DNA from: Candidatus Nomurabacteria bacterium
Lineage (GTDB): Bacteria > Patescibacteriota > Minisyncoccia > Phycocordibacterales > UBA9973
Direction: 5' to 3'
Length of the DNA stretch: 56,494 bases
Assembly: GCA_943356675.1 (NCBI GenBank)
Contig: CALRFQ010000003.1
Coordinates: 1 to 56,494, forward strand
Program-made: the position numbers and the translations under genes
Notes under the pieces: generated by a model
Told to the model about the DNA's origin: nothing
The model's database searches: none
What the model saw: only the letters and a program-made list of their open reading frames with translations
In this document: positions 1 to 56,494 of the stretch, piece after piece
Position numbering within the stretch: the first letter of the stretch is position 1
Layout: every line of letters starts with the position of its first letter

Positions 1-66
1 ACATATTAACACATATGTTTATACAATTAAATTTATCAAGTATAAATATGTGTTAATATATGTATT

Positions 67-720
67 ATGAATCTAGAACTAAAGGCTTCAATAAATAAAA
101 TTAAAACTAGTAAAAAAGAGTTGACACTTCAGATATTTATAGTTTTTATATTACTAATAGTACTCATTGATGCTGGTGTTATTGCTCTAAAATTTCGTAC
201 AGCAATGCTCGTCTTTCTTTCCACACTACTAGTACTCATAGTAATTAAAGAAAAGTGGACACCAAAAATGCTCGGTTTTGATTTTAAAAATATTAAAAAA
301 TATTTAATCCCCTATTTAGGTTACACAATCCTTGCAGTCTTATTCATAATATTATTTGGGGAAAATATTGGAAGAGAAGAAATTGTGAAGTGGTGGAATT
401 ACAATCATTTTATATATGGATTCCTATTAGTTTCCATGTTTCAAGAAATTGCATACCGCGGGTATTTAATTCCAGCATTAGGAAAGCTTATTAAAAGACC
501 TTTCCATATAATAATCGTAAACACATTATTATTTACATTTCTTCATAGTATATTCCCAAACCCGATCATAGGATTGCCGCTCGCATTCATAGGTGGAATT
601 GGTTTCGCATATATGTACACGAGGTACCCAAGCCTGATACTTATAATCCTTTGCCATGCAGTCATAAACTTCCTAGTGGTACTATACGGATTTTTTGCAA
701 TACCTGGAGTGACGTATTAA
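67..720 (+). CDS. CPBP (CAAX/Abi) family intramembrane glutamic endopeptidase
   Basis: Multi-TM protein with QEIAYRG (EExxxR-like), FxxxH (FTFLH) and HxxxN (CHAVIN) motifs. Confidence 0.85.
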   Translation: MNLELKASINKIKTSKKELTLQIFIVFILLIVLIDAGVIALKFRTAMLVFLSTLLVLIVIKEKWTPKMLGFDFKNIKKYLIPYLGYTILAVLFIILFGENIGREEIVKWWNYNHFIYGFLLVSMFQEIAYRGYLIPALGKLIKRPFHIIIVNTLLFTFLHSIFPNPIIGLPLAFIGGIGFAYMYTRYPSLILIILCHAVINFLVVLYGFFAIPGVTY

Positions 721-725
721 AATCT

Positions 726-874
726 GCGGAGCCAGCTGGAACACGAGTACGTTTTTCGATTCTTACAGAACCTGTACACCTTTCGCGCAATTTTGAAATT
801 TTAATTTCAAAATTGCAGACTCAAGGTCTTCGAATCCACCACATGAGCAAAGAAGTTTGCTCATTCGGTTCCGC
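726..874. repeat. tRNA-Ser 3'-end duplicate interrupted in the T-loop by a hairpin-rich insert
   Basis: 726-740 GCGGAGCCAGCTGGA equals 917-931. TTCGAA resumes at 829 after an 88-bp insert. Perfect 14-bp stem 787-800/803-816, 9-bp stem 843-851/856-864, and the ends 726-733/867-874 pair. Confidence 0.75.
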
Positions 875-877
875 GTA

Positions 878-910
878 ATAAAAATGGCCCGATAAATCGG
901 GCTCGTTTTT
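878..910. terminator. Intrinsic terminator downstream of tRNA-Ser (bidirectional-looking)
   Basis: GCCCGAT-AA-ATCGGGC stem flanked by A and T tracts. Confidence 0.7.
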
Positions 911-917
911 ATACTCG

Positions 918-1004
918 CGGAGCCAGCTGGATTCGAACCAGCGAGGGCTTTTACACCCTGCCTCTTTAGCAAAGAGGTACGTTAGACCACTCTGACATGG
1001 CTCC
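918..1004 (-). tRNA. tRNA-Ser(GCT), CCA not encoded
   Basis: Reverse complement GGAGCCA...CCTCT-TT-GCT-AA-AGAGG, long variable arm, GCTGG-TTCGAAT-CCAGC, TGGCTCC-G. Confidence 0.97.
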
Positions 1005-1041
1005 ATGTTACAGCTACACAGTAGCATATTTTAAAAATTAT

Positions 1042-1079
1042 AAAAAGAAAGGCCCCTGCTTAGCATACGCGGCAGGGGC
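1042..1079 (-). terminator. Intrinsic terminator for ORF 1102-1566
   Basis: GCCCCTGC/GCAGGGGC 8-bp stem followed on - by CTTTCTTTTT. Confidence 0.65.
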
Positions 1080-1101
1080 ACTCCATAAAATTAATGAAAA
1101 A

Positions 1102-1566
1102 TTAGATTCCTAAATGAGTTCCGTATTTTTCTTCTACGGGATCTAGGAAGGTTATGTCTCTCGTTTTCTTTTTAGAGAATTCGGCTCTATCTAAATAATC
1201 ATTTAGATAGTCGAAGTCTTGGTCCGCACAAAAAACAACACGAACGAGTTGGCTTTTACCAAACTCAAAAAAGTAATTTCCATACATCTTGTTGTCACAC
1301 CAAGCAGTACCGTTAATGGAACTTTCGTAACACTTCTTGGTTGCTCCAGTAGACTTAATAATCTCTTTTCTGATTTTAGACATACTATTAATGTCTAAAA
1401 TAGAAACAATTATAGTAGATGAGGAAGACCACTCGACGTTTCGATGTTCTTTATCTAAGAACATCAAGTCAATACCTGTCTTTGATACCTTCCTAATGAA
1501 ATCAGTGTGCATTCCTAAGAAAGTTTCGATGCTTTCTCTTAAACTAAAAATAAATCCATTCTCCAT
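1102..1566 (-). CDS. Hypothetical protein (154 aa)
   Basis: ATG-started ORF in an intergenic slot with a downstream terminator; no recognisable motif. Confidence 0.6.
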   Translation of the reverse strand: MENGFIFSLRESIETFLGMHTDFIRKVSKTGIDLMFLDKEHRNVEWSSSSTIIVSILDINSMSKIRKEIIKSTGATKKCYESSINGTAWCDNKMYGNYFFEFGKSQLVRVVFCADQDFDYLNDYLDRAEFSKKKTRDITFLDPVEEKYGTHLGI

Positions 1567-1663
1567 TTTTTATACTTTTTTTAAATTTCCTTATATCATA
1601 ACCCTTTTTGGGCATAAAGTCAAATATGAGTATTATAAAATAATATTATGATATAATTATTCT

Positions 1664-2410
1664 ATGAATACCACAGAAGAATTTGATGCATTAAAAAAAG
1701 AAAATGAAAATTTAAAAAACAGCATTGCAGTTAAGAGTGATTTGATTTCAATTTCAGCTCACCAACTCCGCACTTCCCTTTCCGCACTGAAATGGATTTT
1801 CAGAATGTTCTTAGATAAAGAAGTCGGTAGTATTACAAGTGAGCAAGACGGATTGCTCCAGAAGGCTTACCAGAGTAATGAGCGCATGATTACACTAGTA
1901 AACGATATGCTCACACTAAGTCACGTCGAGGATTCTGCCCTTAAATTTAAGATGGAAGAAGTGGATATTTTAAATCTTACAGAGGAAACACTTTTTGAAT
2001 TCTCTGGTGAAACACATAAGAAAAATATTGAAATTATTTTTATCAAACCTTCTGAGGCAATACCTCTAGTAACTTGCGATAAGGAAATGGTGCGAGTAGT
2101 ACTACAAAACCTAATTGAAAATGCTATCAAATATAGTGTAAGCGGTGATAAGGTTTTTTGCTCATTACACAATAAAGAAAATTCATTAGAAATCTCTATT
2201 AGAGACACTGGGATTGGAATACCTAAAGAGGAACAAGAAAGTATTTTCAACAAATTCTTCAGAGCTGCAAACGCAAAAGCGAAAGAAGAAATCGGCTCCG
2301 GACTTGGACTATATACAGTGAAGAACATTGTTGAGCACCACAAAGGTAAAATTTGGTTTGAAAGTAGTAGCGAGGGTACCACATTTTTCGTGGTGTTGCC
2401 TATAAAATAA
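1664..2410 (+). CDS. Cytoplasmic histidine kinase (HisKA + HATPase_c), no sensor domain
   Basis: H-box SAHQLRT, N-box NLIENAIKY, G1 DTGIGI, F-box KFFRA, G2 GSGLGL. Confidence 0.93.
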   Translation: MNTTEEFDALKKENENLKNSIAVKSDLISISAHQLRTSLSALKWIFRMFLDKEVGSITSEQDGLLQKAYQSNERMITLVNDMLTLSHVEDSALKFKMEEVDILNLTEETLFEFSGETHKKNIEIIFIKPSEAIPLVTCDKEMVRVVLQNLIENAIKYSVSGDKVFCSLHNKENSLEISIRDTGIGIPKEEQESIFNKFFRAANAKAKEEIGSGLGLYTVKNIVEHHKGKIWFESSSEGTTFFVVLPIK

Positions 2411-2430
2411 TTGCATAGTATAATCTCCTT

Positions 2431-2796
2431 ATGGCAAAAATACTTATTATAGAAGACGATACATTTTTACAAGGTTTAGAAACAGCGAAGCTCCAGAAAT
2501 ACGGGCACACAGTAGTCACAGCTTCTTCTGGTGAAGAAGGTATGGAGAAGATTAATGAACTAGGACTAGAACTAGTATTGCTCGACTTAGTACTACCTAA
2601 ATTTGATGGTTTTGAAATTCTTAAAAAAATACGAGAAACTGAGGCTATAAAGGCCCTCCCAGTGCTCGTGTTCTCAAACTTATCTGAAGATGCAGATGTG
2701 AAAAAGGCTGAATCACTAGGAGCGACAGATTTCATGGTAAAATCCAACTTCACACTAGACGAACTTGCTGAAAAAATTAAAAGTCTTATAAAATAA
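2431..2796 (+). CDS. Single-domain response regulator (receiver only)
   Basis: ILIIEDD, LLDLVLP (phospho-Asp), FSN, FMVK; 121 aa. Confidence 0.93.
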   Translation: MAKILIIEDDTFLQGLETAKLQKYGHTVVTASSGEEGMEKINELGLELVLLDLVLPKFDGFEILKKIRETEAIKALPVLVFSNLSEDADVKKAESLGATDFMVKSNFTLDELAEKIKSLIK

Positions 2797-2799
2797 TTT

Positions 2800-3180
2800 A
2801 TGAAAAACATACTTACAATCGTACTCGTTCTAGTTATCGGGTTTTTTGTAGGTTCTTATTTAAATAAAAATAATATAAATCCTCTTGCGAATCAGAATGT
2901 AAAAGGCACCATTGATAAAATGAGTGGTATGAGCGTGAAGGATACTATGGATTTTATGACTGGAGACTTAGCCACAAAAGCAGGCACAGAGTTTGACCGC
3001 GAATACTTGAAAGCTATGATACTTAACCACCAAGCGGAAATCGCAATGGCTCAGCTTGCGAGTGTAACCAGCTCACATAAAGAAGTGAAAGATATGGCAA
3101 AAGAGATCATTGCAAAGCAGAGTGCAGAATTAAAACAATTGAAAGCTTGGCAGGATGCATGGTTCCCTGCTACGAATTAA
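2800..3180 (+). CDS. DUF305 (CopM-like ferritin-fold) exported protein
   Basis: N-terminal signal/TM; FDREYLKAMILNHQAEIAMA and AKEIIAKQSAELKQLKAW match the DUF305 pattern. Confidence 0.8.
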   Translation: MKNILTIVLVLVIGFFVGSYLNKNNINPLANQNVKGTIDKMSGMSVKDTMDFMTGDLATKAGTEFDREYLKAMILNHQAEIAMAQLASVTSSHKEVKDMAKEIIAKQSAELKQLKAWQDAWFPATN

Positions 3181-3181
3181 T

Positions 3182-3370
3182 ATGCAGAAAGAAATAAGTA
3201 AAAAAGAGAAAACACAATTATACTTACTCTTAATAATATTAATTATTATTGGTGGTTTTGTACTTTACAGAAAGCCAAATACCACAAACATCAAACCAAA
3301 AATAAGTACCGCTCCAAGAGTGAAAGGCCCTACAAATCCACCTCCTTCAAATAATGAAATTAGACGATAA
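3182..3370 (+). CDS. Small single-TM protein with Pro-rich tail
   Basis: ATG follows the previous TAA by 1 nt; hydrophobic stretch LYLLLIILIIIGGFVLY. Confidence 0.6.
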   Translation: MQKEISKKEKTQLYLLLIILIIIGGFVLYRKPNTTNIKPKISTAPRVKGPTNPPPSNNEIRR

Positions 3371-5540
3371 GCTTGAGTCACAATTTAGAATAAATGAAAT
3401 ACAAAGGAATGCACTTTCGCATATCGGTGTTTTTACTGTGCGTGACCTCTTGTATTACTTCCCCGCACGTTATGGCGACATGTCAGAAATTCGTAGTATA
3501 AATACGCTCAAAGATGGAGAAGATGTAACAATCCTTGGAGTGCTTACCGATCTTAAAACTAAAAAAAGTTTCAAGAGTAAGATCCCAATGGGTGAAGCGA
3601 AAATTACAGACCTATCCGGAAGCATTCATATCGTGTGGTTCCATCAGCCTTACCTTGCAAAGATGATGAAGGAAGGAAGCACAGTAAGAGTCACAGGAAA
3701 AGTGAAAGAAAATAGCACCTATGGCCTCACTCTCACAAACCCAGAAATGACACCTGAGGACGTGCTACCTATAGATCTCCACGATTCACTTTTCTCTGGC
3801 AATGAAAAGATCTCTCAGTATGGCTACCCTATTTATCGAGAAACAAAAGGTATAACATCCAAATGGATTTACCATACAATTAAAAAGATTCTTATAGATA
3901 GTGAAATCAAAAATACTTTAGAATACATTCCGAGTGAAATATTAGAAAAATATAAATTACCCTCTCTTCTCACCGCTCTCATCTGGATTCATATGCCAGA
4001 GAAAAAGGAGCACGCAGAGATTGCTCGCAAGCGCTTCGCTTTCGAAGAAGTATTCTTCATACAGCTTGCACGCTGGCAAGAAAGGAAAGCCTATGAATCA
4101 CTCTTTTCTTACCGGCTCACAGTGCCAGAGAAGGACGTGGCAGATTTTATTTCCCGTTTCCCTTTTACACCTACAAAATCACAAACAAATACAATTGAAA
4201 CAATTCTTAAAGACGTGGAAATGGATAAGCCAATGTCGCGACTTGTGGAGGGAGATGTGGGTAGCGGAAAAACTTTCATCGCTGCTACTGTTTCTTATGC
4301 AGTTATAAAGAACAGGCCCTTTGATAAAAAGTTAAATAAAATTCAAACCTTTGGATCACTCCAAGTGGCGTATATGGCGCCGACAGAAGTGCTTGCCACG
4401 CAACTGTTTGAAAACTTCATCACATACTTCAAACACACAGGAATATCCATCGGGCTTATGACTGGCTCTGGATGCAGGAAGTTCCCAAGCAAAGTTGCAA
4501 GTAGCACTGAGGACTGGACCAACATTTCTAAATCTCAATTACTAAAATGGGTTAAGGGTGGAGAAATTCCTATCCTTATCGGTACGCACGCACTCATCTC
4601 CAAGTCCGTCGATTTCAAAGATTTAGGATTAGTCATCATCGATGAACAGCACCGCTTCGGTACAAATCAGAGAATGAAACTCGCGAAGAAGGATGGCCAT
4701 GCTCCGCACTACCTCTCAATGACGGCTACCCCTATTCCTCGTACGCTTGCTCTCACTATCTATGGTGACCTCGATTTATCCATAATTGATGAAATGCCAG
4801 CCGGTAGAAAGAAAGTAATCACAAATATAATTCCTGAGAATAAAAGACAGGTTGCTTATGATGAAATAAAGAAAGAGCTCGAGAATGGCCGCCAGCTTTA
4901 TGTGATTTGCCCACGCATCGATGAACCAGATCCTGATCAAGAGAAAGCAATCCTTGCGAAGTCTGTACTTTCTGAAGCAAAAAGATTACAGAAAGATATT
5001 TTCCCGAAATACAGAATCGGTGTAATGCATAGCAAAATGACGAAACAAAAAAAGGAAGAAGTGATGGAAGAATTTGTGAATCATGAAATAGATATTCTTG
5101 TCTCCACCTCTGTAATTGAAGTGGGTGTCTCTGTCGCAAATGCCACAATGATAATCATCGAGGGAGCTGAACGCTTCGGTCTTGCTCAGCTTCACCAGCT
5201 TCGCGGGCGCGTGATCCGCTCAAATCACCAATCATATTGCTACCTTTTCGCTGATGCCAAAAGTGAGAAGACTATTGAAAGATTGAAGGCTCTTACTAAA
5301 GCTGCAAATGGATTCGAACTTGCCGAGCTCGACCTCGCACAGCGTGGTGCCGGGCTCCTAGGTGGAGACAAACAGTGGGGCGTGACGGACCTAGGCATGG
5401 AAGCCATCAAGAACATAAAACTCGTGGAAGCCGCTCGCACAGAAGCTCACACACTTGTGGATGAAGACACTACCCTTTCCAAATACCCACTCCTATCTCA
5501 AACCCTCGCTTCCAAAAATTTCACTCTCCACTTCGAATAA
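3354..5540 (+). CDS. recG: ATP-dependent DNA helicase RecG
   Basis: Wedge/OB domain, GDVGSGKT, APTEVLA, DEQHRFG, TATPIPR, QLHQLRGRV, TRG motif. Confidence 0.96.
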   Translation: MKLDDKLESQFRINEIQRNALSHIGVFTVRDLLYYFPARYGDMSEIRSINTLKDGEDVTILGVLTDLKTKKSFKSKIPMGEAKITDLSGSIHIVWFHQPYLAKMMKEGSTVRVTGKVKENSTYGLTLTNPEMTPEDVLPIDLHDSLFSGNEKISQYGYPIYRETKGITSKWIYHTIKKILIDSEIKNTLEYIPSEILEKYKLPSLLTALIWIHMPEKKEHAEIARKRFAFEEVFFIQLARWQERKAYESLFSYRLTVPEKDVADFISRFPFTPTKSQTNTIETILKDVEMDKPMSRLVEGDVGSGKTFIAATVSYAVIKNRPFDKKLNKIQTFGSLQVAYMAPTEVLATQLFENFITYFKHTGISIGLMTGSGCRKFPSKVASSTEDWTNISKSQLLKWVKGGEIPILIGTHALISKSVDFKDLGLVIIDEQHRFGTNQRMKLAKKDGHAPHYLSMTATPIPRTLALTIYGDLDLSIIDEMPAGRKKVITNIIPENKRQVAYDEIKKELENGRQLYVICPRIDEPDPDQEKAILAKSVLSEAKRLQKDIFPKYRIGVMHSKMTKQKKEEVMEEFVNHEIDILVSTSVIEVGVSVANATMIIIEGAERFGLAQLHQLRGRVIRSNHQSYCYLFADAKSEKTIERLKALTKAANGFELAELDLAQRGAGLLGGDKQWGVTDLGMEAIKNIKLVEAARTEAHTLVDEDTTLSKYPLLSQTLASKNFTLHFE

Positions 5541-5657
5541 ACTTATCGAAGGCGTAACTTTTCTGGAGGCTTACGGAGGCGGACGCGCCGAGTACGAGAC
5601 GCTTTTTCAGTAGAAAAAGACGGCGTACTCCAAGTAAAGTTATGCCGAGATAAGTTT
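5539..5657 (+). repeat. Structured element family A, copy 1 (at the recG stop)
   Basis: Terminal stem AAACTTATC/GATAAGTTT plus GGCGTAACTTT/AAAGTTATGCC; GGCG-GACG-CGCC; CG-CTTTTTC-AGTA-GAAAAAG-A-CG. Confidence 0.85.
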
Positions 5658-5694
5658 CAATAATTATTTGACGACTATGTTATAATATAAATAT

Positions 5695-6429
5695 ATGAAT
5701 ATATTACTTGTTTTAGCTATATGCGTCTTTACTGCCACATTACTCGGAGGGCTTTTTGCTTTAAAGTTTAAAGATAAACTACACTTAATACTCGGCTTTT
5801 CAGCTGGAGCAGTTATTGGTGTCGCTTTTTTTGATTTACTACCTGAAGCACTTGAGCTTGGTAGCGTATCATATGAATCCTCTACTATCACATCGATAGT
5901 TGCACTTGGATTTATTCTTTTTATGATTCTAGACCGCTTCGTTATTATGCACAGCCATTCGCACGATGATGAGCATGAACACCATAAACATTCACCTAGA
6001 GGAATTCTCGGAGCAAGTTCCCTTTCTATACACAGTTTCCTAGACGGTGCAGCTATTGGGCTCGCATTTCAGATATCTGCTGCAGTCGGAGCTATCGTAG
6101 CAGCGGCAGTGCTCGTGCACGACTTCTCAGACGGAATAAACACAGTGAATTTAATTATGAAAAATGGTGGCGAGAAAAAAGAAGCCTTTCGTTGGCTCCT
6201 TGTGGATGCTATTGCACCAGTCCTCGGAATATTCTCGACACTATTCTTTACTGTATCTGAAGGCACCCTCGGTGTAATCCTCGCGATCTTCACTGGGTTC
6301 TTCATTTACATCGGAGCAAGTGACCTTCTACCAGAGAGCCACCACTCGCACCCTACAATGTGGACCAGCTTCGCTACAATCCTCGGCATAGCAGTACTAT
6401 ACGGAGCAATTAAAATTGCAGGAATGTAA
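5695..6429 (+). CDS. ZIP family zinc/metal transporter
   Basis: Multi-TM, His-rich loop HSHSHDDEHEHHKH, HSFLDG and HDFSDG motifs. Confidence 0.92.
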   Translation: MNILLVLAICVFTATLLGGLFALKFKDKLHLILGFSAGAVIGVAFFDLLPEALELGSVSYESSTITSIVALGFILFMILDRFVIMHSHSHDDEHEHHKHSPRGILGASSLSIHSFLDGAAIGLAFQISAAVGAIVAAAVLVHDFSDGINTVNLIMKNGGEKKEAFRWLLVDAIAPVLGIFSTLFFTVSEGTLGVILAIFTGFFIYIGASDLLPESHHSHPTMWTSFATILGIAVLYGAIKIAGM

Positions 6430-6431
6430 TT

Positions 6432-7301
6432 TTAATTAAAAACAGATTTTATATCTGCAATCATTTTCTCTGTATTACCTCTCACAAATTTAGAGTAATC
6501 TTCTTTTGAAATATTTATATCATTTGTAAAAATTATTCCACGAGATGAATGAATTATTGCGCCAAATTTATCTTCATTAAAGCATGGAAGTGTGTCCACC
6601 GCTGTGCCACCTTGTGCGCCATAGCCTGGCACGAGGAACAATGATTGTGGCATAAGTTTGCGAAGCACTTTCGCTTGCTCAGGGTATGTGGCTCCTACTA
6701 CTGCTCCGATAGATGAATAACCACTCTCGCCTACCAAATCACTCCCTAGCGTATTTACCATACTTGCCACACTCTCATACATTTCTTTATCTGTATCTTT
6801 AAGTACTTTATCTTGGAAGTCTCCAGAGCTTTTATTACTCGTCTTCACTAGGATGAAAATTCCTTTACATTTTTCTTTACAAATTTTTATGAAAGGCATT
6901 ATGCCATCACTACCCAAGTATGGAGTGACCGTCACTGCATCTCCATCAAATACCTCACCTATAAATGCATTTGCATATGCTTCAGCAGTAGAGCCTATGT
7001 CATTACTCTTCGAATCAATCACTACAAGCAATCCTTTTTCTTTAGCATATAAAATAGTATTCTTGAAAGCTTCCACCCCACATGCCCCATGCTCTATGTA
7101 GAAGGCAAACTGGATTTTAATAACTGGAATCAAATCACAAACTGAATCAATAATGATTTTATTGTATTCAAAAAGTGCATTGCTTATACTTTCTTTATTT
7201 ATGAAATTTGGAACATGGTCCAGACGCGGATCAAGACCCACCATGCATGGGTTACCCTTTTTCTTTATTTCATTTATTAGTTTATCAGCAAAATTTTGCA
7301 T
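6432..7301 (-). CDS. pyrF: Orotidine-5'-phosphate decarboxylase (subfamily 2)
   Basis: VGLDP, KIQFAFY, DSKSNDIGST, TSN, GAVVGAT, LVPGYGAQGG, SSRGI. Confidence 0.95.
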   Translation of the reverse strand: MQNFADKLINEIKKKGNPCMVGLDPRLDHVPNFINKESISNALFEYNKIIIDSVCDLIPVIKIQFAFYIEHGACGVEAFKNTILYAKEKGLLVVIDSKSNDIGSTAEAYANAFIGEVFDGDAVTVTPYLGSDGIMPFIKICKEKCKGIFILVKTSNKSSGDFQDKVLKDTDKEMYESVASMVNTLGSDLVGESGYSSIGAVVGATYPEQAKVLRKLMPQSLFLVPGYGAQGGTAVDTLPCFNEDKFGAIIHSSRGIIFTNDINISKEDYSKFVRGNTEKMIADIKSVFN

Positions 7302-7305
7302 CTAG

Positions 7306-7379
7306 TCCGTCCTCATGGATTCGAACCATGGACCCCAGAGGTATAAGCTCTGTGCTCTAACCAACTGAGCTAAGGACGG
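7306..7379 (-). tRNA. tRNA-Ile with anticodon TAT (UAU)
   Basis: Reverse complement CCGTCCT...GCTC-AGTTGGTTA-GAGC, CAGAG-CT-TAT-AC-CTCTG, CATGG-TTCGAAT-CCATG, AGGACGG-A. Confidence 0.92.
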
Positions 7380-7450
7380 AAACGCTGTTTAATTTAAACA
7401 GCAAAAATTGGTTACTACTCAATAATAGCCAAATTTAAGGAAAAAGCAAA

Positions 7451-9328
7451 CTACTCTTTGACCTTTGGCTTTATACCGTGTGCAATGATGATTTGGTTGT
7501 ATTCATCTTGCTCAAGCGTCTCTACCTCTACGAGTTTGTTTGCAATAGCATCGAGTACATTCTTATTGTCATTTAGTACCTTCTTTGCCACGGCAAAAGC
7601 ATTATTCATTATTTTTGAAACTTCACTGTCGATAAGCGCGCTCACTCTTTCTGAATAATCTTTATCATCCACACCTCGGCCAAACATTGTGCGCCCACCA
7701 TCAGACTCGAGAGCTATAGGACCTATCTCATCACTCATGCCCCAGCGTGTGACCATAGCACGAGCAAGATTCGTCGCTACTTGAAGGTCGTTTGAAGGTC
7801 CTGTAGTAATGTCGCCAAAAATCATTTCTTCTGCCACGTATCCACCGAGCGACATTGCTATGTCATCTAGGAATTCTTTCTTACTTTGTAGTCTCCTCTC
7901 TTCAAGTGGGAGCTTCAGTGTGTAACCACCAGCATTGCCGCGAGACACTATGGAAACCTTGTGCACTGGATCTGCATACGGAAGTACGGATGCTACAAGT
8001 GCATGACCTGCTTCATGATACGCAGTAATCTTTTTCTCTTGTATTGAAAGCAAGTGGCTCTTTCTCTCAGGGCCCATCATCACCTTCTCTATTGAGCGAA
8101 TAAGGTCAAACTGCTTCACTTTCTTCCTCTCCTCACGCGCAGCAAGGATTGCCGCTTCATTCATAAGTGAGTAAAGGTCAGCACCAGAGAATCCTGGAGT
8201 GCGTTCTGCTACAACTTTAATATTTACATCTTCTTCAAGTGGCTTTTTCACTGCGTGAATTTTAAGTATCTCTTCGCGGTCAGCACGGTCTGGAAGATCA
8301 AGTGTGATTCTGCGATCGAAACGTCCTGGGCGCATAAGCGCAGGGTCGAGAACATCACTTCTGTTTGTCGCTGCCATCACTATAACCTTTTCATTTGGTT
8401 CGAAGCCATCCATTTCCACAAGGATTTGGTTCAGTGTTTGCTCGCGTTCATCGTTACCTCCACCTACTCCTGTGCCACGAACACGACCCACAGCGTCTAT
8501 CTCATCGATGAATACTATAGATGGTGCTGCACGCTTGGCCATCTTAAATAAATCTCGCACGCGGCTTGCTCCCACTCCGACGAACATCTCTACGAATTCA
8601 GATCCAGATAAATGGAAGAATGGCACACCAGCCTCACCCGCTACCGCACGAGCAAGAAGAGTCTTGCCTGTTCCAGGAGCTCCAGTAAGGATTACACCTT
8701 TAGGAATACGTGCACCGATATCAAGAAACTTTTTTGGATTCTTTAAGAAGTCCACGATTTCTGCGAGTTCAATCTTCGCTTCTTTTGCACCAGCAACATC
8801 TTTGAATGTTACGCGATTATTCTTATCATTTGGATCTGTAATGCGAGCTTTTGATTGGCCGAATGTGAACGCTTGCATTGCCCCACCTTTTGCTTGCTTA
8901 AGGAACATCCAAACCACAAATATTATTAGAATCATTGGAAGTGCAAAAGGAAGAATATTCATCATCCAGTATCCAAATCCACTTTCATTTTTTATTTCCA
9001 TTGGAGTAGAAGATAACTGAGCTGGAGTCACACCATAACGAATGAGTGTATCAGAAAGTGCGCTCTCTGGCTCCTTCTTTCCCTCGCCTATTGTCTTATC
9101 CTTAAGCTCTACCTTAACCTTCTCACCTTCAACTGTAATCTTCGATACATTTCCATCCACCACATTTTTAGCAATTTCAGAAAGGCTGTACTGCTTCACT
9201 TCTGTAGCAGGATCTGAAACCAAAGAATAGACTAGTGTAATAGCCATAAAAATAAGAATAGCAGTCATTACCTGGCGGCTCATTTTCGGTGGTGTTTTTG
9301 GTGTTTGTTTGTTTGATTTTTTATCCAT
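7451..9328 (-). CDS. ftsH: ATP-dependent zinc metalloprotease FtsH (start re-placed to MDKKSNK)
   Basis: Two TMs, [17 protein letters not shown] (RPGRFDR), HEAGH; TATAAT lies between the two candidate ATGs, which favours 9328. Confidence 0.96.
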
Positions 9329-9411
9329 AGTAGATGCATTATACACGAAAATAGGCATAATTAAAAACTCAATAATTTGAGAATAAAGCTTATTACTGCT
9401 ACTATAAGCTT

Positions 9412-9855
9412 ATGACGACATACGTGCAAAATAGAAAGGCACACTTTAATTTCAGTATAGAAGACACCATCGAAACTGGCATAGAACTATACGGATTTGA
9501 GGTGAAAGCTATAAAGGCAGGCAAGGGCAACCTCGCAGGCGCTTTCGGCATTGTGCGTGGTGGCGAGATATATATAGTGAATATGAATATCCCCCCTTAC
9601 CAGACAGAGAACACGCCCAAGGATTATGACCCAGATAGACCGAGGAAACTCCTACTAAATAAGAAGGAAATAGCTGAACTTGCGGACCTCGATAAAAGAG
9701 GTGGTTTGACATTAATCCCTACTTCATTGTATAGTAAGGGTCGTCGGATCAAGGTTGCACTCGCTGTCGCAAAAGGTAAAAAGCTTTTCGACAAGCGTGA
9801 GAGCATTAAGAAGCGCGACACTGATAGAGATATCAGGAGAACATTGAAAGAATAA
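9412..9855 (+). CDS. smpB: SsrA-binding protein
   Basis: NRKA, ETGIELxGxEVK, RKLLL, AKGKK, DKRE; directly upstream of tmRNA. Confidence 0.97.
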   Translation: MTTYVQNRKAHFNFSIEDTIETGIELYGFEVKAIKAGKGNLAGAFGIVRGGEIYIVNMNIPPYQTENTPKDYDPDRPRKLLLNKKEIAELADLDKRGGLTLIPTSLYSKGRRIKVALAVAKGKKLFDKRESIKKRDTDRDIRRTLKE

Positions 9856-9860
9856 TAAAT

Positions 9861-10244
9861 GGGAGTGACGGGCTTCGATGGGAGCTGTCATTTTATATGT
9901 GCGTGTCGAGTCCTCAGAAATCTCGCTAAACTTTCTGAAAAAGACTAAGTGCAAACTCTGTCGCTTCAGTGAAGTCACCATATTTTGCTGGCTTCGCTCC
10001 TGCATTCGCCTAAATTTAGGTCAATCAGGTGTCTAGTATTATCGACATCCGATAAATAGTACAGGCATAATCAATCGGGTTACGAACTTTATACCGCTTG
10101 AATAAAGTTCCGACAATTAAGAGCTAGGTGATATTGTGTTTTGTATGTTCTCTAGCAATATCATTTAAATCCAACGAACATTCTACACACGTAGATTCAT
10201 ATAGAAGCATCTTTCACATGGCGGTTCAACTCCGCCCACTTCCA
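9861..10244 (+). ncRNA. ssrA: tmRNA; tag ORF 9951-10013 ANSVASVKSPYFAGFAPAFA*
   Basis: GGGAGTG/CACTTCC-A acceptor stem with G3.U70, T arm GGCGG-TTCAACT-CCGCC, resume context TAAGT-GCA, Ala-rich tag, next to smpB. Confidence 0.95.
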
Positions 10245-10251
10245 CTAGTAT

Positions 10252-10277
10252 AAAAAACCACCTTAGGGTGGTTTTTT
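10252..10277. terminator. Bidirectional intrinsic terminator (ssrA / purB)
   Basis: AAAAAACCACC-TTAG-GGTGGTTTTTT. Confidence 0.85.
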
Positions 10278-10286
10278 ATTTATAAT

Positions 10287-11651
10287 TTATTTTACTAATT
10301 TATTTGCAATACCTATATAATTCTCTGGAGTAAACTTTTTGAGTTCAGTTTTAATTGCGGGTGTTACTTTGAGTCCATCGATAAATCTCGCGAAGTCTGC
10401 CATAGTCACCTTCTTCCCACGAGTGAGATCCTTCAGAGCTTCATATGGCACAGGATATTTCTCTCGCCTTAGGACTGTCTGGATAGCTTCTGCCACAACC
10501 TCTGGGTGATTCTCTAAATCCTCTAGTATTTTAATTTTATTCACACTTATCTTACTGAGTCCTTTACTAAGCATTACATATGCAAGTAGTGAGTGGCCGA
10601 ATGCTGTGCCGAATGCACGCTCCACTGTGGAGTCTGAAAGGTCGCGCTGAAGGCGTGAGACTGGGAGCTTTCGAGCGAAGAATTCAAACATAGAATTTGC
10701 GAGGCCGATATTGCCTTCACTGTTTTCAAAATCAATCGGATTAATCTTGTGCGGCATTGTGGATGAGCCTACCTCCCCTGCTTTTGGCTTTTGAGAAATG
10801 TAACCATCAGAAATGTATCTCCACATATCCTGATCGAAATCAAGAAGGACCATATTTGCTCGGCGAATAATATCAAAAAGTTCTATATATGTATCATGTG
10901 ATTCAATCTGTGTAGTAATCAAATTTGCTTCGAGCTTCACTCCTGCAATTTTACTGAGGTGCGCCACAAACTTCTCTGTGAACTTCGGCCAGTTGGCTTT
11001 CGGGTACGCTGCCACGAATGCATTATAGTTACCTGTCGCACCATTTAACTTCATCATCACTTTCTGATTCTTAAGCTGTTTGATCTGGCGACTTAGGCGA
11101 TATGCAAATACAGCCATCTCCTTCCCTAGTGTAGTAGGTGAAGCGCTCTGGCCGTGTGTGCGAGAAAGCATAGGGAGAGATTTATTCTCTCTTGCGAACT
11201 TCTCGATATTTTTAGAAATGTTTTCCAATTCTGGAAGTAATACATTTTTCACCGCAAGCGAAAGCATGAGAGCGTATGAAGAATTATTTGTATCTTCAGA
11301 AGTGAGACCAAAGTGCACCCACTCAAGAGTATCCTTCAAACTAGTTTTTTCTAAATTTTCTTTTATGAAATACTCCATAGCCTTCACATCATGGTTTGTA
11401 GTCGCCTCGAATTTCTTGATCTTCGCATATGATGCATCACTAAAATTCTCATAGAGTGAGCGGATAGCTTTCACTTCGTTTTGAGTTAAATTCCTAAGGC
11501 TAGTAATCTTAGACTCTGATAGGAAAATAAGGAATTCGCACTCAACCATCGTGCGGTACTGCATAAGAGCATACTCGCTCATATACGGCGCAAGCGCCTT
11601 CGTCCTCTCTTCATATCTTCCATCTAGTGGGTTTATAGCTTTACTGTTCAT
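10287..11651 (-). CDS. purB: Adenylosuccinate lyase
   Basis: NPLDGRY, TNHDVKA, HFGLTSED, RTHGQ, GSSTMPHKINPIDFEN, RDLSDS. Confidence 0.96.
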   Translation of the reverse strand: MNSKAINPLDGRYEERTKALAPYMSEYALMQYRTMVECEFLIFLSESKITSLRNLTQNEVKAIRSLYENFSDASYAKIKKFEATTNHDVKAMEYFIKENLEKTSLKDTLEWVHFGLTSEDTNNSSYALMLSLAVKNVLLPELENISKNIEKFARENKSLPMLSRTHGQSASPTTLGKEMAVFAYRLSRQIKQLKNQKVMMKLNGATGNYNAFVAAYPKANWPKFTEKFVAHLSKIAGVKLEANLITTQIESHDTYIELFDIIRRANMVLLDFDQDMWRYISDGYISQKPKAGEVGSSTMPHKINPIDFENSEGNIGLANSMFEFFARKLPVSRLQRDLSDSTVERAFGTAFGHSLLAYVMLSKGLSKISVNKIKILEDLENHPEVVAEAIQTVLRREKYPVPYEALKDLTRGKKVTMADFARFIDGLKVTPAIKTELKKFTPENYIGIANKLVK

Positions 11652-11652
11652 A

Positions 11653-12609
11653 TTATTTCTTTAAATTATTTTCGATTCGTTCTACGATTCCTTGAGAGAA
11701 ATCATGATCAAAAGCTTTACCAGTAATAGTTTCATAAATCTCTATATAACGGCGAGATAGTTCGGCTACGAGTTCTGGAGGAGCTTCTGGCAAAACTTTA
11801 TCATTGTATGGATCACAATTTTCTTTGAACCAAAGTCGTAGAAATTCCTTGTCGAAATATTCTGGCTCAAGATCTTGGTCGAAACGCTCTTGGTATGTGT
11901 TTGCCTTCCAGTAGCGAGAAGAGTCTGGAGTGTGTATTTCATCGATAAGAGTTAATTTTCCATTTTCGTCTAGTCCAAATTCATACTTAGTATCGACAAG
12001 AATCAAACCTTTCGTGTATGCAATTTCCTGACCACGCTTAAATAATTCTATCGCTACCTTCTCCACTTCTTCAATCAATTCTTTTTTCATAAGACCTTCT
12101 GCCACAATTTCTTGCGGAGATAAAGTACGGTCATGTTCTTCAAACTTCGTCGATGGAGTAAATACTGGTTCTGGCAATTGCTGATTCTTGTGCATTCCTT
12201 CAGGTAGAACGAAGTTTCCGAAATCTCTTTTACCATCCTTGTAGTGTGTCCAAAGTGATGTGGAAGTTACACCAGTAATGTATCCACGCACAATTGCCTC
12301 AATAGGAAGAGGCTTGCAAACCTTCGCCACTAGAACAGCTGGGTCTGGAATACTTACTACGTGATTCTGTATGATGTCCTTTGTATTTTCAAACCAAAAA
12401 GCACTAATGAGATTCAAAACTTCACCCTTGAAAGGCACAAAGGCAATAATACGATCAAATGAAGAATGCCTGTCTGTGGAAACTAAAGTAATTTTATCTG
12501 GTGATACATATATATCTCGGACCTTCCCTACTTTCTTTTCACCCAAACCTTTCAAGTTTGTCTCCTTCAGCACGTCGCCAATATGTTCTTTGATTAAATC
12601 AATATTCAT
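11653..12609 (-). CDS. purC: SAICAR synthetase (long type)
   Basis: GKVRDIY, TDRHSSFD, EAIVRGY, FTPSTK, LVDTKYEFG, DEIHTPDSSR, DKEFLR. Confidence 0.95.
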   Translation of the reverse strand: MNIDLIKEHIGDVLKETNLKGLGEKKVGKVRDIYVSPDKITLVSTDRHSSFDRIIAFVPFKGEVLNLISAFWFENTKDIIQNHVVSIPDPAVLVAKVCKPLPIEAIVRGYITGVTSTSLWTHYKDGKRDFGNFVLPEGMHKNQQLPEPVFTPSTKFEEHDRTLSPQEIVAEGLMKKELIEEVEKVAIELFKRGQEIAYTKGLILVDTKYEFGLDENGKLTLIDEIHTPDSSRYWKANTYQERFDQDLEPEYFDKEFLRLWFKENCDPYNDKVLPEAPPELVAELSRRYIEIYETITGKAFDHDFSQGIVERIENNLKK

Positions 12610-12728
12610 CCCGTTAGAGATAGGAAATCTTTAGATTTCCGTACCTTATTATTATTGTTAATATATCTTCTATAATACCATTTTTAAACTTCTCACGTAA
12701 GACATAACTAAAAATCTCTAACGGGAGA
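12610..12728. mobile_element. Element family B, copy 1: inverted-repeat-bounded insertion at the purC start codon
   Basis: CCCGTTAGAGAT (12610-12621) / ATCTCTAACGGG (12714-12725); CAT on both sides (12607-9, 12729-31); near-identical ends at 26634-26755. Confidence 0.75.
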
Positions 12729-12732
12729 CATA

Positions 12733-13773
12733 TTATTTTAAAATTACTTTTTTATTACCATTAATAATTTGACCAATTTCATAAATACTAAAATTTGGAT
12801 AATCTTTTAGTATAGTTTCGATTTTTTCTTTTTCACTCTTCGGCACGATAAGTATAAGTCCAATTCCCATATTGAAGACTCTATACATTTGCTCTGTAGG
12901 CACATCCCCCACTTTTTGCATATAAGGAAAGATCGGAAGCATTGGCCAAGTATTTAAATTTATTTCAGCATCGAGATCTTTCGGAAGCACACGTGGAATA
13001 TTCTCTATAAATCCTCCGCCAGTAATATGCGCAATTCCGCGGATATCAATTCCTTTTGAAAGCATATCAAGGACCGGCACAGAATAATTCACATGTACTT
13101 TAAGTAGAGCTTCCCCTACTGTCATTCCTAGCTCAGGTACATTTGTATTCACATCGAGCTTGCCTATATCAAAAAGTATTTTACGAGCAAGCGAGAATCC
13201 ATTTGTATGTAATCCTGAAGATGGAAAGCCGAGGAGAATATCTCCTTCTTCGATTTTCTCTCCTGTAATAATTCCAGATTTTTCTACTACTCCTGTAATT
13301 ACTCCAGCAATATCATGCTCACCTTGTGCATATACTCCTGGCATTTCTGCAGTTTCTCCACCGATGAGTGACACACCGTTTTCTTTACAAGCTTTCGCCA
13401 TACCGCCCACCATTTGAGCCATTACTATAGGGTCGAGCTTATCGTGCGCTACGTAGTCGAGAAATGTGAGAGACTTGGCTCCCATAGCAAGGAGGTCATC
13501 ACAGCAGTGATTCACAATGTCTTGCCCTACTGTGTCGTACTTATTCATCATTCTTGCTACAGAGAGCTTCGTGCCCACACCATCGATACTCTGCACGAGC
13601 ACAGGGTTCTTATAGTTTTTAATTATTTCAGATAAATCATAAAGCCCACCGAAAGAGCCAATGCCGGTAAGCACAGCTTTCGTATGAGTCCCTGCCACAT
13701 CACCTTTCATAAGGCGCACCGCCTCATTCCCCGCATCAATGTTTACTCCTGACTCACTGTATAGATCACTCAT
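12733..13773 (-). CDS. purM: AIR synthetase
   Basis: YSESGVNID, GSFGG, DGVGTK, GGETAEMPG, SSGLHTNGFS, HITGGG, FNMGIG. Confidence 0.96.
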   Translation of the reverse strand: MSDLYSESGVNIDAGNEAVRLMKGDVAGTHTKAVLTGIGSFGGLYDLSEIIKNYKNPVLVQSIDGVGTKLSVARMMNKYDTVGQDIVNHCCDDLLAMGAKSLTFLDYVAHDKLDPIVMAQMVGGMAKACKENGVSLIGGETAEMPGVYAQGEHDIAGVITGVVEKSGIITGEKIEEGDILLGFPSSGLHTNGFSLARKILFDIGKLDVNTNVPELGMTVGEALLKVHVNYSVPVLDMLSKGIDIRGIAHITGGGFIENIPRVLPKDLDAEINLNTWPMLPIFPYMQKVGDVPTEQMYRVFNMGIGLILIVPKSEKEKIETILKDYPNFSIYEIGQIINGNKKVILK

Positions 13774-13777
13774 AATA

Positions 13778-14299
13778 TTATTTCGCTAGATAATTTTTAT
13801 AACCGATTTCTTCCAATTTCTTTCCTTTAGCTTCCACTTCCGAACTCATTTTATTTTTGTAGGCTATAAATTTTTCATTCAAATCACTGTCAGATAGTGC
13901 GAGGATTTGTATAGCGAGTATTCCAGCATTCTTAGCAGCATTTATGCCCACTGTAGCGACTGGCACTCCGGGTGGCATACCCACAGTAGAGAGAAGTGAA
14001 TCAAGTCCGTCGAGAGTCTTCGCTTTCACTGGCACACCGATAACAGGAAGTGTCGTGAGTGAAGCACACACACCAGCAAGGTGTGCTGCACCGCCAGCAG
14101 CTGCAATAATTACCTTTATACCGCGGTCTACTGCTCCTGTAGCATATGCGTGAACCACACTTGGCGCACGATGAGCTGAGGCGACTGTCATTTCAAAAGC
14201 TACTCCAAACTCCTCAAACACCTTAGCTGAATCAGACATTACCTCCAAATCTGAGTCCGAACCCATAACAATACTAACTAATGGTTTATTTGTATTCAT
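13778..14299 (-). CDS. purE: N5-CAIR mutase / AIR carboxylase
   Basis: MGSDSD, SAHR, AGGAAHLAG, PVIGVP, MPPGVPVATV. Confidence 0.96.
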   Translation of the reverse strand: MNTNKPLVSIVMGSDSDLEVMSDSAKVFEEFGVAFEMTVASAHRAPSVVHAYATGAVDRGIKVIIAAAGGAAHLAGVCASLTTLPVIGVPVKAKTLDGLDSLLSTVGMPPGVPVATVGINAAKNAGILAIQILALSDSDLNEKFIAYKNKMSSEVEAKGKKLEEIGYKNYLAK

Positions 14300-14330
14300 A
14301 CGGTGATTTTATCATATAGGGACAAAAAAG

Positions 14331-14357
14331 AAAAAGAGCCGTATCAGGTGCTCTTTA
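14331..14357 (-). terminator. Probable terminator after purD
   Basis: AAAGAGC/GCTCTTT stem with a T-run on the - strand. Confidence 0.55.
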
Positions 14358-14407
14358 GCTATTGTATGACCAAAAAACATTGGTTATCTTAATCGTACCA
14401 TTCCATA

Positions 14408-15703
14408 TTATTTAAGCAAGGAAAGTGCCTTTTTACCTATGTCTTTTCTGTACTGCATTCCTTCAAATGAAATTTTTGCCACAGCTTTGTAGGCTTTCGC
14501 AAGCGCTTCTTCAAGAGTCTCACCGATAGCTGATACTCCGAGGACTCTCCCGCCGTTTGTAATAAGCTCACCGTTTTCATTCAACTTCGTGCCGGCGTGG
14601 AAAACCACGATATCATTATCCTGCTCGGCATCACCTATACCACTTATCACTTTCCCCTTCTCGTAATCTCCAGGATATCCACCAGAGGCCAAAATTATCG
14701 TGCAAGCAAAACCTTCATTCCAATCCACCTTATACATACTCAATTCTTTATTTACAATTGCATTAAAAATTTCTAGCAAATCAGTTTTGAGGAGCCTCAT
14801 ATAAGTCTGAGTTTCTGGGTCACCGAAGCGTGCATTGTATTCTAAAATCTTCGGACCATCTTTCGTAAGCATGAGCCCTGGATACAGCACACCTTCGAAA
14901 GGCACACCATCGTGCTCCATACCTACAAGAGTAGAAAGGATTATAGTATTTTTTATTTGCATAAATGTTCCTTCGTCCACAAATGGAAGCGGTGCAATAG
15001 TGCCCATGCCACCAGTGTTGAGACCAGTGTCCCCCTCACCAATTCTTTTATGATCTTGAGAAGGTGGAAAAGCTTGAGAAGATACTCCATCTGAAAATGC
15101 GTGAGTTGAAATTTCAGGACCCTCCATAAATTCTTCTATCACCACTTCCTCTCCTGCATTACCAAACTTTTTATTTACTAGCATATCTTCCAGCGCAGTT
15201 TTCGCCTCATCTAGTGTCTCGGCAATTATCACACCCTTACCAAGTGCAAGACCAGAAGCCTTCACCACTATCGGTAGAGACATGCTTTCCATATATTTAA
15301 TTCCATCTTCAAAATCTGTGACCACTTTGAATTTCGCAGTTGGGAGATTGTGCTCTTCCATGAACTTCTTCGAGTAGGCTTTGGACCATTCGAGCTTCGC
15401 TGCATCTTTCGTTGGACCCCATATTCGGAAGTCGGACTTCCGAAATTCATCAACGATGCCAAGTGCAAGTGGATCATCGGGAATTGCGAGAGTGAGATCT
15501 ATTTTTTCTTTCTTTACGAATTCAAGTAGGCCACTTATATCAGTCGCTTTGATATTCACATTCGTGCCGATATTGGCAGTGCCAGCATTCCCCGGCGCGA
15601 AGTAAAGCACAGGATTATGCTCGGACTGTTTTAACTTCCAGCCGATAGAATGCTCCCTTCCCCCACTACCAATTATTAAAACTTTCTGATTATTTAATTG
15701 CAT
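14408..15703 (-). CDS. purD: GAR synthetase
   Basis: GSGGREH, APGNAG, LEWSK, VVKASGLALGKGV, QDHKR, NTGGMG, EYNARFGDPE, NGGRVL. Confidence 0.97.
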   Translation of the reverse strand: MQLNNQKVLIIGSGGREHSIGWKLKQSEHNPVLYFAPGNAGTANIGTNVNIKATDISGLLEFVKKEKIDLTLAIPDDPLALGIVDEFRKSDFRIWGPTKDAAKLEWSKAYSKKFMEEHNLPTAKFKVVTDFEDGIKYMESMSLPIVVKASGLALGKGVIIAETLDEAKTALEDMLVNKKFGNAGEEVVIEEFMEGPEISTHAFSDGVSSQAFPPSQDHKRIGEGDTGLNTGGMGTIAPLPFVDEGTFMQIKNTIILSTLVGMEHDGVPFEGVLYPGLMLTKDGPKILEYNARFGDPETQTYMRLLKTDLLEIFNAIVNKELSMYKVDWNEGFACTIILASGGYPGDYEKGKVISGIGDAEQDNDIVVFHAGTKLNENGELITNGGRVLGVSAIGETLEEALAKAYKAVAKISFEGMQYRKDIGKKALSLLK

Positions 15704-16308
15704 AATTCTTCCAAGACTTTTATGTATAATCTATTTTCCATTTGTTTCAATCGCACATATAAAGATTCCACATTATCACCTTCCTCAATCTTTTCAAACA
15801 CTCTGCCGAGCACTGGACCGAAGTCGAAATTGAGAGTTAGAAAATGTATTGAAGACCCAGCATAAGTACTTTTTTGATTTATAAAATTTTGTATCGCTTT
15901 ATCAGTGAGCATGCCTTTATTCCAAAGTGCCTCTGTACCATCAGGATTCTCTACTACCCCATCCACAGAATCTGGTATGAGTCCTGGGTGCAAATTTAAA
16001 ATCTTATTTGGATATGCCAATATAACCTCATCTAGAATGATTTGCTTCCAGCCTGCAAGAGCAATAAAATCTGGATTTATTTCCTGCAACTTTTGAAGAA
16101 GTAATTCCTTTTTTTCACAAATTTCAATTTTTACATTATGAGCTTTTGCATGGCTCAGTGCTTGTGCTTGATCAGTATCTGAAATCACAGCACAAACTTC
16201 TGAACTAATTAATCCAGTAGCGACCGCTTCCAGTATCGCTTTCAAATTTGTACCAGTACCAGTATTTGAAACTAATATAACTAATTTTTTTTTATTGTTT
16301 TGGGACAT
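15694..16308 (-). CDS. purN: GAR transformylase (formyl-THF dependent), divergent
   Basis: GTGTNLKAI, LAGW, NLHP (catalytic N, H), DFGPV; operon position. Confidence 0.88.
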   Translation of the reverse strand: MSQNNKKKLVILVSNTGTGTNLKAILEAVATGLISSEVCAVISDTDQAQALSHAKAHNVKIEICEKKELLLQKLQEINPDFIALAGWKQIILDEVILAYPNKILNLHPGLIPDSVDGVVENPDGTEALWNKGMLTDKAIQNFINQKSTYAGSSIHFLTLNFDFGPVLGRVFEKIEEGDNVESLYVRLKQMENRLYIKVLEELCN

Positions 16309-17728
16309 CGTAAGTTACTTCATTTTTTCTTTCTAATATATCTATCGGGTACTCTCCAGTGAAACCAGAAAGTGAAAGTGAAGAACGTGGAATGCCGGTA
16401 GCTTCCACCATGCCGTCTACAGATAGATATGACACTGAAGTTGCCCCCACATATTCACAGATTTCTTTTGTAGTTTTCTGTGAGGCTATAAGGTCTGCTT
16501 GCTTGGGAGTGTTTATACCATAAAAGTCTGGAAACATTACCTTCGGTGATGAAGACATTAGGTGCACTTCTGTCGCTCCCGCATCGAAGAACATTTTTAC
16601 AATCTGTCGGCTAGTATTACCACGAACGATGGAATCATCCACCACTATCACACGCTTGCCTCTTAGGGTCTCTACAAGGGGAAGGAATTTCATTTTAAGT
16701 TTCTGCTCGATGTCCGCCTGAGTGGGCTCGATGAATGTACGGTTTATATAGCGATTCTTTGAGAGCGCCATTTCAAATGGAATGCCAGATGCTTGTGAGT
16801 AGCCGAGAGCTGCGGGCACAGCAGTCTCTGGCACTGGCACTACAATGTCGGCCTCAATCTTAAATTCTTTCGCTAGCATCTTGCCGAAGTTCTTGCGCAC
16901 TTCATATACGGACTTACCCAAAAGGTCGCTATCGTGGCGAGCAAAGTAAACGAATTCAAAAATATCAAACTTAGGATTAGCAGGTGCAAGTGTGACTGAG
17001 GCAATTCCCTTTTCATTCACTATAACCATCTCTCCTGGGAGCACTTCTCTCTCAAACTCTGCACCGACTACGATGAGTGCACAAGTCTCTGATGCGAAAA
17101 CGATTTCATCTCCATTTATATTCTTTCTCTTTCCCATTACAAGCGGGCGAATTCCGCAAGGATCACGGAATGCTACGAGGCTAGTGCCGGAGAGCGCCAC
17201 ACAAGAAAATGCTCCAGTCCAGAGCGGATATGCACTCTTAATAGCTTCCACGATATCCTTACCTTCTTTCATAAATACATCAATAGAGTTTGCCATCATT
17301 TCAGAATCAGAAAAGTTTTCTATCTTCACTCCTTTACTATTTAGAAATTCTTCAAGCTTCTTTGTACTAGGAAGATTTCCATTATGAGCGAATGCTACAT
17401 TTGGCAAATTTGAAATTCCAGATGGTGTTGTCGCAATGCCGCACACCACAGGCTGAGCATGATCCTCACCACCTCCACGGCTAGTAGCATAACGATTGTG
17501 GCCTATTGCCATAGTCCCTTTCAAGCTCTGGATAGCATCCTCCGTATACACCTGGCTCACAAGCCCTGTGCCTTTATAGGAAATCATTTGCTCACCATCA
17601 CTCGATACTATTCCAGATTGCTCTTGACCACGGTGCTGAAGTGAGAACAAGCCGAAGTACGTCTGCCTCGCAGCATCCCCGCTTCCCCATATTCCAAACA
17701 CCGCACACTTTTCTTCTAATTTTTCCAT
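16292..17728 (-). CDS. purF: Amidophosphoribosyltransferase
   Basis: EEKC (Ntn Cys), LQHRGQE, GHNRYAT, AHNG, RDPCGIRPL, VDDSIVRGNT. Confidence 0.96.
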   Translation of the reverse strand: MEKLEEKCAVFGIWGSGDAARQTYFGLFSLQHRGQEQSGIVSSDGEQMISYKGTGLVSQVYTEDAIQSLKGTMAIGHNRYATSRGGGEDHAQPVVCGIATTPSGISNLPNVAFAHNGNLPSTKKLEEFLNSKGVKIENFSDSEMMANSIDVFMKEGKDIVEAIKSAYPLWTGAFSCVALSGTSLVAFRDPCGIRPLVMGKRKNINGDEIVFASETCALIVVGAEFEREVLPGEMVIVNEKGIASVTLAPANPKFDIFEFVYFARHDSDLLGKSVYEVRKNFGKMLAKEFKIEADIVVPVPETAVPAALGYSQASGIPFEMALSKNRYINRTFIEPTQADIEQKLKMKFLPLVETLRGKRVIVVDDSIVRGNTSRQIVKMFFDAGATEVHLMSSSPKVMFPDFYGINTPKQADLIASQKTTKEICEYVGATSVSYLSVDGMVEATGIPRSSLSLSGFTGEYPIDILERKNEVTYDVPKQ

Positions 17729-17734
17729 AATATT

Positions 17735-17860
17735 AAATGATTTGTAATAAAATAAATCTTGCGAATACCCTCTTCGCAGGCTGACGAGCCGAGAAAAGCA
17801 ATTTTTCAGTAGAAAAATATGCGTGGGTTGAGCAAGGTTGTATTTTATGTAAAATCATTT
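17735..17860 (+). repeat. Structured element family A, copy 2 (purQ stop / purF start)
   Basis: AAATGATTT/AAATCATTT, TAAAATA/TATTTTA and AATCTTGC/GCAAGGTT stems; GGCT-GACG-AGCC; GCA-ATTTTTC-AGTA-GAAAAAT-A-TGC. Confidence 0.85.
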
Positions 17861-18634
17861 TTTAAAGTAATTAATAGCATTTTTGAATAATAGCATACCT
17901 ATTCCTTCATCTCCCAGCTTCTGTTTCTTTCTCTTGGCAATTTCTTTCTTGAGTTGGAAGTCTGGCCTGTGGTGGAAAAACATTGCACGCTCTGGATGAG
18001 GCATCATGCCGAGAACCTTACCACTCTCGGATAGTACTCCTGCCACATCATGCATTGCACCATTTGGATTTGCTTTAAGATTCTGGAATTCGCACATTTC
18101 ACCTTTAGTATATTTAAAAGCAATTTGCTTATTCTTCATCATCTTTTTATATTCCTTCTCGTCTATTATATATCTGCCTTCTCCGTGCGCGATAGGTAGT
18201 GAGATTTTCTTGATGCCTTTGAGCCATGGGCTACTCCCCACCACTTCCATATCCACCCAGCGGTCGATATACATTGCACTCGCGTTGTGAGCGAGAGCTC
18301 CAGGAACTAATCCAAGATTTGTGATAATCTGAAAGCCATTACAAATTCCTATTGTGAGAGTGTCGCGAGAGATAAATGAATCGAGCTCCATTTGTAAATA
18401 ATTTTTAAATTTATTGGCAAAAGCCTTTCCACTACCTGTATCATCTCCAAATGAAAATCCTCCTGGGAAAGCAAGAATATTGTAAGCTTCCAAAATTTTC
18501 GGATTCTCAATCAAATCATTAATATGCACAATGTCTGCTTTGCCTCCCGCACTCTCGAAAGCAAACTTAGTCTCCTCTTCGCAGTTGAGCCCATATCCAG
18601 ACATTATTATTACTTTTACTTTATTGTTTTTCAT
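17855..18634 (-). CDS. purQ: FGAM synthase glutaminase subunit
   Basis: GLNCEEET, FPGGFSFGD, GICNGFQ, PIAHGEG, NPNG, MMPHPER. Confidence 0.96.
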   Translation of the reverse strand: MKNNKVKVIIMSGYGLNCEEETKFAFESAGGKADIVHINDLIENPKILEAYNILAFPGGFSFGDDTGSGKAFANKFKNYLQMELDSFISRDTLTIGICNGFQIITNLGLVPGALAHNASAMYIDRWVDMEVVGSSPWLKGIKKISLPIAHGEGRYIIDEKEYKKMMKNKQIAFKYTKGEMCEFQNLKANPNGAMHDVAGVLSESGKVLGMMPHPERAMFFHHRPDFQLKKEIAKRKKQKLGDEGIGMLLFKNAINYFKK

Positions 18635-18635
18635 A

Positions 18636-21617
18636 TTATTTATTTTTCTCAGAGAATGAATTATAAGCTTTGGCGAGAGTGTCGACTTTTGTATCCACTA
18701 CTTTTTCTTTTCCATTCTTGATTATGAAATTCTTATCCTTAGAAACTTTTCCGATCTTTGAAAGTGCCACGTTTTTCATAACTTTCTCGAAGGCTTTAAT
18801 ATTACTATTCGCTACTGTTACTACTATGCGTCCTTGGGATTCAGAGAAAAGCTTTGCGTCTATATTTGTAGCAATACCGGCGATATCTTTCACATCTACA
18901 TTAAGTCCGAGCATTCCTCCGAAAGATGCTTTCGCAAGTGCTGTAGCAAGGCCGCCAGAAGTAACTGAAATAGCGGAAGCGATGATACCTTTATCGATTG
19001 CACTTTCTAGGGCTTTGTAAGTTGCCATATTTACTTTTGTGTTTACCTTCGGCACATTATTACCAATTGCATTCCCTTCTTTACCTATCATTTTAAAGTA
19101 CTCACTTGCACCAAGCTCATCGTGAGTGCCACCAAGCACATAGATAGCATCGCCAGCAACTTTAAATTCTGGGCTCACAGACTTTTTGAAATCTTTCATC
19201 ACAGAGATTGAAGAGATGAGTAGTGTAGGCGGAATTGAAATTGCCACACTATTACCCTTCTCATCATAGCCTTTGAAATCGTTGAACATACTATCCTTAC
19301 CTGAAATATATGGCGTGCCGTATGCGACAGCAGTGTCGTAGCAAGCACGCATTGCATCTACTAATTGTGCCAAGCGATGTTCGTCATATGAAGAGCACCA
19401 GCAAGTGTTGTCGAGGATTGCGAGCTCGCTAAGCGTAGCACCCGCAGAAACCGCACTTCTTACTGCTGCATCTATCGCACAAGCGGACATATCGTAAGTG
19501 CTGATGTCAGAATATGATGGGTAGAGTGCAGAAGAGAGTACCACGCCTTTTTGTGAAGATAATACTGGGCGAATCACTTGCGCATCAGTATTTATATTTC
19601 CTCGCCCTGAAAGTGGCTTGAGCACGGAGCCAGCTTGCACTTCATGATCATACTGCTCACTTACAAATCTATTGCTTCCTATATTTGCACTACCGAGTAA
19701 ATTGATTAATTCTTTCGTGCGTGAATTTGATTTAGGTAATTTTGGTTCTGCGAATTTCTCTTCTATAAATTTTGTATGGAGCTCTCGCATAGGAAGGCCA
19801 TTGTGAAGGAATTCCATTGGCATATCCATTATCACCTTGCCATTCAGCTTCACCACGCATTTATTACTATTTGTAAATTCACCGATAGCAACAGCAAGCA
19901 CTCCTCTTTTATCCATGAGTTTCTTGAATTCATTCCATTTATCTTTCGGCACAGAAAGTGTCATGCGCTCTTGAGATTCTGAAATCCAAATCTGCCAAGG
20001 AGAAAGGCCTGGGTATTTGAGCGGAACTTTCTCAATATCAACAATCGCTCCCCCGCACTCTTTCGCCATCTCAGCCACTGAACAAGAGATGCCACCTGCA
20101 CCATTATCTGTGATACTATTGTACAAATTCAGATCGCGAGCTTCTTTCACAATTGCATCAGAAAGTTTCTTTTGAGTTATAGGGTCACCTATCTGGACCG
20201 CAGTCGCAGGACTCGCAGAATCAAGCACCACAGATGAGAAAGTCGCACCATGCACACCATCGAGCCCCACCTTGCCACCAACGACTACTATATAATCACC
20301 AGGCTTTGCCTCCTTATCGTGCGAAAGCTTCCCATTTATTTTCCTCGGGATTAGTCCGACAGTTCCAGCGAAGACGAGCGGCTTCCCTCGGTAACGATCA
20401 TCGAAACGCATGAACCCAGAGATAGTCGGAATACCAGAGCAATTTCCTCCTGCATTAATTCCTTTAATTACTCCATCCATAATTCTTTTTGGTGAGAGCA
20501 TTTTATTTTTAAGATTTTTATCTTTGAAAAGTGCTCTCTCATCTTCAGGATAGCCGAAGCAGTATCCATAAAGGTTCGCCACAGGCTTCGCACCCATACC
20601 GAAGCCAATAGTGTCGCGATTAACCCCTACGATTCCAGTGATAGCTCCACCGAATGGATCAAGGGCTGAAGGAGAATTGTGAGTCTCCACTTTATGAGTC
20701 ACCATGTATTTATCATCAAAAATTATTCCACCAGCATTGTCAGAAAATACTGAAATACAAAAATCTTTTTTACCTTTTGCTTTACGAATTGTATTTGTCG
20801 CACCTTTAATATACGTCTTGTATAAGCCAGCCTTAATATCGTCAATTTGATTTGCGAAAATTGTGTGCTTGCAGTGCTCACTCCAAGTCTGCGCAAGTGA
20901 CTCAAGCTCGATATCTGTCGGGTCACGTTTGAGGCTACTGAAAAACTTTTGAATAACTTTCATGGAAGTAAGGTCGAGAGCGAGTGGACCACGGCGAGTG
21001 CCATCTGGATCGAGGATTCCCTCTTTACCGATTTTCATAAGTGCATCGTCTGATAGAGTACTGAGCGGTACAGTAATAAATGCATCTTTCTTAGGCAAAA
21101 TTACTTCAGGAACATAAAGGGACAAATTCGCATTTCCCTTCGGTAATTTTGAAGTCTTAATAATTAAAGAGCGCTCAATAAGAGGATTATGAAGCGAGAG
21201 TGCAATTTTATTCACATCTTCTTCTGTTATAGCGCCAGCGATTAAAAATACTTTAGAAGTATAAACAGCTTCTTTATCCGTAAAAGGCCTAGCAAGTGCA
21301 TCCGCGATTTCTTCCATTACTGTATGAGCCACATTGTCCGTCACGCCCGGTGCATAGCCAATCTCGACGATATAAGAAAAGCCGGACAAATCCGGCAAAT
21401 TATTTATGGAGAAATTCTCCAAGCGTGAGTTTATAAGTTGATTTGCTGACTTCTCTATTTGAGTATCTGACAAATCAGCATTAATAAGATATGAATCAAT
21501 AAACTTAGCTTTCGTTACCTTCCCATTTAAACCAAGAGCGTTCCAAGAATTCGCTGCCACATTTGCACGTGAATCCTCCCCGATTGAAGATACATATATT
21601 CTAGAAATCATACCCAT
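18636..21617 (-). CDS. purL: FGAM synthase synthetase subunit, 993 aa with N-terminal extension
   Basis: QTWSEHCKH, ETHNSPS, PFGGAITG, DNGAGG, SESQERM, SGKDSM, LFSES. Confidence 0.95.
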   Translation of the reverse strand: MGMISRIYVSSIGEDSRANVAANSWNALGLNGKVTKAKFIDSYLINADLSDTQIEKSANQLINSRLENFSINNLPDLSGFSYIVEIGYAPGVTDNVAHTVMEEIADALARPFTDKEAVYTSKVFLIAGAITEEDVNKIALSLHNPLIERSLIIKTSKLPKGNANLSLYVPEVILPKKDAFITVPLSTLSDDALMKIGKEGILDPDGTRRGPLALDLTSMKVIQKFFSSLKRDPTDIELESLAQTWSEHCKHTIFANQIDDIKAGLYKTYIKGATNTIRKAKGKKDFCISVFSDNAGGIIFDDKYMVTHKVETHNSPSALDPFGGAITGIVGVNRDTIGFGMGAKPVANLYGYCFGYPEDERALFKDKNLKNKMLSPKRIMDGVIKGINAGGNCSGIPTISGFMRFDDRYRGKPLVFAGTVGLIPRKINGKLSHDKEAKPGDYIVVVGGKVGLDGVHGATFSSVVLDSASPATAVQIGDPITQKKLSDAIVKEARDLNLYNSITDNGAGGISCSVAEMAKECGGAIVDIEKVPLKYPGLSPWQIWISESQERMTLSVPKDKWNEFKKLMDKRGVLAVAIGEFTNSNKCVVKLNGKVIMDMPMEFLHNGLPMRELHTKFIEEKFAEPKLPKSNSRTKELINLLGSANIGSNRFVSEQYDHEVQAGSVLKPLSGRGNINTDAQVIRPVLSSQKGVVLSSALYPSYSDISTYDMSACAIDAAVRSAVSAGATLSELAILDNTCWCSSYDEHRLAQLVDAMRACYDTAVAYGTPYISGKDSMFNDFKGYDEKGNSVAISIPPTLLISSISVMKDFKKSVSPEFKVAGDAIYVLGGTHDELGASEYFKMIGKEGNAIGNNVPKVNTKVNMATYKALESAIDKGIIASAISVTSGGLATALAKASFGGMLGLNVDVKDIAGIATNIDAKLFSESQGRIVVTVANSNIKAFEKVMKNVALSKIGKVSKDKNFIIKNGKEKVVDTKVDTLAKAYNSFSEKNK

Positions 21618-21664
21618 ATATTAGACTATTTAGACGCCGTTTACAAATGTGATATTATTAAAGA

Positions 21665-23077
21665 ATGATACAACCAGAACTTAAGGTTACAGGATATAGA
21701 GGGGTTTGGGGTGAGAGCCTAAATGAAGATATTTCTATAAGCTTCGGAGCTGCCTTTGCCTCATTTACAAAAGTAGACTCGGGTAAAGAAAATCCCACAA
21801 TTCTCATAGGGCGTGACGGACGCGAAAGTGGAGAGTCTATCGCAAATGCAATTATCCCAGAAATAGAAAAGCTCGGTGTAAATGTAATTTACGGCGATGT
21901 ACTCCCTACCCCTACCATAATGCTTTCTGTAAAAGAGAAAGGTTACGATGGAGCGATAATCATTACCGCTAGCCACAACCCCATAAAATACAATGGTCTC
22001 AAATTCGTCACGAAAGGTGCACGAATGACAAATGAAAGTGAAGTAGAAAAAATAAAAAGTTTTCTAACTAGCGAGCGAGAAAATGTTGTTCCAGGAACCC
22101 TTTCGCAGCGCGACGGCGCGAGAAGAGAAATTTTCCAGCAGGAAAATATTCGTGGTGACGGGAATAACATTTCGAGCGAGCTGATTAACATACATATTAA
22201 TAAAATCCTAGAAAATATTGATGTAGAAAAAATCCGTGCACGGAAATTCAAAATAGCTGTAGATATGATAAATGCATCGGCATGTGTGATAGACCCATAT
22301 TTATTTGAAAAGCTTGGCGTGGAGTATGTAGCGTTGAATGACACACCAAACGGAAAGTTTGCACACGAACCAGAACCAATAGAGCAAAACCTGAAAGATA
22401 TTTGCGCCTTAATGAAAGAAAATAAGTGTGACGTGGGCTTCGCTCACGATCCTGATGCAGACCGCCTCGTAATCATAGACGAGAATGGTGACTACATTTC
22501 TGAAGAATACACTCTCGGCTTCGGTATTGAAAATGTCATGTCAAAGAATCCAAATAGAAATGTAGTGGTGAATATGTCCACTTCGCAAATGTCTGCAGAT
22601 ATTACTGAGAAGTACGGAGGTACTTGCTACCGTACCAAAGTAGGAGAAGCGAATGTTTTCGCTGGTATCGATGAACACGATGCAATCATAGGTGGTGAAG
22701 GAGGCAGCGGATGCATATACCCTACTATAAACAATTGCCGTGACGGATTCGTAAGTATGACTCTCGCACTTGAACTCTTAGCTACGAGAAATTCTACAGT
22801 GAGCGAAATGGTAAATATATTGCCAAAATACTTTATGAAAAAGGATAAGTGGTCTGTGGAAGGAAAAAACACTCTAGAACTATATGAAAAGCTAAAAACT
22901 CATTTCCCAAATGCAAAATATAATATGCTCGATGGCATCCGCCTCGATTTTCCAGACCAATCTTGGATACACATGCGCCCATCAAATACTGAACCAATCA
23001 TCCGAATGTTCGGTGAAGCAAAAACTTCTGAACGCTTAGAAGAACTTTACGCAGAAGCTAAAAAAATAATCTCCTAA
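21665..23077 (+). CDS. Alpha-D-phosphohexomutase (PGM/PMM family) carrying an in-frame repeat insert
   Basis: TASHNP (phospho-Ser), DPDADR (metal), GGEGSG, RPSNTEP. Confidence 0.93.
   Translation: MIQPELKVTGYRGVWGESLNEDISISFGAAFASFTKVDSGKENPTILIGRDGRESGESIANAIIPEIEKLGVNVIYGDVLPTPTIMLSVKEKGYDGAIIITASHNPIKYNGLKFVTKGARMTNESEVEKIKSFLTSERENVVPGTLSQRDGARREIFQQENIRGDGNNISSELINIHINKILENIDVEKIRARKFKIAVDMINASACVIDPYLFEKLGVEYVALNDTPNGKFAHEPEPIEQNLKDICALMKENKCDVGFAHDPDADRLVIIDENGDYISEEYTLGFGIENVMSKNPNRNVVVNMSTSQMSADITEKYGGTCYRTKVGEANVFAGIDEHDAIIGGEGGSGCIYPTINNCRDGFVSMTLALELLATRNSTVSEMVNILPKYFMKKDKWSVEGKNTLELYEKLKTHFPNAKYNMLDGIRLDFPDQSWIHMRPSNTEPIIRMFGEAKTSERLEELYAEAKKIIS
22066..22186 (+). repeat. Structured element family A, copy 3 (in frame inside pgm)
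   Basis: 74-bp core 22090-22163 is 71/74 identical to 23548-23621; GCGC-GACG-GCGC; GAA-ATTTTCC-AGCA-GGAAAAT-A-TTC. Confidence 0.92.
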
Positions 23078-23916
23078 ATTTTAAAGTCTCCGATTTTTGT
23101 TCGCTTGATATGGAGAGCGAGGGCAGGCACTCCTAGAAGGTTGCCTAAGTCATTTGCTATGCTTCTTACATAAGTGCCACTGCCACAATTTATCGTGAGG
23201 GTAACTACTTGAAAGTCTTCCTCCCTAGGTCCAACCTCGGGAGATAAAACCTCTTCCCATTTCGCGAGAATTTCTTCTTGGCGGAAATCGCCTTGCACGG
23301 AACCTATAGAACTTTTAATATACTTATGTAATTTTTCTTTCGTGATTGTTTCCACTTTCTTTATTTCAATACTTTCCACATGCACCTTGTGCTTTGGGAT
23401 TTCTATATCACTTAGTCTTCCCTCTCTAGCCCACTGAAAAAGTGGTTTGCTATTCACAGTGCGAGAAGAATACGGCGGATACGCTTGCTCAAAGTCACCA
23501 GTAAATTTATTTTGTAGAATTTCAGAGAGCGAATGAAGGCACATTGATCCAGGAACCCTTTCGCAGAGCGTCGGCTCGAGAAGAGAAATTTTCCAGCAGG
23601 AAAATATTCGTGGTGACGGGAGTAATGTGTCGAGTGAGCTCTCTTGATTTACCAACCCCATCACATCATATGTATCAGTAGCGAAACCAAAGAGAACTTT
23701 CACTTCGTATTCTTTAGGTAGCATCGTGTATTCATCCTTTTTCATACATTCATCACCGGCAAGAATAAGCAAAAGCCCTTCGGCGAGCGGATCAAGGCGC
23801 CCAGCATATGTAAGGGGTAAAAATTGGTATTCTGACTGCTCCTCCCTCAGCCTACTTAGGGCAGAAAGCGGGGTTTCTCCCATGTTTTTGTAAAAAGGTA
23901 TAATTTGTAGGGGCAT
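23074..23916 (-). CDS. truB: tRNA pseudouridine(55) synthase carrying an in-frame repeat insert
   Basis: YAGRLDPLAEG, KEY, TDTYD, PPYSS, CGSGTYVRS, RTKIG. Confidence 0.92.
   Translation of the reverse strand: MPLQIIPFYKNMGETPLSALSRLREEQSEYQFLPLTYAGRLDPLAEGLLLILAGDECMKKDEYTMLPKEYEVKVLFGFATDTYDVMGLVNQESSLDTLLPSPRIFSCWKISLLEPTLCERVPGSMCLHSLSEILQNKFTGDFEQAYPPYSSRTVNSKPLFQWAREGRLSDIEIPKHKVHVESIEIKKVETITKEKLHKYIKSSIGSVQGDFRQEEILAKWEEVLSPEVGPREEDFQVVTLTINCGSGTYVRSIANDLGNLLGVPALALHIKRTKIGDFKI
23524..23644 (+). repeat. Structured element family A, copy 4 (in frame, antisense, inside truB)
   Basis: AGAGAGC/GCTCTCT terminal stem; GAGC-GTCG-GCTC; same AGCA hairpin as copy 3. Confidence 0.92.
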
Positions 23917-24003
23917 ATTGCCATATTAGCATGGATATGCTACTATACCCACAGGTAGAGGACGCCTCTTATAGGGGTAATCCATCATTTCTATCGCTAC
24001 AAA

Positions 24004-24516
24004 TTGAGAGAACGAATAAACAATCAAATCAGAGCGAATGAGCTCAGAGTCATAAACCTAGACGGTGAAAACCTCGGGGTTTTAAGCTTTAAAGACGCAC
24101 TTGCGAAAGCAATGGAGCAAGGTATGGACTTGATTGAGATATCGCCACAGGCAGTTCCCCCAATAGCGAAGATAATGGATTTCGGTAAATACCAGTACGA
24201 GCAGAATAAAAAGCAAAAGAAAGCAAAATCTGGAGCTCATAAAACTGAAACGAAGTCGGTCCAAATAAAGATCGGCACTGGAGACAACGACCTAAGCTTG
24301 AAAGCAAGAAAAGCATCCGAGTGGCTTAAGGAAGGACACCGCATTAAAGTGGAATTGTTCCTTTCAGGAAGATCCAAGTACATGGCAGATAATTTTCTTA
24401 GAGAACGTCTTGATAGAGTCTTGCACCTAATTACAACAGAGTACAAGATTGCTGAAGATTATAAGAAGGGACCGAAAGGACCAACAATCACGATTGAACG
24501 TGATACAAAAAAGTAA
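24004..24516 (+). CDS. infC: Translation initiation factor IF-3 (non-AUG start)
   Basis: RINNQIRA, LIEISP, IMDFGKY, KEGHRIKV; upstream of rpmI-rplT; TTG start. Confidence 0.95.
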   Translation: MRERINNQIRANELRVINLDGENLGVLSFKDALAKAMEQGMDLIEISPQAVPPIAKIMDFGKYQYEQNKKQKKAKSGAHKTETKSVQIKIGTGDNDLSLKARKASEWLKEGHRIKVELFLSGRSKYMADNFLRERLDRVLHLITTEYKIAEDYKKGPKGPTITIERDTKK

Positions 24517-24533
24517 TTAATTATAAATAATAT

Positions 24534-24719
24534 ATGAAAACAAAAAAGTCACTTACAAAGCGCATAAAGGTTACAAGAAAGGGCAAACTTCTTGCTCGTA
24601 AGCCAGGTTTCAATCACTTCAATTCGAAGCAATCAAGAACAAAGCAGCTCGCAGGTCGCAAAGGAACACAGCTTGACCTCTCAAACAAGGTTAAGAATAC
24701 ATTTTTCCAAAACGTTTAA
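24534..24719 (+). CDS. rpmI: 50S ribosomal protein bL35
   Basis: MKTKKSLTKRIKVT; infC-rpmI-rplT order. Confidence 0.95.
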   Translation: MKTKKSLTKRIKVTRKGKLLARKPGFNHFNSKQSRTKQLAGRKGTQLDLSNKVKNTFFQNV

Positions 24720-24742
24720 TTAATAAAATTTAGAAATACTAT

Positions 24743-25087
24743 ATGACAAGAGTTAAAAGAGGAGTTATAAAGAATAAGAGACGAAAGAATATACTATCCC
24801 AGACTAAGGGTTACCGTTTTGGACGCAGTACAAAAGAGGCACAGGCTAAAGAAGCTATAATGCACGCAGGAGCATACTCATTTGCTCACCGCCGCGACAA
24901 GAAGGGTGATGCACGTAAGCTATGGGAAATCCGCATAAATGCAGGACTACGCACACAAGGCATGACATACAGTAAGTTCATGGGTGCACTTAAAGCGAAG
25001 AACATCATTGTTGACCGCAAAATACTTTCAACTTTTGCAAAAGATCATCCAGAAGTATTCACTCGCATAATCGCTCAAGTTAAATAA
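24743..25087 (+). CDS. rplT: 50S ribosomal protein bL20
   Basis: MTRVKRG, KGYRFGRS, RRDKKGDARKLW, DRKILS. Confidence 0.97.
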   Translation: MTRVKRGVIKNKRRKNILSQTKGYRFGRSTKEAQAKEAIMHAGAYSFAHRRDKKGDARKLWEIRINAGLRTQGMTYSKFMGALKAKNIIVDRKILSTFAKDHPEVFTRIIAQVK

Positions 25088-25090
25088 CAC

Positions 25091-25126
25091 AATATAAAAC
25101 ACCCTCTATCGAGGGTGTTTTATATT
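25091..25126. terminator. Intrinsic terminator after rplT
   Basis: AATATAAAACACCCTC-TATC-GAGGGTGTTTTATATT perfect 16-bp stem. Confidence 0.85.
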
Positions 25127-25256
25127 ACTTAAAACTTAATAAAACCTAATTGAGATATAATTATAATTCCAACAAGAATTATAACAAGACAAAGAAGCAT
25201 AATATACTGAATTTTTCGAAGTTTTGGATTGTCTGAGATCTTTAAATACGACATAT

Positions 25257-26633
25257 TTATTTACAATCAAGCATTATCACATCCCCTGCCATTGGGCTCT
25301 CGGTCTTCACACCGAGGTTGTCTGTGAGCTTTTGAGCAAGGAAAAGCGCTGCCTTCGGCTCACCCATAACTGTAAATACTTTCTTCACATGCTTCGCCAT
25401 TGGCTCTACGAACTCCACTAGGTGATCAGAATCCTTATGACCTGAATAACCACTAATCTTCTCTATATGAGCACGGACTGGGATATCTTCACCTTGAATA
25501 CGGAGCTTCTTACTACCTTCCTCTATCTGCCTGCCTAGAGTACCTACAGCTTGGTAGCCGATAAGTAACAAGGTGTCATTTTCATTTGGAAGATAATTCT
25601 TCTCGTGGTGGATTATGCGCCCACCATTACTCATGCCAGATCCCGCCATTATTATCTTTGGATTTGGAACATTTAAAATAGCTTTCGATTCATCAGTCTC
25701 AAGAGTAAGTTTTAGACCTTTAAAATTAAATATGTCATCCCCACTCGCTATTATCTTCTTGGCAGTTTCATTGAAATACTTTTCATTCTGCTTGTAAACA
25801 CGATCGAGCTTAATCGCAAGCGGAGAATCTAAGAATACTGGCATGACTGGCACAATCTTGTTCTCTATCATTTCATTCATTTCGAAAAGGAGCTCTTGAG
25901 TACGCTCGAGAGAGAATACTGGGATCATAAGTGTGCCACCGCGGACATAGTTCTCATTTATGATTTCTGCTAATCTCTTCTTTCTTATTTCACGATCTTC
26001 ATGGTTGCGATCCCCATATACTGATTCCATTATAAGATAATCTGCATCGTCTACCACTTCAGTATCGCAAAGCAGTGGTGATGGAGAATTACCAAGGTCA
26101 CCCGTAAATACAATCTTCTTGCCGTTGTATAAAATCTCAAGCATTCCTGAACCAAGAATGTGCCCAGAATCTTTAAAAGAAAATTGGAAACCGTGATCCA
26201 CATTTATAGATTCGTGGTATTCCACCCCTTCCCATATATTCATAGCAGTTTTAATGTTCTCTGCTGTATATATCTCGGCAAGGTGATGCACTATATCTTT
26301 CTGAAGTAAATGAGCAGTGTCCTCGAGCATTAACTGTGCAATGTCTTTCGTAGGTATTGTAGAAATAATTCTACCCTTAAACCCATCTGCAATTATCTTG
26401 GGAATGCGGCCTATGTGATCCACATGTGAATGTGTAATGAAAAGGATATCAATCTCAGCTGGATTATATGTAAATGGAGCCCAGTTTAGCTCGTCTGCAA
26501 TGCTCTCACCTTGCACTAGACCGCAATCTATCAAAAACTTTTTTCCATTACCTTCTAATAAGAAATTGGCGCCAGTAACTGTGCCTGCGCCGTTTGCAAA
26601 TGTGAGCTTAAGCTGTGTATCTTTAATATCCAT
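25257..26633 (-). CDS. MBL-fold beta-CASP ribonuclease
   Basis: DCG, THSHVDHIGR, SGHILGS, FTGDLG, MESVYG, GSGMSNGGR, YSGH. Confidence 0.92.
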   Translation of the reverse strand: MDIKDTQLKLTFANGAGTVTGANFLLEGNGKKFLIDCGLVQGESIADELNWAPFTYNPAEIDILFITHSHVDHIGRIPKIIADGFKGRIISTIPTKDIAQLMLEDTAHLLQKDIVHHLAEIYTAENIKTAMNIWEGVEYHESINVDHGFQFSFKDSGHILGSGMLEILYNGKKIVFTGDLGNSPSPLLCDTEVVDDADYLIMESVYGDRNHEDREIRKKRLAEIINENYVRGGTLMIPVFSLERTQELLFEMNEMIENKIVPVMPVFLDSPLAIKLDRVYKQNEKYFNETAKKIIASGDDIFNFKGLKLTLETDESKAILNVPNPKIIMAGSGMSNGGRIIHHEKNYLPNENDTLLLIGYQAVGTLGRQIEEGSKKLRIQGEDIPVRAHIEKISGYSGHKDSDHLVEFVEPMAKHVKKVFTVMGEPKAALFLAQKLTDNLGVKTESPMAGDVIMLDCK

Positions 26634-26755
26634 CCCGTTTAGAGATAGGAAGTCCTAAGACTTCCGTACCTTATTAATTATTGTTAATATTTCTATCTAA
26701 GTTTTGATTTTTATACTGCCCGATAAATACATAACTGAAAATCTCTAACGGGAGC
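26634..26755. mobile_element. Element family B, copy 2: insertion at the beta-CASP gene start codon
   Basis: CCCGTTTAGAGAT...ATCTCTAACGGG, CAT at 26631-3 and 26756-8; hairpin GGAAGTC-CTAA-GACTTCC. Confidence 0.75.
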
Positions 26756-26781
26756 CATACTTATATTATAGTATAAAAATG

Positions 26782-26945
26782 AAAAATCCTCTATTTTTTA
26801 CAATAGAGAATGTCTCATTTAGGGCTACCGGGGAATATTACCATAGCGATACGCTAAGTGGGTGCATGCATTCGACACCAAAGTGTACAATTGACGACTG
26901 CTCCCTTAAAAAAGTTGTTCTAGGTAATATACCTAAATAACCCTA
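26782..26945 (-). ncRNA. Candidate 6S RNA-like ncRNA
   Basis: Long irregular hairpin 26821-26944 with a central bubble, between a sigma70 promoter and a terminator (26782-26810). Confidence 0.6.
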
Positions 26946-26950
26946 CTTGA

Positions 26951-26979
26951 AGTATACGTGCTTTTTTATCCCCATGCAA
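26951..26979 (-). promoter_or_regulatory. Sigma70 promoter TTGCAT-N17-TATACT
   Basis: Near-consensus hexamers with a 17-nt spacer; predicted TSS at about 26944. Confidence 0.7.
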
Positions 26980-27044
26980 GCTTTTTTACAGTCGAGCACA
27001 CTTTTGACAGCCACTCAAGTATAATTTCGAACATTAAAAACACT

Positions 27045-27689
27045 TTACAATTCAAAATTTTTGACTTTCTCTATATATGGAGCCACGGAATCATCATTTA
27101 TATCTTCCTGCTTGAAATTTAAGTGCGCAAAAATCTGATTTTCTATTTCTTTAATGTATTTGTGACGATTAATTCTCTCCTCTTCTGTAACATCATTCTT
27201 TCTTCCTTCGTATCTCTTCTTGCCATCCTCTGCTCTCTCATCGATAGTGAGCACACCATGAGGCCCAATACGAAAATCTGCATATGTTCCGATCTTTTTA
27301 TGAAAATCATTACTATGCATTACTTCCTCTATGTATGGATAACCGATGATACTTACAATATCGAAAACTGATTGCGGCATATTTAATTCTTTTATGATTT
27401 TAAGAGTTGCTTCATGCTCGTTGTCGCCATAACGTCTTACGAATTCGTCTTGCACTTCTTGCCAGTAAGATAAACCGTGCGGTTCTAAAAAATCAGGAAA
27501 ATAATCTAATTGGAATTTAATAATATTACCCAAATCATGGACCAGGCATGCCTTAACTACACTTTCTGTATCTATTGGGATATCCATCCCCTCGCAAATC
27601 TGCATAGCCACAGCAGTCACCCGCATCTGGTGCTCTCTCAAATTATTTATGATTTTATATTCGTCGTAAACTTCAGTTATTTTTTTCAT
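27045..27689 (-). CDS. HD-domain phosphohydrolase
   Basis: EHQMRV ... ACLVHDLG ... YADFR. Confidence 0.82.
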   Translation of the reverse strand: MKKITEVYDEYKIINNLREHQMRVTAVAMQICEGMDIPIDTESVVKACLVHDLGNIIKFQLDYFPDFLEPHGLSYWQEVQDEFVRRYGDNEHEATLKIIKELNMPQSVFDIVSIIGYPYIEEVMHSNDFHKKIGTYADFRIGPHGVLTIDERAEDGKKRYEGRKNDVTEEERINRHKYIKEIENQIFAHLNFKQEDINDDSVAPYIEKVKNFEL

Positions 27690-27694
27690 ATATA

Positions 27695-29395
27695 TTAAGA
27701 AACCTCTTGCTTATAGCACTCTTCACAAAACAATACTTTCTCTTTTTCTATTTTATAATTTGTTACAAACTCACTACTGCATACACCAGTGTGCCCATGT
27801 GATTCTATACTGCACATACAGCTACCCTGCCGTGACACCATCGGGTTTAATTTTTCCATTCTAGTATAAAATCTACAATTTGAACATACCTTAGGAATTG
27901 GGATATTAAAACGCTGATAAAACTTCAATTCCATTTCAGTTACCTTAAATGCTCCTACACAGCGATGATCACAAGATTGACCATCTGCGCACTCTATAAT
28001 TTTACCAATTATTGAATCGTCTATTTCAGATATCGTTTCCGGAAGATCACCTGTGTAGATATCCGGCGTATGGGTTGAAGGATTTGTGTTTATATTACCT
28101 CCTTTAAAATAGTCTGACGCAGAGGAAGCTTCATAACCAAATGGTGATAATTCATGAGGGAAGAATTCTCCATATCCATATTCTGCTCCATTTTTAGTGA
28201 TATAAGGCATTGAATTCATCTGCTCGATTATCTTAGAACGCAAAGTGAAATAATCTTCTTTTGAATACTGCTTATTGAAGATACAGTATTCTGCCTTTTT
28301 GAGGCCAATACAACCAAAAGAGTATGAAGACGAATGACAATCCACACAATACTCAAGATTGTGAGAAGACGGCCAGCACTCAAAACAGAACTTCAGATTT
28401 TGGCAACTCTCTCCACAGCTTATTGATTCATAGATTAATTCAGAAGAAATACCCCATGATGTGTAATCATACACATCCTTCGAATGGCGCACGAATTGGC
28501 AGTATCGAGCATTGTCTACATTGTGAAGTTCGAAACTATTGAAAACATTGTTGGAAGCATATATGTAATCCCCTGTTACATTCTTATTTCTATTACCATG
28601 CATAAATTGAACTGGGAATTCCTTTTGAAATTCATTAACCTTGCTAATGATTTCAGATATTTTAGTTCGTGAACCATCGTACAAAAGAGCAACCTCTTTT
28701 TCATATTCTTCTTTAGTGTATTCTTTATTAAAAATACAGTATTTTTTATTTCTTAGATTTACACAACCAAAGCAGTCCGTGCAATTCCGGCAATTATCTG
28801 AAAACCAAACATTGTAACACTGAGCACAATTAATACTAAAGAACACTCTCTCCGAATCCACAACAGAAAATGTCTCGTAGCAAAGCCTAGAATCTTTCGT
28901 CTGATATATATCCACACAATCACTACTTCCGCTGAAATGAAAGCCGTAGCAGATGTTCTCACTATTTTTGGCATTATATGATAGATATGCATTCTTAACA
29001 TTTGTAGCATTGTTTGAATAATCACTATTCACACAATCTTTCATTGCCCTATCACATAGCGGCACTGTGTGTAGCAAATTTGAAAACTGCTCAAAAAATG
29101 TTTTAGTGAAATCATAATCAATTCCATAGGATTTTGGATCCCACTCATCACTCCACCAATACTTGTGCTCAAAAATCTTTACCTTAGACTCTGGCGGATA
29201 TGCAGAGAAGATGAGCTCACCCGTCCTTTCCTCCTTTTTCCTAAAAAGGAAATGTTCATTCCTCCATAAATATCGCCTAAAAAGCCTGCACTCTGGGCAG
29301 AAAGTAGGTGCGGGTACCTCCATCTTTTGGTAGAAAGATATGTCGTCTTCCTCTACTTCAAAGCTATTCTTACAATTCTGGCAGGAGTTGGTCAT
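27695..29395 (-). CDS. CPR-type Cys-rich multi-zinc-ribbon protein, paralog 1
   Basis: CQNC...PTFCPECR, repeated CxxCxxCxxCFGC blocks, C-terminal CxxC motifs. Confidence 0.85.
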   Translation of the reverse strand: MTNSCQNCKNSFEVEEDDISFYQKMEVPAPTFCPECRLFRRYLWRNEHFLFRKKEERTGELIFSAYPPESKVKIFEHKYWWSDEWDPKSYGIDYDFTKTFFEQFSNLLHTVPLCDRAMKDCVNSDYSNNATNVKNAYLSYNAKNSENICYGFHFSGSSDCVDIYQTKDSRLCYETFSVVDSERVFFSINCAQCYNVWFSDNCRNCTDCFGCVNLRNKKYCIFNKEYTKEEYEKEVALLYDGSRTKISEIISKVNEFQKEFPVQFMHGNRNKNVTGDYIYASNNVFNSFELHNVDNARYCQFVRHSKDVYDYTSWGISSELIYESISCGESCQNLKFCFECWPSSHNLEYCVDCHSSSYSFGCIGLKKAEYCIFNKQYSKEDYFTLRSKIIEQMNSMPYITKNGAEYGYGEFFPHELSPFGYEASSASDYFKGGNINTNPSTHTPDIYTGDLPETISEIDDSIIGKIIECADGQSCDHRCVGAFKVTEMELKFYQRFNIPIPKVCSNCRFYTRMEKLNPMVSRQGSCMCSIESHGHTGVCSSEFVTNYKIEKEKVLFCEECYKQEVS

Positions 29396-29397
29396 CG

Positions 29398-30051
29398 CTA
29401 TTTCAATAATTTTTTCGCCTCAGCTTCTACAAGATTAGCAAATTCTTTCAATGAAGAATCATAATCCGTCCAAGTGTGCATGTATTTAGTCATTTGCTCA
29501 AATTTATCAAGTTCTAAATTTTTTGATTCTTTTTTCCAATCGATTATTTGAATCGTTGCTTCCAGCTTGTCTAGAGCGTAAGCAAAACAACCCTCAGGAG
29601 TTCTAGAATTTTTATCTGCTTTTGTATTAATGTATTCAGTAAATAAACCAAGAAATTCTTTGTGCAAATCTTCGGGCAATTCTTTGAATATAGTTTCAGC
29701 AGCAGACATTTCTCTATTATACTTTTCTTTAAAAGCATCTTCATTAAATGCATGACCTCCCCCACCATTGTGTTTAGCTACTGGACTATAATCAAGGGCA
29801 ACAATCTCAACAATATCATGAATAAGAATCATCTTTAAAACCTTTTCTAAAGAAACCTTTGTTTCTAAATACGGTGCAAGCATAACACCAGTGATTGCCA
29901 TACGGTAAGAATGCTCTGCTACACTATCCCATCTATCAATATTTTCATTCTCCCACCCAGGCATACCCTTAAAACGTAGAATATTCTTCACCTTATATAT
30001 TTCGTGTGTGAAGCTTAGAATCTTTATTAGGTTTTGTTCGTTATTATTCAT
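29398..30051 (-). CDS. HD-domain hydrolase (YfbR/HDDC2-like 5'-nucleotidase)
   Basis: DSVAEHSYR, ILIHDIVE, ALDKLE. Confidence 0.85.
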   Translation of the reverse strand: MNNNEQNLIKILSFTHEIYKVKNILRFKGMPGWENENIDRWDSVAEHSYRMAITGVMLAPYLETKVSLEKVLKMILIHDIVEIVALDYSPVAKHNGGGGHAFNEDAFKEKYNREMSAAETIFKELPEDLHKEFLGLFTEYINTKADKNSRTPEGCFAYALDKLEATIQIIDWKKESKNLELDKFEQMTKYMHTWTDYDSSLKEFANLVEAEAKKLLK

Positions 30052-30098
30052 AATAGTAAGTATAGCAAAAACCCGCTTAATAGCGGATTTTTGTATAA

Positions 30099-30572
30099 CT
30101 ATTTCTTATGTTCTGCGTAGATAAAGTCAGCGTCAATTTTCTGGTAAGAGAATACTTCATCGGCTTTAAAGAATCTCTTTACCTCTATTTCGCCATTCTC
30201 TACTGAATCAGATGCATGAACGATATTTGATTGAGTTGAAAGCGAGAAGTCACCACGGATTGTGCCAGCATTGGCCTCCCAAGCTTTTGTAGGACCTACT
30301 AGTAAGCGTAGTGCAGATATAGCATTGATACCTTCCACAGCCATAACAATAACTGGGCATGATTTCATAAAATCACGAATGCCTGGAAAAAATGGCTTAT
30401 CTTTAATATGAGCATAGTGCTCTTCTAGCACAGCATCTTCAATACTCATCATTTTTGTACCAATAATTTTAAGGCCCTTCTTCTCAACGCGGCTAATTAT
30501 CTCACCGATGAGGTTACGCTGAACTGCGTCTGGCTTTATAATTATCAATGATTTCTCGTGTGTTGGATTCAT
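30099..30572 (-). CDS. ndk: Nucleoside-diphosphate kinase
   Basis: IIKPDAVQR, HYA, GTIRGDF, NIVHASDS. Confidence 0.97.
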   Translation of the reverse strand: MNPTHEKSLIIIKPDAVQRNLIGEIISRVEKKGLKIIGTKMMSIEDAVLEEHYAHIKDKPFFPGIRDFMKSCPVIVMAVEGINAISALRLLVGPTKAWEANAGTIRGDFSLSTQSNIVHASDSVENGEIEVKRFFKADEVFSYQKIDADFIYAEHKK

Positions 30573-30641
30573 AAATTTCTTAAGTGAATTAATAAATAAT
30601 ACTGTAAATATAGCAATAAAAAGCTAAAATAGCAATTTAGA

Positions 30642-31190
30642 TTATTTATTATCTAGATCGTAAATTTGAGTGTCGTAGCCGCGGAATTCTTGGTCATTTC
30701 TTGATAGGCCGAAGCTTTCAAGCACCTTTAGTAAGTCTTCCACTACTTCATCTGGGTTCGCTTCATCGGCCGTCAATTTCTCAAGCTCCACGAAAGAGCC
30801 GAGCCTCTCCACTTCATCTAAGCAGATTTCATATTCTCCCAATTTCCCTTTTCTTCGCATTTTCTTTACTTCAAGCGCATACTTATATCCTAAGGCAAGG
30901 AGAATTTGATGCATGTTTTCTGGATCAGAGAGCTCTGTCTCATATTCCAAATTATCCATTTCATTCGACATCTGCTTTTTTAAAGTCAGGATTGCTACAC
31001 CTTTCGTGTAACGAATTCGGAACATCATATCACCTTCTTCGAAACCCTGGAATTCTTTATTGAGGCCCATATATGAATACTCCACATCACGCTGATGCAC
31101 AGCCTCTCCTAATACACACCCAGCTTCATTAAGCTTTTGTTCAAGTGAGCTTAAATCATTCACTTTCAGTTTTACTTCAATTTCGCGCAT
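30642..31190 (-). CDS. CYTH-domain protein (class IV adenylate cyclase / triphosphate tunnel metalloenzyme)
   Basis: EIEVK (ExExK), RIR, LTLK, EYET, KMRR, ELE. Confidence 0.88.
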   Translation of the reverse strand: MREIEVKLKVNDLSSLEQKLNEAGCVLGEAVHQRDVEYSYMGLNKEFQGFEEGDMMFRIRYTKGVAILTLKKQMSNEMDNLEYETELSDPENMHQILLALGYKYALEVKKMRRKGKLGEYEICLDEVERLGSFVELEKLTADEANPDEVVEDLLKVLESFGLSRNDQEFRGYDTQIYDLDNK

Positions 31191-31191
31191 A

Positions 31192-33915
31192 TTAACTAGT
31201 GTATTTTGCCATTATTTCTGCCTCGATTTCATCACGATCACGGCCGTACTTGAGGTATGAAAGCTCTTTTAAGCTATCTACTATCTGCGTATTTCCGGCA
31301 GGTGGTGCAAATGTAGATATGTTGAATGGCTTCGTCGGCTGACCGCCTATGAGCATACTAATGTAGGCATTTCTATTATCTATCTTCATTATGTCTTTCG
31401 CTGTGAATACTGGTTTAAATTTACTCTCGAGGAATTCTGCATCTTCAGCCCCAACACGGAAGACTGCCAATGAACCCACGTTTCCAAAAACTGCATTTTT
31501 GATTTTATCTTCAAGTTGAGAAATATACTGGTGAGCTACAGTAAGAGAAAGGCGGTACTTGCGAGCTTCAGAAAGAATTGATTCAATAGAGTCTGTTGTA
31601 ATATTTTGAAACTCATCTATATACAGGAAGAAGTCTTCCATTTTTTGACCATACATATCCACACGAGAAAGTGCTGCCATCTGAATCTTACCCACAAGAA
31701 GCAAACCAATTAAATTCGCATTTATATCTCCCAATCGTCCTTTTGATAAATTAACAAGAAGAATTTTTTTATTGTCCATGATGTCACGGAAATTAAATAC
31801 AGACTTTTCTTGAAGGACCACTGGGCGCATAATGTCGTTTGAAATAAAGTTGTCGAACTTTGATGAAATGTATGGCACGAAGTTTGCTAGTGATTGATCC
31901 CCAGTCGTCTGCTCTGCTCCTACCCAAAACTGTTTAATAATTGGATTTTTACATTTAGCAAGTTTCATATCTCGGAAAGCTTTGTCGCCCAAGACTCGAG
32001 TGATTTCAAGCAGAGTACAACCAGATTCCGGATCCTCCATCACAAGGAAAGCACTGTTTCGGAAATATTGCTCAAACATAGCTCCTCCACCAGTTTTCAT
32101 ATCAAAAAGCTTGTTGAAAATATTCATTAATTCATTCACTACGAATGTCTTTTGTTCAGGATACTTCGGGTCAAACTCAAGCATGTTGAGACCCATAGGA
32201 CGTGGAGTATAAGCTGGGTCAAAGTAGATCACATCATCTATGCGCTCTTTCGGCACATAAGAAAGAATGTCTTGAATATCAGTCCCGTGTGGGTCTATAT
32301 AGCACACGCCGTGCCCGGCTGCGATATCCTGCGCGATCATATTTTTCATTATTGTAGTCTTACCTGTACCAGTCTGACCGATCACATAGAAGTGACGCAT
32401 ACGATCCTCAGGAGCAAAGAGAATGTCTGTCTCCCGGCCACGATAACTATTGTGACCAATTTTAATGCCCTCATTCCCCATTTCCATTGGAGCAGGTGCA
32501 ATACCAGCCTTTGCTTGCTTGAGCTGTGGAGAATCTTCAATACCATATGGGAAGTGAAAAATAGTTGCAAGCTCTTTTAAATTTAGAGGCATTTTCAAAG
32601 TATCACTGAATGTACGATAAGAATAGTCGTGAAGTAATTCACGGAGCTCTGGACCTTTCGGATGATGAAAATCAAAACCGTTTCGATCCGCTTCCGTGAA
32701 CTGGTTGAATGATGACTCAATATCATTAAGAATTTGCTTTGCTCTGTCTTCTGTCTCAGCTGATGCAACCACACGAATATTTGTGGCCATTATAGTGCTC
32801 TTTAATTTCTCTGTGATAGCTTCCACAGCTCTGTCATTCACCTTCTTCTCCTCTTTTTGCTTACTGGCTCCAAAGATTAATTCTTTTGCCATTTTTCCAA
32901 ATTCTTTTCCAATCTGGCGGCCCACAGATGAAGCAGTGCGCACAGACATTCCCTCTTTCACATCATTTAGGACTATGCGAAATTCTTTTACAATATCATC
33001 ATCCTCAGGACAAATCGAGAACTGAATAGAGGCACCTTCACCTTCTTTTTTTAATTTAGAAAAGACATTGAGAATAATGTTTAGTGGATCATGCTCGATG
33101 GTATCGTACATCTTTATCGGATACACATCATGGTGCGCGAGTGAAGCATAGCTCGCTGCTGTGTGCCCACCGTCGGTAAATACATTATAATCATCTGGCA
33201 CTTCATTTATCTTTGCATGAGCGTGCACACCAAGGATCTGCTTCTCAAAAAGGTCAGCTTTATTGGAAGGCACTGCAGTGTAGAATATAAAATGATCACT
33301 ATTATTAGAAATCGCAACCTCTAGAGTGAAGTGACTTCGATTATAATTCTGGCGATTCTCTCCCACTGAATGCATACCCGCATAAAACTGCTCCATTGTA
33401 GATAGTAATTCTTTAAGACCCTTTTTATCATCGTCCGTTGGTTCTGGAAGAGTAATCTCGAAAAGCTTCATGTCGAGCGACTTCCAAAGTGGCGTGCCCT
33501 CCTTAAGCCCTGGCACAGTGTGCGTGGAGACTAGGTACTGCACGAGGAAACGATGGAAGTCATCGTCTAAGTGAGGATTCTCCATCTTCGCAATTACAGA
33601 AAGCGCAGTGGACACTCCTTTCTCAAGAAGCACCCCTAGTAACTCTTCCATCTTTGCATCATGATTCTCGGGCTTCAAATGTAGCACTAGCTGCTGCACT
33701 TCTTTCTCAGGCATAGCCACCGATGGATGCATTACTTCAGTATGAGGAGTTTGGCGATAAGTACTAAGTGCTTCGTGTGCGAGCTGCTCTTTCGTAACTT
33801 CAGTGCCTTGGTGCGCCATCGCTTGCTCACGCTCTGCAATATGCGCACGCAAAAATTGCAGCTCTTCTTCAGGAGTTTTAAATTTCGGAATATTATTCAA
33901 AGAAAAATTTTCCAT
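31192..33915 (-). CDS. VirD4/TraM-like (HerA/DUF87) P-loop ATPase, 907 aa
   Basis: RMRHFYVIGQTGTGKT, YIDPHG, YIDEF, SEARKY, AHQYISQL, NVGS. Confidence 0.85.
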   Translation of the reverse strand: MENFSLNNIPKFKTPEEELQFLRAHIAEREQAMAHQGTEVTKEQLAHEALSTYRQTPHTEVMHPSVAMPEKEVQQLVLHLKPENHDAKMEELLGVLLEKGVSTALSVIAKMENPHLDDDFHRFLVQYLVSTHTVPGLKEGTPLWKSLDMKLFEITLPEPTDDDKKGLKELLSTMEQFYAGMHSVGENRQNYNRSHFTLEVAISNNSDHFIFYTAVPSNKADLFEKQILGVHAHAKINEVPDDYNVFTDGGHTAASYASLAHHDVYPIKMYDTIEHDPLNIILNVFSKLKKEGEGASIQFSICPEDDDIVKEFRIVLNDVKEGMSVRTASSVGRQIGKEFGKMAKELIFGASKQKEEKKVNDRAVEAITEKLKSTIMATNIRVVASAETEDRAKQILNDIESSFNQFTEADRNGFDFHHPKGPELRELLHDYSYRTFSDTLKMPLNLKELATIFHFPYGIEDSPQLKQAKAGIAPAPMEMGNEGIKIGHNSYRGRETDILFAPEDRMRHFYVIGQTGTGKTTIMKNMIAQDIAAGHGVCYIDPHGTDIQDILSYVPKERIDDVIYFDPAYTPRPMGLNMLEFDPKYPEQKTFVVNELMNIFNKLFDMKTGGGAMFEQYFRNSAFLVMEDPESGCTLLEITRVLGDKAFRDMKLAKCKNPIIKQFWVGAEQTTGDQSLANFVPYISSKFDNFISNDIMRPVVLQEKSVFNFRDIMDNKKILLVNLSKGRLGDINANLIGLLLVGKIQMAALSRVDMYGQKMEDFFLYIDEFQNITTDSIESILSEARKYRLSLTVAHQYISQLEDKIKNAVFGNVGSLAVFRVGAEDAEFLESKFKPVFTAKDIMKIDNRNAYISMLIGGQPTKPFNISTFAPPAGNTQIVDSLKELSYLKYGRDRDEIEAEIMAKYTS

Positions 33916-33940
33916 GTTTTTATTATATCACAATCTAATA

Positions 33941-34100
33941 AGCGATAGTACAAAAACATATAGGAAAAGCCTTGCGCAGGAGCTTAGAAAATAAATGAGG
34001 CTATGTTAATTGCCGATTATTATTTTCTTGAGTGACGAGCAGAGCAAAAATCCAGCAGGATTTTATGTGTGCTTTTATCATATGTTTTTGTACTAAAGCT
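33941..34100 (+). repeat. Structured element family A, copy 5 (expanded, at the map stop)
   Basis: Perfect 16-bp IR 33946-33961/34080-34095; GCA-AAAATCC-AGCA-GGATTTT-A-TGT; TGACGAGC. Confidence 0.75.
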
Positions 34101-34867
34101 TAAAAAGTAGTTAGTATTTCCGCATCACCTTTGGTGATAAGCACTGTGTGCTCGAAGTGTGCACTCTTGGAACCATCTGCAGTTTTAATAGTATAGCCAT
34201 CGTCCATTACTGTGATGTGAGCACTTCCGATGTTTAGCATTGGCTCAATCGCAATAACCATCCCTGGCACAAGCTTGGTGCCCTTGCCTGCTTTACCATA
34301 ATTGGGTACATAAGGATCTTCATGAATTTCCACTCCCACGCCGTGACCTGAAAGCTCTTTAACTATTCCGTATCTTTTATGCACGAATGATTCGATAGCA
34401 TTACCAATGTCCCCCACAGTGTTGCCACCGCGAGCAGCCCATATGCCTACCTCAAGTGCTTCCTTTGTAATATCTAGGAGTTCTTGATCACGCTTGGAAA
34501 TCTTGCCTACGGCTACTGTGACTGCATGGTCTGTAAATAGGCCTTTATGATTCACACCAAGGTCAAGAGAAACAATATCACCCTCTTTTAGTATCACACT
34601 ACCCTTTGGGATACCGTGCACAATCTCACTGTTTACAGATGTGCAAAGTGACGCTGGATATGGCTTATGGTGACCGTCTGGACGGTAGTTCAAGAAGGCT
34701 GGCTTGTCACCACCCTCCTTTATGAGCTCATGAGCGTACCTATCGAGCTCTAAGGTCGAAATACCAGGCTTAACCTTCTTGGCCACCTTATTTAGTATTG
34801 TCCCGAGCCTTTTACCACCTTCCCTTAAGGTCTCAATCTGCTCACTAGTTTTTATGTAAATTGCCAT
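34100..34867 (-). CDS. map: Methionine aminopeptidase type I
   Basis: SVNSEIVHGIP, DLG, DHA, GHGVG, HEDP, AIEP, AHFEHT. Confidence 0.97.
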   Translation of the reverse strand: MAIYIKTSEQIETLREGGKRLGTILNKVAKKVKPGISTLELDRYAHELIKEGGDKPAFLNYRPDGHHKPYPASLCTSVNSEIVHGIPKGSVILKEGDIVSLDLGVNHKGLFTDHAVTVAVGKISKRDQELLDITKEALEVGIWAARGGNTVGDIGNAIESFVHKRYGIVKELSGHGVGVEIHEDPYVPNYGKAGKGTKLVPGMVIAIEPMLNIGSAHITVMDDGYTIKTADGSKSAHFEHTVLITKGDAEILTTF

Positions 34868-34907
34868 ATATCACCCTATAATACATTTCAAACCCACTTT
34901 TGGCAAA

Positions 34908-36608
34908 TTATAAATATTCACTTTTATAACAAGTTTTGCAATAAATAACTGGTGCCCTTTCCTTGGAATAATGAGTTTTAAAATCAATTTGGCATTTATC
35001 ACATACTCTATCGTGGAGTTTCATATTCTCAACCCAAACATCTACCTTTTCCCAAATACGACAGAATGGGCATTCTCTAGGCAATGGTAAATTATGCTGC
35101 TTTAAAAATTGTAATTCTTGAGGAATAACTTTAAACCCACGTGGGCATTTTGCGCAAGACAAAACTTCATTTAATATACCTTGATCAACATCATTTATAT
35201 TATCTAAAATATCTTTATTTTTTATTGTAATATTGTATTCTTTTTCTTCCGGATAATACCACTTCAGGCCTTTTTCTATAACCACCTCTTTATTTAGAGG
35301 AAAAAATCTCGAAGCAAAAGTATCATTATATGCATGAGGTGAAAATTCTGGTGGGAAAAATTCACCATACACATATCTTTGACCATTATTACTTACATAT
35401 GGGTTACGATTCATATCTTCAATTATTTTTAATCGCAATCTGAAATATTCATCTTTTGAATACTGTTTATTTAAAATACAATATTCAGGTTTTTTCATTG
35501 AGACACAACCAAAATGAAACGATCCCCCAGTTGATAATTTGGAATACTCTATATCGTGTATACCATGCCCACAGTCATGACAAAATTTTATATTTTGAGC
35601 TTGATCACCTACGGTCATACATTCATAAACTTGCTGAACATTTCCGCCCCAGTCAGTATAATCATAAGAATCATTAACCCTACCCAATTTGATCAACATT
35701 AAAAATTTTGAATCTTCTGAATCAACGACATCGAAAGAGTTTTTAACGTTCTTTGAATGAAATACATAACTTCCAGATATATTTTGGGAAAGTGTATCCC
35801 ACACAGGTCGAGGAGATACAGTATTATAATATTCTTGAACTTTACTCTTCCAATATTGATATTGTTCATTTGAACCTAAATCAATTTCCTCTAATCTCTT
35901 TAGATATTTTTCTTTATCTAACTGCTCACCTAGAAAAGCATATTGCATATTTTTTCCACTTGATAAACCAAAACACTCATGACAACCTTCACAATCTCGA
36001 ATAAAAAATGAATTGTAACAAGATCTATTGTTGCCAGTAGCACAAACTATATTATAAGATTTATAAACATGAGATGAGTCATAACATCCATCTACCTCCA
36101 TTATTGTCCCACTATTATATACATTTTTTACATTTGTATATTGAAAACCAAAGCACGAATCCTCTACTAGGTATGAATAAAAAATCAAATAACAATTCTT
36201 TGAATCACCAACGTGATTAGTATAGGGAGAAAGTTCAGATGTTATTTTGTCGGTTGAAAGACCAAATACAGGCGTTTTATGAAGAAGTTCATTCCATTGT
36301 TCAAAAAAATTTCTATTTTCATCATATTCCATCGCATAGTCTCTGGCATCCCACTTATCACTCCACCAGCATTTTGTGCAGTAAACTACGTAAGGAGCTT
36401 CGGGTTCATACATTGAAAGTTTTTCCTCACCGCACAGATCACATTTACGTTTAAAGAGAGCTGAACCCTTCATCCAGATTAATCTCCTCTGTAATCTACA
36501 CTCTGGGCAAAATGTCGGCGCTGGGACTTTCATTTTCTGATAGAAAGAAAAATCATCTTCTTCGATGTTGAAATCCTTCTTACAATTTTGGCAGTTTCGG
36601 GTTTCCAT
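34908..36608 (-). CDS. CPR-type Cys-rich multi-zinc-ribbon protein, paralog 2 (start at METRNCQ)
   Basis: Same architecture as 27695-29395 (FYQKMxVPAPTFCPECR; YGEFFP; PRECPFCR). Confidence 0.85.
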   Translation of the reverse strand: METRNCQNCKKDFNIEEDDFSFYQKMKVPAPTFCPECRLQRRLIWMKGSALFKRKCDLCGEEKLSMYEPEAPYVVYCTKCWWSDKWDARDYAMEYDENRNFFEQWNELLHKTPVFGLSTDKITSELSPYTNHVGDSKNCYLIFYSYLVEDSCFGFQYTNVKNVYNSGTIMEVDGCYDSSHVYKSYNIVCATGNNRSCYNSFFIRDCEGCHECFGLSSGKNMQYAFLGEQLDKEKYLKRLEEIDLGSNEQYQYWKSKVQEYYNTVSPRPVWDTLSQNISGSYVFHSKNVKNSFDVVDSEDSKFLMLIKLGRVNDSYDYTDWGGNVQQVYECMTVGDQAQNIKFCHDCGHGIHDIEYSKLSTGGSFHFGCVSMKKPEYCILNKQYSKDEYFRLRLKIIEDMNRNPYVSNNGQRYVYGEFFPPEFSPHAYNDTFASRFFPLNKEVVIEKGLKWYYPEEKEYNITIKNKDILDNINDVDQGILNEVLSCAKCPRGFKVIPQELQFLKQHNLPLPRECPFCRIWEKVDVWVENMKLHDRVCDKCQIDFKTHYSKERAPVIYCKTCYKSEYL

Positions 36609-36629
36609 ATAAAGTCGCACCCCCTATTT

Positions 36630-37316
36630 TTATTTTATTACTGTTCCTTCAAATGCTTCACCATTTAGATACTTCTCAATGTTTGCGAGATTTTTGCCAT
36701 TCATTATAACTACTTCAAGTCCGAGTTCTTCTGCCTCACGAGCCGCAACTGGATCAAAAGGAGCATTTAGTCCTGGGTTCCATTCTTCTGGGAGTATCTT
36801 ACGAAAATCTGCCCAATTACTCTTCTCTATTTTCACGGCATCTGGATATTTGTTTGGGTCCTTATCATAAGCATAATCAATATTTGAAAGATTTATAACC
36901 TTAAGAGCTCCGAGAGATCTCGCTGCATGAATCGCAGCTAAGTCGCTACTGTTGCCTGGCTTCCATCCAGCACTCATTATGACTGGCTTTATTGTATCTG
37001 GCATATCATCTGGATTACGCACCACACTCTCGTAAGCGTACTCTCCAAAAGCTATGCGCACGAATTCTGAATTCGCACGAGTGAGAGAGATACCGAGCCA
37101 ATCTAATTCTGTATTTGTAGTTTCTACGATTTCTTTTATCGCATCTGTATACTTGCGAGAAACTTTACCACCACCAGTAATGATTGCAAATTTAAATCCT
37201 TTTGCAATAATAGTCTTTACCATACCCACAAATGACTGCACGAATTTCGTGTCGATTTCATTTGGCACAATGAGAGATCCGCCGAGAGATATGATGATGT
37301 GCTTGTTGTCTTCCAT
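36630..37316 (-). CDS. pyrH: UMP kinase (archaeal-type short form; start at MEDNKH)
   Basis: ISLGGSL, TGGG, LDWLGI, GWKPGNSSD, NIDYAYDKDP, APFDP. Confidence 0.9.
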   Translation of the reverse strand: MEDNKHIIISLGGSLIVPNEIDTKFVQSFVGMVKTIIAKGFKFAIITGGGKVSRKYTDAIKEIVETTNTELDWLGISLTRANSEFVRIAFGEYAYESVVRNPDDMPDTIKPVIMSAGWKPGNSSDLAAIHAARSLGALKVINLSNIDYAYDKDPNKYPDAVKIEKSNWADFRKILPEEWNPGLNAPFDPVAAREAEELGLEVVIMNGKNLANIEKYLNGEAFEGTVIK

Positions 37317-37317
37317 A

Positions 37318-37911
37318 TTATATTCCAAGTGCTGCCAAAATATCTTTCTGTACAGATTCAATAGATTGCTCACCGTTTATAGTGTGGATAGTGTAGCCAG
37401 CTTTATCTTTAAAATAATTCATTGCTGGAATCACGTTGTTTATATATTCATCGAAACGGTTTGCAATACCCGCATCTGTATCATCTGAACGAGCACGGAG
37501 CTTCATTCTCTTCACTGCTTCTTCTTTCCCCACTTCAATATAGATTATGTGAGTATCGTTTCTTCCATAATAATTCATCGCCTTTTCAAAAGTATCAGAC
37601 TGTGAAAGTGAACGAGGAAAACCATCAGCAATGATGCATGAATCCGCCTGCATATTATTTGTAAGAATAGAAACGAATAAACCGTTTGTAAGGAAATCCG
37701 GTTGGAGCTTCCCCGCTTCTAGGACACCTTTAATGAGTGTGCTTGTGTAATTCCCACTTGCGACGATCTTTCTGTATTCTGATCCAGAAGATGCATGAAC
37801 AACGTTTGATATTAAATCCTTTTCTTTTAAATATTTCTCGAGTAATTCTACCTGTGTTCCCTTACCAGAACCGACAATACCGAAGAAAATAAATGTGTAT
37901 GGTTTAGTCAT
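37318..37911 (-). CDS. adk: Adenylate kinase family NMP kinase
   Basis: GIVGSGKGTQ, DGFPRS, RSDD; directly after secY. Confidence 0.9.
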   Translation of the reverse strand: MTKPYTFIFFGIVGSGKGTQVELLEKYLKEKDLISNVVHASSGSEYRKIVASGNYTSTLIKGVLEAGKLQPDFLTNGLFVSILTNNMQADSCIIADGFPRSLSQSDTFEKAMNYYGRNDTHIIYIEVGKEEAVKRMKLRARSDDTDAGIANRFDEYINNVIPAMNYFKDKAGYTIHTINGEQSIESVQKDILAALGI

Positions 37912-37942
37912 ATTTAGCTATTATACTATAAAATTTGGCATT

Positions 37943-37971
37943 AAAAAACCCCGATACAATCGAGGCTTTTT
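37943..37971 (-). terminator. Terminator after secY
   Basis: Imperfect CCCCGAT/ATCGAGG stem flanked by A and T runs. Confidence 0.55.
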
Positions 37972-39238
37972 AGTATTCTCTCATTGAAAGCTGAGCTTCC
38001 ATTTTCTTTATAAGGTCGAGCACCACAGACACCACAATGAGGAGTGCCGTACCACCGATAGAGAATGATGTGATACCAGTGATTGCTTTCATAACTAGAG
38101 GTAAGACTGCGATGATACCTAGGAATATCGCACCTACGAGTGTAATACGATTTAGGACCATTGATATGTATTCACGAGTAGCTACTCCTGGACGAATACC
38201 TGGGATGAATGCACCACCCTTCTGAAGATTGTCGGCCAATTTCTGTGGGTCGAAAGTGATAGCAGTATAGAAATATGTGAACATAAATACAAATACGAAG
38301 TAAAATGCTGCATAGAGCCAAGTAGTTTGTGAAAACCAGATTAGTCCGTGTGAAATACTAAGTAGCACTCCAGTTGAAGTTGAAAGCAAGTTACCAATTA
38401 ATTGTGGGAACATAAGTATTGAAAGTGCGAAAATGATTGGAATAACCCCAGCTTGGTTCACACGTAGTGGCAAGTAAGTAGAAAGTCCACCTGAAGAATT
38501 GTTGCCATGTAGTTGCTTCGCATATGTGACAGGGATAGGACGCTCTGCTTCAGAGATAGTAACCACACCTGCTATAATAAGAAGACCCATAGCTAAGAAG
38601 AGTATGTATACTGGAAGATTTGCCCAGTCGAATGTGAATAGGAATTGTGAAATGTTTGTAGGAATAGTTGCAACGATACCAGCGAAGATTATGAGTGATA
38701 CTCCGTTACCAATACCGAATTCAGAGATAAGCTCACCGATCCACATAAGAAGCATTGATCCACCTACCACAACTGCGATATTTACAATCATAGCAAATGG
38801 AGTGAGAGTTCCTATTACTCCTTGTCTTGAAAGAAGTGCGATAAGTGAAAGACCTTGCACGATAGCAAGTGGAATTGTGATTATGCGTCCGTACTGAGTG
38901 AACTTCTTGCGTCCGATATCACCATCTTCACTGTACATTTCCTTTAGACGAGGAACCATGATAGTAAGAAGCTGCATGATGATAGATCCAGTAATGTATG
39001 GACCTACACCAAGCATCACGATAGATAGGTGTGAAAGTCCTCCACCTGAAAGCAAGTTTAGAGCACCAAGGAATTGGTTACTACTTATCACTCTCTCAAG
39101 TGCTACAGCATCTACTCCAGGGATAGGAATACTAGCAAGTAAACGGAACACGATAAGCATACCCAAGACAAAAAGTACGCGACTGCGCAATGTTTTGTCT
39201 TTGAAGATCATTGTTATTTTGTTCCAAACAGTTTGCAT
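37970..39238 (-). CDS. secY: Preprotein translocase SecY
   Basis: LGVGPYIT, GIGNGVSLIIF, GVIPIIFA, FIPGIRPG, GGTALLIVV. Confidence 0.97.
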   Translation of the reverse strand: MQTVWNKITMIFKDKTLRSRVLFVLGMLIVFRLLASIPIPGVDAVALERVISSNQFLGALNLLSGGGLSHLSIVMLGVGPYITGSIIMQLLTIMVPRLKEMYSEDGDIGRKKFTQYGRIITIPLAIVQGLSLIALLSRQGVIGTLTPFAMIVNIAVVVGGSMLLMWIGELISEFGIGNGVSLIIFAGIVATIPTNISQFLFTFDWANLPVYILFLAMGLLIIAGVVTISEAERPIPVTYAKQLHGNNSSGGLSTYLPLRVNQAGVIPIIFALSILMFPQLIGNLLSTSTGVLLSISHGLIWFSQTTWLYAAFYFVFVFMFTYFYTAITFDPQKLADNLQKGGAFIPGIRPGVATREYISMVLNRITLVGAIFLGIIAVLPLVMKAITGITSFSIGGTALLIVVSVVLDLIKKMEAQLSMREY

Positions 39239-39250
39239 TATATTTTAGGT

Positions 39251-39679
39251 TTATTTTATTTCACCACCAACTTTCTCAATCTTTGCTTTTGCAGATGCTG
39301 ACACGACACACTTCTCGATAGTTAACTTCTTTGTGATTTCACCTGTTCCTAGGATTTTCATCATAGGGATCTGGCCATCTACTTTGCGCACTAGGTCCAT
39401 AGCAAATAATGATGCTGGAGTAACAACTGCTCCGTTCTCAAATACGTTTAGAGCTCCTACGTTTACCACAGCTGGCTTGTCTACCGTAGAATTGAAACGG
39501 TAACCACGCAATTTAGGAAGCTTCTTGATTATATCACGAAGTTGTGGACGCTTCTTGTGACCTGCACGAGCATTCTGACCTTTTGTACCACGTCCTGAAG
39601 TCTTACCGCGTGTTCCTCCACGTCCGATAGTTTTCTTCTTTTGATTTGGTGTCTTTCTTTTTAGTGTGTTTAATTGCAT
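39251..39679 (-). CDS. rplO: 50S ribosomal protein uL15
   Basis: GRGGTRGKTSGRGTKGQNAR, LPKLRG. Confidence 0.96.
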   Translation of the reverse strand: MQLNTLKRKTPNQKKKTIGRGGTRGKTSGRGTKGQNARAGHKKRPQLRDIIKKLPKLRGYRFNSTVDKPAVVNVGALNVFENGAVVTPASLFAMDLVRKVDGQIPMMKILGTGEITKKLTIEKCVVSASAKAKIEKVGGEIK

Positions 39680-39684
39680 AAAAT

Positions 39685-40302
39685 TTATGAAGCGTTCTCA
39701 GCTGTGTTTAATACGACTTTTGGTGCTACTACATTCTTTGTTTTAAGTTGGTATAAAGCGGCGTATGCTGCACGTGCATTGTTTAGCTTGTTCTTACTTC
39801 CAGAATTTATCTTTGCAGTAACGTTCTTGATACCAGCTAGGATAAGCATATCGCGAACTGTACTTCCTGCTACGAGTCCCTTTCCACGATTTGGCATGAT
39901 TAAAAGACGTGAACTTGCGAATTTTGCAGATACTTCATGAGGAAGTGACATTTCTTTATTTGTCTTTATCTTGAACATGTTCTTCTTTGCAGTGCGGAGA
40001 GCCTTTGCAATAGCAAGTGCTGTGTCTGTACCCTTTCCAGTACCAAGTCCAAGTGAACCCTTCTTGTCGCCAATAGCAAGTGCTACTGCGAAACTCATAC
40101 GACGTCCTCCTGAAACCACACGAGTAACACGGCGGATTGAAACCATTTTCTGATCAAACTCTGGCTTTGGGCGCTCGAAGTTTGAACGTGGGCGACGGTC
40201 GCCTCCTGCTCCTCCGCGAGGTGCACCTGCACCGCCACGTGGATTAGAACCTTTGTATCCTCCTGTACTTCCTGTATTTGTTTTTGGTTTTGTTGTATCC
40301 AT
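39685..40302 (-). CDS. rpsE: 30S ribosomal protein uS5 with Gly/Arg-rich N-terminal extension
   Basis: IRRVTRVVSGGRRMSF, GSKNKLNNARA. Confidence 0.96.
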   Translation of the reverse strand: MDTTKPKTNTGSTGGYKGSNPRGGAGAPRGGAGGDRRPRSNFERPKPEFDQKMVSIRRVTRVVSGGRRMSFAVALAIGDKKGSLGLGTGKGTDTALAIAKALRTAKKNMFKIKTNKEMSLPHEVSAKFASSRLLIMPNRGKGLVAGSTVRDMLILAGIKNVTAKINSGSKNKLNNARAAYAALYQLKTKNVVAPKVVLNTAENAS

Positions 40303-40311
40303 AATATTTTA

Positions 40312-40653
40312 TTAAAATAGTAGACCTCCGACGCGAGCTTCATCAGCGAGTGCCTTTACGCGACCAGTGTATTTAAATCCATTACGATCGAAGACGACAG
40401 TAGTGATTCCCTTTGCTTTTGCAAGCTTAGCAATCTCCTTTCCTACTTCTACACTTCTTTCTGTCTTTGTGCCTTTTGCGATCTTCATATCAGTAGCAGA
40501 AACTAGTGTGACACCTTTAGTATCATCGATAACCTGCGCTGAGATGTATGCATTTGAACGGAATACTGAAAGACGAGGACGGTCGCTAGTACCACTGATC
40601 TTTGCACGAATCTTTGACTTCAATCTTATTCTTTTTTCTTGTTTCTTATTCAT
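40312..40653 (-). CDS. rplR: 50S ribosomal protein uL18
   Basis: [22 protein letters not shown]. Confidence 0.97.
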
Positions 40654-40661
40654 ATAAATTT

Positions 40662-41198
40662 TTATGCAGCTTTCTTACCTTGCTTACGACGAATAACTTC
40701 ATCATCATAGTGGAATCCTTTACCCTTGTATGGTTCTGGCTTTTTCATTGCACGTACTCCGGCTGTGAATTGACCAACCATTTCTTTATCTGTACCTGAT
40801 ACTGTGATTACGTTCTTCTCTGCTGTAACAGTAAGTCCTTCTGGGATATCTACGTTTACTCCGTGTGAGAAACCAAGAGCAAGCTTAAGCACTTTGCCAG
40901 CTACTTCTGATTTGAATCCAACTCCTTCTAGAATGAGCTTCTTTGCGAAACCTTCGTTTACGCCCTTAATCATGTTCTTGATGTGAGATGCATATGTACC
41001 CCATAGAGCATTAAGAGTGCGGTCGCCTTCATGATTTGGAGTAAGTGTTACGTTACCTTCGTTTACATGGATTGTGATGTCTCCAGGGAAATTGCGAGTA
41101 AGTGAACCCTTTGGTCCTTTTGCAGTGAAAGTACTGTCAGTAAGCTTTACTTCTGTTCCTTTTGTGATTTCGATTGTTTGTTTTCCTACGCGTGACAT
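40662..41198 (-). CDS. rplF: 50S ribosomal protein uL6
   Basis: [18 protein letters not shown]. Confidence 0.97.
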
Positions 41199-41211
41199 AA
41201 AATAATTCGTA

Positions 41212-41598
41212 TTACCACATTTTAAATAGCACTTCCCCGCCGACCATTTCCTTGCGAGCTTGCTTATCAGTTAATATTCCTTTTGGTGTTGTAAGAACCA
41301 TGATTCCGTGACCGTGGCGTACTGGACGAATGTCCTTCACACTACTGTAAATACGGCATGATGACTTTGAAATACGGTCTACTCCTGTAACCTTTGGTGC
41401 TCCATCTACATACGTTAGACCAAGTTCAAGAACTGGAAAGGTCTTCTTCATTTTCTTTGTAGCAGCTTTAATGTATCCTTCACGAACTAGACAGTCCGCG
41501 ATAGCGTGCTTAATCTTTGAATAAGGAACTACCACTACCTCGTGCTCTGCACGGTTGGCGTTCTTTATCATATTTATCATGTTTGCGATTTGGTCCAT
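41212..41598 (-). CDS. rpsH: 30S ribosomal protein uS8
   Basis: DQIANMINMIKNA, TTPKGILT, GGEVL. Confidence 0.96.
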   Translation of the reverse strand: MDQIANMINMIKNANRAEHEVVVVPYSKIKHAIADCLVREGYIKAATKKMKKTFPVLELGLTYVDGAPKVTGVDRISKSSCRIYSSVKDIRPVRHGHGIMVLTTPKGILTDKQARKEMVGGEVLFKMW

Positions 41599-41613
41599 AT
41601 ATTTTAAATTAAA

Positions 41614-41799
41614 TTACCATGAAGACTTGCGAACTCCAGGAAGCATTCCCTCGTTTGCTAATTCTCGGAAGCATATACGACATAGTCCGAAATCTCTCAT
41701 GAATGCATGACCGCGACCACAACGAAAACAACGATTTGTTTCTCGTGTGCTAAATTTACTCTTCTTGTGATGTCTAGCTAATACTGATGTTTTTGCCAT
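41614..41799 (-). CDS. rpsZ: 30S ribosomal protein uS14, Zn-binding type Z
   Basis: 61 aa, RCFRCGR...LCRICFRE. Confidence 0.96.
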
Positions 41800-41834
41800 A
41801 TATAAAATTAATAAGAGCTTTAAGTTAGCTCTGT

Positions 41835-41918
41835 TTCGTTTCTGGAGATATCATGTGTATTTTCTTAAATCTTGACCATCAAGGCTTAAGGAGAAACACA
41901 GATCATTCCAAAACCGAA
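41835..41918 (-). promoter_or_regulatory. Long hairpin 5' leader of rpsZ-rpsH unit (candidate S8 autoregulatory site)
   Basis: TTCGGTTTTGGA/TCCAGAAACGAA, GATC/GATATC, TGTGT/ACACA, CTTGA/TCAAG pairings. Confidence 0.5.
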
Positions 41919-41925
41919 CTCCCTT

Positions 41926-41954
41926 ATCCTAGCAGAAAGCTCCTGTAAAGTCAA
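41926..41954 (-). promoter_or_regulatory. Sigma70 promoter TTGACT-N17-TAGGAT (TG extended)
   Basis: Near-consensus; restarts transcription after the inserted gene. Confidence 0.7.
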
Positions 41955-42038
41955 CTATCCTATTACTCAATATAATACAAATTGCCATATGGCTTTTTAT
42001 ATGATAGAGTGGTAACAACTTAATAATCCATTTACATC

Positions 42039-42428
42039 ATGAAAACACGCGTTCTTTATCAAAGAGAAAAGTCTTTTGTACTCATTGTTGCAATTCTAAT
42101 GATCTCCCTTCTTTACGGAACAGAGAAACCTCAATTCTTTTTTGGAATATTAGCCTGTGTGTTGGGGTTAATATACATTAAAATTTCAGAACGAAGAAAG
42201 GCAAAAAAAATTGAAATTGATGCCATTGTAAAACATAGCATTGAAATCAAAAAAAACAATTGTTGTGAGGTTCACATCTATAAAGATGGGGGCAAAAAAA
42301 GTACACATTTAATTGAGGTCTTCCTTGATCACAAGGAAACCATAGATACGTGGTTGGGAGTGAAAACAATAGCCAGTATTTTTAAAAAAACTGGCATTAA
42401 GTTCACACTACCCCCTATTAATACGTAG
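42039..42428 (+). CDS. Hypothetical membrane protein inserted between rplE and rpsZ
   Basis: Two hydrophobic segments plus a soluble tail; opposite strand to the operon. Confidence 0.65.
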   Translation: MKTRVLYQREKSFVLIVAILMISLLYGTEKPQFFFGILACVLGLIYIKISERRKAKKIEIDAIVKHSIEIKKNNCCEVHIYKDGGKKSTHLIEVFLDHKETIDTWLGVKTIASIFKKTGIKFTLPPINT

Positions 42429-42443
42429 CTAGTGTTTTAAAAC

Positions 42444-42480
42444 AAAAAAACCTCTGCAATATCTTTACAGAGGCTTTTTT
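42444..42480. terminator. Bidirectional terminator (rplE / inserted gene)
   Basis: AAAAAAA-CCTCTG...CAGAGG-CTTTTTT. Confidence 0.75.
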
Positions 42481-42489
42481 ATATAAAAT

Positions 42490-43029
42490 TTATTTCTTAA
42501 ATGGGATACCGATGAGTCTGAAAAATTGTGTTGCTTCTTTCTTTGTCTTCGCTGTAGTTACGAGTGTAACTGCCATTCCGAACACATCCTTTAATTCTTC
42601 ATCACCTGTCTCTGGGAAGATTGTGTGCTCTTTGATACTCATTGTAAGGTTACCGATATTGTCCACGATCTTTGTCTCCATACCACGGAAGTCTTTTGTA
42701 CGAGGGATAGCTACGTTTATGAGCTTGTCTAGGAAAGTGTACATACGAGCACCACGAAGTGTCACAAGTACTCCGATAGGATCACCTTCACGCACTTTGA
42801 AACTTGCAACTGATTTCTTGGCACCGCGAGTAGCTGGCTTCTGGCCAGTAATCTTTGCTAAGCGTCCTAATATAAAATCATTACGGTTCTTATCACGCTT
42901 TACTTGTGATCCAGTACCTACAGCAACAACAACTTTCACCATACGTGGTGCAGCCATCTTGCTCTTGTAACCAAATTCTTTCGAAAGTGTTGCAAATGCT
43001 TTATTCTCTTTTTGTTTTACTGTTTCCAT
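42490..43029 (-). CDS. rplE: 50S ribosomal protein uL5
   Basis: ITGQKP, FKVREG, VTLRG, PRTKDFRG. Confidence 0.97.
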   Translation of the reverse strand: METVKQKENKAFATLSKEFGYKSKMAAPRMVKVVVAVGTGSQVKRDKNRNDFILGRLAKITGQKPATRGAKKSVASFKVREGDPIGVLVTLRGARMYTFLDKLINVAIPRTKDFRGMETKIVDNIGNLTMSIKEHTIFPETGDEELKDVFGMAVTLVTTAKTKKEATQFFRLIGIPFKK

Positions 43030-43036
43030 ATAATAA

Positions 43037-43252
43037 TTATTTCTTAGCTACGTTTGATACATTGATAGGCATAGCGATTGCTACAACTTGACCAGACTCA
43101 TTCTTTCTGCGAGCTTTCATACTCTTCTTCTTCATGTTTACACCTTCCACTACTACCTTGTTCTCCTTTGGAAGTGCTTTCAGAACTGTACCCTTTTTGC
43201 CCTTGTCAGAACCAGTTAGTATTATTACGTTGTCTCCTTTTTTGATATTCAT
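43037..43252 (-). CDS. rplX: 50S ribosomal protein uL24 (short, 71 aa)
   Basis: KKGDNVIILTGSDKGKKG, VVEGVN, SNV. Confidence 0.95.
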   Translation of the reverse strand: MNIKKGDNVIILTGSDKGKKGTVLKALPKENKVVVEGVNMKKKSMKARRKNESGQVVAIAMPINVSNVAKK

Positions 43253-43266
43253 AAAATTTATTTCGG

Positions 43267-43638
43267 TTAGATAACCTCAGGTGCTAATGAAATAATCTTC
43301 TGGTAGCCACGCTCTGCAAGCTCACGTGGAATAGGACCGAATACACGTCCACCCTTTGGATCCTGCTTGTCCTTTTCTAGAATTACTACTGCATTGTCAT
43401 CGAAGCGAATGTATGAACCATCCCCGCGGCGGTATGCCTTTACAGTACGTACTACTACAGCTTGGTGCACATCCTTCTTCTTCACACCTTTACGAGGTTC
43501 AGCAATTTTCACAGAGATAATAACCTTATCTCCGATACCAGCATAGCGACGCTTAGATGATCCAAGCACCTTGAAAACCTTTCCGACTTTACCGCCGGCG
43601 TTATCTGTGATTTTTACTACTGTTCCGTCTTGTATCAT
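43267..43638 (-). CDS. rplN: 50S ribosomal protein uL14
   Basis: DNAGG, IRFDDNA, RVFGPIPREL, SLAPEVI. Confidence 0.97.
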   Translation of the reverse strand: MIQDGTVVKITDNAGGKVGKVFKVLGSSKRRYAGIGDKVIISVKIAEPRKGVKKKDVHQAVVVRTVKAYRRGDGSYIRFDDNAVVILEKDKQDPKGGRVFGPIPRELAERGYQKIISLAPEVI

Positions 43639-43648
43639 ATAATTATAA

Positions 43649-43894
43649 TTATGCTACTACCTTAAAATGCTTATCTTTAGAAATTGGCTTTGTTTCCTCA
43701 ATCTCTACAGTATCTCCGACTTTCTTACTGTTTGTCTCATCATGAGCTTTGTACTTCTTACTGATTTTGATTCTCTTCTTGTACTTCTTGTGCTCAACGA
43801 AGCGAGTAACTGCGACGACTACTGTCTTGTCCATCTTGTCAGATACTACTTTTCCTTTGAGAGTTGTCTTTGTTTTTGTAATTGTTTTTTCCAT
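43649..43894 (-). CDS. rpsQ: 30S ribosomal protein uS17
   Basis: [25 protein letters not shown]. Confidence 0.97.
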
Positions 43895-43898
43895 ATAA

Positions 43899-44315
43899 TT
43901 ATCGTGCTACCACGCGAGTTGTTATTGGTAATTTAGTACCAGCCTTGCGAAGTGCTTCCTTAGCTATTGCTTCAGGCACACCATCTACTTCGAAGATTAT
44001 ACGTCCTGGGAAAACCTGGAAGCAGTAACCCTGTGGATCTCCCTTTCCCTTTCCCATTCCCACCTCTGCAGCTTTCGCTGTGAAAGGTCTGTCAGGGAAA
44101 ATACGAATCCATAGTCTTCCTGTCTTGCCGATTGTTCTTGAAAGAACCTTACGAGCTGATTCAAGCTGGTTTGACTTCACGCGCTCTGCTGAAGTTGCCT
44201 TTAGTCCGTATGAACCAAATGAAACCTTTGCACCACGAGTGTCTACGAGTCCTCTCTTAGGATTCTGACGATCTGTCTGCCACTTTCGGTATTTAACTTT
44301 TTTTGGTAGTAACAT
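43899..44315 (-). CDS. rplP: 50S ribosomal protein uL16
   Basis: [24 protein letters not shown]. Confidence 0.97.
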
Positions 44316-44320
44316 AAAAT

Positions 44321-44986
44321 TTATTTAGCTTTAACATCATTAAAAACTTCTCCACGATATATCCATACCTTGATACCGATATCTCCGTATGTCATATGTG
44401 CTTTCTCACGTGCGTAATCCACATCTGCGCGGAATGTCTGAAGTGGGATTGAGCCACGCTTGATTTGCTCAGAACGTGCGATTTCAGCACCACCCAAACG
44501 TCCACCGATATAAATACGAACTCCTTTTACTCCACGAGCCATGATTGCCTTCTCTACCATTTGCTTAAGCACACGGCGGTATGGCAAACGCTTCTCAAGA
44601 CCTTCTGCAATAGCGTATGCTACGATAGCAGCATCTGCATCTGGGTTTGTAACCTCTACGATATCAAATTTCAAATCTTCTGGAATTGCAACATCTGCTT
44701 TCTTCATCTTAGTAACTACTTCAGCCTTAAGCTTAGTAGCACCATCTCCACCACGGCCGATGATCATACCTGGGCGTGATGTGTGAACTAGGATCTTTGT
44801 AGCTTTTGCACTTCTCTCGATTTCAACGCGAGAAATATAAAAACCACGAAGTTTCTTTGTAAGGAATTCACGGATAATAACATCACTCTTTAGTAAGTTC
44901 TTGTAGTTCTTATCAGCAAACCAGCGACTCTTCCAATCGCGGAGTGTTACTAATCTATGTGCATATGGGTGTACGTTTTTTGACAT
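44321..44986 (-). CDS. rpsC: 30S ribosomal protein uS3
   Basis: VHP, RPGMIIGRGG, GRLGGAEIAR, PLQTFRAD, IGIKVWIY. Confidence 0.97.
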   Translation of the reverse strand: MSKNVHPYAHRLVTLRDWKSRWFADKNYKNLLKSDVIIREFLTKKLRGFYISRVEIERSAKATKILVHTSRPGMIIGRGGDGATKLKAEVVTKMKKADVAIPEDLKFDIVEVTNPDADAAIVAYAIAEGLEKRLPYRRVLKQMVEKAIMARGVKGVRIYIGGRLGGAEIARSEQIKRGSIPLQTFRADVDYAREKAHMTYGDIGIKVWIYRGEVFNDVKAK

Positions 44987-44990
44987 AAAA

Positions 44991-45401
44991 TTATTCTTTT
45001 TCTGCTACTACTTTCTTTGCCTTAGCTACAGTCTTCTTTGCTGCCGCTGCTGGCTTTGCTTTTTTCTCGACTAGTTTCTCTATTAAAGTAAGTGTAACGT
45101 GACTTGTGCGCTTGTTGATGCGTGATGCAGAACCACGAGCTCTTGGCATGAATCTCTTCATAACTAGACCCTTGTTTACAGTTACATTACTTACCACCAA
45201 GTTGTCGATATTTGTGATGCCGTTATTTGCTTTTGCGTTGGCTACTGCAGAATCAAGTAGAGTCTCTATAGGGAAAGCAGCGCGCTTTGGGAGTGCGTTT
45301 AATTCTGTCTTAGCATTTACTACAGTCTTGCCTTTAATGAGGTCAGCAACTAGGCGAACTTTACGAGGAGACTGTCTGTAGTTTTTTAGTATAGCTTTCA
45401 T
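44991..45401 (-). CDS. rplV: 50S ribosomal protein uL22 with Lys/Ala-rich C-tail
   Basis: RQSPRKVRLVAD, SAVANA, PRARG. Confidence 0.97.
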   Translation of the reverse strand: MKAILKNYRQSPRKVRLVADLIKGKTVVNAKTELNALPKRAAFPIETLLDSAVANAKANNGITNIDNLVVSNVTVNKGLVMKRFMPRARGSASRINKRTSHVTLTLIEKLVEKKAKPAAAAKKTVAKAKKVVAEKE

Positions 45402-45403
45402 AA

Positions 45404-45742
45404 TTATTTCTTAGTATCAGCAGGCTTAGCGGCTTTAGCAGCAGAGATTTCAGCTTCTTTCTTCTTAAGCTCAAGCTCCTTCTGCATCTTACCTCCGTGG
45501 CGTACGAACTTACGAGTAAGAGAAAATTCTCCAAGACGGTGACCAACCATATCTTCAGTAACTAATACTTCTACGTGTGTTTTACCATTGTGCACGCCAA
45601 ACATGAACCCTACCATTTCTGGAGAGATCTGACATGCGCGTGACCATGTCTTTATCATACCTGTTTCAATAGGTTTTTTACCGGCTATCTTTTTAAGTAG
45701 TCGTTCGTCAACGTATGGGCCTTTTTTAAGTGATCTTGTCAT
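45404..45742 (-). CDS. rpsS: 30S ribosomal protein uS19
   Basis: [25 protein letters not shown]. Confidence 0.97.
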
Positions 45743-45839
45743 ACAATATATAAAATAAGCTCTAACTGAGCTTGCTTGAACTATCTTATACTAAACTTAA
45801 AGAATAGTCAACACTTAAAAGATGCTATATAATATACCT

Positions 45840-46598
45840 ATGAAAAACGGCGAAATTAATGCATTTTTAGAGGGCAATAATATGGACCCTATCGAAATAC
45901 TAAAAAAGGTGGAAGGATATTATGAATGCCCGAAAGATAGTGATGGGAATCGCCTTGGTAAGCTCGTGGGCTATGCAGGAAAGTATGAAGATAGTGATGG
46001 AAATAAAAAACAATATGTCGGTGATGTGTATATAAACTTCTCGAGGGCAGAGCAGTACCCTACTCTCATGGAGCACTTCATGAAAATATTGAAAAAAAGA
46101 ATTGAAGAAGAAAATTTAATTGAAAACTTTGATATAGTTTGCGGACCGCAAATGGGTGGCGTGGTTGCAGCCGCAATCTTTGCACTTGTAGCAAACAAAA
46201 GATACATCTGCGCTGAGAAAAAAATCATAACACTCGCTACAGATACAATGCGTGAGCAAAGTAAATTAATCTTCGGACGCCACACATTAAATAGTGGAGA
46301 CAAAGTAGTGATAATGGAAGATGTGCTGAACAACTTCTCAACCACAAAAGAAACAATTGATTTGATTGAGGAGAATGGCGGAACAGTGGTAGGTATTATC
46401 GGAATGCTAAATCGCTCACCTATTAAGTCTGACTTTTATGATTACAAGGGTGCAAACGCTCGCCAAATCCCAATAATATCCTTTATTCGTAAGGATATTC
46501 TGGAATACAAACAAGACGACCTATTTGTGAAAATAGATATCGAAAAAGGAAATGTATCTTGGAAGCCTAAGAATGAGTGGAGTACACTTATTAAATAG
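45840..46598 (+). CDS. Type I phosphoribosyltransferase (PyrE-like)
   Basis: CGPQMGG, PRPP-binding loop VVIMEDVLNNFSTT; -10 box 6 nt upstream of ATG 45840. Confidence 0.75.
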   Translation: MKNGEINAFLEGNNMDPIEILKKVEGYYECPKDSDGNRLGKLVGYAGKYEDSDGNKKQYVGDVYINFSRAEQYPTLMEHFMKILKKRIEEENLIENFDIVCGPQMGGVVAAAIFALVANKRYICAEKKIITLATDTMREQSKLIFGRHTLNSGDKVVIMEDVLNNFSTTKETIDLIEENGGTVVGIIGMLNRSPIKSDFYDYKGANARQIPIISFIRKDILEYKQDDLFVKIDIEKGNVSWKPKNEWSTLIK

Positions 46599-46620
46599 TC
46601 ACGCCTCACCTTCACTCAAA

Positions 46621-47109
46621 TCACGCCTCACCCCAAACCCCTCTCCAAATCTTAAAGGATTTAGAGAGGGGCGAAATTCGAAACACTGTGGTTATATAGT
46701 TATGCGTTCTTTAATAGTCTGCAATACCTTGCCTATACTTTTCATGATTTCATCATTTTTTAAACGCAGTACTTTTATTTTGTTAGCTGCTAAAAATTCA
46801 GTTCTCATTTGATCATACTTTTTTCCTTCTTCTTTAAAGTGATAGGCACCGTCGAGTTCAATCGCAAGTTTAAAACGAGGGCAATAGAAATCTAAAACAA
46901 AAGGCCCAATAGGGTGCTGACGCCTGAATTTCTCGCCAAGTTTATTATTTCGGAGTTCTTCCCAGAGTAATTTCTCAACTTCAGTTTCCACTTGCCGTAA
47001 ATAGCGAGCTTTTTCAATTTTTTCATGCTTCAACATTTGCAAGGAATTTTACACTTCTCCCCTCTCCTATTTTCGTAGAAAATGGAGAGGGGCTGGGGGT
47101 GAGGCGTGA
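46621..47109. mobile_element. DUF559 cassette bounded by hairpin inverted repeats
   Basis: TCACGCCTCACCCC-AAA-CCCCTCTCCA (from 46621) versus TGGAGAGGGG-CT-GGGGGTGAGGCGTGA (to 47109); each end has its own CCCCTCTC/GAGAGGGG hairpin. Confidence 0.7.
46692..47042 (-). CDS. DUF559 (Vsr-like PD-(D/E)xK) endonuclease
   Basis: ARYLR...EKLLW, FRRQHPIG, DFYC, IELDGAYH, RTEFL. Confidence 0.9.
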   Translation of the reverse strand: MQMLKHEKIEKARYLRQVETEVEKLLWEELRNNKLGEKFRRQHPIGPFVLDFYCPRFKLAIELDGAYHFKEEGKKYDQMRTEFLAANKIKVLRLKNDEIMKSIGKVLQTIKERITI

Positions 47110-47517
47110 TTAGTATAGTAATGCTAAAACTTTCGGACCGAAGATTATAAGTCCAACTATACCTGCTACTATAGTCATAAGGAGTACTGCGCCAGATGCC
47201 ATGTCTTTCGTATCACGAGCATAAGGATGATAGTCCGGTGAAGTAAGATCAATATCTATCTCAATCGCAGTATTAAATGCTTCAGCTACCACTACAAGCC
47301 CAATAGCGAGCACAATGATAGCCCATTCAACTCCTGAAATATTTAAAGTAAAACCAAGATACACTGCAAAAAATCCGAAAAATATATGCACCCATGCATT
47401 GTGAGTGGTGCGAAGAAGAATACCAATCCCCCGCCATGCGTGGTTTGTACTCCTGATCCTATCAACAACAGAAAACTTTTTCTTATTCTCTTCAAGCTCC
47501 TCCCATGTAAATTTCAT
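47110..47517 (-). CDS. dgkA: Diacylglycerol / undecaprenol kinase (DgkA family), start at MKFTWEE
   Basis: AWRGI, HNAWVH, AEAFNTAIE, KDMASGAV; TATAAT 6 nt before ATG 47517. Confidence 0.85.
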   Translation of the reverse strand: MKFTWEELEENKKKFSVVDRIRSTNHAWRGIGILLRTTHNAWVHIFFGFFAVYLGFTLNISGVEWAIIVLAIGLVVVAEAFNTAIEIDIDLTSPDYHPYARDTKDMASGAVLLMTIVAGIVGLIIFGPKVLALLY

Positions 47518-47534
47518 ATTTTTATTATACCACA

Positions 47535-47567
47535 AATCAAAAAGCACCCAGTGGGTGCTTTTTGATT
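47535..47567. terminator. Terminator after rplB
   Basis: AATCAAAAAGCACCC-AGT-GGGTGCTTTTTGATT. Confidence 0.85.
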
Positions 47568-47572
47568 CAAGA

Positions 47573-48427
47573 TTATTTTGAGTTCTTGTTCTTGCCAACC
47601 TTGCGGCGGGAAACGATGAACATGTTTGAGTACTTCTTTGGTGTGCGAGTCTTCTGGCCTTTTCCAGATGGCTTACCCCACATTGTCTTTGCTCTACGAA
47701 GTCCACGTCCTTGTGCACCTTCACCTCCACCGTATGGGTGGTCTACTGGGTTCATGGCAGATCCACGAACTGTAGGGCGGATACCCTTCCAGCGTGAACG
47801 TCCTGCTTTTCCAAAGTTCTGGAGTTTGTATTCTGAGTTTGAAACTTCACCAATACAAGCATAGCAGTTCTCTGAAACCTTACGAACTTCAGTTGATGGC
47901 ATTTTCACGTTTGTATAGCCATTGTCGTTCGCAACTACTTGACCGAATGATCCAGCAGAGCGAATAAGCTTTGATCCATTACCTGGTTTGATTTCCACGT
48001 TGTACACGAATGTTCCAACTGGGATAACCTTAAGTGGTAGACGATTCGCAGGAGTAAGAGGAGCCTTTGCTGATACGATGAATGAATCTCCGACTTTCAC
48101 AGTCTTTGGAATCACTACGTAACGCTTCTCACCATCTTTGTAAACTGCAAGACCGATGAATGCACTGCGGTTTGGATCGTACTCAATAGATGTGATCTTT
48201 GCTGGGATATCTATCTTATTGTACATAAAGTCCACATCGCGGTATGAACGCTTGTGTCCTCCACCTTTGTGGCGAACAGTAATACGTCCTTGGCTATTGC
48301 GTCCTACATCACGCTTGAAGCCGTGTGTGAGAGCCTTTAAAGGCTTAGCACCGGCAGTTAGCACTCCACGGTATGTAACTGTAGTTTGGTGACGCTTTGA
48401 GGGAGTTGTTGGTTTGTATGTTTTCAT
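47573..48427 (-). CDS. rplB: 50S ribosomal protein uL2
   Basis: GRNSQGRIT, YDPNRSA, GKAGR, VRGSAMNPVDHPYGGGEG. Confidence 0.98.
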   Translation of the reverse strand: MKTYKPTTPSKRHQTTVTYRGVLTAGAKPLKALTHGFKRDVGRNSQGRITVRHKGGGHKRSYRDVDFMYNKIDIPAKITSIEYDPNRSAFIGLAVYKDGEKRYVVIPKTVKVGDSFIVSAKAPLTPANRLPLKVIPVGTFVYNVEIKPGNGSKLIRSAGSFGQVVANDNGYTNVKMPSTEVRKVSENCYACIGEVSNSEYKLQNFGKAGRSRWKGIRPTVRGSAMNPVDHPYGGGEGAQGRGLRRAKTMWGKPSGKGQKTRTPKKYSNMFIVSRRKVGKNKNSK

Positions 48428-48439
48428 ATATTAATTCTT

Positions 48440-48772
48440 TTAAGCGAACTCAATCTTATCGCCCTTTTTTAAATATACGACCGCTTTCTTTCCTCCAGCT
48501 TTTGTGCCAACTTTTCCGCGAATCAATTTTACTTTCTTCATACGCTTTGTGATAGCAACTTTTATAGGAGTAACGCCGTAGATAATCTTGATAGCTTTTG
48601 CGACTTCAATCTTATTTACATTGTTTGGAATGTTGAAAGTATATGCGCCTACCATAGAACCCTTTGCAGACTTCTCAGTCACGCGTAGGCCTAAGATACG
48701 AGCATCAGTCTTTGCACCACCCTTCTTTTCCTCCTTTACTTCAGTATTCTTTTGTATTTTCTTTGTGGCCAT
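48440..48772 (-). CDS. rplW: 50S ribosomal protein uL23
   Basis: TEKS, YTF, KIEVAKA, KKAVVYL; position in the S10 cluster. Confidence 0.92.
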   Translation of the reverse strand: MATKKIQKNTEVKEEKKGGAKTDARILGLRVTEKSAKGSMVGAYTFNIPNNVNKIEVAKAIKIIYGVTPIKVAITKRMKKVKLIRGKVGTKAGGKKAVVYLKKGDKIEFA

Positions 48773-48775
48773 ATA

Positions 48776-49459
48776 TTATTTCTTAGCTACTTTCTTCTCG
48801 AGCTTACCACCTAGGAATGCAAAACTTTCCTTTGGCTGTGCCATGATAATAAAGCGGTATGCTAGTAAATCAACTGGGTTCATATTACGAACTTCGTCTA
48901 CTTCGATTGATTTGATGTTTGCAAAACTCTTCTTGATATTCTCACTCTTAGCTGGGACTGTGAGGTATATACCCTTCTTGTTCTTTGCAGCACCCATCTT
49001 TTCAAAACCTTTGATAGATTTAAAATTATTTAAAACTTCTACTCCATCTTTAGTTTTGATTTTTGACATTACGATTTCATCTACGAACAAGATTTGACCC
49101 TTGCGAGCTTTCTCAGAAAGTACAGTAAACAGTGCTTTAGCAGCCATCTTCTTGTTTATTTTCTGTTCGTAAGATTTATCATTACGAGGACCATGAGTGA
49201 TACCTCCGCCACGCCATATTGGTGAGCGTTGTGAACCGTGACGAGCGCGTCCTGTACCCTTCTGCTTCCATGGCTTCTTTCCAGTACCTGAAACTTCTCC
49301 GCGGAATTTTGTATGGGCGATCGGTGTACGAGCATTTGCTTGCATAGCTGTCACCACTTGGTGCACTAAGTCAGCATTCCAAGATAGTCCGAAGATTGCT
49401 TCTGGGAGCGCTAAGCTACCGACTGCTTTTCCTTTTTGATTGTATACTTGTGTTTCCAT
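48776..49459 (-). CDS. rplD: 50S ribosomal protein uL4
   Basis: KPWKQKGTGRARHG, GGGITHGP, KINKKM. Confidence 0.97.
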   Translation of the reverse strand: METQVYNQKGKAVGSLALPEAIFGLSWNADLVHQVVTAMQANARTPIAHTKFRGEVSGTGKKPWKQKGTGRARHGSQRSPIWRGGGITHGPRNDKSYEQKINKKMAAKALFTVLSEKARKGQILFVDEIVMSKIKTKDGVEVLNNFKSIKGFEKMGAAKNKKGIYLTVPAKSENIKKSFANIKSIEVDEVRNMNPVDLLAYRFIIMAQPKESFAFLGGKLEKKVAKK

Positions 49460-49465
49460 AAAATA

Positions 49466-50068
49466 TTATCCTGTGATCTCGACGAGTGTTCCGCGTCGGC
49501 CTGGAATAGCGCCCTTAATGAGTAATTGATTGTTCGCTGTATCGACACCAACAATTTTCAAATTTTTGATTGTAATTCTGTCTCCACCTGTGCGTCCTCC
49601 CATGCGCATTCCTTTTGGAACACGATTGCGGAGTCCTCCACCGATTGATCCTGGCTCGCGCTCAGAGTGCTTCTGACCGTGAGTACGTGGACCTCCGTGG
49701 AATCCATGACGCTTAACTACACCTTGGAAACCTTTTGATTTTGAAATACCAGATACTGTAACAACATCGCCTTTTGCGAAAGAGTCCACAGTAATAGTAT
49801 CGCCGAGAACTGGAGTTGTTCCAGTATCGCGGAATTCGTACAAGTGCTTATATGCACCAGTTTTAACGTGACCCAAATGAGCTTTCGTTGCACGACTTGT
49901 TTTCTGTTCTTCGAATCCGACTTGTAGAGCTGTGTAGCCATCAGCACCTCCCTCTTTCACTTGTGTGACTATGTTTGGAGTGGCAGTGATAAGCGTAACA
50001 GGAACTACTGTACCGTCTTCGTCGAAGTACTGCACCATATTCTGTTTTTTGCCTAAAATGAATTTCAT
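49466..50068 (-). CDS. rplC: 50S ribosomal protein uL3
   Basis: GKK, PVT, SKGFQGVVKRHG, PGSIG, GAIPG. Confidence 0.97.
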   Translation of the reverse strand: MKFILGKKQNMVQYFDEDGTVVPVTLITATPNIVTQVKEGGADGYTALQVGFEEQKTSRATKAHLGHVKTGAYKHLYEFRDTGTTPVLGDTITVDSFAKGDVVTVSGISKSKGFQGVVKRHGFHGGPRTHGQKHSEREPGSIGGGLRNRVPKGMRMGGRTGGDRITIKNLKIVGVDTANNQLLIKGAIPGRRGTLVEITG

Positions 50069-50079
50069 AAATTTTGGTA

Positions 50080-50439
50080 TTACATCATCTTCACATCAAT
50101 ATCAACTCCAGAAGGAAGTGATAGGTTTGTGAGTGCTTCAATAGTTTTCTGATTTGGATTCAAGATATCAATCACACGCTTATGTACGCGTATCTCAAAT
50201 TGTTCACGCGCATTTTTAAATACGAATGACGCACGGTTTACTGTATACTTCTTGATTTCTGTAGGAAGTGGAATTGGTCCGACAAGAGTCGCATCGTAGC
50301 GTAGTGCTGTATCGATAATCTGCTTAACGGAAGCGTCAAGGATCTTATTCTCATACGCACGCACACGAATACGAAGGCGAACTACGCCATCTTCTTTTGT
50401 CTTCTTTATTTTTATCTTTGTCTTTGCTGCTGTTGCCAT
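50080..50439 (-). CDS. rpsJ: 30S ribosomal protein uS10 with Lys-rich N-extension
   Basis: GPIPLPT, REQFE, HKRVIDI, LPSGVD. Confidence 0.97.
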   Translation of the reverse strand: MATAAKTKIKIKKTKEDGVVRLRIRVRAYENKILDASVKQIIDTALRYDATLVGPIPLPTEIKKYTVNRASFVFKNAREQFEIRVHKRVIDILNPNQKTIEALTNLSLPSGVDIDVKMM

Positions 50440-50440
50440 A

Positions 50441-50512
50441 AAGGTTAGGTTCTAGGTTCTAGTAAACTAGTTTCTAGTATTTCTACCAGAAACTAATCAC
50501 TAGCTACTAGCA
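50441..50512. repeat. Degenerate heptamer (CTAG-core) tandem array between tuf and rpsJ
   Basis: AGGTTCT AGGTTCT AGTAAACT AGTTTCT ... AATCACT AGCTACT AGC. Confidence 0.55.
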
Positions 50513-50515
50513 ATA

Positions 50516-51715
50516 TTATTTGATGATTTTGGTCACAACTCCTGCGCCGACAGTCTTGCCACCTTCACGAATAGCGAAGTGCATTTGCTCTTCAAGTGCT
50601 ACTGGAGTAACGAGCTTTACAGATAGTTTAACTGTGTCTCCTGGCATAACCATTTCTACTCCTGCTGGTAGTGCAGCTTCACCTGTAACGTCTGTAGTAC
50701 GGATGTAGAATTGTGGCTTGTAACCAGTGAAGAATGGAGTGTGACGTCCTCCTTCTTCCTTCTTTAGAACATAAACTTCACAATCAAATTCTGAGTGAGG
50801 AGTAACTGTTCCTGATTTTGCAAGAACCTGACCACGAGTAAGATCTTCTTTCTTAACACCGCGGAGCAATATACCAGCGTTGTCGCCAGCCATACCCTCT
50901 TTCAAGTTTTTGTTGAACATTTCGATACCAGTAACTGTAGTCTTTACAGTGTCCTTAATACCAACGATTTCGATTTCTTCACCAACCTTCACGATACCGC
51001 GTTCAATTTTACCTGTAACAACAGTTCCGCGACCTTCGATTGAGAATATATCTTCAATAGGCATAAGGAATGGCTTTGTAATATCACGCTCTGGGACTGG
51101 GATATATGTATCAATAGCATTTGCAAGATCAAGGATCTTTGCTGCCCATGTATCTGTGTTATCTCCTGACTCAAGAGCCTTTAGAGCAGAACCACGGATA
51201 ACTGGAGTATTTGCGCCATCATAACCGTTCTTAGTTAGAAGCTCACGTAGCTCTTCCTCAACTAGGTCTAGCATGTCAGCGTCATCCACCATGTCGCATT
51301 TGTTTAGGAATACTACGAACTTTGGCACACCAACTTGCTTAGCAAGAAGAACGTGCTCACGTGTTTGTGGCATTGCACCATCTGTAGCTGCAACAACAAG
51401 AATAGCACCGTCCATTTGGGCAGCACCTGTGATCATGTTCTTAATGTAGTCCGCGTGTCCTGGCGCATCGATGTGAGCGTAGTGACGAGTAGGAGTTTCG
51501 TACTCATTGTGAGAAAGCGCGATAGTAATACCACGAGCTTTTTCTTCTGGAGCAGAGTCAATATCATTAACACCTTTTAATTTTGCACTATAGCCTCCTC
51601 CTTGACGTCCAAGGACTGCTAGAATAGCGGCTGTTAATGTTGTTTTTCCGTGGTCAACGTGGCCAATAGTACCAACGTTAACGTGGGGCTTGGAGCGATT
51701 AAATTCTTCTGCCAT
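50516..51715 (-). CDS. tuf: Elongation factor Tu
   Basis: [37 protein letters not shown]. Confidence 0.99.
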
Positions 51716-51817
51716 ATACGTTTATTGGTTAATAATGAGAACTAGAAGACTAAGCTATCCAATTGCAAATTACTAACATAAATTAAATAATAAAAAGCGC
51801 AGTTATGCGATTACCAT

Positions 51818-51845
51818 ATACTAGCAGATATAGGATAAAAGTCAA
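51818..51845 (-). promoter_or_regulatory. Promoter of tuf-S10 unit, TTGACT-N16-TAGTAT (TG extended)
   Basis: Near-consensus hexamers about 100 nt upstream of tuf. Confidence 0.65.
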
Positions 51846-51853
51846 ATATGAGC

Positions 51854-52855
51854 CTAGAAAACTTTGGGTATAAACATATATGGAGTCTTTTTCATGTATT
51901 CTATGTAATCAGGGTCTGCCATTAGGTGGCGCTCCTCGGTCATAGCTCTCAAATAGTATATGGAGCTCCAGACAGATAAGCTCAGAACGGATAAGATTGG
52001 TGATACTAAAATAAACGGTATGCCCATCACCCACCAGCTCAGGTTCTTCGATATATATGCAGGATGGCGCACATACTTATAGGGTCCTTTTGATATTATC
52101 CCGCGATTTGTGAGGTTTGAAGATTTCCATCCGAGAGCAACCGTCGCCCATACATATATACCAAATAGTATTAGTGACACAGCGCCAAAAAATAATGTGA
52201 CATTTATATCTCCGAAGCTATTGAAGTCTTGTGTATGCCAGCCGAAAATACTACCGCTCATATTATTAAACGGTGGGTAGCAGATAAGTGCTACTATCCA
52301 GCCAAGCATTGTAGGCTCGACGGATTTCACAATATTTCCTAATTTTTTTGATTCTACTAAATAACCGAATGTAAATATAATAGTATCTATAAAGAGGATT
52401 AGTGAAAATAACGCTCTATAGTAGAAGTTGTAAATATTATATTTTGTGAAAGATAAATCCTTTGTCGTCGCAAAATTATACAAAGCGTTTGTATTGTCGA
52501 GAAGGAATCCGATCATAAGAGGAGTAAAGAAGATTTTTACAAGGTAGAGCAAGAGTGAGACCTTTTCCTCAGTTGTAATACCACTCTCCCCTTTTAATTT
52601 CGCCAGAATGACAAAATTAAATATCTTTTTCAAACCTGTGTATGTAGTGACCACTCTTTCCTTGCCAGTAATTTCATTTTTATAAATAAATAAATATATA
52701 CAATATATAACTATTAATAAAAAAATAATGGGTAGCGGCGAAAGCGCACCAAAAGTACCATAAGTATTTTTAAAATAAGCTACTTTTGAAAGTATAAATA
52801 CTGGAATACTGTATATAAGGAAGGTGAGTCCAATAAATTTATTTTTGATATTCAT
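51854..52855 (-). CDS. ICMT/PEMT-family membrane methyltransferase
   Basis: C-terminal GIISKGPYKYVRHPAY and RAMTEERHL...Y motifs; multi-TM. Confidence 0.82.
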   Translation of the reverse strand: MNIKNKFIGLTFLIYSIPVFILSKVAYFKNTYGTFGALSPLPIIFLLIVIYCIYLFIYKNEITGKERVVTTYTGLKKIFNFVILAKLKGESGITTEEKVSLLLYLVKIFFTPLMIGFLLDNTNALYNFATTKDLSFTKYNIYNFYYRALFSLILFIDTIIFTFGYLVESKKLGNIVKSVEPTMLGWIVALICYPPFNNMSGSIFGWHTQDFNSFGDINVTLFFGAVSLILFGIYVWATVALGWKSSNLTNRGIISKGPYKYVRHPAYISKNLSWWVMGIPFILVSPILSVLSLSVWSSIYYLRAMTEERHLMADPDYIEYMKKTPYMFIPKVF

Positions 52856-52896
52856 AAGAAGAAACAGTATAACATAACCTGCTAATGATATTAAAT

Positions 52897-54204
52897 CTAT
52901 TTGCCACTTATTTCCCGATCTACCTCCTCTAAGGCTTTGTCTACAGCTTCGCCTTTTGTATTACTAAATAAATGGGCTATCAATTTCAATCGTCTTAGAA
53001 CATGGTGGCCCCATAGGTAATGAGTGAGGTAAAGAATAATCAAAAGTAGAAGTATGAGTAATAGTATAATGGTTGAATTATTCATTATCCAATTTGTAAA
53101 TCTACCTGGGACTTTAATGTTAATCTGGCTATCCACACTATTACCAGCATAGTCATACGCACGCACGATCACAGTAGAACCAGAATTTGAAACTGGTGGC
53201 ACCTCATAAGGACTTTCAGTTCTTACAAAGATTGGTGAAGAAGTGAGTGACTGAGATTTATCTATCACACCAATCTCATAATGGTCTACTCCAGAAAGAG
53301 CATCTGTCGTGAAAAATGTAACGAGTGCACGATTCAAATTATCATTAACAATATAACTAACCTTTGATTTAAACTTCGCTGGAGGGTTCGTATCTATACG
53401 GAGTAAGTAATGGGTAGTACCTCCCCATGATCCCCCGTCTTTGAGTGCTTTCACATGGAAATACATTAGACCGTCTTTCAAATCTTGATATGATTTAGTC
53501 GGATCAATGCTTAAATTTTTATTATCTGGTATTGTATTTGGCTTATCATCGAGCACATAAGAGAAACCAATAACTCCAGGATCCTTATTCCAAGCAAGTA
53601 CTGGAGAATTATTGTTGTACCAATGATCTTGGAAGGGATGCGTATCAGAATATATAGTGAGTCCTCCTGGTGGCTTAGGTAATATAGTATAAGTACCTCG
53701 ATTAAATGAAAGTATTGTCGGTGTGCCCACACCATCATTCGCAAATACAGAAGAAGTATCTAGAACTTGCACGAGTGCAGTGCCCACAGCCTTCGCTTGG
53801 AAAGTAATAGCTAAGATCAAGCTTGAGTCGGAGACTATCCCCCCAGGGATGCTTCCAGCTACACTTGCAGTACCTTTAGTGTTGTCATATGTAGGTGGCT
53901 GGATCCAAAGACCGATGACGGATTTACCAGTAGATGGCTTTACTATTGAAAGCTTACTAGGGTCAAATTTTATATTTAACTCAATTGTATTTATGCTCCT
54001 ACCTTTTGTATTGATTAATATTGGCACTTCAAATATTGAGCCTTCGGTATATGTAGCTTGTTGTGGAGTGATCGATATCTCGCTTCGGGCAGCCAAACTC
54101 ACAGCATCAAGATTCACAACCTCATTTGCATATGAAAAATTTACTAGCGAGAAGCTAAATATTATAAAGAGGCATGTAATGTAAGTGTATATTTTTTTAC
54201 ACAT
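52897..54204 (-). CDS. Cohesin-like-domain surface protein with C-terminal TM
   Basis: Signal peptide, IELNIKFDP...LW...GSIPGG...ITFQAK...ANDGVGT, DTNPP, C-terminal TM. Confidence 0.75.
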   Translation of the reverse strand: MCKKIYTYITCLFIIFSFSLVNFSYANEVVNLDAVSLAARSEISITPQQATYTEGSIFEVPILINTKGRSINTIELNIKFDPSKLSIVKPSTGKSVIGLWIQPPTYDNTKGTASVAGSIPGGIVSDSSLILAITFQAKAVGTALVQVLDTSSVFANDGVGTPTILSFNRGTYTILPKPPGGLTIYSDTHPFQDHWYNNNSPVLAWNKDPGVIGFSYVLDDKPNTIPDNKNLSIDPTKSYQDLKDGLMYFHVKALKDGGSWGGTTHYLLRIDTNPPAKFKSKVSYIVNDNLNRALVTFFTTDALSGVDHYEIGVIDKSQSLTSSPIFVRTESPYEVPPVSNSGSTVIVRAYDYAGNSVDSQINIKVPGRFTNWIMNNSTIILLLILLLLIILYLTHYLWGHHVLRRLKLIAHLFSNTKGEAVDKALEEVDREISGK

Positions 54205-54205
54205 T

Positions 54206-55681
54206 TTAAATTATTTTATTTGAATCCTTTATATCTTCATCGATAGTTCTCTCTGCAGATTCAATATCCTTCTTAAATTGATTTACAAAGCTCTTCTCAT
54301 CTTCACTAAGTGACTGCATCCCCCTCGCCTTCTTCAAAATTTTAGCTTCCTCATCTAGGTCTTCTTCAAGAATACTGAAGCTCTTGTCCACTAGTGCTTT
54401 AGTTTGCATCAGTCTTTTCTTCATATTTACCTTATAGTGAAGTATTTTATACCAGCCAAATATTGTAATAAGAATAAGTAGTATTAGTAATGCTACCGCA
54501 GGGATAATGAGTGAAAATGTATTTACAATACTACCCACAATATTCATTTTATTTGGACCCACAGATATTTTAATTGGAGTAGAAGCGTCACTATCTACAC
54601 CTCCACTGGTTCTAGCAGAAGCGTCGAGTGTATATATACCTGCAAGCACCTTTGAGCTCGATACATATGTAAATAAACCTTTTTCATTAGATTTGATTGT
54701 CTCAGATTCATGTTTAGTATCACCATTCTTAGAAATAAAATCAGAATTTATAATTATGAATGTAGATGGGTCAGCTACACCCTTCGCTACTATATAGCCT
54801 CCTTCAACAACATTTGAAGAATAGTCAGTAAAATTTGGTGTAAGTATCCCGATATTTGAGAATGTTAAACTCTTTGAAATCACTTCACTATTTGTATTTT
54901 CTACATAAACTTTAATTGAGTGTATTCCTTTACTTAAAGATATTGTTTCAAAAATATGATTACCAGAATCATTCCATACATATGGAGTGTTATCAATCTC
55001 TATTTTATAGGGGGCACCTGGCTTTTTGTCTGTGCTAGTTATAAGGAAGCGAGATCTTGGATCCATCTCATCTTTCTTTTTAATTTCTTCTAAGGATAAT
55101 GTTGAGGCCACTTTTTCAGGCGAAGTGACTGTATTATTTACTTTCGTTTCCACAGGCACTATTCCTTTTAATTCAGAAATTTCAAATCTAGCTTCACCTG
55201 TTGAGCTAAGTATCTGTGTGCCTTGGCCGTCATTTGCGAGCACTGATGCATTACTAAATGATATAGTAGCATTACCTGCTGATTTGGCTTTAAAATAAAG
55301 AGTAAGTATAGTGCCTCCAGAACCTTTATATCCAGTAAGAACTACTCCTTCGAAGTTTGCAGTTCCAGTCTGGTTTGAATACGATGGTTCTACCGGCCAA
55401 AGGCTAATAATAGAATCAGATTTTGATACTGAATTTAAAGTTAAAAGATTACTGCTAAAGGATACTACTCCGGAGACAGCATTTGAGGATTGGTCAGAGC
55501 TTGAAAGCACAACTTTGATTTTAATATTATCACCTACGTTTACAGACCCGAATGTAGGCACTACATCAAGCTTCGCTGCTTCAGCATTAGGAGCAAAAAG
55601 AGCAAATATAAATATAATTGCTAAAAATAAATTACAGATTTTTTTAATAGGAAATTTATTTAAAACCAAGACTCTAGGCAT
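54206..55681 (-). CDS. Cohesin-like-domain surface protein with Ig-like domains and C-terminal TM
   Basis: NAVSGVVSFS...SLWPVEP...LANDGQGT, TM near the C-terminus, coiled tail. Confidence 0.75.
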   Translation of the reverse strand: MPRVLVLNKFPIKKICNLFLAIIFIFALFAPNAEAAKLDVVPTFGSVNVGDNIKIKVVLSSSDQSSNAVSGVVSFSSNLLTLNSVSKSDSIISLWPVEPSYSNQTGTANFEGVVLTGYKGSGGTILTLYFKAKSAGNATISFSNASVLANDGQGTQILSSTGEARFEISELKGIVPVETKVNNTVTSPEKVASTLSLEEIKKKDEMDPRSRFLITSTDKKPGAPYKIEIDNTPYVWNDSGNHIFETISLSKGIHSIKVYVENTNSEVISKSLTFSNIGILTPNFTDYSSNVVEGGYIVAKGVADPSTFIIINSDFISKNGDTKHESETIKSNEKGLFTYVSSSKVLAGIYTLDASARTSGGVDSDASTPIKISVGPNKMNIVGSIVNTFSLIIPAVALLILLILITIFGWYKILHYKVNMKKRLMQTKALVDKSFSILEEDLDEEAKILKKARGMQSLSEDEKSFVNQFKKDIESAERTIDEDIKDSNKII

Positions 55682-55688
55682 GAATATA

Positions 55689-56494
55689 TTATACCCTATT
55701 TTTCTTGAAATATCGATAATGTATATACATGAATGACTTCAATAACACTAGTATCAGTATAATTATCAACATTATAAGTATTGGTGAAGTAAGTATAACC
55801 TCTTCCATGTTGCCATTCGCGTCGTATGCCCTTACTATAATCCTATAAAATGGATTCTGGTATGTGAGCAAGTACGGGCTATCAGATATGGTGCAATTTT
55901 TTGTAGTATATTCACACACATTGTAGTGATCGATCCCTGTACCCTTATCTTGAGAACTGTATACAATAAAATACTTTCCATCAAAAAGAGAAGCGTCTTT
56001 TGTACGAGTAATCTTGAAACTCTGCGGAGGGACAGTATCAGTATTGTCTAATTTTTCAATATCATTTGTATCACTTTTAACTATTCCTAATATTTTATTT
56101 TTAACAGATGTCTTGTCTTGAGTACCCAGCCCGTCACTTAAGTATATGAGAGCATTACCAATTTCTATTTTAGAATCACCGGTATTTTGCCCTCTAAACA
56201 CTACAGAGAAAACTTCACTATTTGTCATAGTTAAACCTCCAGGCACAATACCACTAAAGTGAATTCTACCTGTATTTAACACTGTTGGTTTCTCTACCCA
56301 AAAACTAATGAAAGAATTCCCAATATTCACTCTTTCGGCAACAAGAGATTTATTATCGTACACCAAATCCCCTTCTATTGTATTTATAGACTTACTTTCA
56401 GAATCAAGCAAAACAGTTGCCGTAACGAGGCCGCCAGTTTTAACAGTATCCCTTTCAGTGCTAATACTGAATAAAGACGCATAAGCACTATGTG
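55689..56494 (-). CDS. Cohesin-like-domain surface protein, 5'-truncated by window edge
   Basis: Frame stays open to the window end (SAYASLFSISTERD...); INTIEG, FWVEKP, GIVPGG, DTVPP, C-terminal TM. Confidence 0.72.
   Translation of the reverse strand, partial: HSAYASLFSISTERDTVKTGGLVTATVLLDSESKSINTIEGDLVYDNKSLVAERVNIGNSFISFWVEKPTVLNTGRIHFSGIVPGGLTMTNSEVFSVVFRGQNTGDSKIEIGNALIYLSDGLGTQDKTSVKNKILGIVKSDTNDIEKLDNTDTVPPQSFKITRTKDASLFDGKYFIVYSSQDKGTGIDHYNVCEYTTKNCTISDSPYLLTYQNPFYRIIVRAYDANGNMEEVILTSPILIMLIIILILVLLKSFMYIHYRYFKKNRV

Follow-up and report, generated by a model that had tools for sequence, protein, structure and literature searches.

What kind of element is a multi-hairpin sequence that occurs five times in a short stretch of a reduced bacterial genome, between genes and within them, with a long terminal stem that differs from copy to copy? 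The question is raised by a 56,494-nucleotide contig of Candidatus Nomurabacteria bacterium (the whole stretch analysed, hereafter the window, 56.5 kb), a member of the Paceibacteria (Parcubacteria), whose tiny, gene-dense genomes are, to our knowledge, not known for dispersed repeats.

Five copies of one branched element in the window

The five copies (c1 to c5) and their host or neighbour genes are as follows:

3354-5540, + strand: recG ORF, neighbour of c1
5539-5657, + strand: copy c1, intergenic, its first bases within the recG TAA stop codon and the ZIP transporter gene downstream
5695-6429, + strand: ZIP transporter gene, neighbour of c1
16292-17728, - strand: purF
17735-17860, + strand: copy c2, between purF and purQ and antisense to both
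17855-18634, - strand: purQ
21665-23077, + strand: glmM-like phosphoglucosamine/phosphomanno-mutase gene, intact on either side of c3 (1wqa match, E=9.6e-71)
22066-22186, + strand: copy c3, in frame and sense within the glmM-like ORF (hairpins P2 at 22108-22119 and P3 at 22127-22151)
23074-23916, - strand: truB, tRNA pseudouridine synthase gene, intact on either side of c4
23524-23644, + strand: copy c4, in frame and antisense within the truB ORF
31192-33915, - strand: DUF8128/TraG-like gene
33940-34101, + strand: copy c5, between the DUF8128/TraG-like and peptidase M24 genes
34100-34867, - strand: peptidase M24 gene

The new stop codon of purQ lies within the 3' arm of c2, and the 3' end of c5 overlaps TTA, which on the opposite strand reads as the M24 stop codon. 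A pattern scan of the 56.5 kb for CAGYAG loops on stems of 6 bp or more gave five matches, c1 to c5, all of them on the + strand (0 matches on the - strand), a density of approximately one element per 11 kb. The RNA folding z-scores of c1 to c5 were -7.2, -6.6, -4.7, -4.8 and -2.5, and the covariance-model scores of the first four copies were 67.5 (c1), 85.8 (c2), 102.8 (c3) and 98.3 bits (c4).

The initial annotation had described five copies with one shared layout at these places, and this was borne out: the window holds exactly five, each folding as described. The YTNCGSAG motif, the 4-bp hairpin with a GACG or GTCG loop and the GAG linker were all found, as was the 7-bp hairpin with an AGYA loop, a bulged A and two to three further pairs; the GA-rich internal loops are real, symmetric GA/GA being the commonest internal loop in the arms. 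The description of c5 as degenerate did not hold: its P2 hairpin is enlarged by an insertion/hairpin of approximately 45 nt, and a model built without c5 still detects its P2-P3 part (partial match at 34030-34070, E=0.0035). The in-frame copies in genes, the strand asymmetry of the fold, gene conversion and the wide spread in Paceibacteria, all described below, are absent from that annotation.

A conserved three-way junction formed by one strand

The family was characterised in a metagenome sample of at least 120 loci, drawn by a pattern that fixes 19 exact bases and one Y (20 specified positions), so that the sample represents a single subfamily and is conserved at those positions by design. 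The covariance model detected at least 124 copies, in 100 of the at least 120 loci. The element measures approximately 120 nt, with a range of approximately 105-165 nt, and is a three-way junction formed by one strand (the 'top' strand): P1 is the long terminal stem, free in sequence and often broken by tandem G.A loops; P2 is a short, expandable 4-bp hairpin with a GACG loop; and P3 is a 10-bp hairpin with one bulged A (kept in 115 of 117 copies) and an AGCA or AGUA loop. The junction strands are conserved (J1/2 UUGCGCA; J2/3 GAGCAnAG; J3/1 GU), and conservation extends to unpaired positions that the search pattern did not fix (U23, U24, G25, C26, A147 and G148, alignment A6 columns).

The earlier proposal that sequence varies while pairing is kept was confirmed on 118 distinct metagenome copies: 95.3% of the pair cells are paired, compared with 64.6% in shuffles and 34-51% with slid partners, and 25 of 25 pairs show changes on both sides (observed values reached by 0 of 500 shuffles). 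The terminal stem, said to differ in every copy and yet to pair, does so: beyond the model, the outer arms reach a median of -14.3 kcal/mol with their own partner and -6.9 kcal/mol with the arm of another copy (p=8e-40), although arm sequence identity between copies is just 27-30%, the random level. Element ends were set by arm duplex energies; MFE-based delimitation ran too far into the flanks.

The pair cells of the metagenome copies contain 115 G-U plus U-G against 36 A-C plus C-A combinations, and this excess indicates that one of the two strands is the folded one. Of 126 copies, 111 have a more stable fold on the top than on the bottom strand under RNA parameters, and 115 under DNA parameters.

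Searches for known families, partner genes and distribution

At the gathering score, the Rfam 15 cmscan of the whole window returned a tmRNA and two tRNAs only, none of them at the copies; up to E=10, no Rfam 15 family (including hammerhead, twister, pistol, hatchet, 5S, SRP, 6S and Y RNA) overlapped any copy, which agrees, as far as Rfam is concerned, with the initial view that this is not a named family. Resemblances to hammerhead, 5S, SRP, Y RNA and attC were considered and are unsupported by the Rfam search (E up to 10) and by inspection of the ends and the consensus.

No transposase genes were seen in the window. Clustering of the 990 ORFs around the copies at the at least 120 loci revealed no recurrent neighbour gene (the largest cluster comprised 12 ORFs in 9 of 120 loci), and no Y1 transposase/TnpA, integrase or RT recurs in flanks of up to 10 kb; no gene is linked to the copies within these flanks.

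The element is abundant in groundwater and sediment metagenomes, and viral contigs gave 0 matches. A strict P3-centred pattern gave 16 matches in the GTDB species genomes, the number expected by chance and 0 of them with a P3 stem, but this pattern is too strict even for close relatives and is therefore uninformative on distribution. At the protein level, a 44-aa peptide profile retrieved 5 tiny ORFs only from a word-indexed protein database, and HMMER retrieved 67 matches, mostly ORFs of 30-140 aa, from 1.84 billion representative proteins, a set in which clustering at 50% identity probably hides the element-bearing host proteins. The literature search yielded nothing relevant on a palindromic repeat or MITE of CPR/Patescibacteria.

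Gain, loss and exchange of copies

Copies are gained and lost between close relatives, and the whole unit, arms included, turns up at new loci with no duplication of the target site. At purF|purQ, c2 occupies a site in the window that is empty in the relative L025 (an empty orthologous site of the kind anticipated in the initial annotation); in this one filled/empty pair, the insertion comprises the whole unit of approximately 125 nt with both arms, between TTA and TTT, and there is no target duplication. A subfamily with arms similar to those of c1 is present at recG|zip in the window and at purE|purK in L025 (L025:534-615), and truB carries a copy in the window and in L025, with only an inverted half-remnant in L027. 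The flanks of those copies that are crisply delimited contain no repeat, and no conserved flanking tetranucleotide is seen. An origin of the arms as an inverted duplication of the target flank was ruled out, the empty site being without both arms; target-derived arms are also contradicted by c1 and the L025:534 copy, which share arms at different loci.

The core of c3 (J2/3 plus P3) is identical to that of the paralogous c4 at 34 of 34 positions, and to that of the orthologous copy in the glmM of L025 at only 25 of 34; the P3 of the L027 glmM copy is the P3 of c5, and the 5' part of c5 is identical in L027. As judged from these alignments, copies within one genome exchange modules by gene conversion. 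Such exchange could, in principle, keep the pairing without any selection, if quasi-palindrome template switching (quasi-palindrome correction is an established process) and gene conversion of hairpin modules restored complementarity mechanically; whole hairpins are swapped, as in the P3 shared by c5 and the L027 glmM copy, so that many double-sided changes are single events. We consider this account highly improbable, since such a process would perfect the palindrome, whereas the bulged A (115/117), the junction nucleotides and the G.A loops are kept, as is the 3:1 excess of G-U over A-C, and the conserved unpaired sequence is left unexplained.

Adjacent inverted pairs of copies were found at several loci (L042, L045, L033 and L079). 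At 63 of 96 loci (p=0.003), and for 5 of 5 window copies, the strand with negative GC skew is the top strand. This orientation bias is just 2:1, and GC skew stands in for the direction of replication. Hairpins are prone to deletion when they lie on the lagging-strand template, and the skew bias would follow if the better-folding strand were lost more often from that template. The inverted pairs, the biased orientation, the gene conversion between copies and the dispersal without a linked gene would also be expected of a REP/BIME-like host site acting at the DNA level, a structured or cruciform site for a nucleoid, topoisomerase or replication protein, spread by recombination and not by transposition. 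We give little credence to such a site: insertion into essential coding sequences and presence/absence in close relatives fit a parasite better, and the features that define REPs are absent, even if at the level of sequence alone the two accounts look alike.

In-frame copies in housekeeping genes

Approximately one quarter to one third of the metagenome copies are in frame within at least 12 Pfam-confirmed housekeeping families, in both orientations: GlmM, TruB, RecG, UvrD, Fmt, IscS-like, TsaD, KsgA, HrcA, MPG, SpoU and TP_methylase. In the window, c3 codes for approximately aa 135-175 of the GlmM-like protein, and the sole segment with pLDDT <50 in the AlphaFold2 model of this protein is aa 139-167, the element-encoded loop; many homologues have the element in the same loop. 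In solved TruB structures, nothing corresponds to residues 94-137 of this TruB. In-frame, stop-free copies are tolerated in surface loops of essential proteins, in either orientation; among the copies in coding sequences, 7-13 have an antisense folded strand, the number varying with the gene caller. An intron or a translational bypass was ruled out: ORFs are open through the element in both orientations and several frames, and in more than 100 GlmM homologues. In UvrD, stretches of similar length, apparently decayed as judged by eye, coincide with positions that a copy occupies in a homologue.

The glmM and truB loops hold the element across lineages with just 55-65% protein identity. This persistence is unusually long for junk and counts against a selfish element; it requires frequent gene conversion, re-insertion or a host function.

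The remaining copies are intergenic and without sense bias. At the metagenome loci (E, element; arrowheads, direction of the flanking genes) the arrangements were <E< 26, >E< 18, >E> 13 and <E> 12, and element placement is not tied to transcription. The view that the element is not a terminator held up: there is no sense bias (>E> 13 vs <E< 26), copies occur within coding sequences and the fold is branched.

A structured non-coding or cis-acting RNA that benefits the host (a protein binding site, or a signal for stabilising or processing mRNA 3' ends) would account for the very strong covariation, the conserved unpaired nucleotides of junction and loops, the preference for G-U pairs, the retention of the element by deep lineages in the same loops of glmM and truB, and the many intergenic copies that abut stop codons. 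Such an RNA is nevertheless unlikely. The largest intergenic class is antisense to both neighbours (26 vs 13), as are 7-13 of the copies within genes to their hosts; flanks and arms share no sequence, so that no conserved flanking promoter can exist; copies come and go between close relatives; UvrD carries the apparently decayed stretches; and Rfam gave no match.

G-U preference also fits a selfish RNA, either a small self-cleaving/self-ligating ribozyme or an RNA recognised by an RT, that spreads via an RNA intermediate, and so do the three-way junction with its invariant unpaired core and free stems and the multi-copy, metagenome-abundant occurrence, as in hammerhead and twister. This origin seems improbable to us: no Rfam ribozyme matches even at E up to 10; the junction is, in our own comparison, unlike the hammerhead core; sense copies in essential mRNAs (glmM, recG, uvrD, fmt, tsaD) would be cleaved; no RT gene recurs near the copies; and insertion is precise, without tail or duplication.

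Comparison with known repeats

Rickettsia palindromic elements (RPE) are palindromic, approximately 100-150 bp long and without coding capacity of their own, occur between genes and in frame in many unrelated housekeeping genes, and have no known enzyme that moves them, all of which applies here. The element shows this behaviour, being both intergenic and in frame in at least 12 host families with intact host proteins. It differs from RPE in its occurrence in Patescibacteria and not in Rickettsia, in termini without consensus, and in its conserved part, an internal three-way junction whose unpaired nucleotides are invariant, with one clearly folded strand; the likeness is one of behaviour and description only.

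Bacterial MITEs (Correia/NEMIS, ERIC, BOX, RUP, Coxiella MITEs) are likewise small, non-autonomous, dispersed, hairpin-forming and occasionally in frame. MITEs end in conserved inverted repeats to which a cognate transposase binds, and have target-site duplications; here the arms are identical only at the random level of 27-30%, and the single filled/empty pair has no duplication. IS200/IS605 palindrome-associated elements ('peel-and-paste') resemble this element in the absence of target duplication, in precise borders and in a replication-orientation bias; single-strand specificity and hairpin recognition would be further common features, strand asymmetry being what is observed here. The ends of IS200/IS605 carry two subterminal hairpins and conserved cleavage tetranucleotides, without terminal pairing, whereas here the 5' and 3' ends pair together, no flanking tetranucleotide is conserved and no TnpA gene is nearby; the bias to the low-skew strand is the opposite of that predicted for IS608-type insertion.

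Integron attC sites also rely on structure over sequence, on a single strand that folds with extrahelical bases and varies in its distal part, and on orientation-dependent stability. They have conserved R/L boxes (R''/R' RYYYAAC / GTTRRRY) at the base, a variable tip, and form arrays by intI that flank cassettes; in our element the base is variable and the tip conserved, copies are dispersed and within genes, and no integrase recurs nearby. REP/BIME sequences with RAYT are abundant extragenic palindromes, sometimes in inverted pairs and mostly without a linked gene, as here. REPs are simple hairpins of 20-40 nt with a GTAG or CGTC tag, unlike this branched element of approximately 105-165 nt, which has no such tag in its consensus and also occurs in coding sequences.

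A probable selfish, structure-defined mobile element

With no match to any catalogued RNA family or repeat type tested, the element looks like a new selfish mobile repeat, and the explanation we favour, as fairly probable, is a new non-autonomous, selfish, structure-defined family of mobile palindromic elements of Paceibacteria, RPE-like in behaviour. The covariation, the presence/absence differences and the absence of a linked transposase support the original suggestion of an element that is selected for its structure and is either mobile without being autonomous or bound by a protein. Junction nucleotides as strongly conserved as these are found more typically in ribozymes and protein-binding RNAs than in MITEs, and this character counts against a mobile element.

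The ends appear to lack a consensus sequence and would be defined only by the point of hairpin closure, and selection seems to act on one strand; together, these two features make the folded core the most likely object of recognition. A mobile element of this kind would probably be moved as a folded single strand, by an enzyme that is provided in trans, as the form of the ends and of the fold suggests. A candidate structure-specific enzyme, encoded elsewhere in the genome, would cut and rejoin the element at the base of P1 as single-stranded DNA, in a 'peel-and-paste'-like manner. Gene conversion from intact copies may keep old copies, such as the one in glmM, fresh-looking, and recombination between the inverted arms could flip the core in place. 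More tentatively, the element is possibly the substrate of a structure-specific single-strand mobility system of CPR bacteria, or else its core may be a new small catalytic or protein-binding nucleic acid; in the former case, the enzyme would recognise the invariant three-way-junction core and would cut and rejoin at the foot of a terminal stem whose sequence is arbitrary.

Significance

Copies are present inside essential genes, including glmM, truB, recG, uvrD, fmt and tsaD, and this bears on annotation: public databases contain dozens of tiny 'proteins' that resemble translated copies of the element, and the element inflates the 'hypervariable loops' of CPR proteins. For genome evolution, it implies that reduced genomes often undergo gene conversion and are rearranged in place, and it supplies new peptide loops. 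Mechanistically, ends without sequence identity combined with a nearly invariant junction do not fit the logic of transposase and terminal inverted repeats, and point to an enzyme that reads structure. If the element does belong to a CPR mobility system, or its core is a new nucleic acid of the catalytic or protein-binding kind, it would represent a class of mobile element or RNA that is new and is abundant in a lineage among the largest of the uncultivated bacteria.

Copies of the element in the window and their context

All five stretches claimed as copies in the initial annotation lie where it had placed them, and a mechanical scan of the 56.5-kb window for CAGYAG loops on a stem of 6 bp or more returned exactly five sites, all on the forward strand:

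5539-5657, +: copy 1, starting within the recG stop codon
17735-17860, +: copy 2, between purF and purQ, antisense to both
22066-22186, +: copy 3, inside the glmM-like mutase gene, in frame, sense
23524-23644, +: copy 4, inside truB, in frame, antisense
33940-34101, +: copy 5, between the DUF8128 gene and the peptidase M24 gene, directly next to the stop codon of the latter

The copies have one common shape (RNA folding z-scores of -7.2, -6.6, -4.7, -4.8 and -2.5 for copies 1 to 5): a long terminal stem (P1), the junction strand YTNCGSAG, a 4-bp hairpin with a GACG/GTCG loop (P2), a GAG-containing linker, and a second hairpin (P3) with a C-G pair closing an AGYA loop, a bulged A and then 2-3 further pairs. 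No Rfam 15 family matches them at the gathering score, nor with the limit relaxed to E = 10. Copy 5, previously described as degenerate, is not: its P2 bears an additional hairpin of ~45 nt (33984-34033), and its P2-P3 part was recovered (E = 0.0035) by a covariance model built without it. Long P2-loop insertions were also observed in two metagenome copies (L079:1402-1560 and L103:6134-6251), indicating that P2 is an expandable arm or a site of nested insertion.

The host proteins encoded by the glmM-like mutase gene and truB remain whole on both sides of the insert. An AlphaFold2 model for the mutase has a mean pLDDT of 84.8, and the element-encoded loop (residues 139-167) is its sole segment below 50. 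No transposase or nuclease gene was found in the window. The nearest counterparts of its proteins are MAG proteins labelled Nomurabacteria, Paceibacterota and Patescibacteria, and from these homologue names the genome is assigned to the Paceibacteria (Parcubacteria); the contig recurs in several ENA assemblies. Other features of the window include a gene cluster for de novo purine synthesis that is almost complete (10287-21617; purB, purC, purM, purE, purD, purN, purF, purQ, purL), worth noting because CPR bacteria are generally described as lacking nucleotide synthesis; smpB (9412-9855), with the tmRNA gene (9861-10247, 114.8 bits; tag peptide ANSVASVKSPYFAGFAPAFA) directly after it; and a tRNA-Ile (7305-7379, reverse strand) whose anticodon is TAT (UAU), uncommon in bacteria, instead of the usual lysidine-modified CAU type.

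Pairing and strand asymmetry in the metagenome family

A single pattern, with loop and junction bases fixed and every stem free, matched at least 120 loci in metagenome contigs and none in viral contigs; this sample represents one subfamily, in which conservation at the pattern-specified positions is by construction. A covariance model made from six element cores detected at least 124 copies in 100 of the loci listed, nearly all above 55 bits. Among 118 distinct sequences, standard pairs occupied 95.3% of the pair cells (64.6% when shuffled, 34-51% with the partners slid), changes on both sides occurred at all 25 pairs, and the covariation score was 0.756 versus 0.207; no measure was reached by any of 500 shuffles, bearing out the earlier proposal that sequence varies while pairing is kept. 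The 30-nt arms outside the model form a duplex with the opposite arm of their copy (median -14.3 kcal/mol) and pair poorly with the arm of another copy (median -6.9, p = 8e-40), arm identity between copies being only 27-30%; the internal loop that occurs most often in them is symmetric, GA/GA, and usually lies 6-12 nt beyond the model.

Near-invariant though unfixed by the pattern were UUGC in the junction strand J1/2 and the AG right before P3 (the A unpaired, the G being the first P3-stem base). The bulged A was present in 115 of 117 copies, a frequency that the pattern itself dictates in this sample, since it fixes the position. Modelled stems contain 115 G-U and U-G against 36 A-C and C-A combinations; of the two strands, the top one has the more stable fold in 111 of 126 copies under RNA parameters and in 115 of 126 under DNA parameters; and the tandem G.A loops become pyrimidine mismatches if read on the other strand. 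One strand of the element is the folded one. Purely mechanical upkeep of the pairing would leave the conserved bulge, the junction and the G-U excess unexplained, and is very improbable.

Two adjacent copies in opposite orientation, reminiscent of the BIME-like pairs of REP elements, were observed at L042:5285-5489, L045:3598-3861, L033:1779-2014 and L079:1402-1771. Dozens of public "proteins" of 30-140 aa (P0121-P0187) match a peptide profile based on the element, and are likely to be ORFs called in error where the element lies between genes; P0126 (3014 aa), with 15 matches to part of the profile, is probably an unrelated repeat protein.

Host genes and orientation

Long ORFs (simple ORF calls in these loci) span between a quarter and a third of the metagenome copies listed, the share varying with the gene caller; copies of both orientations are among them. 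Pfam-confirmed hosts are RecG, UvrD, Fmt, a class-V aminotransferase (IscS-like), TsaD (two copies within a single gene), KsgA, HrcA, MPG glycosylase, a SpoU methylase and a TP_methylase protein; GlmM and TruB are further host families. Most of 120 GlmM homologues (54-100% identity) bear element-derived peptides in one same loop, in several reading frames and both orientations; in about 15 the loop is short and empty. In homologue DNA the glmM element is sense in L020, L022, L023, L025, L027, L030 and L066 and antisense in L061, and the truB element, antisense in the window, is sense in L065. The ORFs remain open across the element, indicating that it is translated; splicing or bypass was rejected on the same grounds. 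A ribozyme or retro-element is unlikely, as sense copies within essential mRNAs conflict with it and Rfam gives it no support.

In GlmM homologues of other Paceibacteria (P0007, P0028, P0039, P0070, P0119) this loop is taken up by a different peptide family (PLLVEEGAGGGD...LALKGTPPQRGGE), which may represent a second, unrelated palindromic element family at this permissive site. Small stand-alone GIY-YIG nuclease ORFs (79-82 aa; L020:6722-6970, L022:8151-8390) lie a few kb from glmM in two related genomes, with no link to the element established.

Intergenic copies (E, with arrows for the two neighbouring genes) were arranged as <E< (26), >E< (18), >E> (13) and <E> (12), with no bias to the neighbours' sense strand, which argues against a cis-acting mRNA element and agrees with the initial view that the element is not a terminator. 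The top strand coincides with the negative-GC-skew strand in 63 of the 96 loci listed (p = 0.003) and in 5 of 5 window copies. This 2:1 excess would be expected if the better-folding strand were lost more often from the lagging-strand template.

Turnover and exchange between copies

Three close relatives were found, their GlmM being 87-90% identical to that of the window. The purF-purQ site, filled by copy 2 in the window, is empty in the relative L025; in this one clean filled/empty pair, the insert comprises the entire ~125 nt with both arms and separates TTA from TTT without any duplicated bases. L025 carries a copy of the copy 1 type with similar arms between purE and purK, a locus different from that of copy 1. 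The truB element is present in the window and L025; L027 (3683-4399) retains only the 3' half, opposite in orientation to copy 4, which suggests inversion and then partial deletion in place. Crisp-ended copies have no sequence in common at their termini or flanks. An RNA beneficial to the host is disfavoured by this gain and loss between relatives, the existence of apparently decayed copies, the antisense in-gene copies and the absence of sense bias.

Over J2/3 and P3, the window glmM copy is identical to the paralogous truB copy (34/34) and matches the orthologous L025 glmM copy at only 25/34; its 3' arm is that of the ortholog. Over P2 and J2/3 the glmM copies of L027 and L025 are the same, yet the P3 of the L027 copy is that of copy 5. 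Whole hairpin modules are thus transferred between copies, so that many "compensatory" changes are single transfer events; gene conversion could explain the intactness of old copies, and recombination between inverted arms would account for orientation flips at one site. L027:13541-13647 is 100% identical to window 33891-33997 (including the 5' part of copy 5), and GlmM of the same contigs only 87%, which points to recent recombination between strains.

Nature of the element

The findings fit best with a selfish palindromic element that is non-autonomous and defined by its structure, behaving like the Rickettsia palindromic elements (RPE) in having both intergenic and in-frame intragenic copies. 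In their defining features MITEs, REPs and attC sites, and probably IS200/IS605 derivatives too, stand apart from it: it lacks a terminal consensus, target duplication, a tag and arrays. A host DNA site of the REP kind, which sequence alone does not tell from a selfish element, is a doubtful alternative. The literature searched returned RPE and MITE papers and nothing on an element of this kind in CPR or Patescibacteria. No enzyme candidate emerged: genes neighbouring the copies cluster into groups of at most 12 ORFs, in 9 of the 120 loci listed. The selfish element may move as a folded single strand, considering that its ends are set only by P1 closure, its junction is conserved, selection acts on one strand and it inserts precisely; cutting and rejoining at the P1 base would then fall to a structure-specific enzyme provided in trans. 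Its mechanism stands a fair chance of being new.

Follow-up and report, generated by a model that had tools for sequence, protein, structure and literature searches.

Putative MITE-type insertion elements that rebuild start codons in a Candidatus Nomurabacteria genome, and their relatives in other phyla

Two related inserts in a 56,494-nt stretch of Candidatus Nomurabacteria DNA (the window, meaning the whole stretch analysed) are, with high probability and judging from sequence alone, non-autonomous MITE-type insertion elements of ~100-130 bp with inverted-repeat ends (TIRs), whose last base rebuilds the start codon of the downstream gene. They belong to a widespread family that is apparently undescribed; no earlier description was found in the literature.

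Two copies in the window

The first copy lies between purM and purC and the second at the start codon of a beta-CASP gene, the flanking genes being identified by family match (AIRS for purM, SAICAR_synt for purC and Beta-Casp). No further copy is present within the whole window. The features are the following:

12609..12726, minus strand: copy 1 of the element, between purM and purC, 118 nt long when its terminal T..A pair is counted; L213 and the near-identical strain L212 lack it
12609..12621, minus strand: copy 1 gene-proximal TIR, ATCTCTAACGGG-A on the minus strand; base 12609 is the element's final base and the A of the purC ATG
12714..12726, minus strand: copy 1 gene-distal TIR, T-CCCGTTAGAGAT on the minus strand
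12623..12640, minus strand: copy 1 P2 hairpin, GGAAATC-TAAA-GATTTCC; a 1-nt bulge at 12622 divides it from the proximal TIR
12605..12608, minus strand: copy 1 right target duplication TGAA, made up of TG from the purC start codon and two further nucleotides
12727..12730, minus strand: copy 1 left target duplication, now TGTC through decay, where the empty site has TGAA
12708..12731, minus strand: copy 1 short upstream ORF (uORF) MSPVRDF-stop, opening at the original purC ATG (12729-12731), 1 nt past the purM stop (12733-12735)
26633..26753, minus strand: copy 2 of the element, 121 nt long, on the beta-CASP start codon (gene at 25257-26633); missing from L207 and L208
26633..26646, minus strand: copy 2 gene-proximal TIR, one nt longer through an insertion (ATCTCTAAACGGG-A on the minus strand); base 26633 serves as the A of the beta-CASP ATG
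26741..26753, minus strand: copy 2 gene-distal TIR
26648..26665, minus strand: copy 2 P2 hairpin, GGAAGTC-TTAG-GACTTCC
26629..26632, minus strand: copy 2 right target duplication TGGA
26754..26757, minus strand: copy 2 left target duplication TGGC; the target is TGGA
26711..26758, minus strand: copy 2 uORF MAPVRDFQLCIYRAV-stop, opening at the original ATG
26765..26770, minus strand: TATAAT box 6 nt 5' of the original beta-CASP ATG, as would be expected if the mRNA were leaderless; the functional ATG is now 128 nt away

The end cores are CCCGTTAGAGAT at 12610-12621 and ATCTCTAACGGG at 12714-12725 in copy 1, and CCCGTTTAGAGAT at 26634-26646 (one extra T) and ATCTCTAACGGG at 26741-26752 in copy 2; chance would not be expected to give two ~116-nt units with exact 12-mers at either end. 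The copies show 81% identity over element and flanks and have GTACCTTATTA in common, and their interiors are 76% identical, while copy pairs from different genomes reach 70% at most. The hairpin stems differ by a true compensatory change, GGAAATC/GATTTCC in copy 1 versus GGAAGTC/GACTTCC in copy 2. On the coding strand, copy 1 reads TAA-T-ATG-TCT-(CCCG..CGGG)-ATG-AAT-ATT and copy 2 reads TATAAT-ATAAGT-ATG-GCT-(CCCG..CGGG)-ATG-GAT-ATT. The first-pass annotation had described the inverted ends, the compensatory hairpin, the shared run and this coding-strand layout, all of which were confirmed, as were both uORFs by translation. The TAA-T-ATG spacing that it reported elsewhere is present at purC-purB and at a pair of ORFs of 993 and 259 aa (18636-21617 and 17855-18634), which it named purL-purQ; these names were not checked by family.

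Empty sites, ends and target duplication

Strain L212, whose purC product is 98% identical to that of the window and which is identical in 70 of 70 bases upstream, shows a purM-purC junction reading ...AAAATAAT/ATGAATATC, which is the window sequence minus 122 nt with an empty TAA-T-ATG. L213 also lacks the element at the purC site, and most of the purC orthologs from metagenomes (n=66) have the empty site. L207 and L208, with beta-CASP products 88 and 84% identical, respectively, read TATAAT-ATAAAT/ATGGATATT, an empty TATAAT-N6-ATG. Both empty arrangements are those that the first-pass annotation had obtained by removing one ATG plus the insert. Furthermore, interior identity has a median of 0.665 between copies of the same genome versus 0.57 between copies of different genomes, and some same-genome pairs reach 0.98 and 0.99. 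The empty alleles and the same-genome similarity meet the MITE criterion of dispersed copies with evidence of movement.

The family was scanned in one genome per species with a pattern that required exact 10-nt ends, and taxon labels are those of the metagenome-assembled genome (MAG) records. At least 120 element loci were found, labelled Patescibacteria, Omnitrophota, Planctomycetota and others; the family is thus not limited to this genome or to the candidate phyla radiation (CPR). Its members are 100-130 nt long, with an AT-rich, fast-diverging interior and no ORF of their own apart from incidental uORFs, which meets the criterion of a short, non-coding element. The criterion of TIRs is also met: among the matches listed, 130 copies give the consensus Y-CCCGTTAGAG...CTCTAACGGG-R with a TIR of 12-13 bp, whose inner edge carries RY (Y-CCCGTTAGAG(RY)...(RY)CTCTAACGGG-R). 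The terminal pair covaries (UA in 24 sequences, CG in 16) and, among the matches listed, is Watson-Crick in 67 of 67 gene-adjacent and 58 of 62 other copies.

Positions -5 to -2 equal +2 to +5 in 81-88% of the 67 gene-adjacent copies, and -1 equals +6 in just 19. The target-site duplication is 4 bp, as required of a MITE, and is intact in 83 copies among the matches listed: TGAA in 27, TGGA in 10 and TGAG in eight of the T..A type (n=50), and TAAA/TTTA in 16 of the C..G type (n=33). In Patescibacteria it is TGAA, TGGA or TGAG, and in other phyla mainly TAAA/TTTA. Comparison across the family shows a target of the form TNNA, a 4-bp staggered site duplicated upon insertion. The T preceding CCCG and the A at the start of the downstream ATG pair with each other and belong to the element itself, as its outermost bases. 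The first-pass annotation had proposed a 3-bp ATG duplication plus KCT within a target T-ATG-RATATT, which is equally parsimonious for the window's two copies alone. Because the duplication is 4 bp family-wide, KCT corresponds to two bases of the duplication that have decayed, followed by the first base of the element; the duplication is TGRA, the element supplies the A or G, and the target is A/TGRR. The left duplications of both window copies are imperfect, with matches at two of four (TGTC vs TGAA) and three of four positions (TGGC vs TGGA), the former despite a flank identical in 70/70 bases to that of the empty strain L212. A rebuilt A/TGAA site can be struck again, which explains the tandem arrays that are present; some copies lie away from genes, and both orientations occur.

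Start-codon placement and the gene-proximal hairpin

Copies are not placed at random relative to ATGs, in agreement with the initial reading: among the matches listed, 68 of 130 (all phyla) lie at 0 nt from an ORF start. Direct abutment to an ORF start is found in 57 of 79 Patescibacteria copies (72%), two of 18 in Omnitrophota and one of eight in Planctomycetota, again among the matches listed; only the start-codon habit, unlike the family itself, is CPR-specific. RTGRR-flanked copies stand at ORF starts in 61 of 75 cases, versus 39% expected from a census of RTGRR sites in the window. The purC start is occupied by five other element variants with different, co-varying TIRs, the rplQ start is occupied in L028, L040 and L054, and the typA start in L013 and L106 in opposite orientations; these three start codons have been struck independently.

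In the Patescibacteria lineage, with T..A termini, the duplications are nearly always TGAA, TGGA or TGAG, corresponding to the A/TGRA of a start codon. With A as the element's last base, or G in the sister lineage, A or G plus TG stands at the right junction, and the ORF keeps a start codon with its N-terminus unchanged. Several copies read ATGAAC/../GTGAAA, in which the start codon is turned into GTG. The claim that the host protein stays intact holds, as Pfam alignments begin at residue 1-4 of rebuilt-start ORFs (acetate kinase, glutamine amidotransferase and the TypA GTPase domain), and the GTG-started acetate kinase (L074) and amidotransferase (L082) ORFs align from residue 2-4. At the left junction the old ATG is retained and has become the start of a short uORF (M-x-P-V-R-D...); at ATGA overlaps this junction also retains the TGA stop of the upstream gene. 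An upstream start codon is lacking in 13 of the 67 gene-adjacent copies, and therefore a uORF from the duplicated ATG is not obligatory; 37 of the 67 insertion sites are at most 30 nt from the stop of a long upstream ORF. Sister lineages insert in frame into the cleaved prepilin leader, with the prepilin G/FT cleavage site as the signal.

The start-codon bias in Patescibacteria would probably arise from an (A)TGRR sequence preference together with purifying selection. We infer that dense genomes that lack Shine-Dalgarno (SD) sites and whose initiation is leaderless or stop-start-coupled would tolerate few insertions, those that restore the start codon among them. In the window genome, an SD-like motif was found at four of 54 window ORFs, and many show TATAAT-N6-8-ATG or TAAT-ATG.

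Next to one end, the element shows a GC-clamped hairpin (ACGG-stem-loop-stem-CCT) whose sequence varies while its pairing is kept, near-perfectly Watson-Crick (227 of 245 pairs). Among the matches listed, this end is gene-proximal in 43 copies and distal in three, and it is gene-proximal in six of six copies at genes on the locally minority strand. When copies are oriented by the gene alone, 25-29 of 67 have a perfect hairpin of at least 6 bp at 13-14 nt from the proximal end, against a background of ~1-2 at other offsets and five at the distal end. Compensatory changes were found at six of seven P2 pairs, P2 is kept in local-hairpin and long-range versions, and the 1-nt bulge is always on the 3' strand. 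The element fold is stable, with z of -3.1 to -5.1. No excess of G-T over A-C mismatches was found in the stems (4 vs 3 in P1, 5 vs 4 in P2), and thus there is no strand-specific signature of RNA-level selection. No conserved promoter was found inside the element, and neither window copy matched Rfam 15 at gathering score, copy 1 giving only chance-level matches (E at least 5.6).

The 43:3 bias implies that the end with hairpin and TIR must face the gene for expression to survive. Translation of the gene behind the element, itself inferred in this SD-less genome, could use the rebuilt AUG in different ways: ribosomes on the uORF or the upstream gene may open the TIR helix, an RNase III-type cut of the P1-P2 helix may give a near-leaderless mRNA, or initiation may be direct and SD-independent. 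We propose, tentatively and with considerable doubt, that the gene-proximal half (hairpin, 1-nt bulge, 12-nt TIR and terminal A) is a portable 5'-end module that makes the rebuilt AUG usable at the RNA level, and not just a tolerated insertion. Precise processing of the P1-P2 helix would then place the 5' end of the mRNA on or beside the last base of the element; in the limiting case, the element would be removed from the transcript, although no RNA removal has been shown. If true, the transposon would have evolved to be invisible to translation, with the prepilin-leader sister lineages as the protein-level equivalent.

Such an RNA module adds to the MITE explanation and does not exclude it. 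P1, formed by the paired TIRs (12-13 bp), would stack on P2 (7-10 bp) in a ~20-bp helix with an asymmetric bulge, which would be cut in the manner of RNase III or otherwise recognised, leaving the AUG (nearly) 5'-terminal. This remains possible, if less than probable, as there are no transcript data and the presence of RNase III in these genomes is not established. It is favoured by the gene-proximal orientation independent of local strand majority, the fixed hairpin distance, the P2 covariation with its constant bulge side, the stable fold and the leaderless starts of a window genome without SD sites; as a precedent, Correia/NEMIS stem-loops have been proposed as RNase III targets (PMC2229807). 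However, a G-U over A-C excess is absent on the sense strand, and binding by the mobilising enzyme explains the conservation of P1 just as well.

Mobilisation and comparison with known systems

No transposase or recombinase adjoins the element at any of the 120 loci listed, with the same ends or otherwise, no cognate autonomous element was found in 1.17 Mb of element loci (locus sequence, not whole genomes), no long TIR pair enclosing an ORF was found in these loci, and no element was found in viral contigs. The original wording, "MITE-like or recombinase-derived", is supported in its first part by the TIRs, the duplication and the empty sites, and for its second part no recombinase with the same ends was found in the element loci. 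As a MITE, the element would be moved by an enzyme acting in trans, not identified but most simply a DDE transposase of the common cut-and-paste or copy-paste kind.

That a tyrosine recombinase of the Xer/IntI type moves the element, instead of a DDE transposase, is unlikely. Abutted ends form CTCTAAC-GGG-R-TNNA-Y-CCC-GTTAGAG, a palindromic core site with GTTRRR-type arms, displayed exactly at the tandem junctions of L061 and L016; it is comparable with the XerD arm of dif, TTAT-GTTAAAT, and the integron core site, GTTRRRY. The P1-bulge-P2-variable-loop fold recalls a folded attC site, and a host-encoded enzyme would explain both the missing element-linked transposase and the cross-phylum conservation of the ends. 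However, just 4 nt are duplicated in the family, against an exchange over 6-8 nt in the tyrosine recombinases known so far; nothing resembling an arm flanks the duplication at target sites, the half-motif order GTTAGAG...CTCTAAC is reversed relative to attC (RYYYAAC...GTTRRRY), and no integrase gene lies close to the element loci. A single-strand HUH element (IS200/IS605-type or REP-associated RAYT-type), recognised via its hairpin, would fit the near-perfect pairing (227/245) of a variable-sequence hairpin and an insertion orientation fixed relative to an asymmetric target. It is very unlikely, because the element has perfect TIRs and a 4-bp duplication, whereas the IS200/IS605-type family is not known to have either and carries hairpins at both ends; furthermore, orientation follows the gene and not the local strand majority, and no Y1 transposase was found near the element loci. 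Finally, a vertically inherited, non-mobile cis-regulatory leader RNA (riboswitch-like or leader-peptide attenuator) would suit the position immediately 5' of start codons, the stable conserved fold and the short uORFs, but is hardly tenable given a presence that varies between strains with 98% identical purC products, empty-site alleles that contradict it, flanking direct repeats, tandem arrays, copies away from genes and in both orientations, unrelated housekeeping genes downstream and no Rfam match.

Like attC and dif sites, the element has a GTTRRR/YYYAAC motif in an imperfect palindrome of 57-141 nt and, like folded attC, a conserved box, unpaired spacer, variable box and variable loop in that order; something like a dif core would arise only where the ends of two elements, or those of one circle, abut. 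Unlike attC, it shows the reversed half-motif order and 4-bp flanking direct repeats, without integron integrase or cassette array. An integron attC site was rejected by the GTTAGAG ... CTCTAAC order on either strand and the lack of an integrase among recurrent neighbours. IS200/IS605-derived palindromic elements and REPINs, which insert 3' of a fixed tetranucleotide, were rejected because the element has TIRs, duplicates 4 bp and carries its hairpin at one end only.

The transposon piggyBac duplicates TTAA, DDE elements of the piggyBac/IS1380 kind have duplications of 4-5 bp, and their inverted repeats have CCC...GGG tips. The element is alike in its 4-bp TNNA duplication and CCC tips, membership being a lead only, as no transposase was found in the element loci; unlike piggyBac, it has TIRs of a different sequence, and these end in an additional pair, T..A or C..G, that covaries. 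In algae and fungi, introner elements are DNA transposons that co-opt the target duplication to make spliceable introns. The element follows a similar logic: an expression signal is supplied partly by the element and partly by the target duplication, and the insertion is thereby tolerated; however, the signal is a start codon (or the prepilin G/FT site) and not splice sites, the hosts are bacteria, and removal at the RNA level is not shown.

The bacterial MITEs reviewed include Correia/NEMIS (Neisseria), ERIC, RUP and RPE (PMC2229807), with which the element shares a length of 100-200 bp, TIRs, target duplication, lack of coding capacity, end-to-end pairing predicted to fold the transcript into a long stem, and an inferred co-transcription with neighbours. 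RPE and YPAL can be tolerated inside ORFs or contribute a signal peptide (PMC2229807), and the pilin-leader relatives of the element behave similarly. A Correia/NEMIS-type MITE, which has TIRs of about 24-26 bp, TA duplication and an IHF site and occurs in Neisseria only (PMC2229807), was rejected, since the present family has TIRs of 12-13 bp, a TNNA duplication and other hosts. Known MITE families duplicate TA, are limited to a genus or family, and none is reported on start codons (PMC2229807), whereas the element shows a 4-bp TNNA duplication, a last base that rebuilds ATG or GTG, and the same 10-nt ends in MAGs of several phyla.

Two inserts at start codons and their empty sites

The first-pass annotation had proposed a start-codon-targeting element with duplication of the ATG. 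Its two copies are present as described when the sequence is read on the - strand:

12609-12726, - strand: copy 1, between purM and purC, reading on the coding strand TAA-T-ATG-TCT-CCCGTTAGAGAT...ATCTCTAACGGG-ATG-AAT-ATT
12733-13773: AIR-synthase gene purM
11653-12609: SAICAR-synthetase gene purC
26633-26753, - strand: copy 2, in front of the beta-CASP gene, reading on the coding strand TATAAT-ATAAGT-ATG-GCT-CCCGTTAGAGAT...ATCTCTAAACGGG-ATG-GAT-ATT
25257-26633: beta-CASP/MBL gene

The two copies align with 81% identity, and folds of either strand pair the ends and form the hairpin, with z-scores of -3.1 to -5.1 against shuffled sequences. The hairpin shows the one compensated pair already noted, GGAAATC/GATTTCC in copy 1 and GGAAGTC/GACTTCC in copy 2, and the two short upstream ORFs (uORFs) opened by the old ATG, MSPVRDF and MAPVRDFQLCIYRAV, each followed by a stop codon, are real. 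A search including relaxed ends found no further copies in the window, and Rfam gave no match in a gathering-score scan of the whole window or a permissive scan of copy 1. Homologs of purC and of the beta-CASP gene are labelled Paceibacterota, Nomurabacteria or Patescibacteria, which places the window in a CPR/Patescibacteria genome.

Empty sites, predicted in orthologs, were found at both loci. Logan contig L212 (L-numbers denote loci or contigs of other genomes fetched for comparison) encodes a purC product 98% identical to that of the window, with 70 of 70 bases identical upstream of the junction; its purM-purC junction, ...GTAATTTTAAAATAAT/ATGAATATCGATTTAATC, is the window sequence minus 122 nt. 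L213 (82% identical) shows purM-TAA-(few nt)-ATG-purC with nothing between, as do most of the 66 purC orthologs of a metagenome scan, several being exactly AAATAAT/ATG. The closest relatives of copy 2, L207 and L208 (protein 88 and 84% identical), read ...TTTTTATACTATAATATAAAT/ATGGATATTAAAGATACACAG and carry the empty TATAAT-N6-ATG expected before the beta-CASP gene. Because the outgroups are empty, presence of the element is derived at both loci, and these sequence comparisons show both to be insertions for which empty-site alleles exist. At purC its presence is polymorphic between near-identical strains, and presence or absence is a strain-level marker.

Other features were observed in these regions. 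In three purC orthologs (L136, L144 and L146) the purM-purC junction is filled, some 50 nt before purC, by a conserved spacer of a different kind, rich in hairpins (..CAGCC-TAGG-CTGATCCGCC-TTTGG-CGGAAAAA..); it is a further small element at this site, either inserted or terminator-like. The HD-domain gene and the beta-CASP promoter are separated by some 250 nt of non-coding DNA (26775-27044, - strand). This stretch is almost invariant in alignment with relatives that share just 84-88% identity in the beta-CASP protein; it closes with a terminator-like hairpin and a T run, has a fold z-score of -3.9, gave no Rfam match at E <= 1, and is a candidate for an unannotated small RNA gene. An otherwise AT-rich region holds, at 46619-47111, an ORF for a 116-aa DUF559 endonuclease-like protein (46692-47042, - strand, Pfam E 1.2e-31) between 57-nt inverted repeats that are GC-rich and 75% complementary; the whole looks like another small selfish cassette. 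A 97-nt direct repeat (22086-22182 and 23544-23640, 91% identical) and a 36-nt motif containing a small palindrome, CGAGAAGAGAAATTTTCCAGCAGGAAAATATTCGTG, found at four places (17790, 22119, 23577 and 34036, 72-100% identical), may be a second repeat family.

Ends, target duplication and hairpin of the family

The family was scanned by exact match to CCCGTTAGAG-N80-110-CTCTAA(N)CGGG in a collection of one genome per species, with taxon labels as in the MAG records. At least 120 loci were found, all ascertained by exact 10-nt ends, and 130 copies were extracted among the matches listed, the window's two included. The loci listed are labelled as many Patescibacteria lineages (Saccharibacteria, Parcubacteria and others) and as Omnitrophota, Planctomycetota, Elusimicrobiota, WOR-3, Thermodesulfovibrionia and Desulfobacterota-type MAGs; 2.9 million viral contigs gave no match. 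Interiors of the copies listed differ almost completely between genomes (median identity 0.57) and are more alike within a genome (median 0.665, with pairs at 0.98, 0.99 and 0.85 and, for the window's own pair, 0.76), a pattern that proliferation within lineages would produce. The same ends in MAGs labelled Patescibacteria, Omnitrophota, Planctomycetota, Elusimicrobiota and Desulfobacterota suggest horizontal spread or a conserved trans-acting enzyme.

Among the matches listed, the base before CCCG complements the base after CGGG in 67 of 67 copies adjacent to a gene (an ORF of at least 60 codons) and in 58 of 62 others, as either T..A or C..G; being complementary, this terminal pair belongs to the inverted repeat. 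The four bases outside it form direct repeats, positions -5 to -2 equalling +2 to +5 in 81-88% of gene-adjacent copies, while -1 equals +6 in only 19 of the 67 listed. Several copies read ATGAAC/element/GTGAAA, with the old ATG upstream and the gene now starting at a GTG made with the element's terminal G; in the GTG-start ORFs of L074 (acetate kinase) and L082 (glutamine amidotransferase), Pfam aligns from residue 2-4. Models with a 6-bp or 5-bp duplication were rejected on account of these GTG cases and the chance-level agreement of -1 with +6. Together, the complementary ends, the flank repeats and the GTG cases define the element as Y-CCCGTTAGAG...CTCTAACGGG-R and its duplication as 4 bp. 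Among the matches listed, intact duplications are TGAA (27), TGGA (10) and TGAG (8) of 50 for T..A elements, and TAAA/TTTA (16), TGAA (6) and TCAA/TTGA (4) of 33 for C..G elements, with a palindrome-like overall consensus of R/TNNA/Y.

The window copies fit less cleanly, with left repeats TGTC and TGGC against targets TGAA and TGGA, and both have a C at -2 that only three of the 67 copies listed show. This may reflect fast change after insertion or a short 5' extension in a sub-lineage, and two copies cannot decide; the KCT that the first-pass annotation placed after the old ATG is thus not excluded as such an extension, the other reading being equally open. Copies from five genomes (L014, L029, L044, L066 and L119) share (A/G)CTTGC directly outside the distal terminal inverted repeat (TIR), with no right-hand duplication to match. 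A GCTTGC left flank recurs in some Omnitrophota copies, the similarity reaching no further than 5 nt. This flank is unexplained; a sub-lineage may have a longer end, or there may be a second type of target.

The paired TIRs (P1, 12-13 bp) are accompanied at one end only by a hairpin (P2), with consensus (T)AC-GG[stem]-loop-[stem]CC-T followed immediately by the TIR. The 81 hairpin-bearing copies among the matches listed have 68 different stems, nearly always with a loop of 3-6 nt. A second architecture has the same P2 helix as a long-range pairing, CCCGTTAGAGRC-CGC-GGTCGC ... GCGACC-T-GYCTCTAACGGG, again with a single-base bulge on the 3' strand. An alignment of 40 sequences shows compensatory changes in six of seven P2 pairs, and TIR positions left unfixed by the search pattern covary too; these sequences were chosen for having the hairpin, which makes the percentage paired circular but not the covariation. 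When the adjacent gene alone sets the orientation, 25-29 of the 67 copies listed have a perfect hairpin (6 bp or more) that ends 13-14 nt from their gene-proximal end; the same count is about 1-2 at other offsets and five at the distal end. Among the matches listed the hairpin or bulge end faces the gene by 43 to 3. A replication-strand cause was rejected, since the hairpin is also proximal in six of six locally minority-strand genes; the bias is therefore tied to the gene and not to replication direction. Stem mismatches are rare and, comparing G-T with A-C, show no asymmetry towards G-T on the sense strand, so that the data do not show whether the hairpin acts as RNA or DNA.

Start-codon habit and translation of the host genes

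Of the 130 copies among the matches listed, 68 directly adjoin (0 nt between) the start codon of an ORF with 60 or more codons. Copies at ORF starts number 57 of 79 in Patescibacteria, two of 18 in Omnitrophota, one of eight in Planctomycetota and one of 10 in other phyla, and T..A ends occur in 63 of the 79 Patescibacteria copies; the start-codon habit is lineage-specific. Outside Patescibacteria, the C..G-type elements listed lie mostly at G/TAAA/C or G/TTTA/C, away from start codons, and some sit in the G-F-T motif codons of the leader of prepilin-like genes:

L055, 6312-7600: 102-nt copy translated in frame inside the leader, ..KTNGFT-PLESPDEM...KRKHSLTG-FTLVELL
L084, 48-1373: two adjacent pilin-like genes, both starting MEAIMKQFRKRSLTG/FT, with the whole leader from the element's 3' part

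The L055 copy regenerates the G/FT motif, at which cleavage by a prepilin peptidase is inferred by analogy with type IV pilins. What these cases share is that the element enters a gene at its very 5' end and lets the product survive.

Five purC orthologs bear other variants at exactly the same position, whose ends differ but are internally complementary; that of L145 reads CCCGTACGAAAT...ATTTCGTACGGG with the duplication TGGA, and those of L159 and L169 are long-range-stem versions. The start of rplQ (L17), just after rpoA, is occupied by different subtypes in L028, L040 and L054, and that of typA in opposite orientations in L013 and L106. The start codons of purC, rplQ and typA were hit independently. 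Furthermore, the rebuilt site is reusable, as tandem arrays at a single start codon show:

L061, 5473-5710: two elements with only ATGAAT between
L016, 5899-6278: three elements in a row, the middle one with diverged ends CCCGTAGTAG..CACTACGGG

The window contains 605 ATGRR sites, of which 31 are start codons, 49 intergenic and 525 inside genes. If ATGRR were hit at random and genic hits purged, 39% of copies would lie at starts, an expectation from this one genome; 61 of 75 copies among the matches listed (81%) do so (binomial p ~6e-14). From this census, sequence preference with purifying selection explains much of the start bias, but probably not all. At 37 of 67 gene-adjacent sites listed, the stop of a long upstream ORF lies within 30 nt, many being ATGA overlaps. 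In these overlaps the TGA of the upstream gene survives in the left duplication, and ATG is formed by the element's A together with the right duplication, sparing both stop and start. The start codon itself would be the niche of this bacterial MITE lineage, which completes ATG or GTG with a terminal base of its own. Gene callers can mis-start such genes or call the uORFs, and the 10-nt ends are a simple flag.

Shine-Dalgarno (SD) motifs precede only four of the 54 window ORFs, essentially none; instead, many starts either show the layout expected of leaderless mRNAs, TATAAT-N6-8-ATG, or form TAAT-ATG/ATGA stop-start junctions. Among the matches listed, about 10 of 67 sites carry a -10 box spaced as for a leaderless start, and five of 67 an SD-like motif. 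The structured insert separates the AUG from the leaderless promoter or coupling site, and the essential genes rplQ, typA and beta-CASP would be expressed despite 120-370 nt of it before the AUG. Use of the rebuilt AUG is inferred, not shown, there being no transcript or protein data.

The old ATG is in frame through the 5' TIR (M-x-P-V-R-D); the duplication's TGA and the TAG within GTTAGAG close the remaining two frames. Of the three frames at the 3' end, the first runs into the stop of CTC-TAA-CGGG-ATG, the second into the TGA of ATGA, and the third is in frame with the gene. Among the matches listed, 13 of 54 uORFs extend through the entire element to a stop no more than 4 nt from the real start, either the TAA inside the TIR (TAA-CGGG-ATG) or the TGA of ATGA. 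Such uORFs may help by unwinding the TIR helix or delivering terminating ribosomes; processing of the P1-P2 helix or direct SD-independent initiation is about as likely as this assisted opening. Obligatory uORF coupling was rejected, since 13 of 67 copies listed lack any upstream start and the uORF frame is open in 16 of 67, not significantly more often than other frames (9 of 67). None of the 15 in-frame copies listed is open to read-through. An internal outward promoter was likewise rejected: the consensus scan gave chance-level matches in copy 1 and none in copy 2, a TAnnnT motif lies 8 nt before the hairpin in just 13 of 81 copies listed, and covariation of its R and Y positions rules out the TIR as a -10 box; consensus and motif scans thus found no conserved promoter inside the element. 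Translational bypassing was dropped, as the codon after the start often differs between the two copies (AAT vs AAA) and the uORFs end in stops. Filled and empty alleles in near-identical strains are a natural experiment on SD-independent initiation.

Mobilizing enzyme and comparison with known MITEs

Given the TIRs and the short duplication, a trans-acting DDE transposase is the first candidate, but no such enzyme was found. Across 1.17 Mb of fetched loci, in which lone TIRs were listed too, no ORF lies between a pair of ends, and long-range CCCG..CGGG inverted pairs (180-5000 bp) proved to be separate small copies or chance. All-against-all clustering of 727 adjoining ORFs gave no recurrent neighbour family but only housekeeping ones, the ten largest being GT4 glycosyltransferase, ABC transporter, T2SSE, DnaX, Hsp70, RpoA, TypA, LeuRS, FtsW and VirD4-like. 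The transposase or recombinase with the same ends that the first-pass annotation had envisaged was thus not found beside the loci listed.

Mobilization by a tyrosine recombinase remains a minority alternative: the abutted ends form a palindrome with GTTRRR-type arms that recalls dif and integron core sites, but the exchange region is just 4 nt and the targets lack arm-like sequence. Identity with attC sites was rejected, the motif order excluding a true attC. By every testable criterion save a cognate autonomous element, the element is a MITE.

Full-text literature searches and Rfam gave no prior description of the element or of its start-codon behaviour, which is not proof of novelty. In comparison with the described bacterial MITEs Correia, ERIC, RUP and RPE (PMC2229807), the present element differs in its 4-bp TNNA duplication, in identical ends that span MAGs labelled as several phyla, in a start-codon niche where its own terminal base regenerates the codon, and in a gene-oriented hairpin module.

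Follow-up and report, generated by a model that had tools for sequence, protein, structure and literature searches.

A palindromic repeat read in frame within two housekeeping enzymes of a Patescibacterium, a probable counterpart of Rickettsia palindromic elements in CPR genomes

The window analysed here, a stretch of 56,494 nucleotides from a Candidatus Nomurabacteria bacterium (contig CALRFQ010000003.1), carries the genes pgm and truB on opposite strands (Table 1). The pgm product is better named an archaeal-type GlmM/phosphohexomutase (TIGR03990, 451 bits). Both reading frames run through copies of one repeat, and the peptides quoted for them in a first-pass annotation are correct: through the element, pgm reads ENVVPGTLSQRDGARREIFQQENIRGDGNNISSEL on the + strand and truB reads SSLDTLLPSPRIFSCWKISLLEPTLCERVPGSMCLHSL on the - strand. 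Viewed on the + strand, the copies form the direct repeat D2 (22086-22182 and 23544-23640; 97 nt, 91% identity), contained in full elements of 121 nt each that are identical at 98 of 121 positions. Realignment confirmed the length of ~121 nt noticed at first pass, as well as the identity of 71/74 in the core (22090-22163 against 23548-23621), where only 22109 (C/A), 22113 (A/T) and 22118 (G/T) differ. The compensatory change that had been claimed for the GACG/GTCG hairpin stem also stands: GCGC-GACG-GCGC in one copy corresponds to GAGC-GTCG-GCTC in the other, so that a true C-G to A-T pair exchange is found in the 4-bp P2 stem, while the third core difference is located in the hairpin loop.

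Table 1. Host genes, element copies and hairpins in the window; R1 denotes the covariance model
Feature	Position	Strand	Description	Fold	R1 score
Host gene 1, pgm (GlmM-type phosphohexomutase), 470 aa	21665..23077	+	Element at residues about 134-174
Host gene 2, truB (tRNA pseudouridine-55 synthase), 280 aa (269 aa from later start)	23074..23916	-	Element at residues about 91-131 of the 280-aa form
Element copy 1	22066..22186	+	In frame, sense within pgm; core 22090-22163; repeat D2	Three-way junction, -44.9 kcal/mol, z = -4.65	79 bits at 22087-22166
P2 hairpin, copy 1	22108..22119	+	GCGC-GACG-GCGC; holds the compensatory C-G/A-T difference to copy 2
P3 hairpin core, copy 1	22128..22150	+	AAATTTTCC-AGCA-GGAAAAT...; string used in database scans
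Element copy 2	23524..23644	+ (its sense strand)	Antisense to truB, read in frame	-47.6 kcal/mol, z = -4.80	75.5 bits at 23545-23624
Element copy 3	17729..17854	+	Fills the purF-purQ intergenic gap; antisense to both genes; supplies the purQ stop codon		63 bits, E = 1e-13, at 17758-17837
Element copy 4	5539..5662	+	Intergenic, directly 3' of recG (3354-5540, +)	-51.4 kcal/mol, z = -7.0	50 bits, E = 1.6e-10, at 5557-5638
Element copy 5	33950..34095	+	Diverged, expanded P2 arm; flanked by a DUF87/TraG-like gene and map; inverted repeat I2 forms its outer stem		22 bits, E = 0.0015, at 33989-34083

For metagenomic contigs, an assembly artefact is a possibility a priori, and the resemblance could in principle also be due to chance or to a homologous protein linker common to both enzymes. 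Nothing else speaks for these explanations, whose probability we consider negligible. The PGM protein is identical in seven contigs of independent assemblies, and in the three of them for which DNA was retrieved, all three nearby element copies match base for base; misassembly, raised as an objection at first pass, is thus excluded as their source. A 39-mer of the core matches twice within the window, whereas 100 shuffles give an expectation of 0, and hundreds of related copies occur elsewhere. Since the two enzymes read opposite strands, the similarity cannot be one at the protein level.

The element interrupts both proteins between recognizable parts. In PGM it is placed between domains I and II (Pfam PGM_PMM_I, residues 7-139; domain II, residues 177-275), and in TruB the PF01509 match is interrupted at residues 93/135. 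Surface loops had been suspected at both sites, and structure prediction is consistent with this, as the AlphaFold models are confident except at the inserts (in PGM, pLDDT < 50 solely at residues 137-166; in the 269-aa form of TruB, low pLDDT at 81-120). Both orthologues and solved homologues have shorter segments at the two sites, as anticipated for insertions: compared to 42 aa in the query, TruB of T. maritima has 13 aa, and PGM of P. horikoshii has about 16 aa instead of about 35. Among 240 retrieved orthologues, segment length at the site is bimodal, and many of them lack the element. The motifs TASHNP, DPDADR, GEGGSG and RPSNTEP of PGM and GRLDP of TruB form invariant columns in the orthologue alignments, in agreement with the initial description of two intact ORFs with preserved catalytic motifs. 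Element-occupied sites span a clade in which PGMs are only about 55-65% identical. Across orthologues, the element is present in both orientations and in several frames at the PGM as well as the TruB site, or is missing there; the tolerance of both orientations, proposed originally from two different genes, is therefore seen at one and the same protein site.

Whatever the orientation and frame, each of the 240 orthologues keeps a single open frame through the element, as do 11 of 11 PGM loci detected by tblastn. From these 11 open frames we infer that the element is retained in the mRNA, and its translation apparently yields a flexible loop at the protein surface. If it were instead an intron-like intervening sequence, its long stem would join the ends and the insert would be cut out of the mRNA or skipped by the translating ribosome, leaving a protein without it. 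The outer stem does bring both element ends together, and rRNA genes of CPR bacteria are known for intervening sequences; nevertheless, a frame held open in every case would be unnecessary for a segment that is removed, and most copies of the element are intergenic. In addition, a search of Rfam 15 (whole window at gathering scores; 21950-23750 at E <= 10) gave no match at the element, intron and ribozyme families included. We find this explanation hardly credible. An intron or intein identity was rejected on defining features, and a self-splicing intron, a ribozyme or another described RNA family on the lack of any match to the curated covariance models of Rfam 15.

All copies share a three-way junction, in which an outer stem that is long and specific to its locus joins two hairpins, one GC-rich and the other A/U-rich; fold z-scores range from -3.8 to -7. 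In the conserved core, the GC-rich hairpin with its GACG-type loop stands on a short helix, and the A/U-rich hairpin is closed by an AGCA loop. P2 pairs covary across the family. In orthologous copies, 13 of 15 pairs, and 9 of 10 pairs of P3, are changed on both sides, and 91% of cells are pairing, whereas shuffles reach 66% and slid controls 33-54%. Within a copy the two arms are complementary to each other, but from copy to copy they differ, even in one genome (for example, among the copies of bin-2248), while the core is conserved, being up to 99% identical between genomes whose flanking genes are 85% identical. This combination of a highly conserved core with arms as the least conserved part could point to a selected function of the core.

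The structure is also asymmetric with respect to strand. In 111 of 122 copies the better fold is that of the sense strand, which the outer stems alone favour as well (G.T 388 vs. A.C 303, p = 0.0014), and this is suggestive of a single-stranded intermediate. Because the + strand folds better under RNA and DNA parameters alike, the asymmetry does not discriminate between RNA and ssDNA. Orientation of the element is unrelated to flanking transcription (24 same, 25 opposite) and to GC skew (60 vs. 63).

With the covariance model R1, five copies were detected in the window, roughly one per 10 kb (Table 1). Even the diverged copy 5 shares the three-way-junction fold of the others, with compensated changes in P3. 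Three of the five copies are antisense to their genes. All five lie on the + strand, probably by chance, given that a tally of multi-copy loci yields about 11 co-oriented and 10 mixed cases.

The five copies are members of an extensive family of small palindromic repeats, about 80-150 nt long, that do not code for a transposase. The 23-nt P3 core string is present in at least 119 stretches from Patescibacteria, spread over many Paceibacteria-type MAGs, and several genomes with many copies are among the matches listed; the same string has 0 matches in 2.9 million viral contigs. Most family members are intergenic. Those in frame reside in PGM, TruB, RecG, LigA and a ComF-like protein, each time between domains or in a loop. 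This host range is taken from DNA loci; a profile of the 44-residue peptide, too short for significance, retrieved only three tiny ORFs (41-64 aa) from a set of 5.8 billion proteins. The family is poor in stop codons, with 3.65 open frames of 6, compared to 1.49 in shuffles. Some variant copies occupy conserved positions co-oriented with tRNA genes, and modular variants with tandem or extra hairpins are seen in L031, L049 and L073. No prior description was found in the CPR, Patescibacteria or Parcubacteria literature within a coverage that leaves out most subscription journals, and the absence of one is accordingly unproven.

Comparisons with close relatives disclosed element turnover. In the relative L124 the purF-purQ site is empty, with the genes 1 nt apart, and no clear target-site duplication is visible in the A/T-rich context of this sole filled/empty pair. 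Close relatives thus show presence/absence of the element, and a truncated copy occurs among them too. Copy 4 is 82% identical, arms included, to an L124 copy at a different locus. The window pgm copy is a mosaic: its core is 96-97% identical to truB-type cores and 80% to the core of its own orthologue, while its 3' arm is 93% identical to that of the pgm orthologue, in flanking pgm DNA of 85% identity. The near-identity of the two window copies is most likely explained by gene conversion from the truB to the pgm copy, judging from the sequence mosaic; homogenization of cores within the genome would be the reason why they are 96% identical and their arms differ. The near-identity is therefore not evidence of two fresh insertions. 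As the sites in PGM and TruB are old and their occupation is widespread within the clade, the element is to be seen as a long-resident component that is turning over, and not as a recent invader.

The finding of both orientations at the same site among relatives, together with long inverted arms around a core open in most frames on both strands, brings to mind an intragenic inverton, in which the core would be turned around by recombination between the arms, so that two protein isoforms arise in one population. Such invertons are a described phenomenon (bioRxiv 10.1101/2023.03.11.532203). We judge this very unlikely for the Cand. Nomurabacteria element, as the three independent contigs compared carry identical copies in the same orientation, and no invertase was found in the annotated 21-kb neighbourhood. 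Where relatives differ in orientation, the arms flip along with the core, and in L122 a sense 5' arm is left over beside an antisense copy that is complete, a sign of replacement or re-insertion and not of a clean inversion. Simple inversion between the arms is for these reasons not supported as the orientation switch.

A more serious alternative gives the conserved core a function as structured nucleic acid: it might act as an sRNA, bind a protein, serve as a processing site or make translation pause where domains meet. Selection would then maintain it in place, and the peptide would be a by-product. This view would account for the strong covariation, the better fold of the sense strand, and cores more conserved than the surrounding genes; the deep and widespread occupancy of PGM and TruB, the position of in-ORF copies at domain boundaries, and the tRNA-adjacent variants with conserved, co-oriented positions fit it too. 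We nevertheless consider it unlikely, for orientation is random with regard to local transcription, more than half of the window copies are antisense to their genes, and one protein site accepts either orientation. The presence/absence differences and the truncated copy among close relatives, the many orthologues without the element and the absence of an Rfam family match even at E <= 10 argue in the same direction. Furthermore, palindrome correction combined with gene conversion can imitate covariation without selection.

Taken together, the data are probably best explained by a non-autonomous palindromic element similar to Rickettsia palindromic elements (RPEs), translated in housekeeping enzymes, homogenized in its core by gene conversion, and new for CPR. 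The RPE analogy drawn in the first-pass annotation is hence supported by a repeat that is multi-copy, dispersed, and in frame in five unrelated housekeeping proteins. The element may spread selfishly through a single-stranded intermediate (RNA or ssDNA), mobilized by a putative enzyme, and copies would be gained or lost between close relatives as whole units. Those that land or persist in loops and inter-domain linkers of housekeeping proteins would survive, because the family is stop-poor and its palindromy mirrors an open frame on the other strand. Copies within genes would be transcribed and translated with their host, adding a disordered surface loop of about 20-35 residues, and cores would be homogenized within a genome through gene conversion.

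Several observations weigh against a mobile RPE-like element. Neither a transposase nor any other mobilizing gene was detected in the annotated 21-kb neighbourhood, and no target-site duplication is visible at the one filled/empty pair. The arms, constant in a classical MITE, are here the least conserved part, in contrast to the core; occupancy across a deep clade fits ancient residence or function as well as it fits repeated insertion; and some variants stay at conserved tRNA-gene positions in a constant relative orientation. We tentatively put forward, as a possible but doubtful extension, an undescribed type of mobile or semi-domesticated element, defined by its three-way-junction core and not by its termini. 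It would have been spread and homogenized across Patescibacteria by a strand-specific single-stranded intermediate (RNA or ssDNA) and a putative CPR enzyme, and would have become a nearly permanent, orientation-switchable linker module in PGM, TruB, RecG, LigA and ComF, perhaps serving a purpose of its own, for example as a site of binding or processing or by inducing a pause between domains.

Genomes of CPR bacteria (Patescibacteria) are among the smallest and most streamlined known. Despite this, a structured repeat occurs in the window roughly once per 10 kb, essential enzymes included. A general connection is suggested between the reduction of genomes and their tolerance of palindromes in coding sequence. 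The element accounts for some of the so far unexplained insertions and differences in length among CPR proteins, which calls for caution in annotation and structure prediction. It also offers a natural experiment in which proteins accommodate 20-35 residues of random appearance at the borders of their domains, whichever way the element is read. The conserved core and variable arms, along with strand-asymmetric folding, point to an uncharacterized mechanism of mobilization or maintenance.

Among known repeat systems, TIGR-Tas arrays, reported in CPR, consist of tandem units processed to 36 nt, with dual spacers, box C/D motifs and an adjoining Nop-domain Tas gene (PMC12045711). This identity was rejected, as the window copies are single, about 120 nt long, and situated inside or between housekeeping genes. 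A template/variable pair of a DGR was likewise dismissed, because the core differences (C/A, A/T, G/T) are not confined to template adenines and no RT is present among the neighbouring genes. The element resembles REP/BIME sequences in being palindromic, abundant and asymmetric in structure between strands. REPs, mobilized by RAYTs (IS200/IS605-like Y1 transposases), are extragenic, 20-40 bp long and marked by the tetranucleotide GTAG or CGTC (PMC3733652). A REP/BIME-RAYT identity was rejected for an element of about 120 nt, three to five times longer, which is branched, intragenic in five host proteins, and devoid of the GTAG/CGTC tag at the stem base; no RAYT was seen.

Similarity to MITEs is found in small size, lack of a transposase gene, dispersed multi-copy occurrence, and presence/absence between relatives. 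ERIC, BOX, Correia/NEMIS and Coxiella QMITE repeats are also short, non-autonomous and hairpin-forming, and sometimes intragenic with in-frame fusions (reviewed in PMC10969869; see also PMC5896051), and the modular variants mentioned above recall modular BOX elements. Copies of a classical MITE share conserved terminal inverted repeats, and they have a target-site duplication and a cognate IS, whereas here the termini vary, the one empty site reveals no duplication, and no cognate autonomous IS lies in the annotated 21-kb neighbourhood. PARCELs, too, are coding sequences with dyad symmetry, readable as protein, that spread within and between genomes. Their 25-residue amphipathic motif is repeated in tandem, within proteins that lack a known function and are often targeted to membranes, in contrast to single insertions in conserved enzymes, and a branched nucleic-acid structure is not described for them.

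The closest parallel is provided by RPEs (Ogata et al. 2000, 2002, as summarised in PMC10969869). Both are palindromic, multi-copy and divided into several subfamilies in reduced genomes, with RPEs of about 100-150 bp and hairpin elements of about 121-146 nt here. Both are found between genes as well as in frame inside unrelated housekeeping genes, where each encodes a peptide, and a transposase is associated with neither. Insertion is compatible with the host protein fold, as indicated here by predicted models with low pLDDT in the inserts only and by shorter solved homologues. The differences are that the hosts are Patescibacteria instead of Alphaproteobacteria, that a conserved internal three-way-junction core is combined with locus-specific arms, that throughout a deep clade one and the same protein site is filled in both orientations and in various frames, and that cores are clearly homogenized within genomes. 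Kinship in sequence with RPE families 1-10 is not claimed. The element is accordingly classified as one that works like an RPE and not as a member of that group.

The repeat shared by pgm and truB was recovered exactly as described by the first-pass annotation, as 121-nt elements lying in frame in the two genes in opposite orientations, with cores matching at 71/74 positions. The window repeat search returned it as a 97-nt direct repeat on the + strand (22086-22182 and 23544-23640, 91% identity); the full elements are identical at 98/121 positions, and a core 39-mer has two matches in the window against none expected (100 shuffles). The gene pgm encodes a GlmM-type phosphohexomutase (TIGR03990, 451 bits), in which copy 1 falls between Pfam domain I, ending at residue 139, and domain II, beginning at 177, while PF01509 of TruB is interrupted at residues 93/135. 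Both ORFs are intact and retain their invariant catalytic residues, as had been stated. Misassembly, named beforehand as an explanation that would undo the observation, is excluded because independent assemblies carry the same sequences: PGM is identical in seven contigs, and in the three of these with DNA compared the pgm, truB and purF-purQ copies agree base for base.

Coordinates of element copies and other features; positions refer to the window unless a related stretch (L number) is named
Feature	Position	Strand	Remarks
Element copy 1	22066-22186	+	in pgm (+); core 22090-22163
Element copy 2	23524-23644	+	in truB (-); core 23548-23621
Element copy	5557-5638	+	directly 3' of recG; covariance model
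Element copy	17758-17837	+	fills purF-purQ gap, antisense to both genes; covariance model
Element copy, diverged	33989-34083	+	outer stem is inverted repeat I2; covariance model
tRNA-adjacent variant	L068 3616-3780
FkbO/Hyg5-like gene	L124 11437-12528		extra gene separating pgm and truB
Leader 1	12610-12745	-	ahead of purC (SAICAR synthetase, 11653-12609, -)
Leader 2	26634-26770	-	ahead of beta-CASP/RNase J-like gene (25257-26633, -)
Inverted repeats I1	46619-47111		57 nt, 75% complementary, around DUF559 ORF
DUF559 endonuclease-like ORF	46692-47042	-	116 aa; PF04480, E = 1e-31
Diverged direct repeat	28116-28319 / 35311-35514		70-75% identity
Diverged direct repeat	29088-29158 / 36298-36368		70-75% identity
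907-aa protein	31192-33915	-	weak HerA/DUF87, TraG/TraD and TrwB-type coupling-protein signatures

Each 121-nt unit folds as a three-way junction (-44.9 and -47.6 kcal/mol, z = -4.7 and -4.8), composed of a long outer stem (P1), a GC-rich hairpin with a GACG/GTCG loop on a short helix (P2), and an A/U-rich hairpin with an AGCA loop (P3). Core differences between copies 1 and 2 are at 22109 (C/A), 22113 (A/T) and 22118 (G/T); the compensatory C-G to A-T change proposed earlier is located in P2, with the third difference in its loop, and outer stem differences also come as paired changes. Alignment of 54 copies revealed 16-24 double-sided changes at P2 pairs. In 16 more diverse copies, mostly from the orthologous PGM site, two-sided changes occur at 13/15 pairs; in the alignment of this set, which was fitted to the model, 91% of cells are paired (66% in shuffles, 33-54% with slid partners) and 9/10 P3 pairs covary. 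The predicted structure is maintained across the family.

The 23-nt P3 string was found in at least 119 reference-genome stretches and is absent from 2.9 million viral contigs. Among the matches listed, nearly all lie in Paceibacteria/Patescibacteria MAGs, with numerous hits in several of the genomes. Rfam gave no match at the element, at gathering scores or E <= 10. A covariance model based on 54 copies that share the architecture of the window copies added three copies in the window (Table). The core is conserved family-wide; the outer stem is well paired in each copy, but its sequence varies from locus to locus, also among copies of a single genome. Variant architectures carry an extra 5' hairpin, a longer P3 or an expanded P2, or form tandem arrays. 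Tandem or closely spaced arrays of the element or of P2/P3 modules (stretches L031, L101, L049, L073, L054, L060 and L087) suggest a modular, BOX-like organisation. Several variants with the extra 5' hairpin or longer P3 adjoin tRNA genes in the same orientation as the tRNA (L068; L112, L114, L117; L010 and L057; L051 and L119), at positions conserved across genomes: directly downstream of tRNA-Arg(tct), and directly upstream of tRNA-Gln(ctg) and tRNA-Asn(gtt).

About 63% of string-found copies are intergenic or within short open stretches. Confirmed mid-protein hosts are PGM (window, L086, L099), TruB, RecG (L013, L092), LigA (L076) and a ComF-like protein (L039). The insert separates the two helicase lobes in RecG, the OB fold from the zinc finger in LigA, and the zinc ribbon from the PRT domain in the ComF-like protein; the window's own RecG is without an insert. 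At the PGM and TruB sites, segment lengths in 240 retrieved orthologues are bimodal (~29-35 and ~45-60 aa; ~19-29 and ~40-55 aa, respectively), with the long form in most and remnants in some of the short ones. Homologues of known structure have shorter segments at the two sites, in line with the gap expected by the first-pass annotation. Site peptides read …EIFQQENIR… or …RKFSAENF… in sense frames and …PRIFSCWKISLL… or …NFLLKI… in antisense frames, and the DNA of relatives confirms them as readings of the element in differing frames and orientations. The TruB site holds it in sense in L121, L123 and, truncated at the 5' end, L120, and in antisense in the window, L122 and L124. At the exact PGM position, the model matched 13/22 closer metagenomic orthologues (9 sense, 4 antisense); no match was found there in distant PGMs or in a clade with PGMs ~34 aa shorter. 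AlphaFold models are confident except at the inserts (mean pLDDT 88 for both proteins), residues 137-166 of PGM being below 50 and residues 81-120 of TruB (269-aa form) at 53-69.

The frame through the element is open, in any orientation or frame, at 11/11 independent metagenomic PGM loci with a match, located by tblastn independently of gene calling. The family is stop-poor: elements average 3.65 open frames of six, whereas shuffles of matched composition average 1.49 and segments drawn at random from the window 2.0. From the sequences we infer that the element would be translated with its host gene rather than removed. Either orientation would be tolerated because palindromy mirrors the open frame onto the other strand, and the earlier interpretation of a peptide-donating element is supported by the open frames and by both orientations at the same sites.

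Comparison with L124, a relative with PGM 89% identical to the window's, disclosed an empty site: its purF and purQ are 1 nt apart, while the window has a 126-nt palindromic insert that also supplies a new purQ stop codon. No clear target-site duplication was seen in this single comparison. The L124 purine cluster has purK and a small ORF, both absent from the window's strain. The copy that follows recG in the window has a counterpart in L124 that is 82% identical, with the arms counted in, and that occupies another spacer; whole units therefore move.

Compared with the truB-type cores of the window and L124, the window's pgm core shows 96-97% identity, against only 80% with its own L124 orthologue. 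With that orthologue the 3' arm of the pgm copy shares 93% identity, and the pgm sequence outside the element 85%. The simplest reading would be that gene conversion replaced the pgm core, the donor being the truB copy, which lies in direct orientation at a distance of 1.4 kb. The pgm and truB cores occur in other combinations in other lineages. In the window the two genes overlap tail to tail. Of the earlier account of two near-identical copies, tolerance in either orientation stands, while the near-identity itself is attributed to probable gene conversion, and the PGM and TruB sites are regarded as ancient, with element turnover. Between relatives that differ in orientation the arms flip along with the core, and in L122 a complete antisense copy is accompanied by a surplus arm in sense orientation; this speaks for replacement or re-insertion and against a clean inversion.

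A cis-acting mRNA element is unlikely because orientation is random with regard to flanking genes (24 vs 25) and GC skew (60 vs 63); DNA inserting either way round is favoured. The sense strand outfolds its complement in 111/122 copies (mean margin 7.3 kcal/mol). In outer stems alone, which lie outside the search pattern, G.T oppositions exceed A.C (388 vs 303, p = 0.0014). The asymmetry is seen under RNA and DNA parameters alike. It suggests a role in propagation for one of the strands in single-stranded form, as RNA or ssDNA. No mobilising enzyme was found among genes of the annotated neighbourhood. All five window copies are on the + strand among genes on both strands, probably by chance, because co-orientation is not commoner than mixed orientation at other multi-copy loci.

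Further features were recorded in the window. The 907-aa protein is encoded next to the diverged copy of the element and is conserved among relatives. A ~130-nt 5' leader (repeats D5/D7) is common to purC and the RNase J-like gene; in both folds (z = -4.2 and -3.2) the start codon is part of a long-range stem of 13-14 bp, CUCCCGUUAGAGAU / AUCUCUAACGGGAUG, accompanied by a hairpin in which the changes are compensatory. Rfam gave no match at E <= 10. The leader is a candidate cis-regulatory RNA. The I1-flanked DUF559 ORF may be a small mobile cassette. Equal spacing (~7.2 kb) of the two diverged direct repeats suggests a paralogous gene pair or a duplicated segment.

No account of such an element in CPR was found in the literature searched, coverage of which was partial, so that earlier work is possible; the finding is of genuine interest for the genome biology of CPR as well as for protein evolution. 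The element does not fit REP/RAYT, TIGR arrays, DGR repeats, introns or PARCELs, and differs from classical MITEs in lacking conserved termini. Rickettsia palindromic elements, ~150 bp long and of several families, are often in frame in housekeeping genes (PMC10969869). Functionally, the element described here would be their CPR counterpart, by analogy and not as a member of those families.

Follow-up and report, generated by a model that had tools for sequence, protein, structure and literature searches.

The window, i.e., the whole stretch of 56,494 nucleotides that was analysed, contains on its minus strand a gene for a structured RNA, followed on its 3' side and in the same orientation by a gene for a CPSF/aCPSF1-like beta-CASP ribonuclease (25257–26633). 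The product of the latter carries the Pfam domains Lactamase_B, Beta-Casp and RMMBL, and its top NCBIfam matches are Cas14-MBL and aCPSF1, both under the cut-off. The two genes have separate promoters, and a terminator lies between them. The RNA gene is preceded by a -35 element, TTGCAT (26974–26979), and a -10 element, TATACT (26951–26956), both read from the sequence of the minus strand and separated by a spacer of 17 nt, just where a first-pass annotation of this DNA had placed a promoter TTGCAT-N17-TATACT. From the position of the -10 element, transcription is predicted to start at about 26946–26944. The RNA body of ~132 nt (26815–26946, minus strand) is delimited by covariance-model matches and by a fold with z = -5.1, and it is followed by the intrinsic terminator that had also been proposed, a AUUCUCUAUU...AAUAGAGGAU hairpin with UUUUU (26782–26811, minus strand) that is apparent from sequence and fold and has a counterpart in relatives. 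Judging from these signals, a transcript of the RNA gene would span 26946–26782 on the minus strand.

Simple consensus scans of the window picked up neither the promoter nor the terminator of the RNA gene, the former because its -35 element agrees with the consensus at only three of six bases and the latter because its A/U-rich stem contains too few G-C pairs. Their positions, however, are conserved. A TTG-type hexamer lies 17 ± 1 nt 5' of the -10 element in nearly all copies of the genus, and TATAnT is found at a constant offset in 37 of the 38 genus copies and in 28 of the best 30 order copies, where it usually ends ~4 nt before the RNA. A hairpin and T-run, with the T-run at most 50 nt downstream of the RNA, occur in 27 of the best 30 order copies. 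This positional conservation in relatives indicates that the signals are real and thus, as far as sequence can tell, the RNA gene is equipped with its own sigma-70-type promoter signals and its own intrinsic terminator. The claim that the locus holds no ORF stands for the RNA strand, where none of 30 aa or more is present, and fails for the antisense strand, where a 53-aa ORF runs from 26779 to 26940 (plus strand). This ORF was rejected as a gene, since homologues with lengths of 155, 156, 157 and 158 nt disrupt its frame.

For the minus strand of the region, the fold energy is -55.3 kcal/mol (z = -5.1; none of 200 shuffles was equal or better), while the plus strand of the same region gives z = -2.8. 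What had been described as a 124-nt hairpin is a rod of ~126 nt with a large central bubble, which starts 7 nt past the -10 element and extends from U26945 to A26820. Including the limits set by the two covariance models introduced below (R1, 26814–26946, 86.9 bits; R2, 26815–26946, 97.6 bits), the body measures ~126–133 nt. Every structural element named in the first-pass annotation is present on the minus strand, namely the AGGGTTA/TAGCCCT stem, a second stem, the bubble, the GGGAGCA/TGCACCC stem and the ACAC-TTTG-GTGT cap. The closing stem, which corresponds to the 'downstream duplex' in 6S terms, has ~23 nt per strand; its 5' strand (26923–26945) pairs with its 3' strand (26820–26842, GGUAAUAU...GUAGCCCUA), with UAGGGUUAU (26945–26937) facing GUAGCCCUA (26828–26820) and the bubble-adjacent AUAUUACC (26930–26923) facing GGUAAUAU (26842–26835). 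The 5' strand of the central bubble (26906–26922) is UAGAACAACUUUUUUAA, 17 nt that are A/U-rich, unpaired and open in RNAalifold, and it includes a CUAGA that is invariant within the genus. The apical arm (26860–26905, GGGAGCA...UGCACCC) is a short form of a variable arm, with ~20 bp, an invariant GGG/CCC base, a covarying distal helix and the cap ACAC-UUUG-GUGU at 26886–26875. Finally, the 3' strand of the bubble (26843–26859), the '-10-like' side in 6S terms, consists of A-C-U, a mini-hairpin of 5 bp (UAGCG-UAU-CGCUA, 26856–26844) and U; all these coordinates refer to the minus strand. Two further pairings were considered and rejected. A hairpin inside the 5' bubble (CUAGAA/UUUUAG), which appears in the minimum free energy fold, involves columns that are nearly invariant, and RNAalifold keeps this strand open. 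In many copies the 5' CUAG could pair instead with the 3' half of the 3'-bubble hairpin, an alternative that is unconserved and absent from, e.g., L049 and L056.

The search for homologues proposed in the first-pass annotation found the RNA across the genus and the order, with the central bubble conserved. A DNA search gave one strong match in each of 36 same-genus genomes and in one genome of another family, and a covariance model derived from 35 sequences of the genus (R1) located the RNA in 133 of 301 order genomes, representing 88 of 191 genera. Each of the 36 congeners has a single copy of the gene, as have all but one of the 133 order genomes in which R1 gave a match. The exception (G302) carries a tandem pair at C7:13751–13894 and 13987–14129 (56.1 and 37.6 bits), an arrangement that recalls the 6S-1/6S-2 pairs of Firmicutes. 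Within the genus, the 5' and 3' parts of the RNA are conserved and the apex is variable, with ~70 nt in most congeners (body ~157 nt) and ~45 nt in the clade of the window (body 133 nt).

The structure is borne out by covariation at both levels. From the genus alignment, RNAalifold recovered the closing stem, the open 5' bubble, the GGG/CCC arm base and the 3' hairpin, and 92.4% of the cells in 43 pairs, including the apical helices, are paired versus 36–44% in slid controls, with two-sided (compensatory) change in 17 pairs. In the order alignment of 49 sequences, which was fitted to the covariance model and is thus somewhat favourable to the structure, 91.9% of the cells are paired versus 35–43% in slid controls, and compensatory change affects 34 of the 43 pairs and 314 cells, versus 93 ± 10 in shuffles, none of 500 of which attained the observed values of pairing or compensation. 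Helices 1 and 2 of the closing stem are 94–98% paired, with compensatory change in 16 of their 20 pairs across the order, while the GG/CC at the base of the apical arm is invariant in all 49 sequences and all eight pairs of the distal apical helix vary on both sides. The 3'-bubble hairpin is 97–98% paired, with covariation at the inner pair (CG, UA, UG, AU, GC). Moreover, frequent G-U pairs, which would be A-C mismatches if read on the opposite strand, fix the coding strand as the minus strand.

Direct Rfam searches did not reach the window copy. At gathering scores, the whole window gave only tmRNA and two tRNAs, the 500-nt region of the RNA gene gave no match at E ≤ 10, and a search of the organism's whole genome with RF00013, the 6S family, returned no 6S candidate anywhere. 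The Rfam 6S search by which the first-pass annotation had proposed to check its reading was thus negative for the window copy even at E ≤ 10, and the link to 6S had to be built transitively via homologues. To this end, 40 homologue loci (~124 kb) were scanned against all 4,227 Rfam families and short miRNA-type matches to the apex were set aside. RF00013 was the sole family to span the full length of the homologues, or their bubble-and-arm core, on the right strand, covering model positions 32–155 or 43–144. Within the order, its scores range from 21.7 to 27.3 bits (L055, 23.4; L044, 21.7; L069, 27.3; L067, 22.1), all below the gathering score of 46.4 bits, which is a detection threshold and no biological property. 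Outside the class, they amount to 41.9 (L075), 38.3 (L080), 36.2 (L082), 35.0 (L079), 31.5 (L081) and 24.2 bits (L083). In two genomes, the best whole-genome match of RF00013 falls inside the R1 match on the same strand (G038, E = 0.0025; G084, E = 0.0044).

A second covariance model, R2, was built from the RNAs of this order alone and run on 401 genomes across the phylum. Outside the class of the window it gave matches in seven genomes, and in five of them (G352, G429, G447, G491 and G544) the locus and strand chosen by R2 are also those chosen by RF00013 (per-genome E-values, 1.5e-6 to 3e-3 for R2 and 1.5e-7 to 4e-5 for RF00013), with RF00013 scores of 31.5–41.9 bits at the coinciding loci. 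Reciprocally, R2 was run with filters off on 12 loci whose Patescibacteria 6S RNAs RF00013 detects, eight of them above the Rfam cut-off, and in 11 of the 12 its best match lay at the site and on the strand given by RF00013. Among the genomes searched, there was no case in which the two models pointed to different places in one genome. RF00013 itself gives matches above its cut-off in eight of the 401 Patescibacteria genomes and no match in ~28 sampled genomes of the window's class. Since R2 and RF00013 both model bubbled rods, shape alone could explain part of this agreement.

The sequences around the bubble provide a further point of comparison. The order's RNAs and 6S RNAs have in common a 5' strand of the bubble rich in A and U, GGGAG after it and, further on, CACCCACCU(A/G)G together with a small hairpin of the 3' strand, and the Rfam 6S consensus strings GGGag and caCCCACCUgg match the bubble-flanking sequences of the order's RNAs. 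On the 5' and 3' sides of the bubble, respectively, the consensus is aaaauuuuuauaauaGGGagccc and caCCCACCUggaAcagCaGG, homologue L055 has AAAAAUAUUAAUCAAGGGAAUCC and UACCCACCUGGGAUCAUCCUAGG, and the window RNA has AAGGGAGCAG and UGCACCCACUUAGCGUAUCGCUAUGG. In the alignment of consensus and homologue, aaaauuuuuauaauaGGGag and caCCCACCUgg...CaGG stand opposite AAAAAUAUUAAUCAAGGGAA and UACCCACCUGGGAUCAUCCUAGG. The CCCAC(C)U(A/G)G of the 3' bubble strand is common to the order's RNAs and the Rfam 6S consensus, and the 5' bubble strand lines up with its A/U-rich counterpart in the latter.

These results support the 6S-like reading of the first-pass annotation through both homology and architecture: a covarying rod, a single-copy gene, the agreement of R2 and RF00013, and the sequence flanking the bubble. 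Very probably, the region 26946–26782 (minus strand) encodes the 6S RNA (SsrS) of this organism in a compact and diverged form. With 6S RNA of the B. subtilis 6S-1 type it shares a rod composed of closing stem, large central bubble and apical arm, recovered by minimum free energy folding, RNAalifold and covariation alike; a 5' bubble strand that is open and A/U-rich and leads into GGGAG at the G-C base of the arm; a '-10-like' 3' bubble strand that contains, besides CACCCACCU(G/A)G, a small preformed hairpin; and a stand-alone, single-copy gene. Moreover, the same genome encodes a group-1 (RpoD-type) sigma factor. The differences lie in size, with a body of ~130 nt and an arm of ~20 bp versus ~180–200 nt for textbook, well-studied 6S RNAs, so that the earlier description as a 'compact' CPR 6S RNA is apt; in the score of the window copy, which is too low for RF00013 to report at any threshold; and in the 3' end, since the window RNA terminates at its own intrinsic terminator and may therefore require little or no processing.

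The 6S RNAs of other Patescibacteria classes (RF00013 scores of 73 bits in G472, 60 in G383 and 59 in G356) have the GGGAG...CCCACCUGG-hairpin core in common with the window RNA and are recognised reciprocally by the order-built R2, whereas they measure ~145–195 nt and those detected by R2 often lie directly before a tRNA gene and not before a beta-CASP gene. A tRNA gene follows the RNA after ~10–180 nt in L075, L079, L080 and L081, with an RNase P RNA gene ~1 kb further on in L080 and L083, and such an order of genes suggests 3' maturation by tRNA-processing enzymes in those classes. Ms1 RNA of Actinobacteria, which is much longer, binds core polymerase rather than holoenzyme. The likeness to Ms1 lies in its being a 6S-like rod that binds RNA polymerase (PMC9130861), but no Ms1 match arose in the Rfam scans and the signature of the window RNA is that of 6S.

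6S RNAs are described as rods with a central bubble, the 3' strand of which includes a '-10-like' region, and with a '-35-like' region in the apical arm; on the 5' strand of the bubble as template, the polymerase synthesises a pRNA that extends into the neighbouring helix (P2), and this pRNA, as a hybrid with its template, causes the 6S RNA to refold and to be released (PMC8876501). In B. subtilis 6S-1, the 3' bubble contains a small preformed hairpin and the 5' bubble is open, and a truncated 6S-1 with short arms still runs through the full cycle (PMC8876501). The window RNA possesses each of these parts. If it acts like 6S of E. coli and 6S-1 of B. subtilis, its rod would mimic an open promoter: the closing stem would take the place of downstream DNA, the 3' bubble strand that of the -10 region on the non-template strand, and the apical arm that of upstream DNA (the -35 side). 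The RNA would keep the RpoD holoenzyme off promoters by filling its active-site cleft until a rise in NTPs, when the polymerase would use the 5' bubble strand as template and transcribe on into the closing stem. The predicted pRNA would correspond to the plus strand from ~26917 or 26922 towards 26931, e.g., 5'-GUUCUAGGUAAUAUA, and a version begun at ~26917 (plus strand) would start with GUUCUAGG; the pRNA region proposed earlier, 26910–26930 on the plus strand, is thus a reasonable prediction. Synthesis of the pRNA would open AUAUUACC/GGUAAUAU, and the freed 3' strand would extend the 3'-bubble hairpin or, in relatives, pair with a repeated GAUAUU of the distal 5' bubble, whereupon the RNA would be released. 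When the pRNA footprint was blocked in silico, the window RNA lengthened its 3' hairpin with GGU of the freed strand, and in some relatives the freed strand paired with a repeated GAUAUU-like segment of the distal 5' bubble, comparable to a 'bubble collapse helix', the potential for which is weak in the genus of the window. On these analogies, we infer that the window RNA would bind RNA polymerase and template pRNA.

The 6S model does not account for the order-wide linkage to the beta-CASP gene. The latter lies 3' of the RNA gene in nearly all loci of the genus and, at the level of the order, in ~28 of 31 loci, which come from many families; the linkage is lacking in L048, L050 and L063. Same orientation, conserved adjacency and a terminator immediately before the beta-CASP gene would be expected of a cis-acting leader, either a riboswitch or an attenuator, that governs this gene via the terminator. 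However, the beta-CASP gene has a TATAAT of its own (26765–26770, minus strand), which in relatives takes the form (TG)nTATAAT, often TGnTATAAT, and lies 6–12 nt before the ATG. Its expression is thus not a matter of read-through from the RNA gene, and the RNA is not its leader; the short distance in relatives suggests, on sequence grounds, a leaderless or near-leaderless beta-CASP mRNA. Besides, extra ORFs of ~450 nt or inserted elements frequently intervene between the two genes, no conserved anti-terminator alternative was seen, the neighbours are others in some families and in other classes, and the homologues match 6S and no cis-regulatory Rfam family, all of which makes control by a leader very unlikely. 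In the window itself, an insert of ~125 nt (26634–26759), absent in L002, parts the TATAAT from the ATG of the beta-CASP gene. The extra ~450-nt ORF of L003, L004, L005 and L015 is hydrophobic-rich by eye and resembles that of a small membrane protein.

The same linkage may be read as a sign that a 6S-derived RNA now mainly serves the beta-CASP ribonuclease, as substrate, guide, decoy or in polymerase-associated cleavage, and no longer as a classical holoenzyme sponge. In gamma-proteobacteria, the synteny of ssrS and ygfA is a case of 6S linkage without a functional link, which counts against such a reading. RNase J1, a beta-CASP enzyme, matures and degrades both 6S-1 and 6S-2 in B. subtilis (PMC10578484), which would fit it. 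Each of the two genes nevertheless has its own promoter with the terminator in between, the unlinked loci exist, and the 6S RNAs of other classes precede a tRNA gene, so that a main role in the service of the nuclease is quite unlikely. A less exclusive proposal, namely that compact 6S RNA and adjacent beta-CASP nuclease form a functional pair in which the nuclease matures or destroys polymerase-bound 6S RNA or, like archaeal aCPSF1/FttA, acts on the polymerase itself, is unlikely as well; if true, it would mean a nuclease-driven reset of the polymerase in minimal cells, beside or instead of pRNA-driven release. Two other identities concern the RNA alone. Small SRP RNA (4.5S; RF00169) is likewise a single-copy hairpin RNA of similar size (~125 nt), and RF00169 was undetected in the organism's genome and in 61 relatives, which would leave room for a very divergent SRP RNA at this locus. 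The window RNA, though, lacks a conserved apical Ffh-binding motif: its apex, which in SRP RNA bears the conserved loops that bind Ffh, varies more than any other part and is longer in some clades than in others, and neither a GNRA loop nor an AGCA-type loop is present. The partner proteins are also undetectable. The genome contains no Ffh M domain (PF02978) and, in six-frame ORFs, no SRP-GTPase motifs (GxxGxGKTT, DTAGR); a real SRP54-type GTPase domain (PF00448) was found in none of 40 order genomes and in 14 of 14 control genomes, and PF02978 gave at most one weak match in 401 Patescibacteria genomes, with all 14 controls positive, in profile searches that used a first-look filter through which very diverged proteins could escape. 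In a lineage without detectable Ffh, FtsY and 4.5S RNA, the window RNA is not SRP RNA, and this identity is most improbable. That the locus is no gene and holds either a MITE, i.e., a palindromic element capable of transposition, or a hairpin due to chance is suggested by the wealth of ~120-nt hairpin repeats in this genome and its relatives and by the inserted element at 26634–26759, only ~25 nt beyond the RNA terminator. Against it stand the single syntenic copy per genome (36 of 36 congeners, 132 of 133 order genomes), by which the RNA is not a MITE, the lack of terminal repeats and target duplications, the compensatory changes, the strand-specific G-U pairs and the conserved promoter and terminator, and such an origin has next to no likelihood.

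Only a few global regulators have RNA polymerase itself as their direct target, and 6S RNA is one of them. As a kind, the window RNA is already known, since 6S RNA is widespread and some Patescibacteria classes hold Rfam-detectable copies; new is a compact and diverged 6S subfamily across a very large order, which current models overlook, and a literature search found no paper connecting 6S RNA with CPR, Patescibacteria or Saccharibacteria. The retention of a ~130-nt 6S RNA in a very large order of ultra-small, mostly uncultured bacteria would fill an annotation gap, and the resulting covariance model retrieves the RNA gene in at least 88 genera. Furthermore, these RNAs represent a natural 'minimal 6S', near the truncated constructs that are functional in vitro. 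Apart from 6S, the SRP pathway looks absent from the organism's genome and its relatives on the basis of sequence searches, and this absence, if confirmed by an independent method, would be more surprising than the 6S finding.

Some minor features concern individual homologues. Longer apices (L051, L055, L056, L057, L062, L066 and L070) display GAUGAG...CUGA, a kink-turn or box C/D-like arrangement that is missing from the short apex of the window RNA, and weak box C/D snoRNA matches on L055 reflect this motif. In L052 (G076), a sub-threshold match to WsnRNA46 (Wolbachia sRNA 46; 44.2 bits, E = 5e-6) at positions 1685–1801 corresponds to a long hairpin, possibly a repeat element, situated ~30 nt downstream of the 6S-like RNA.
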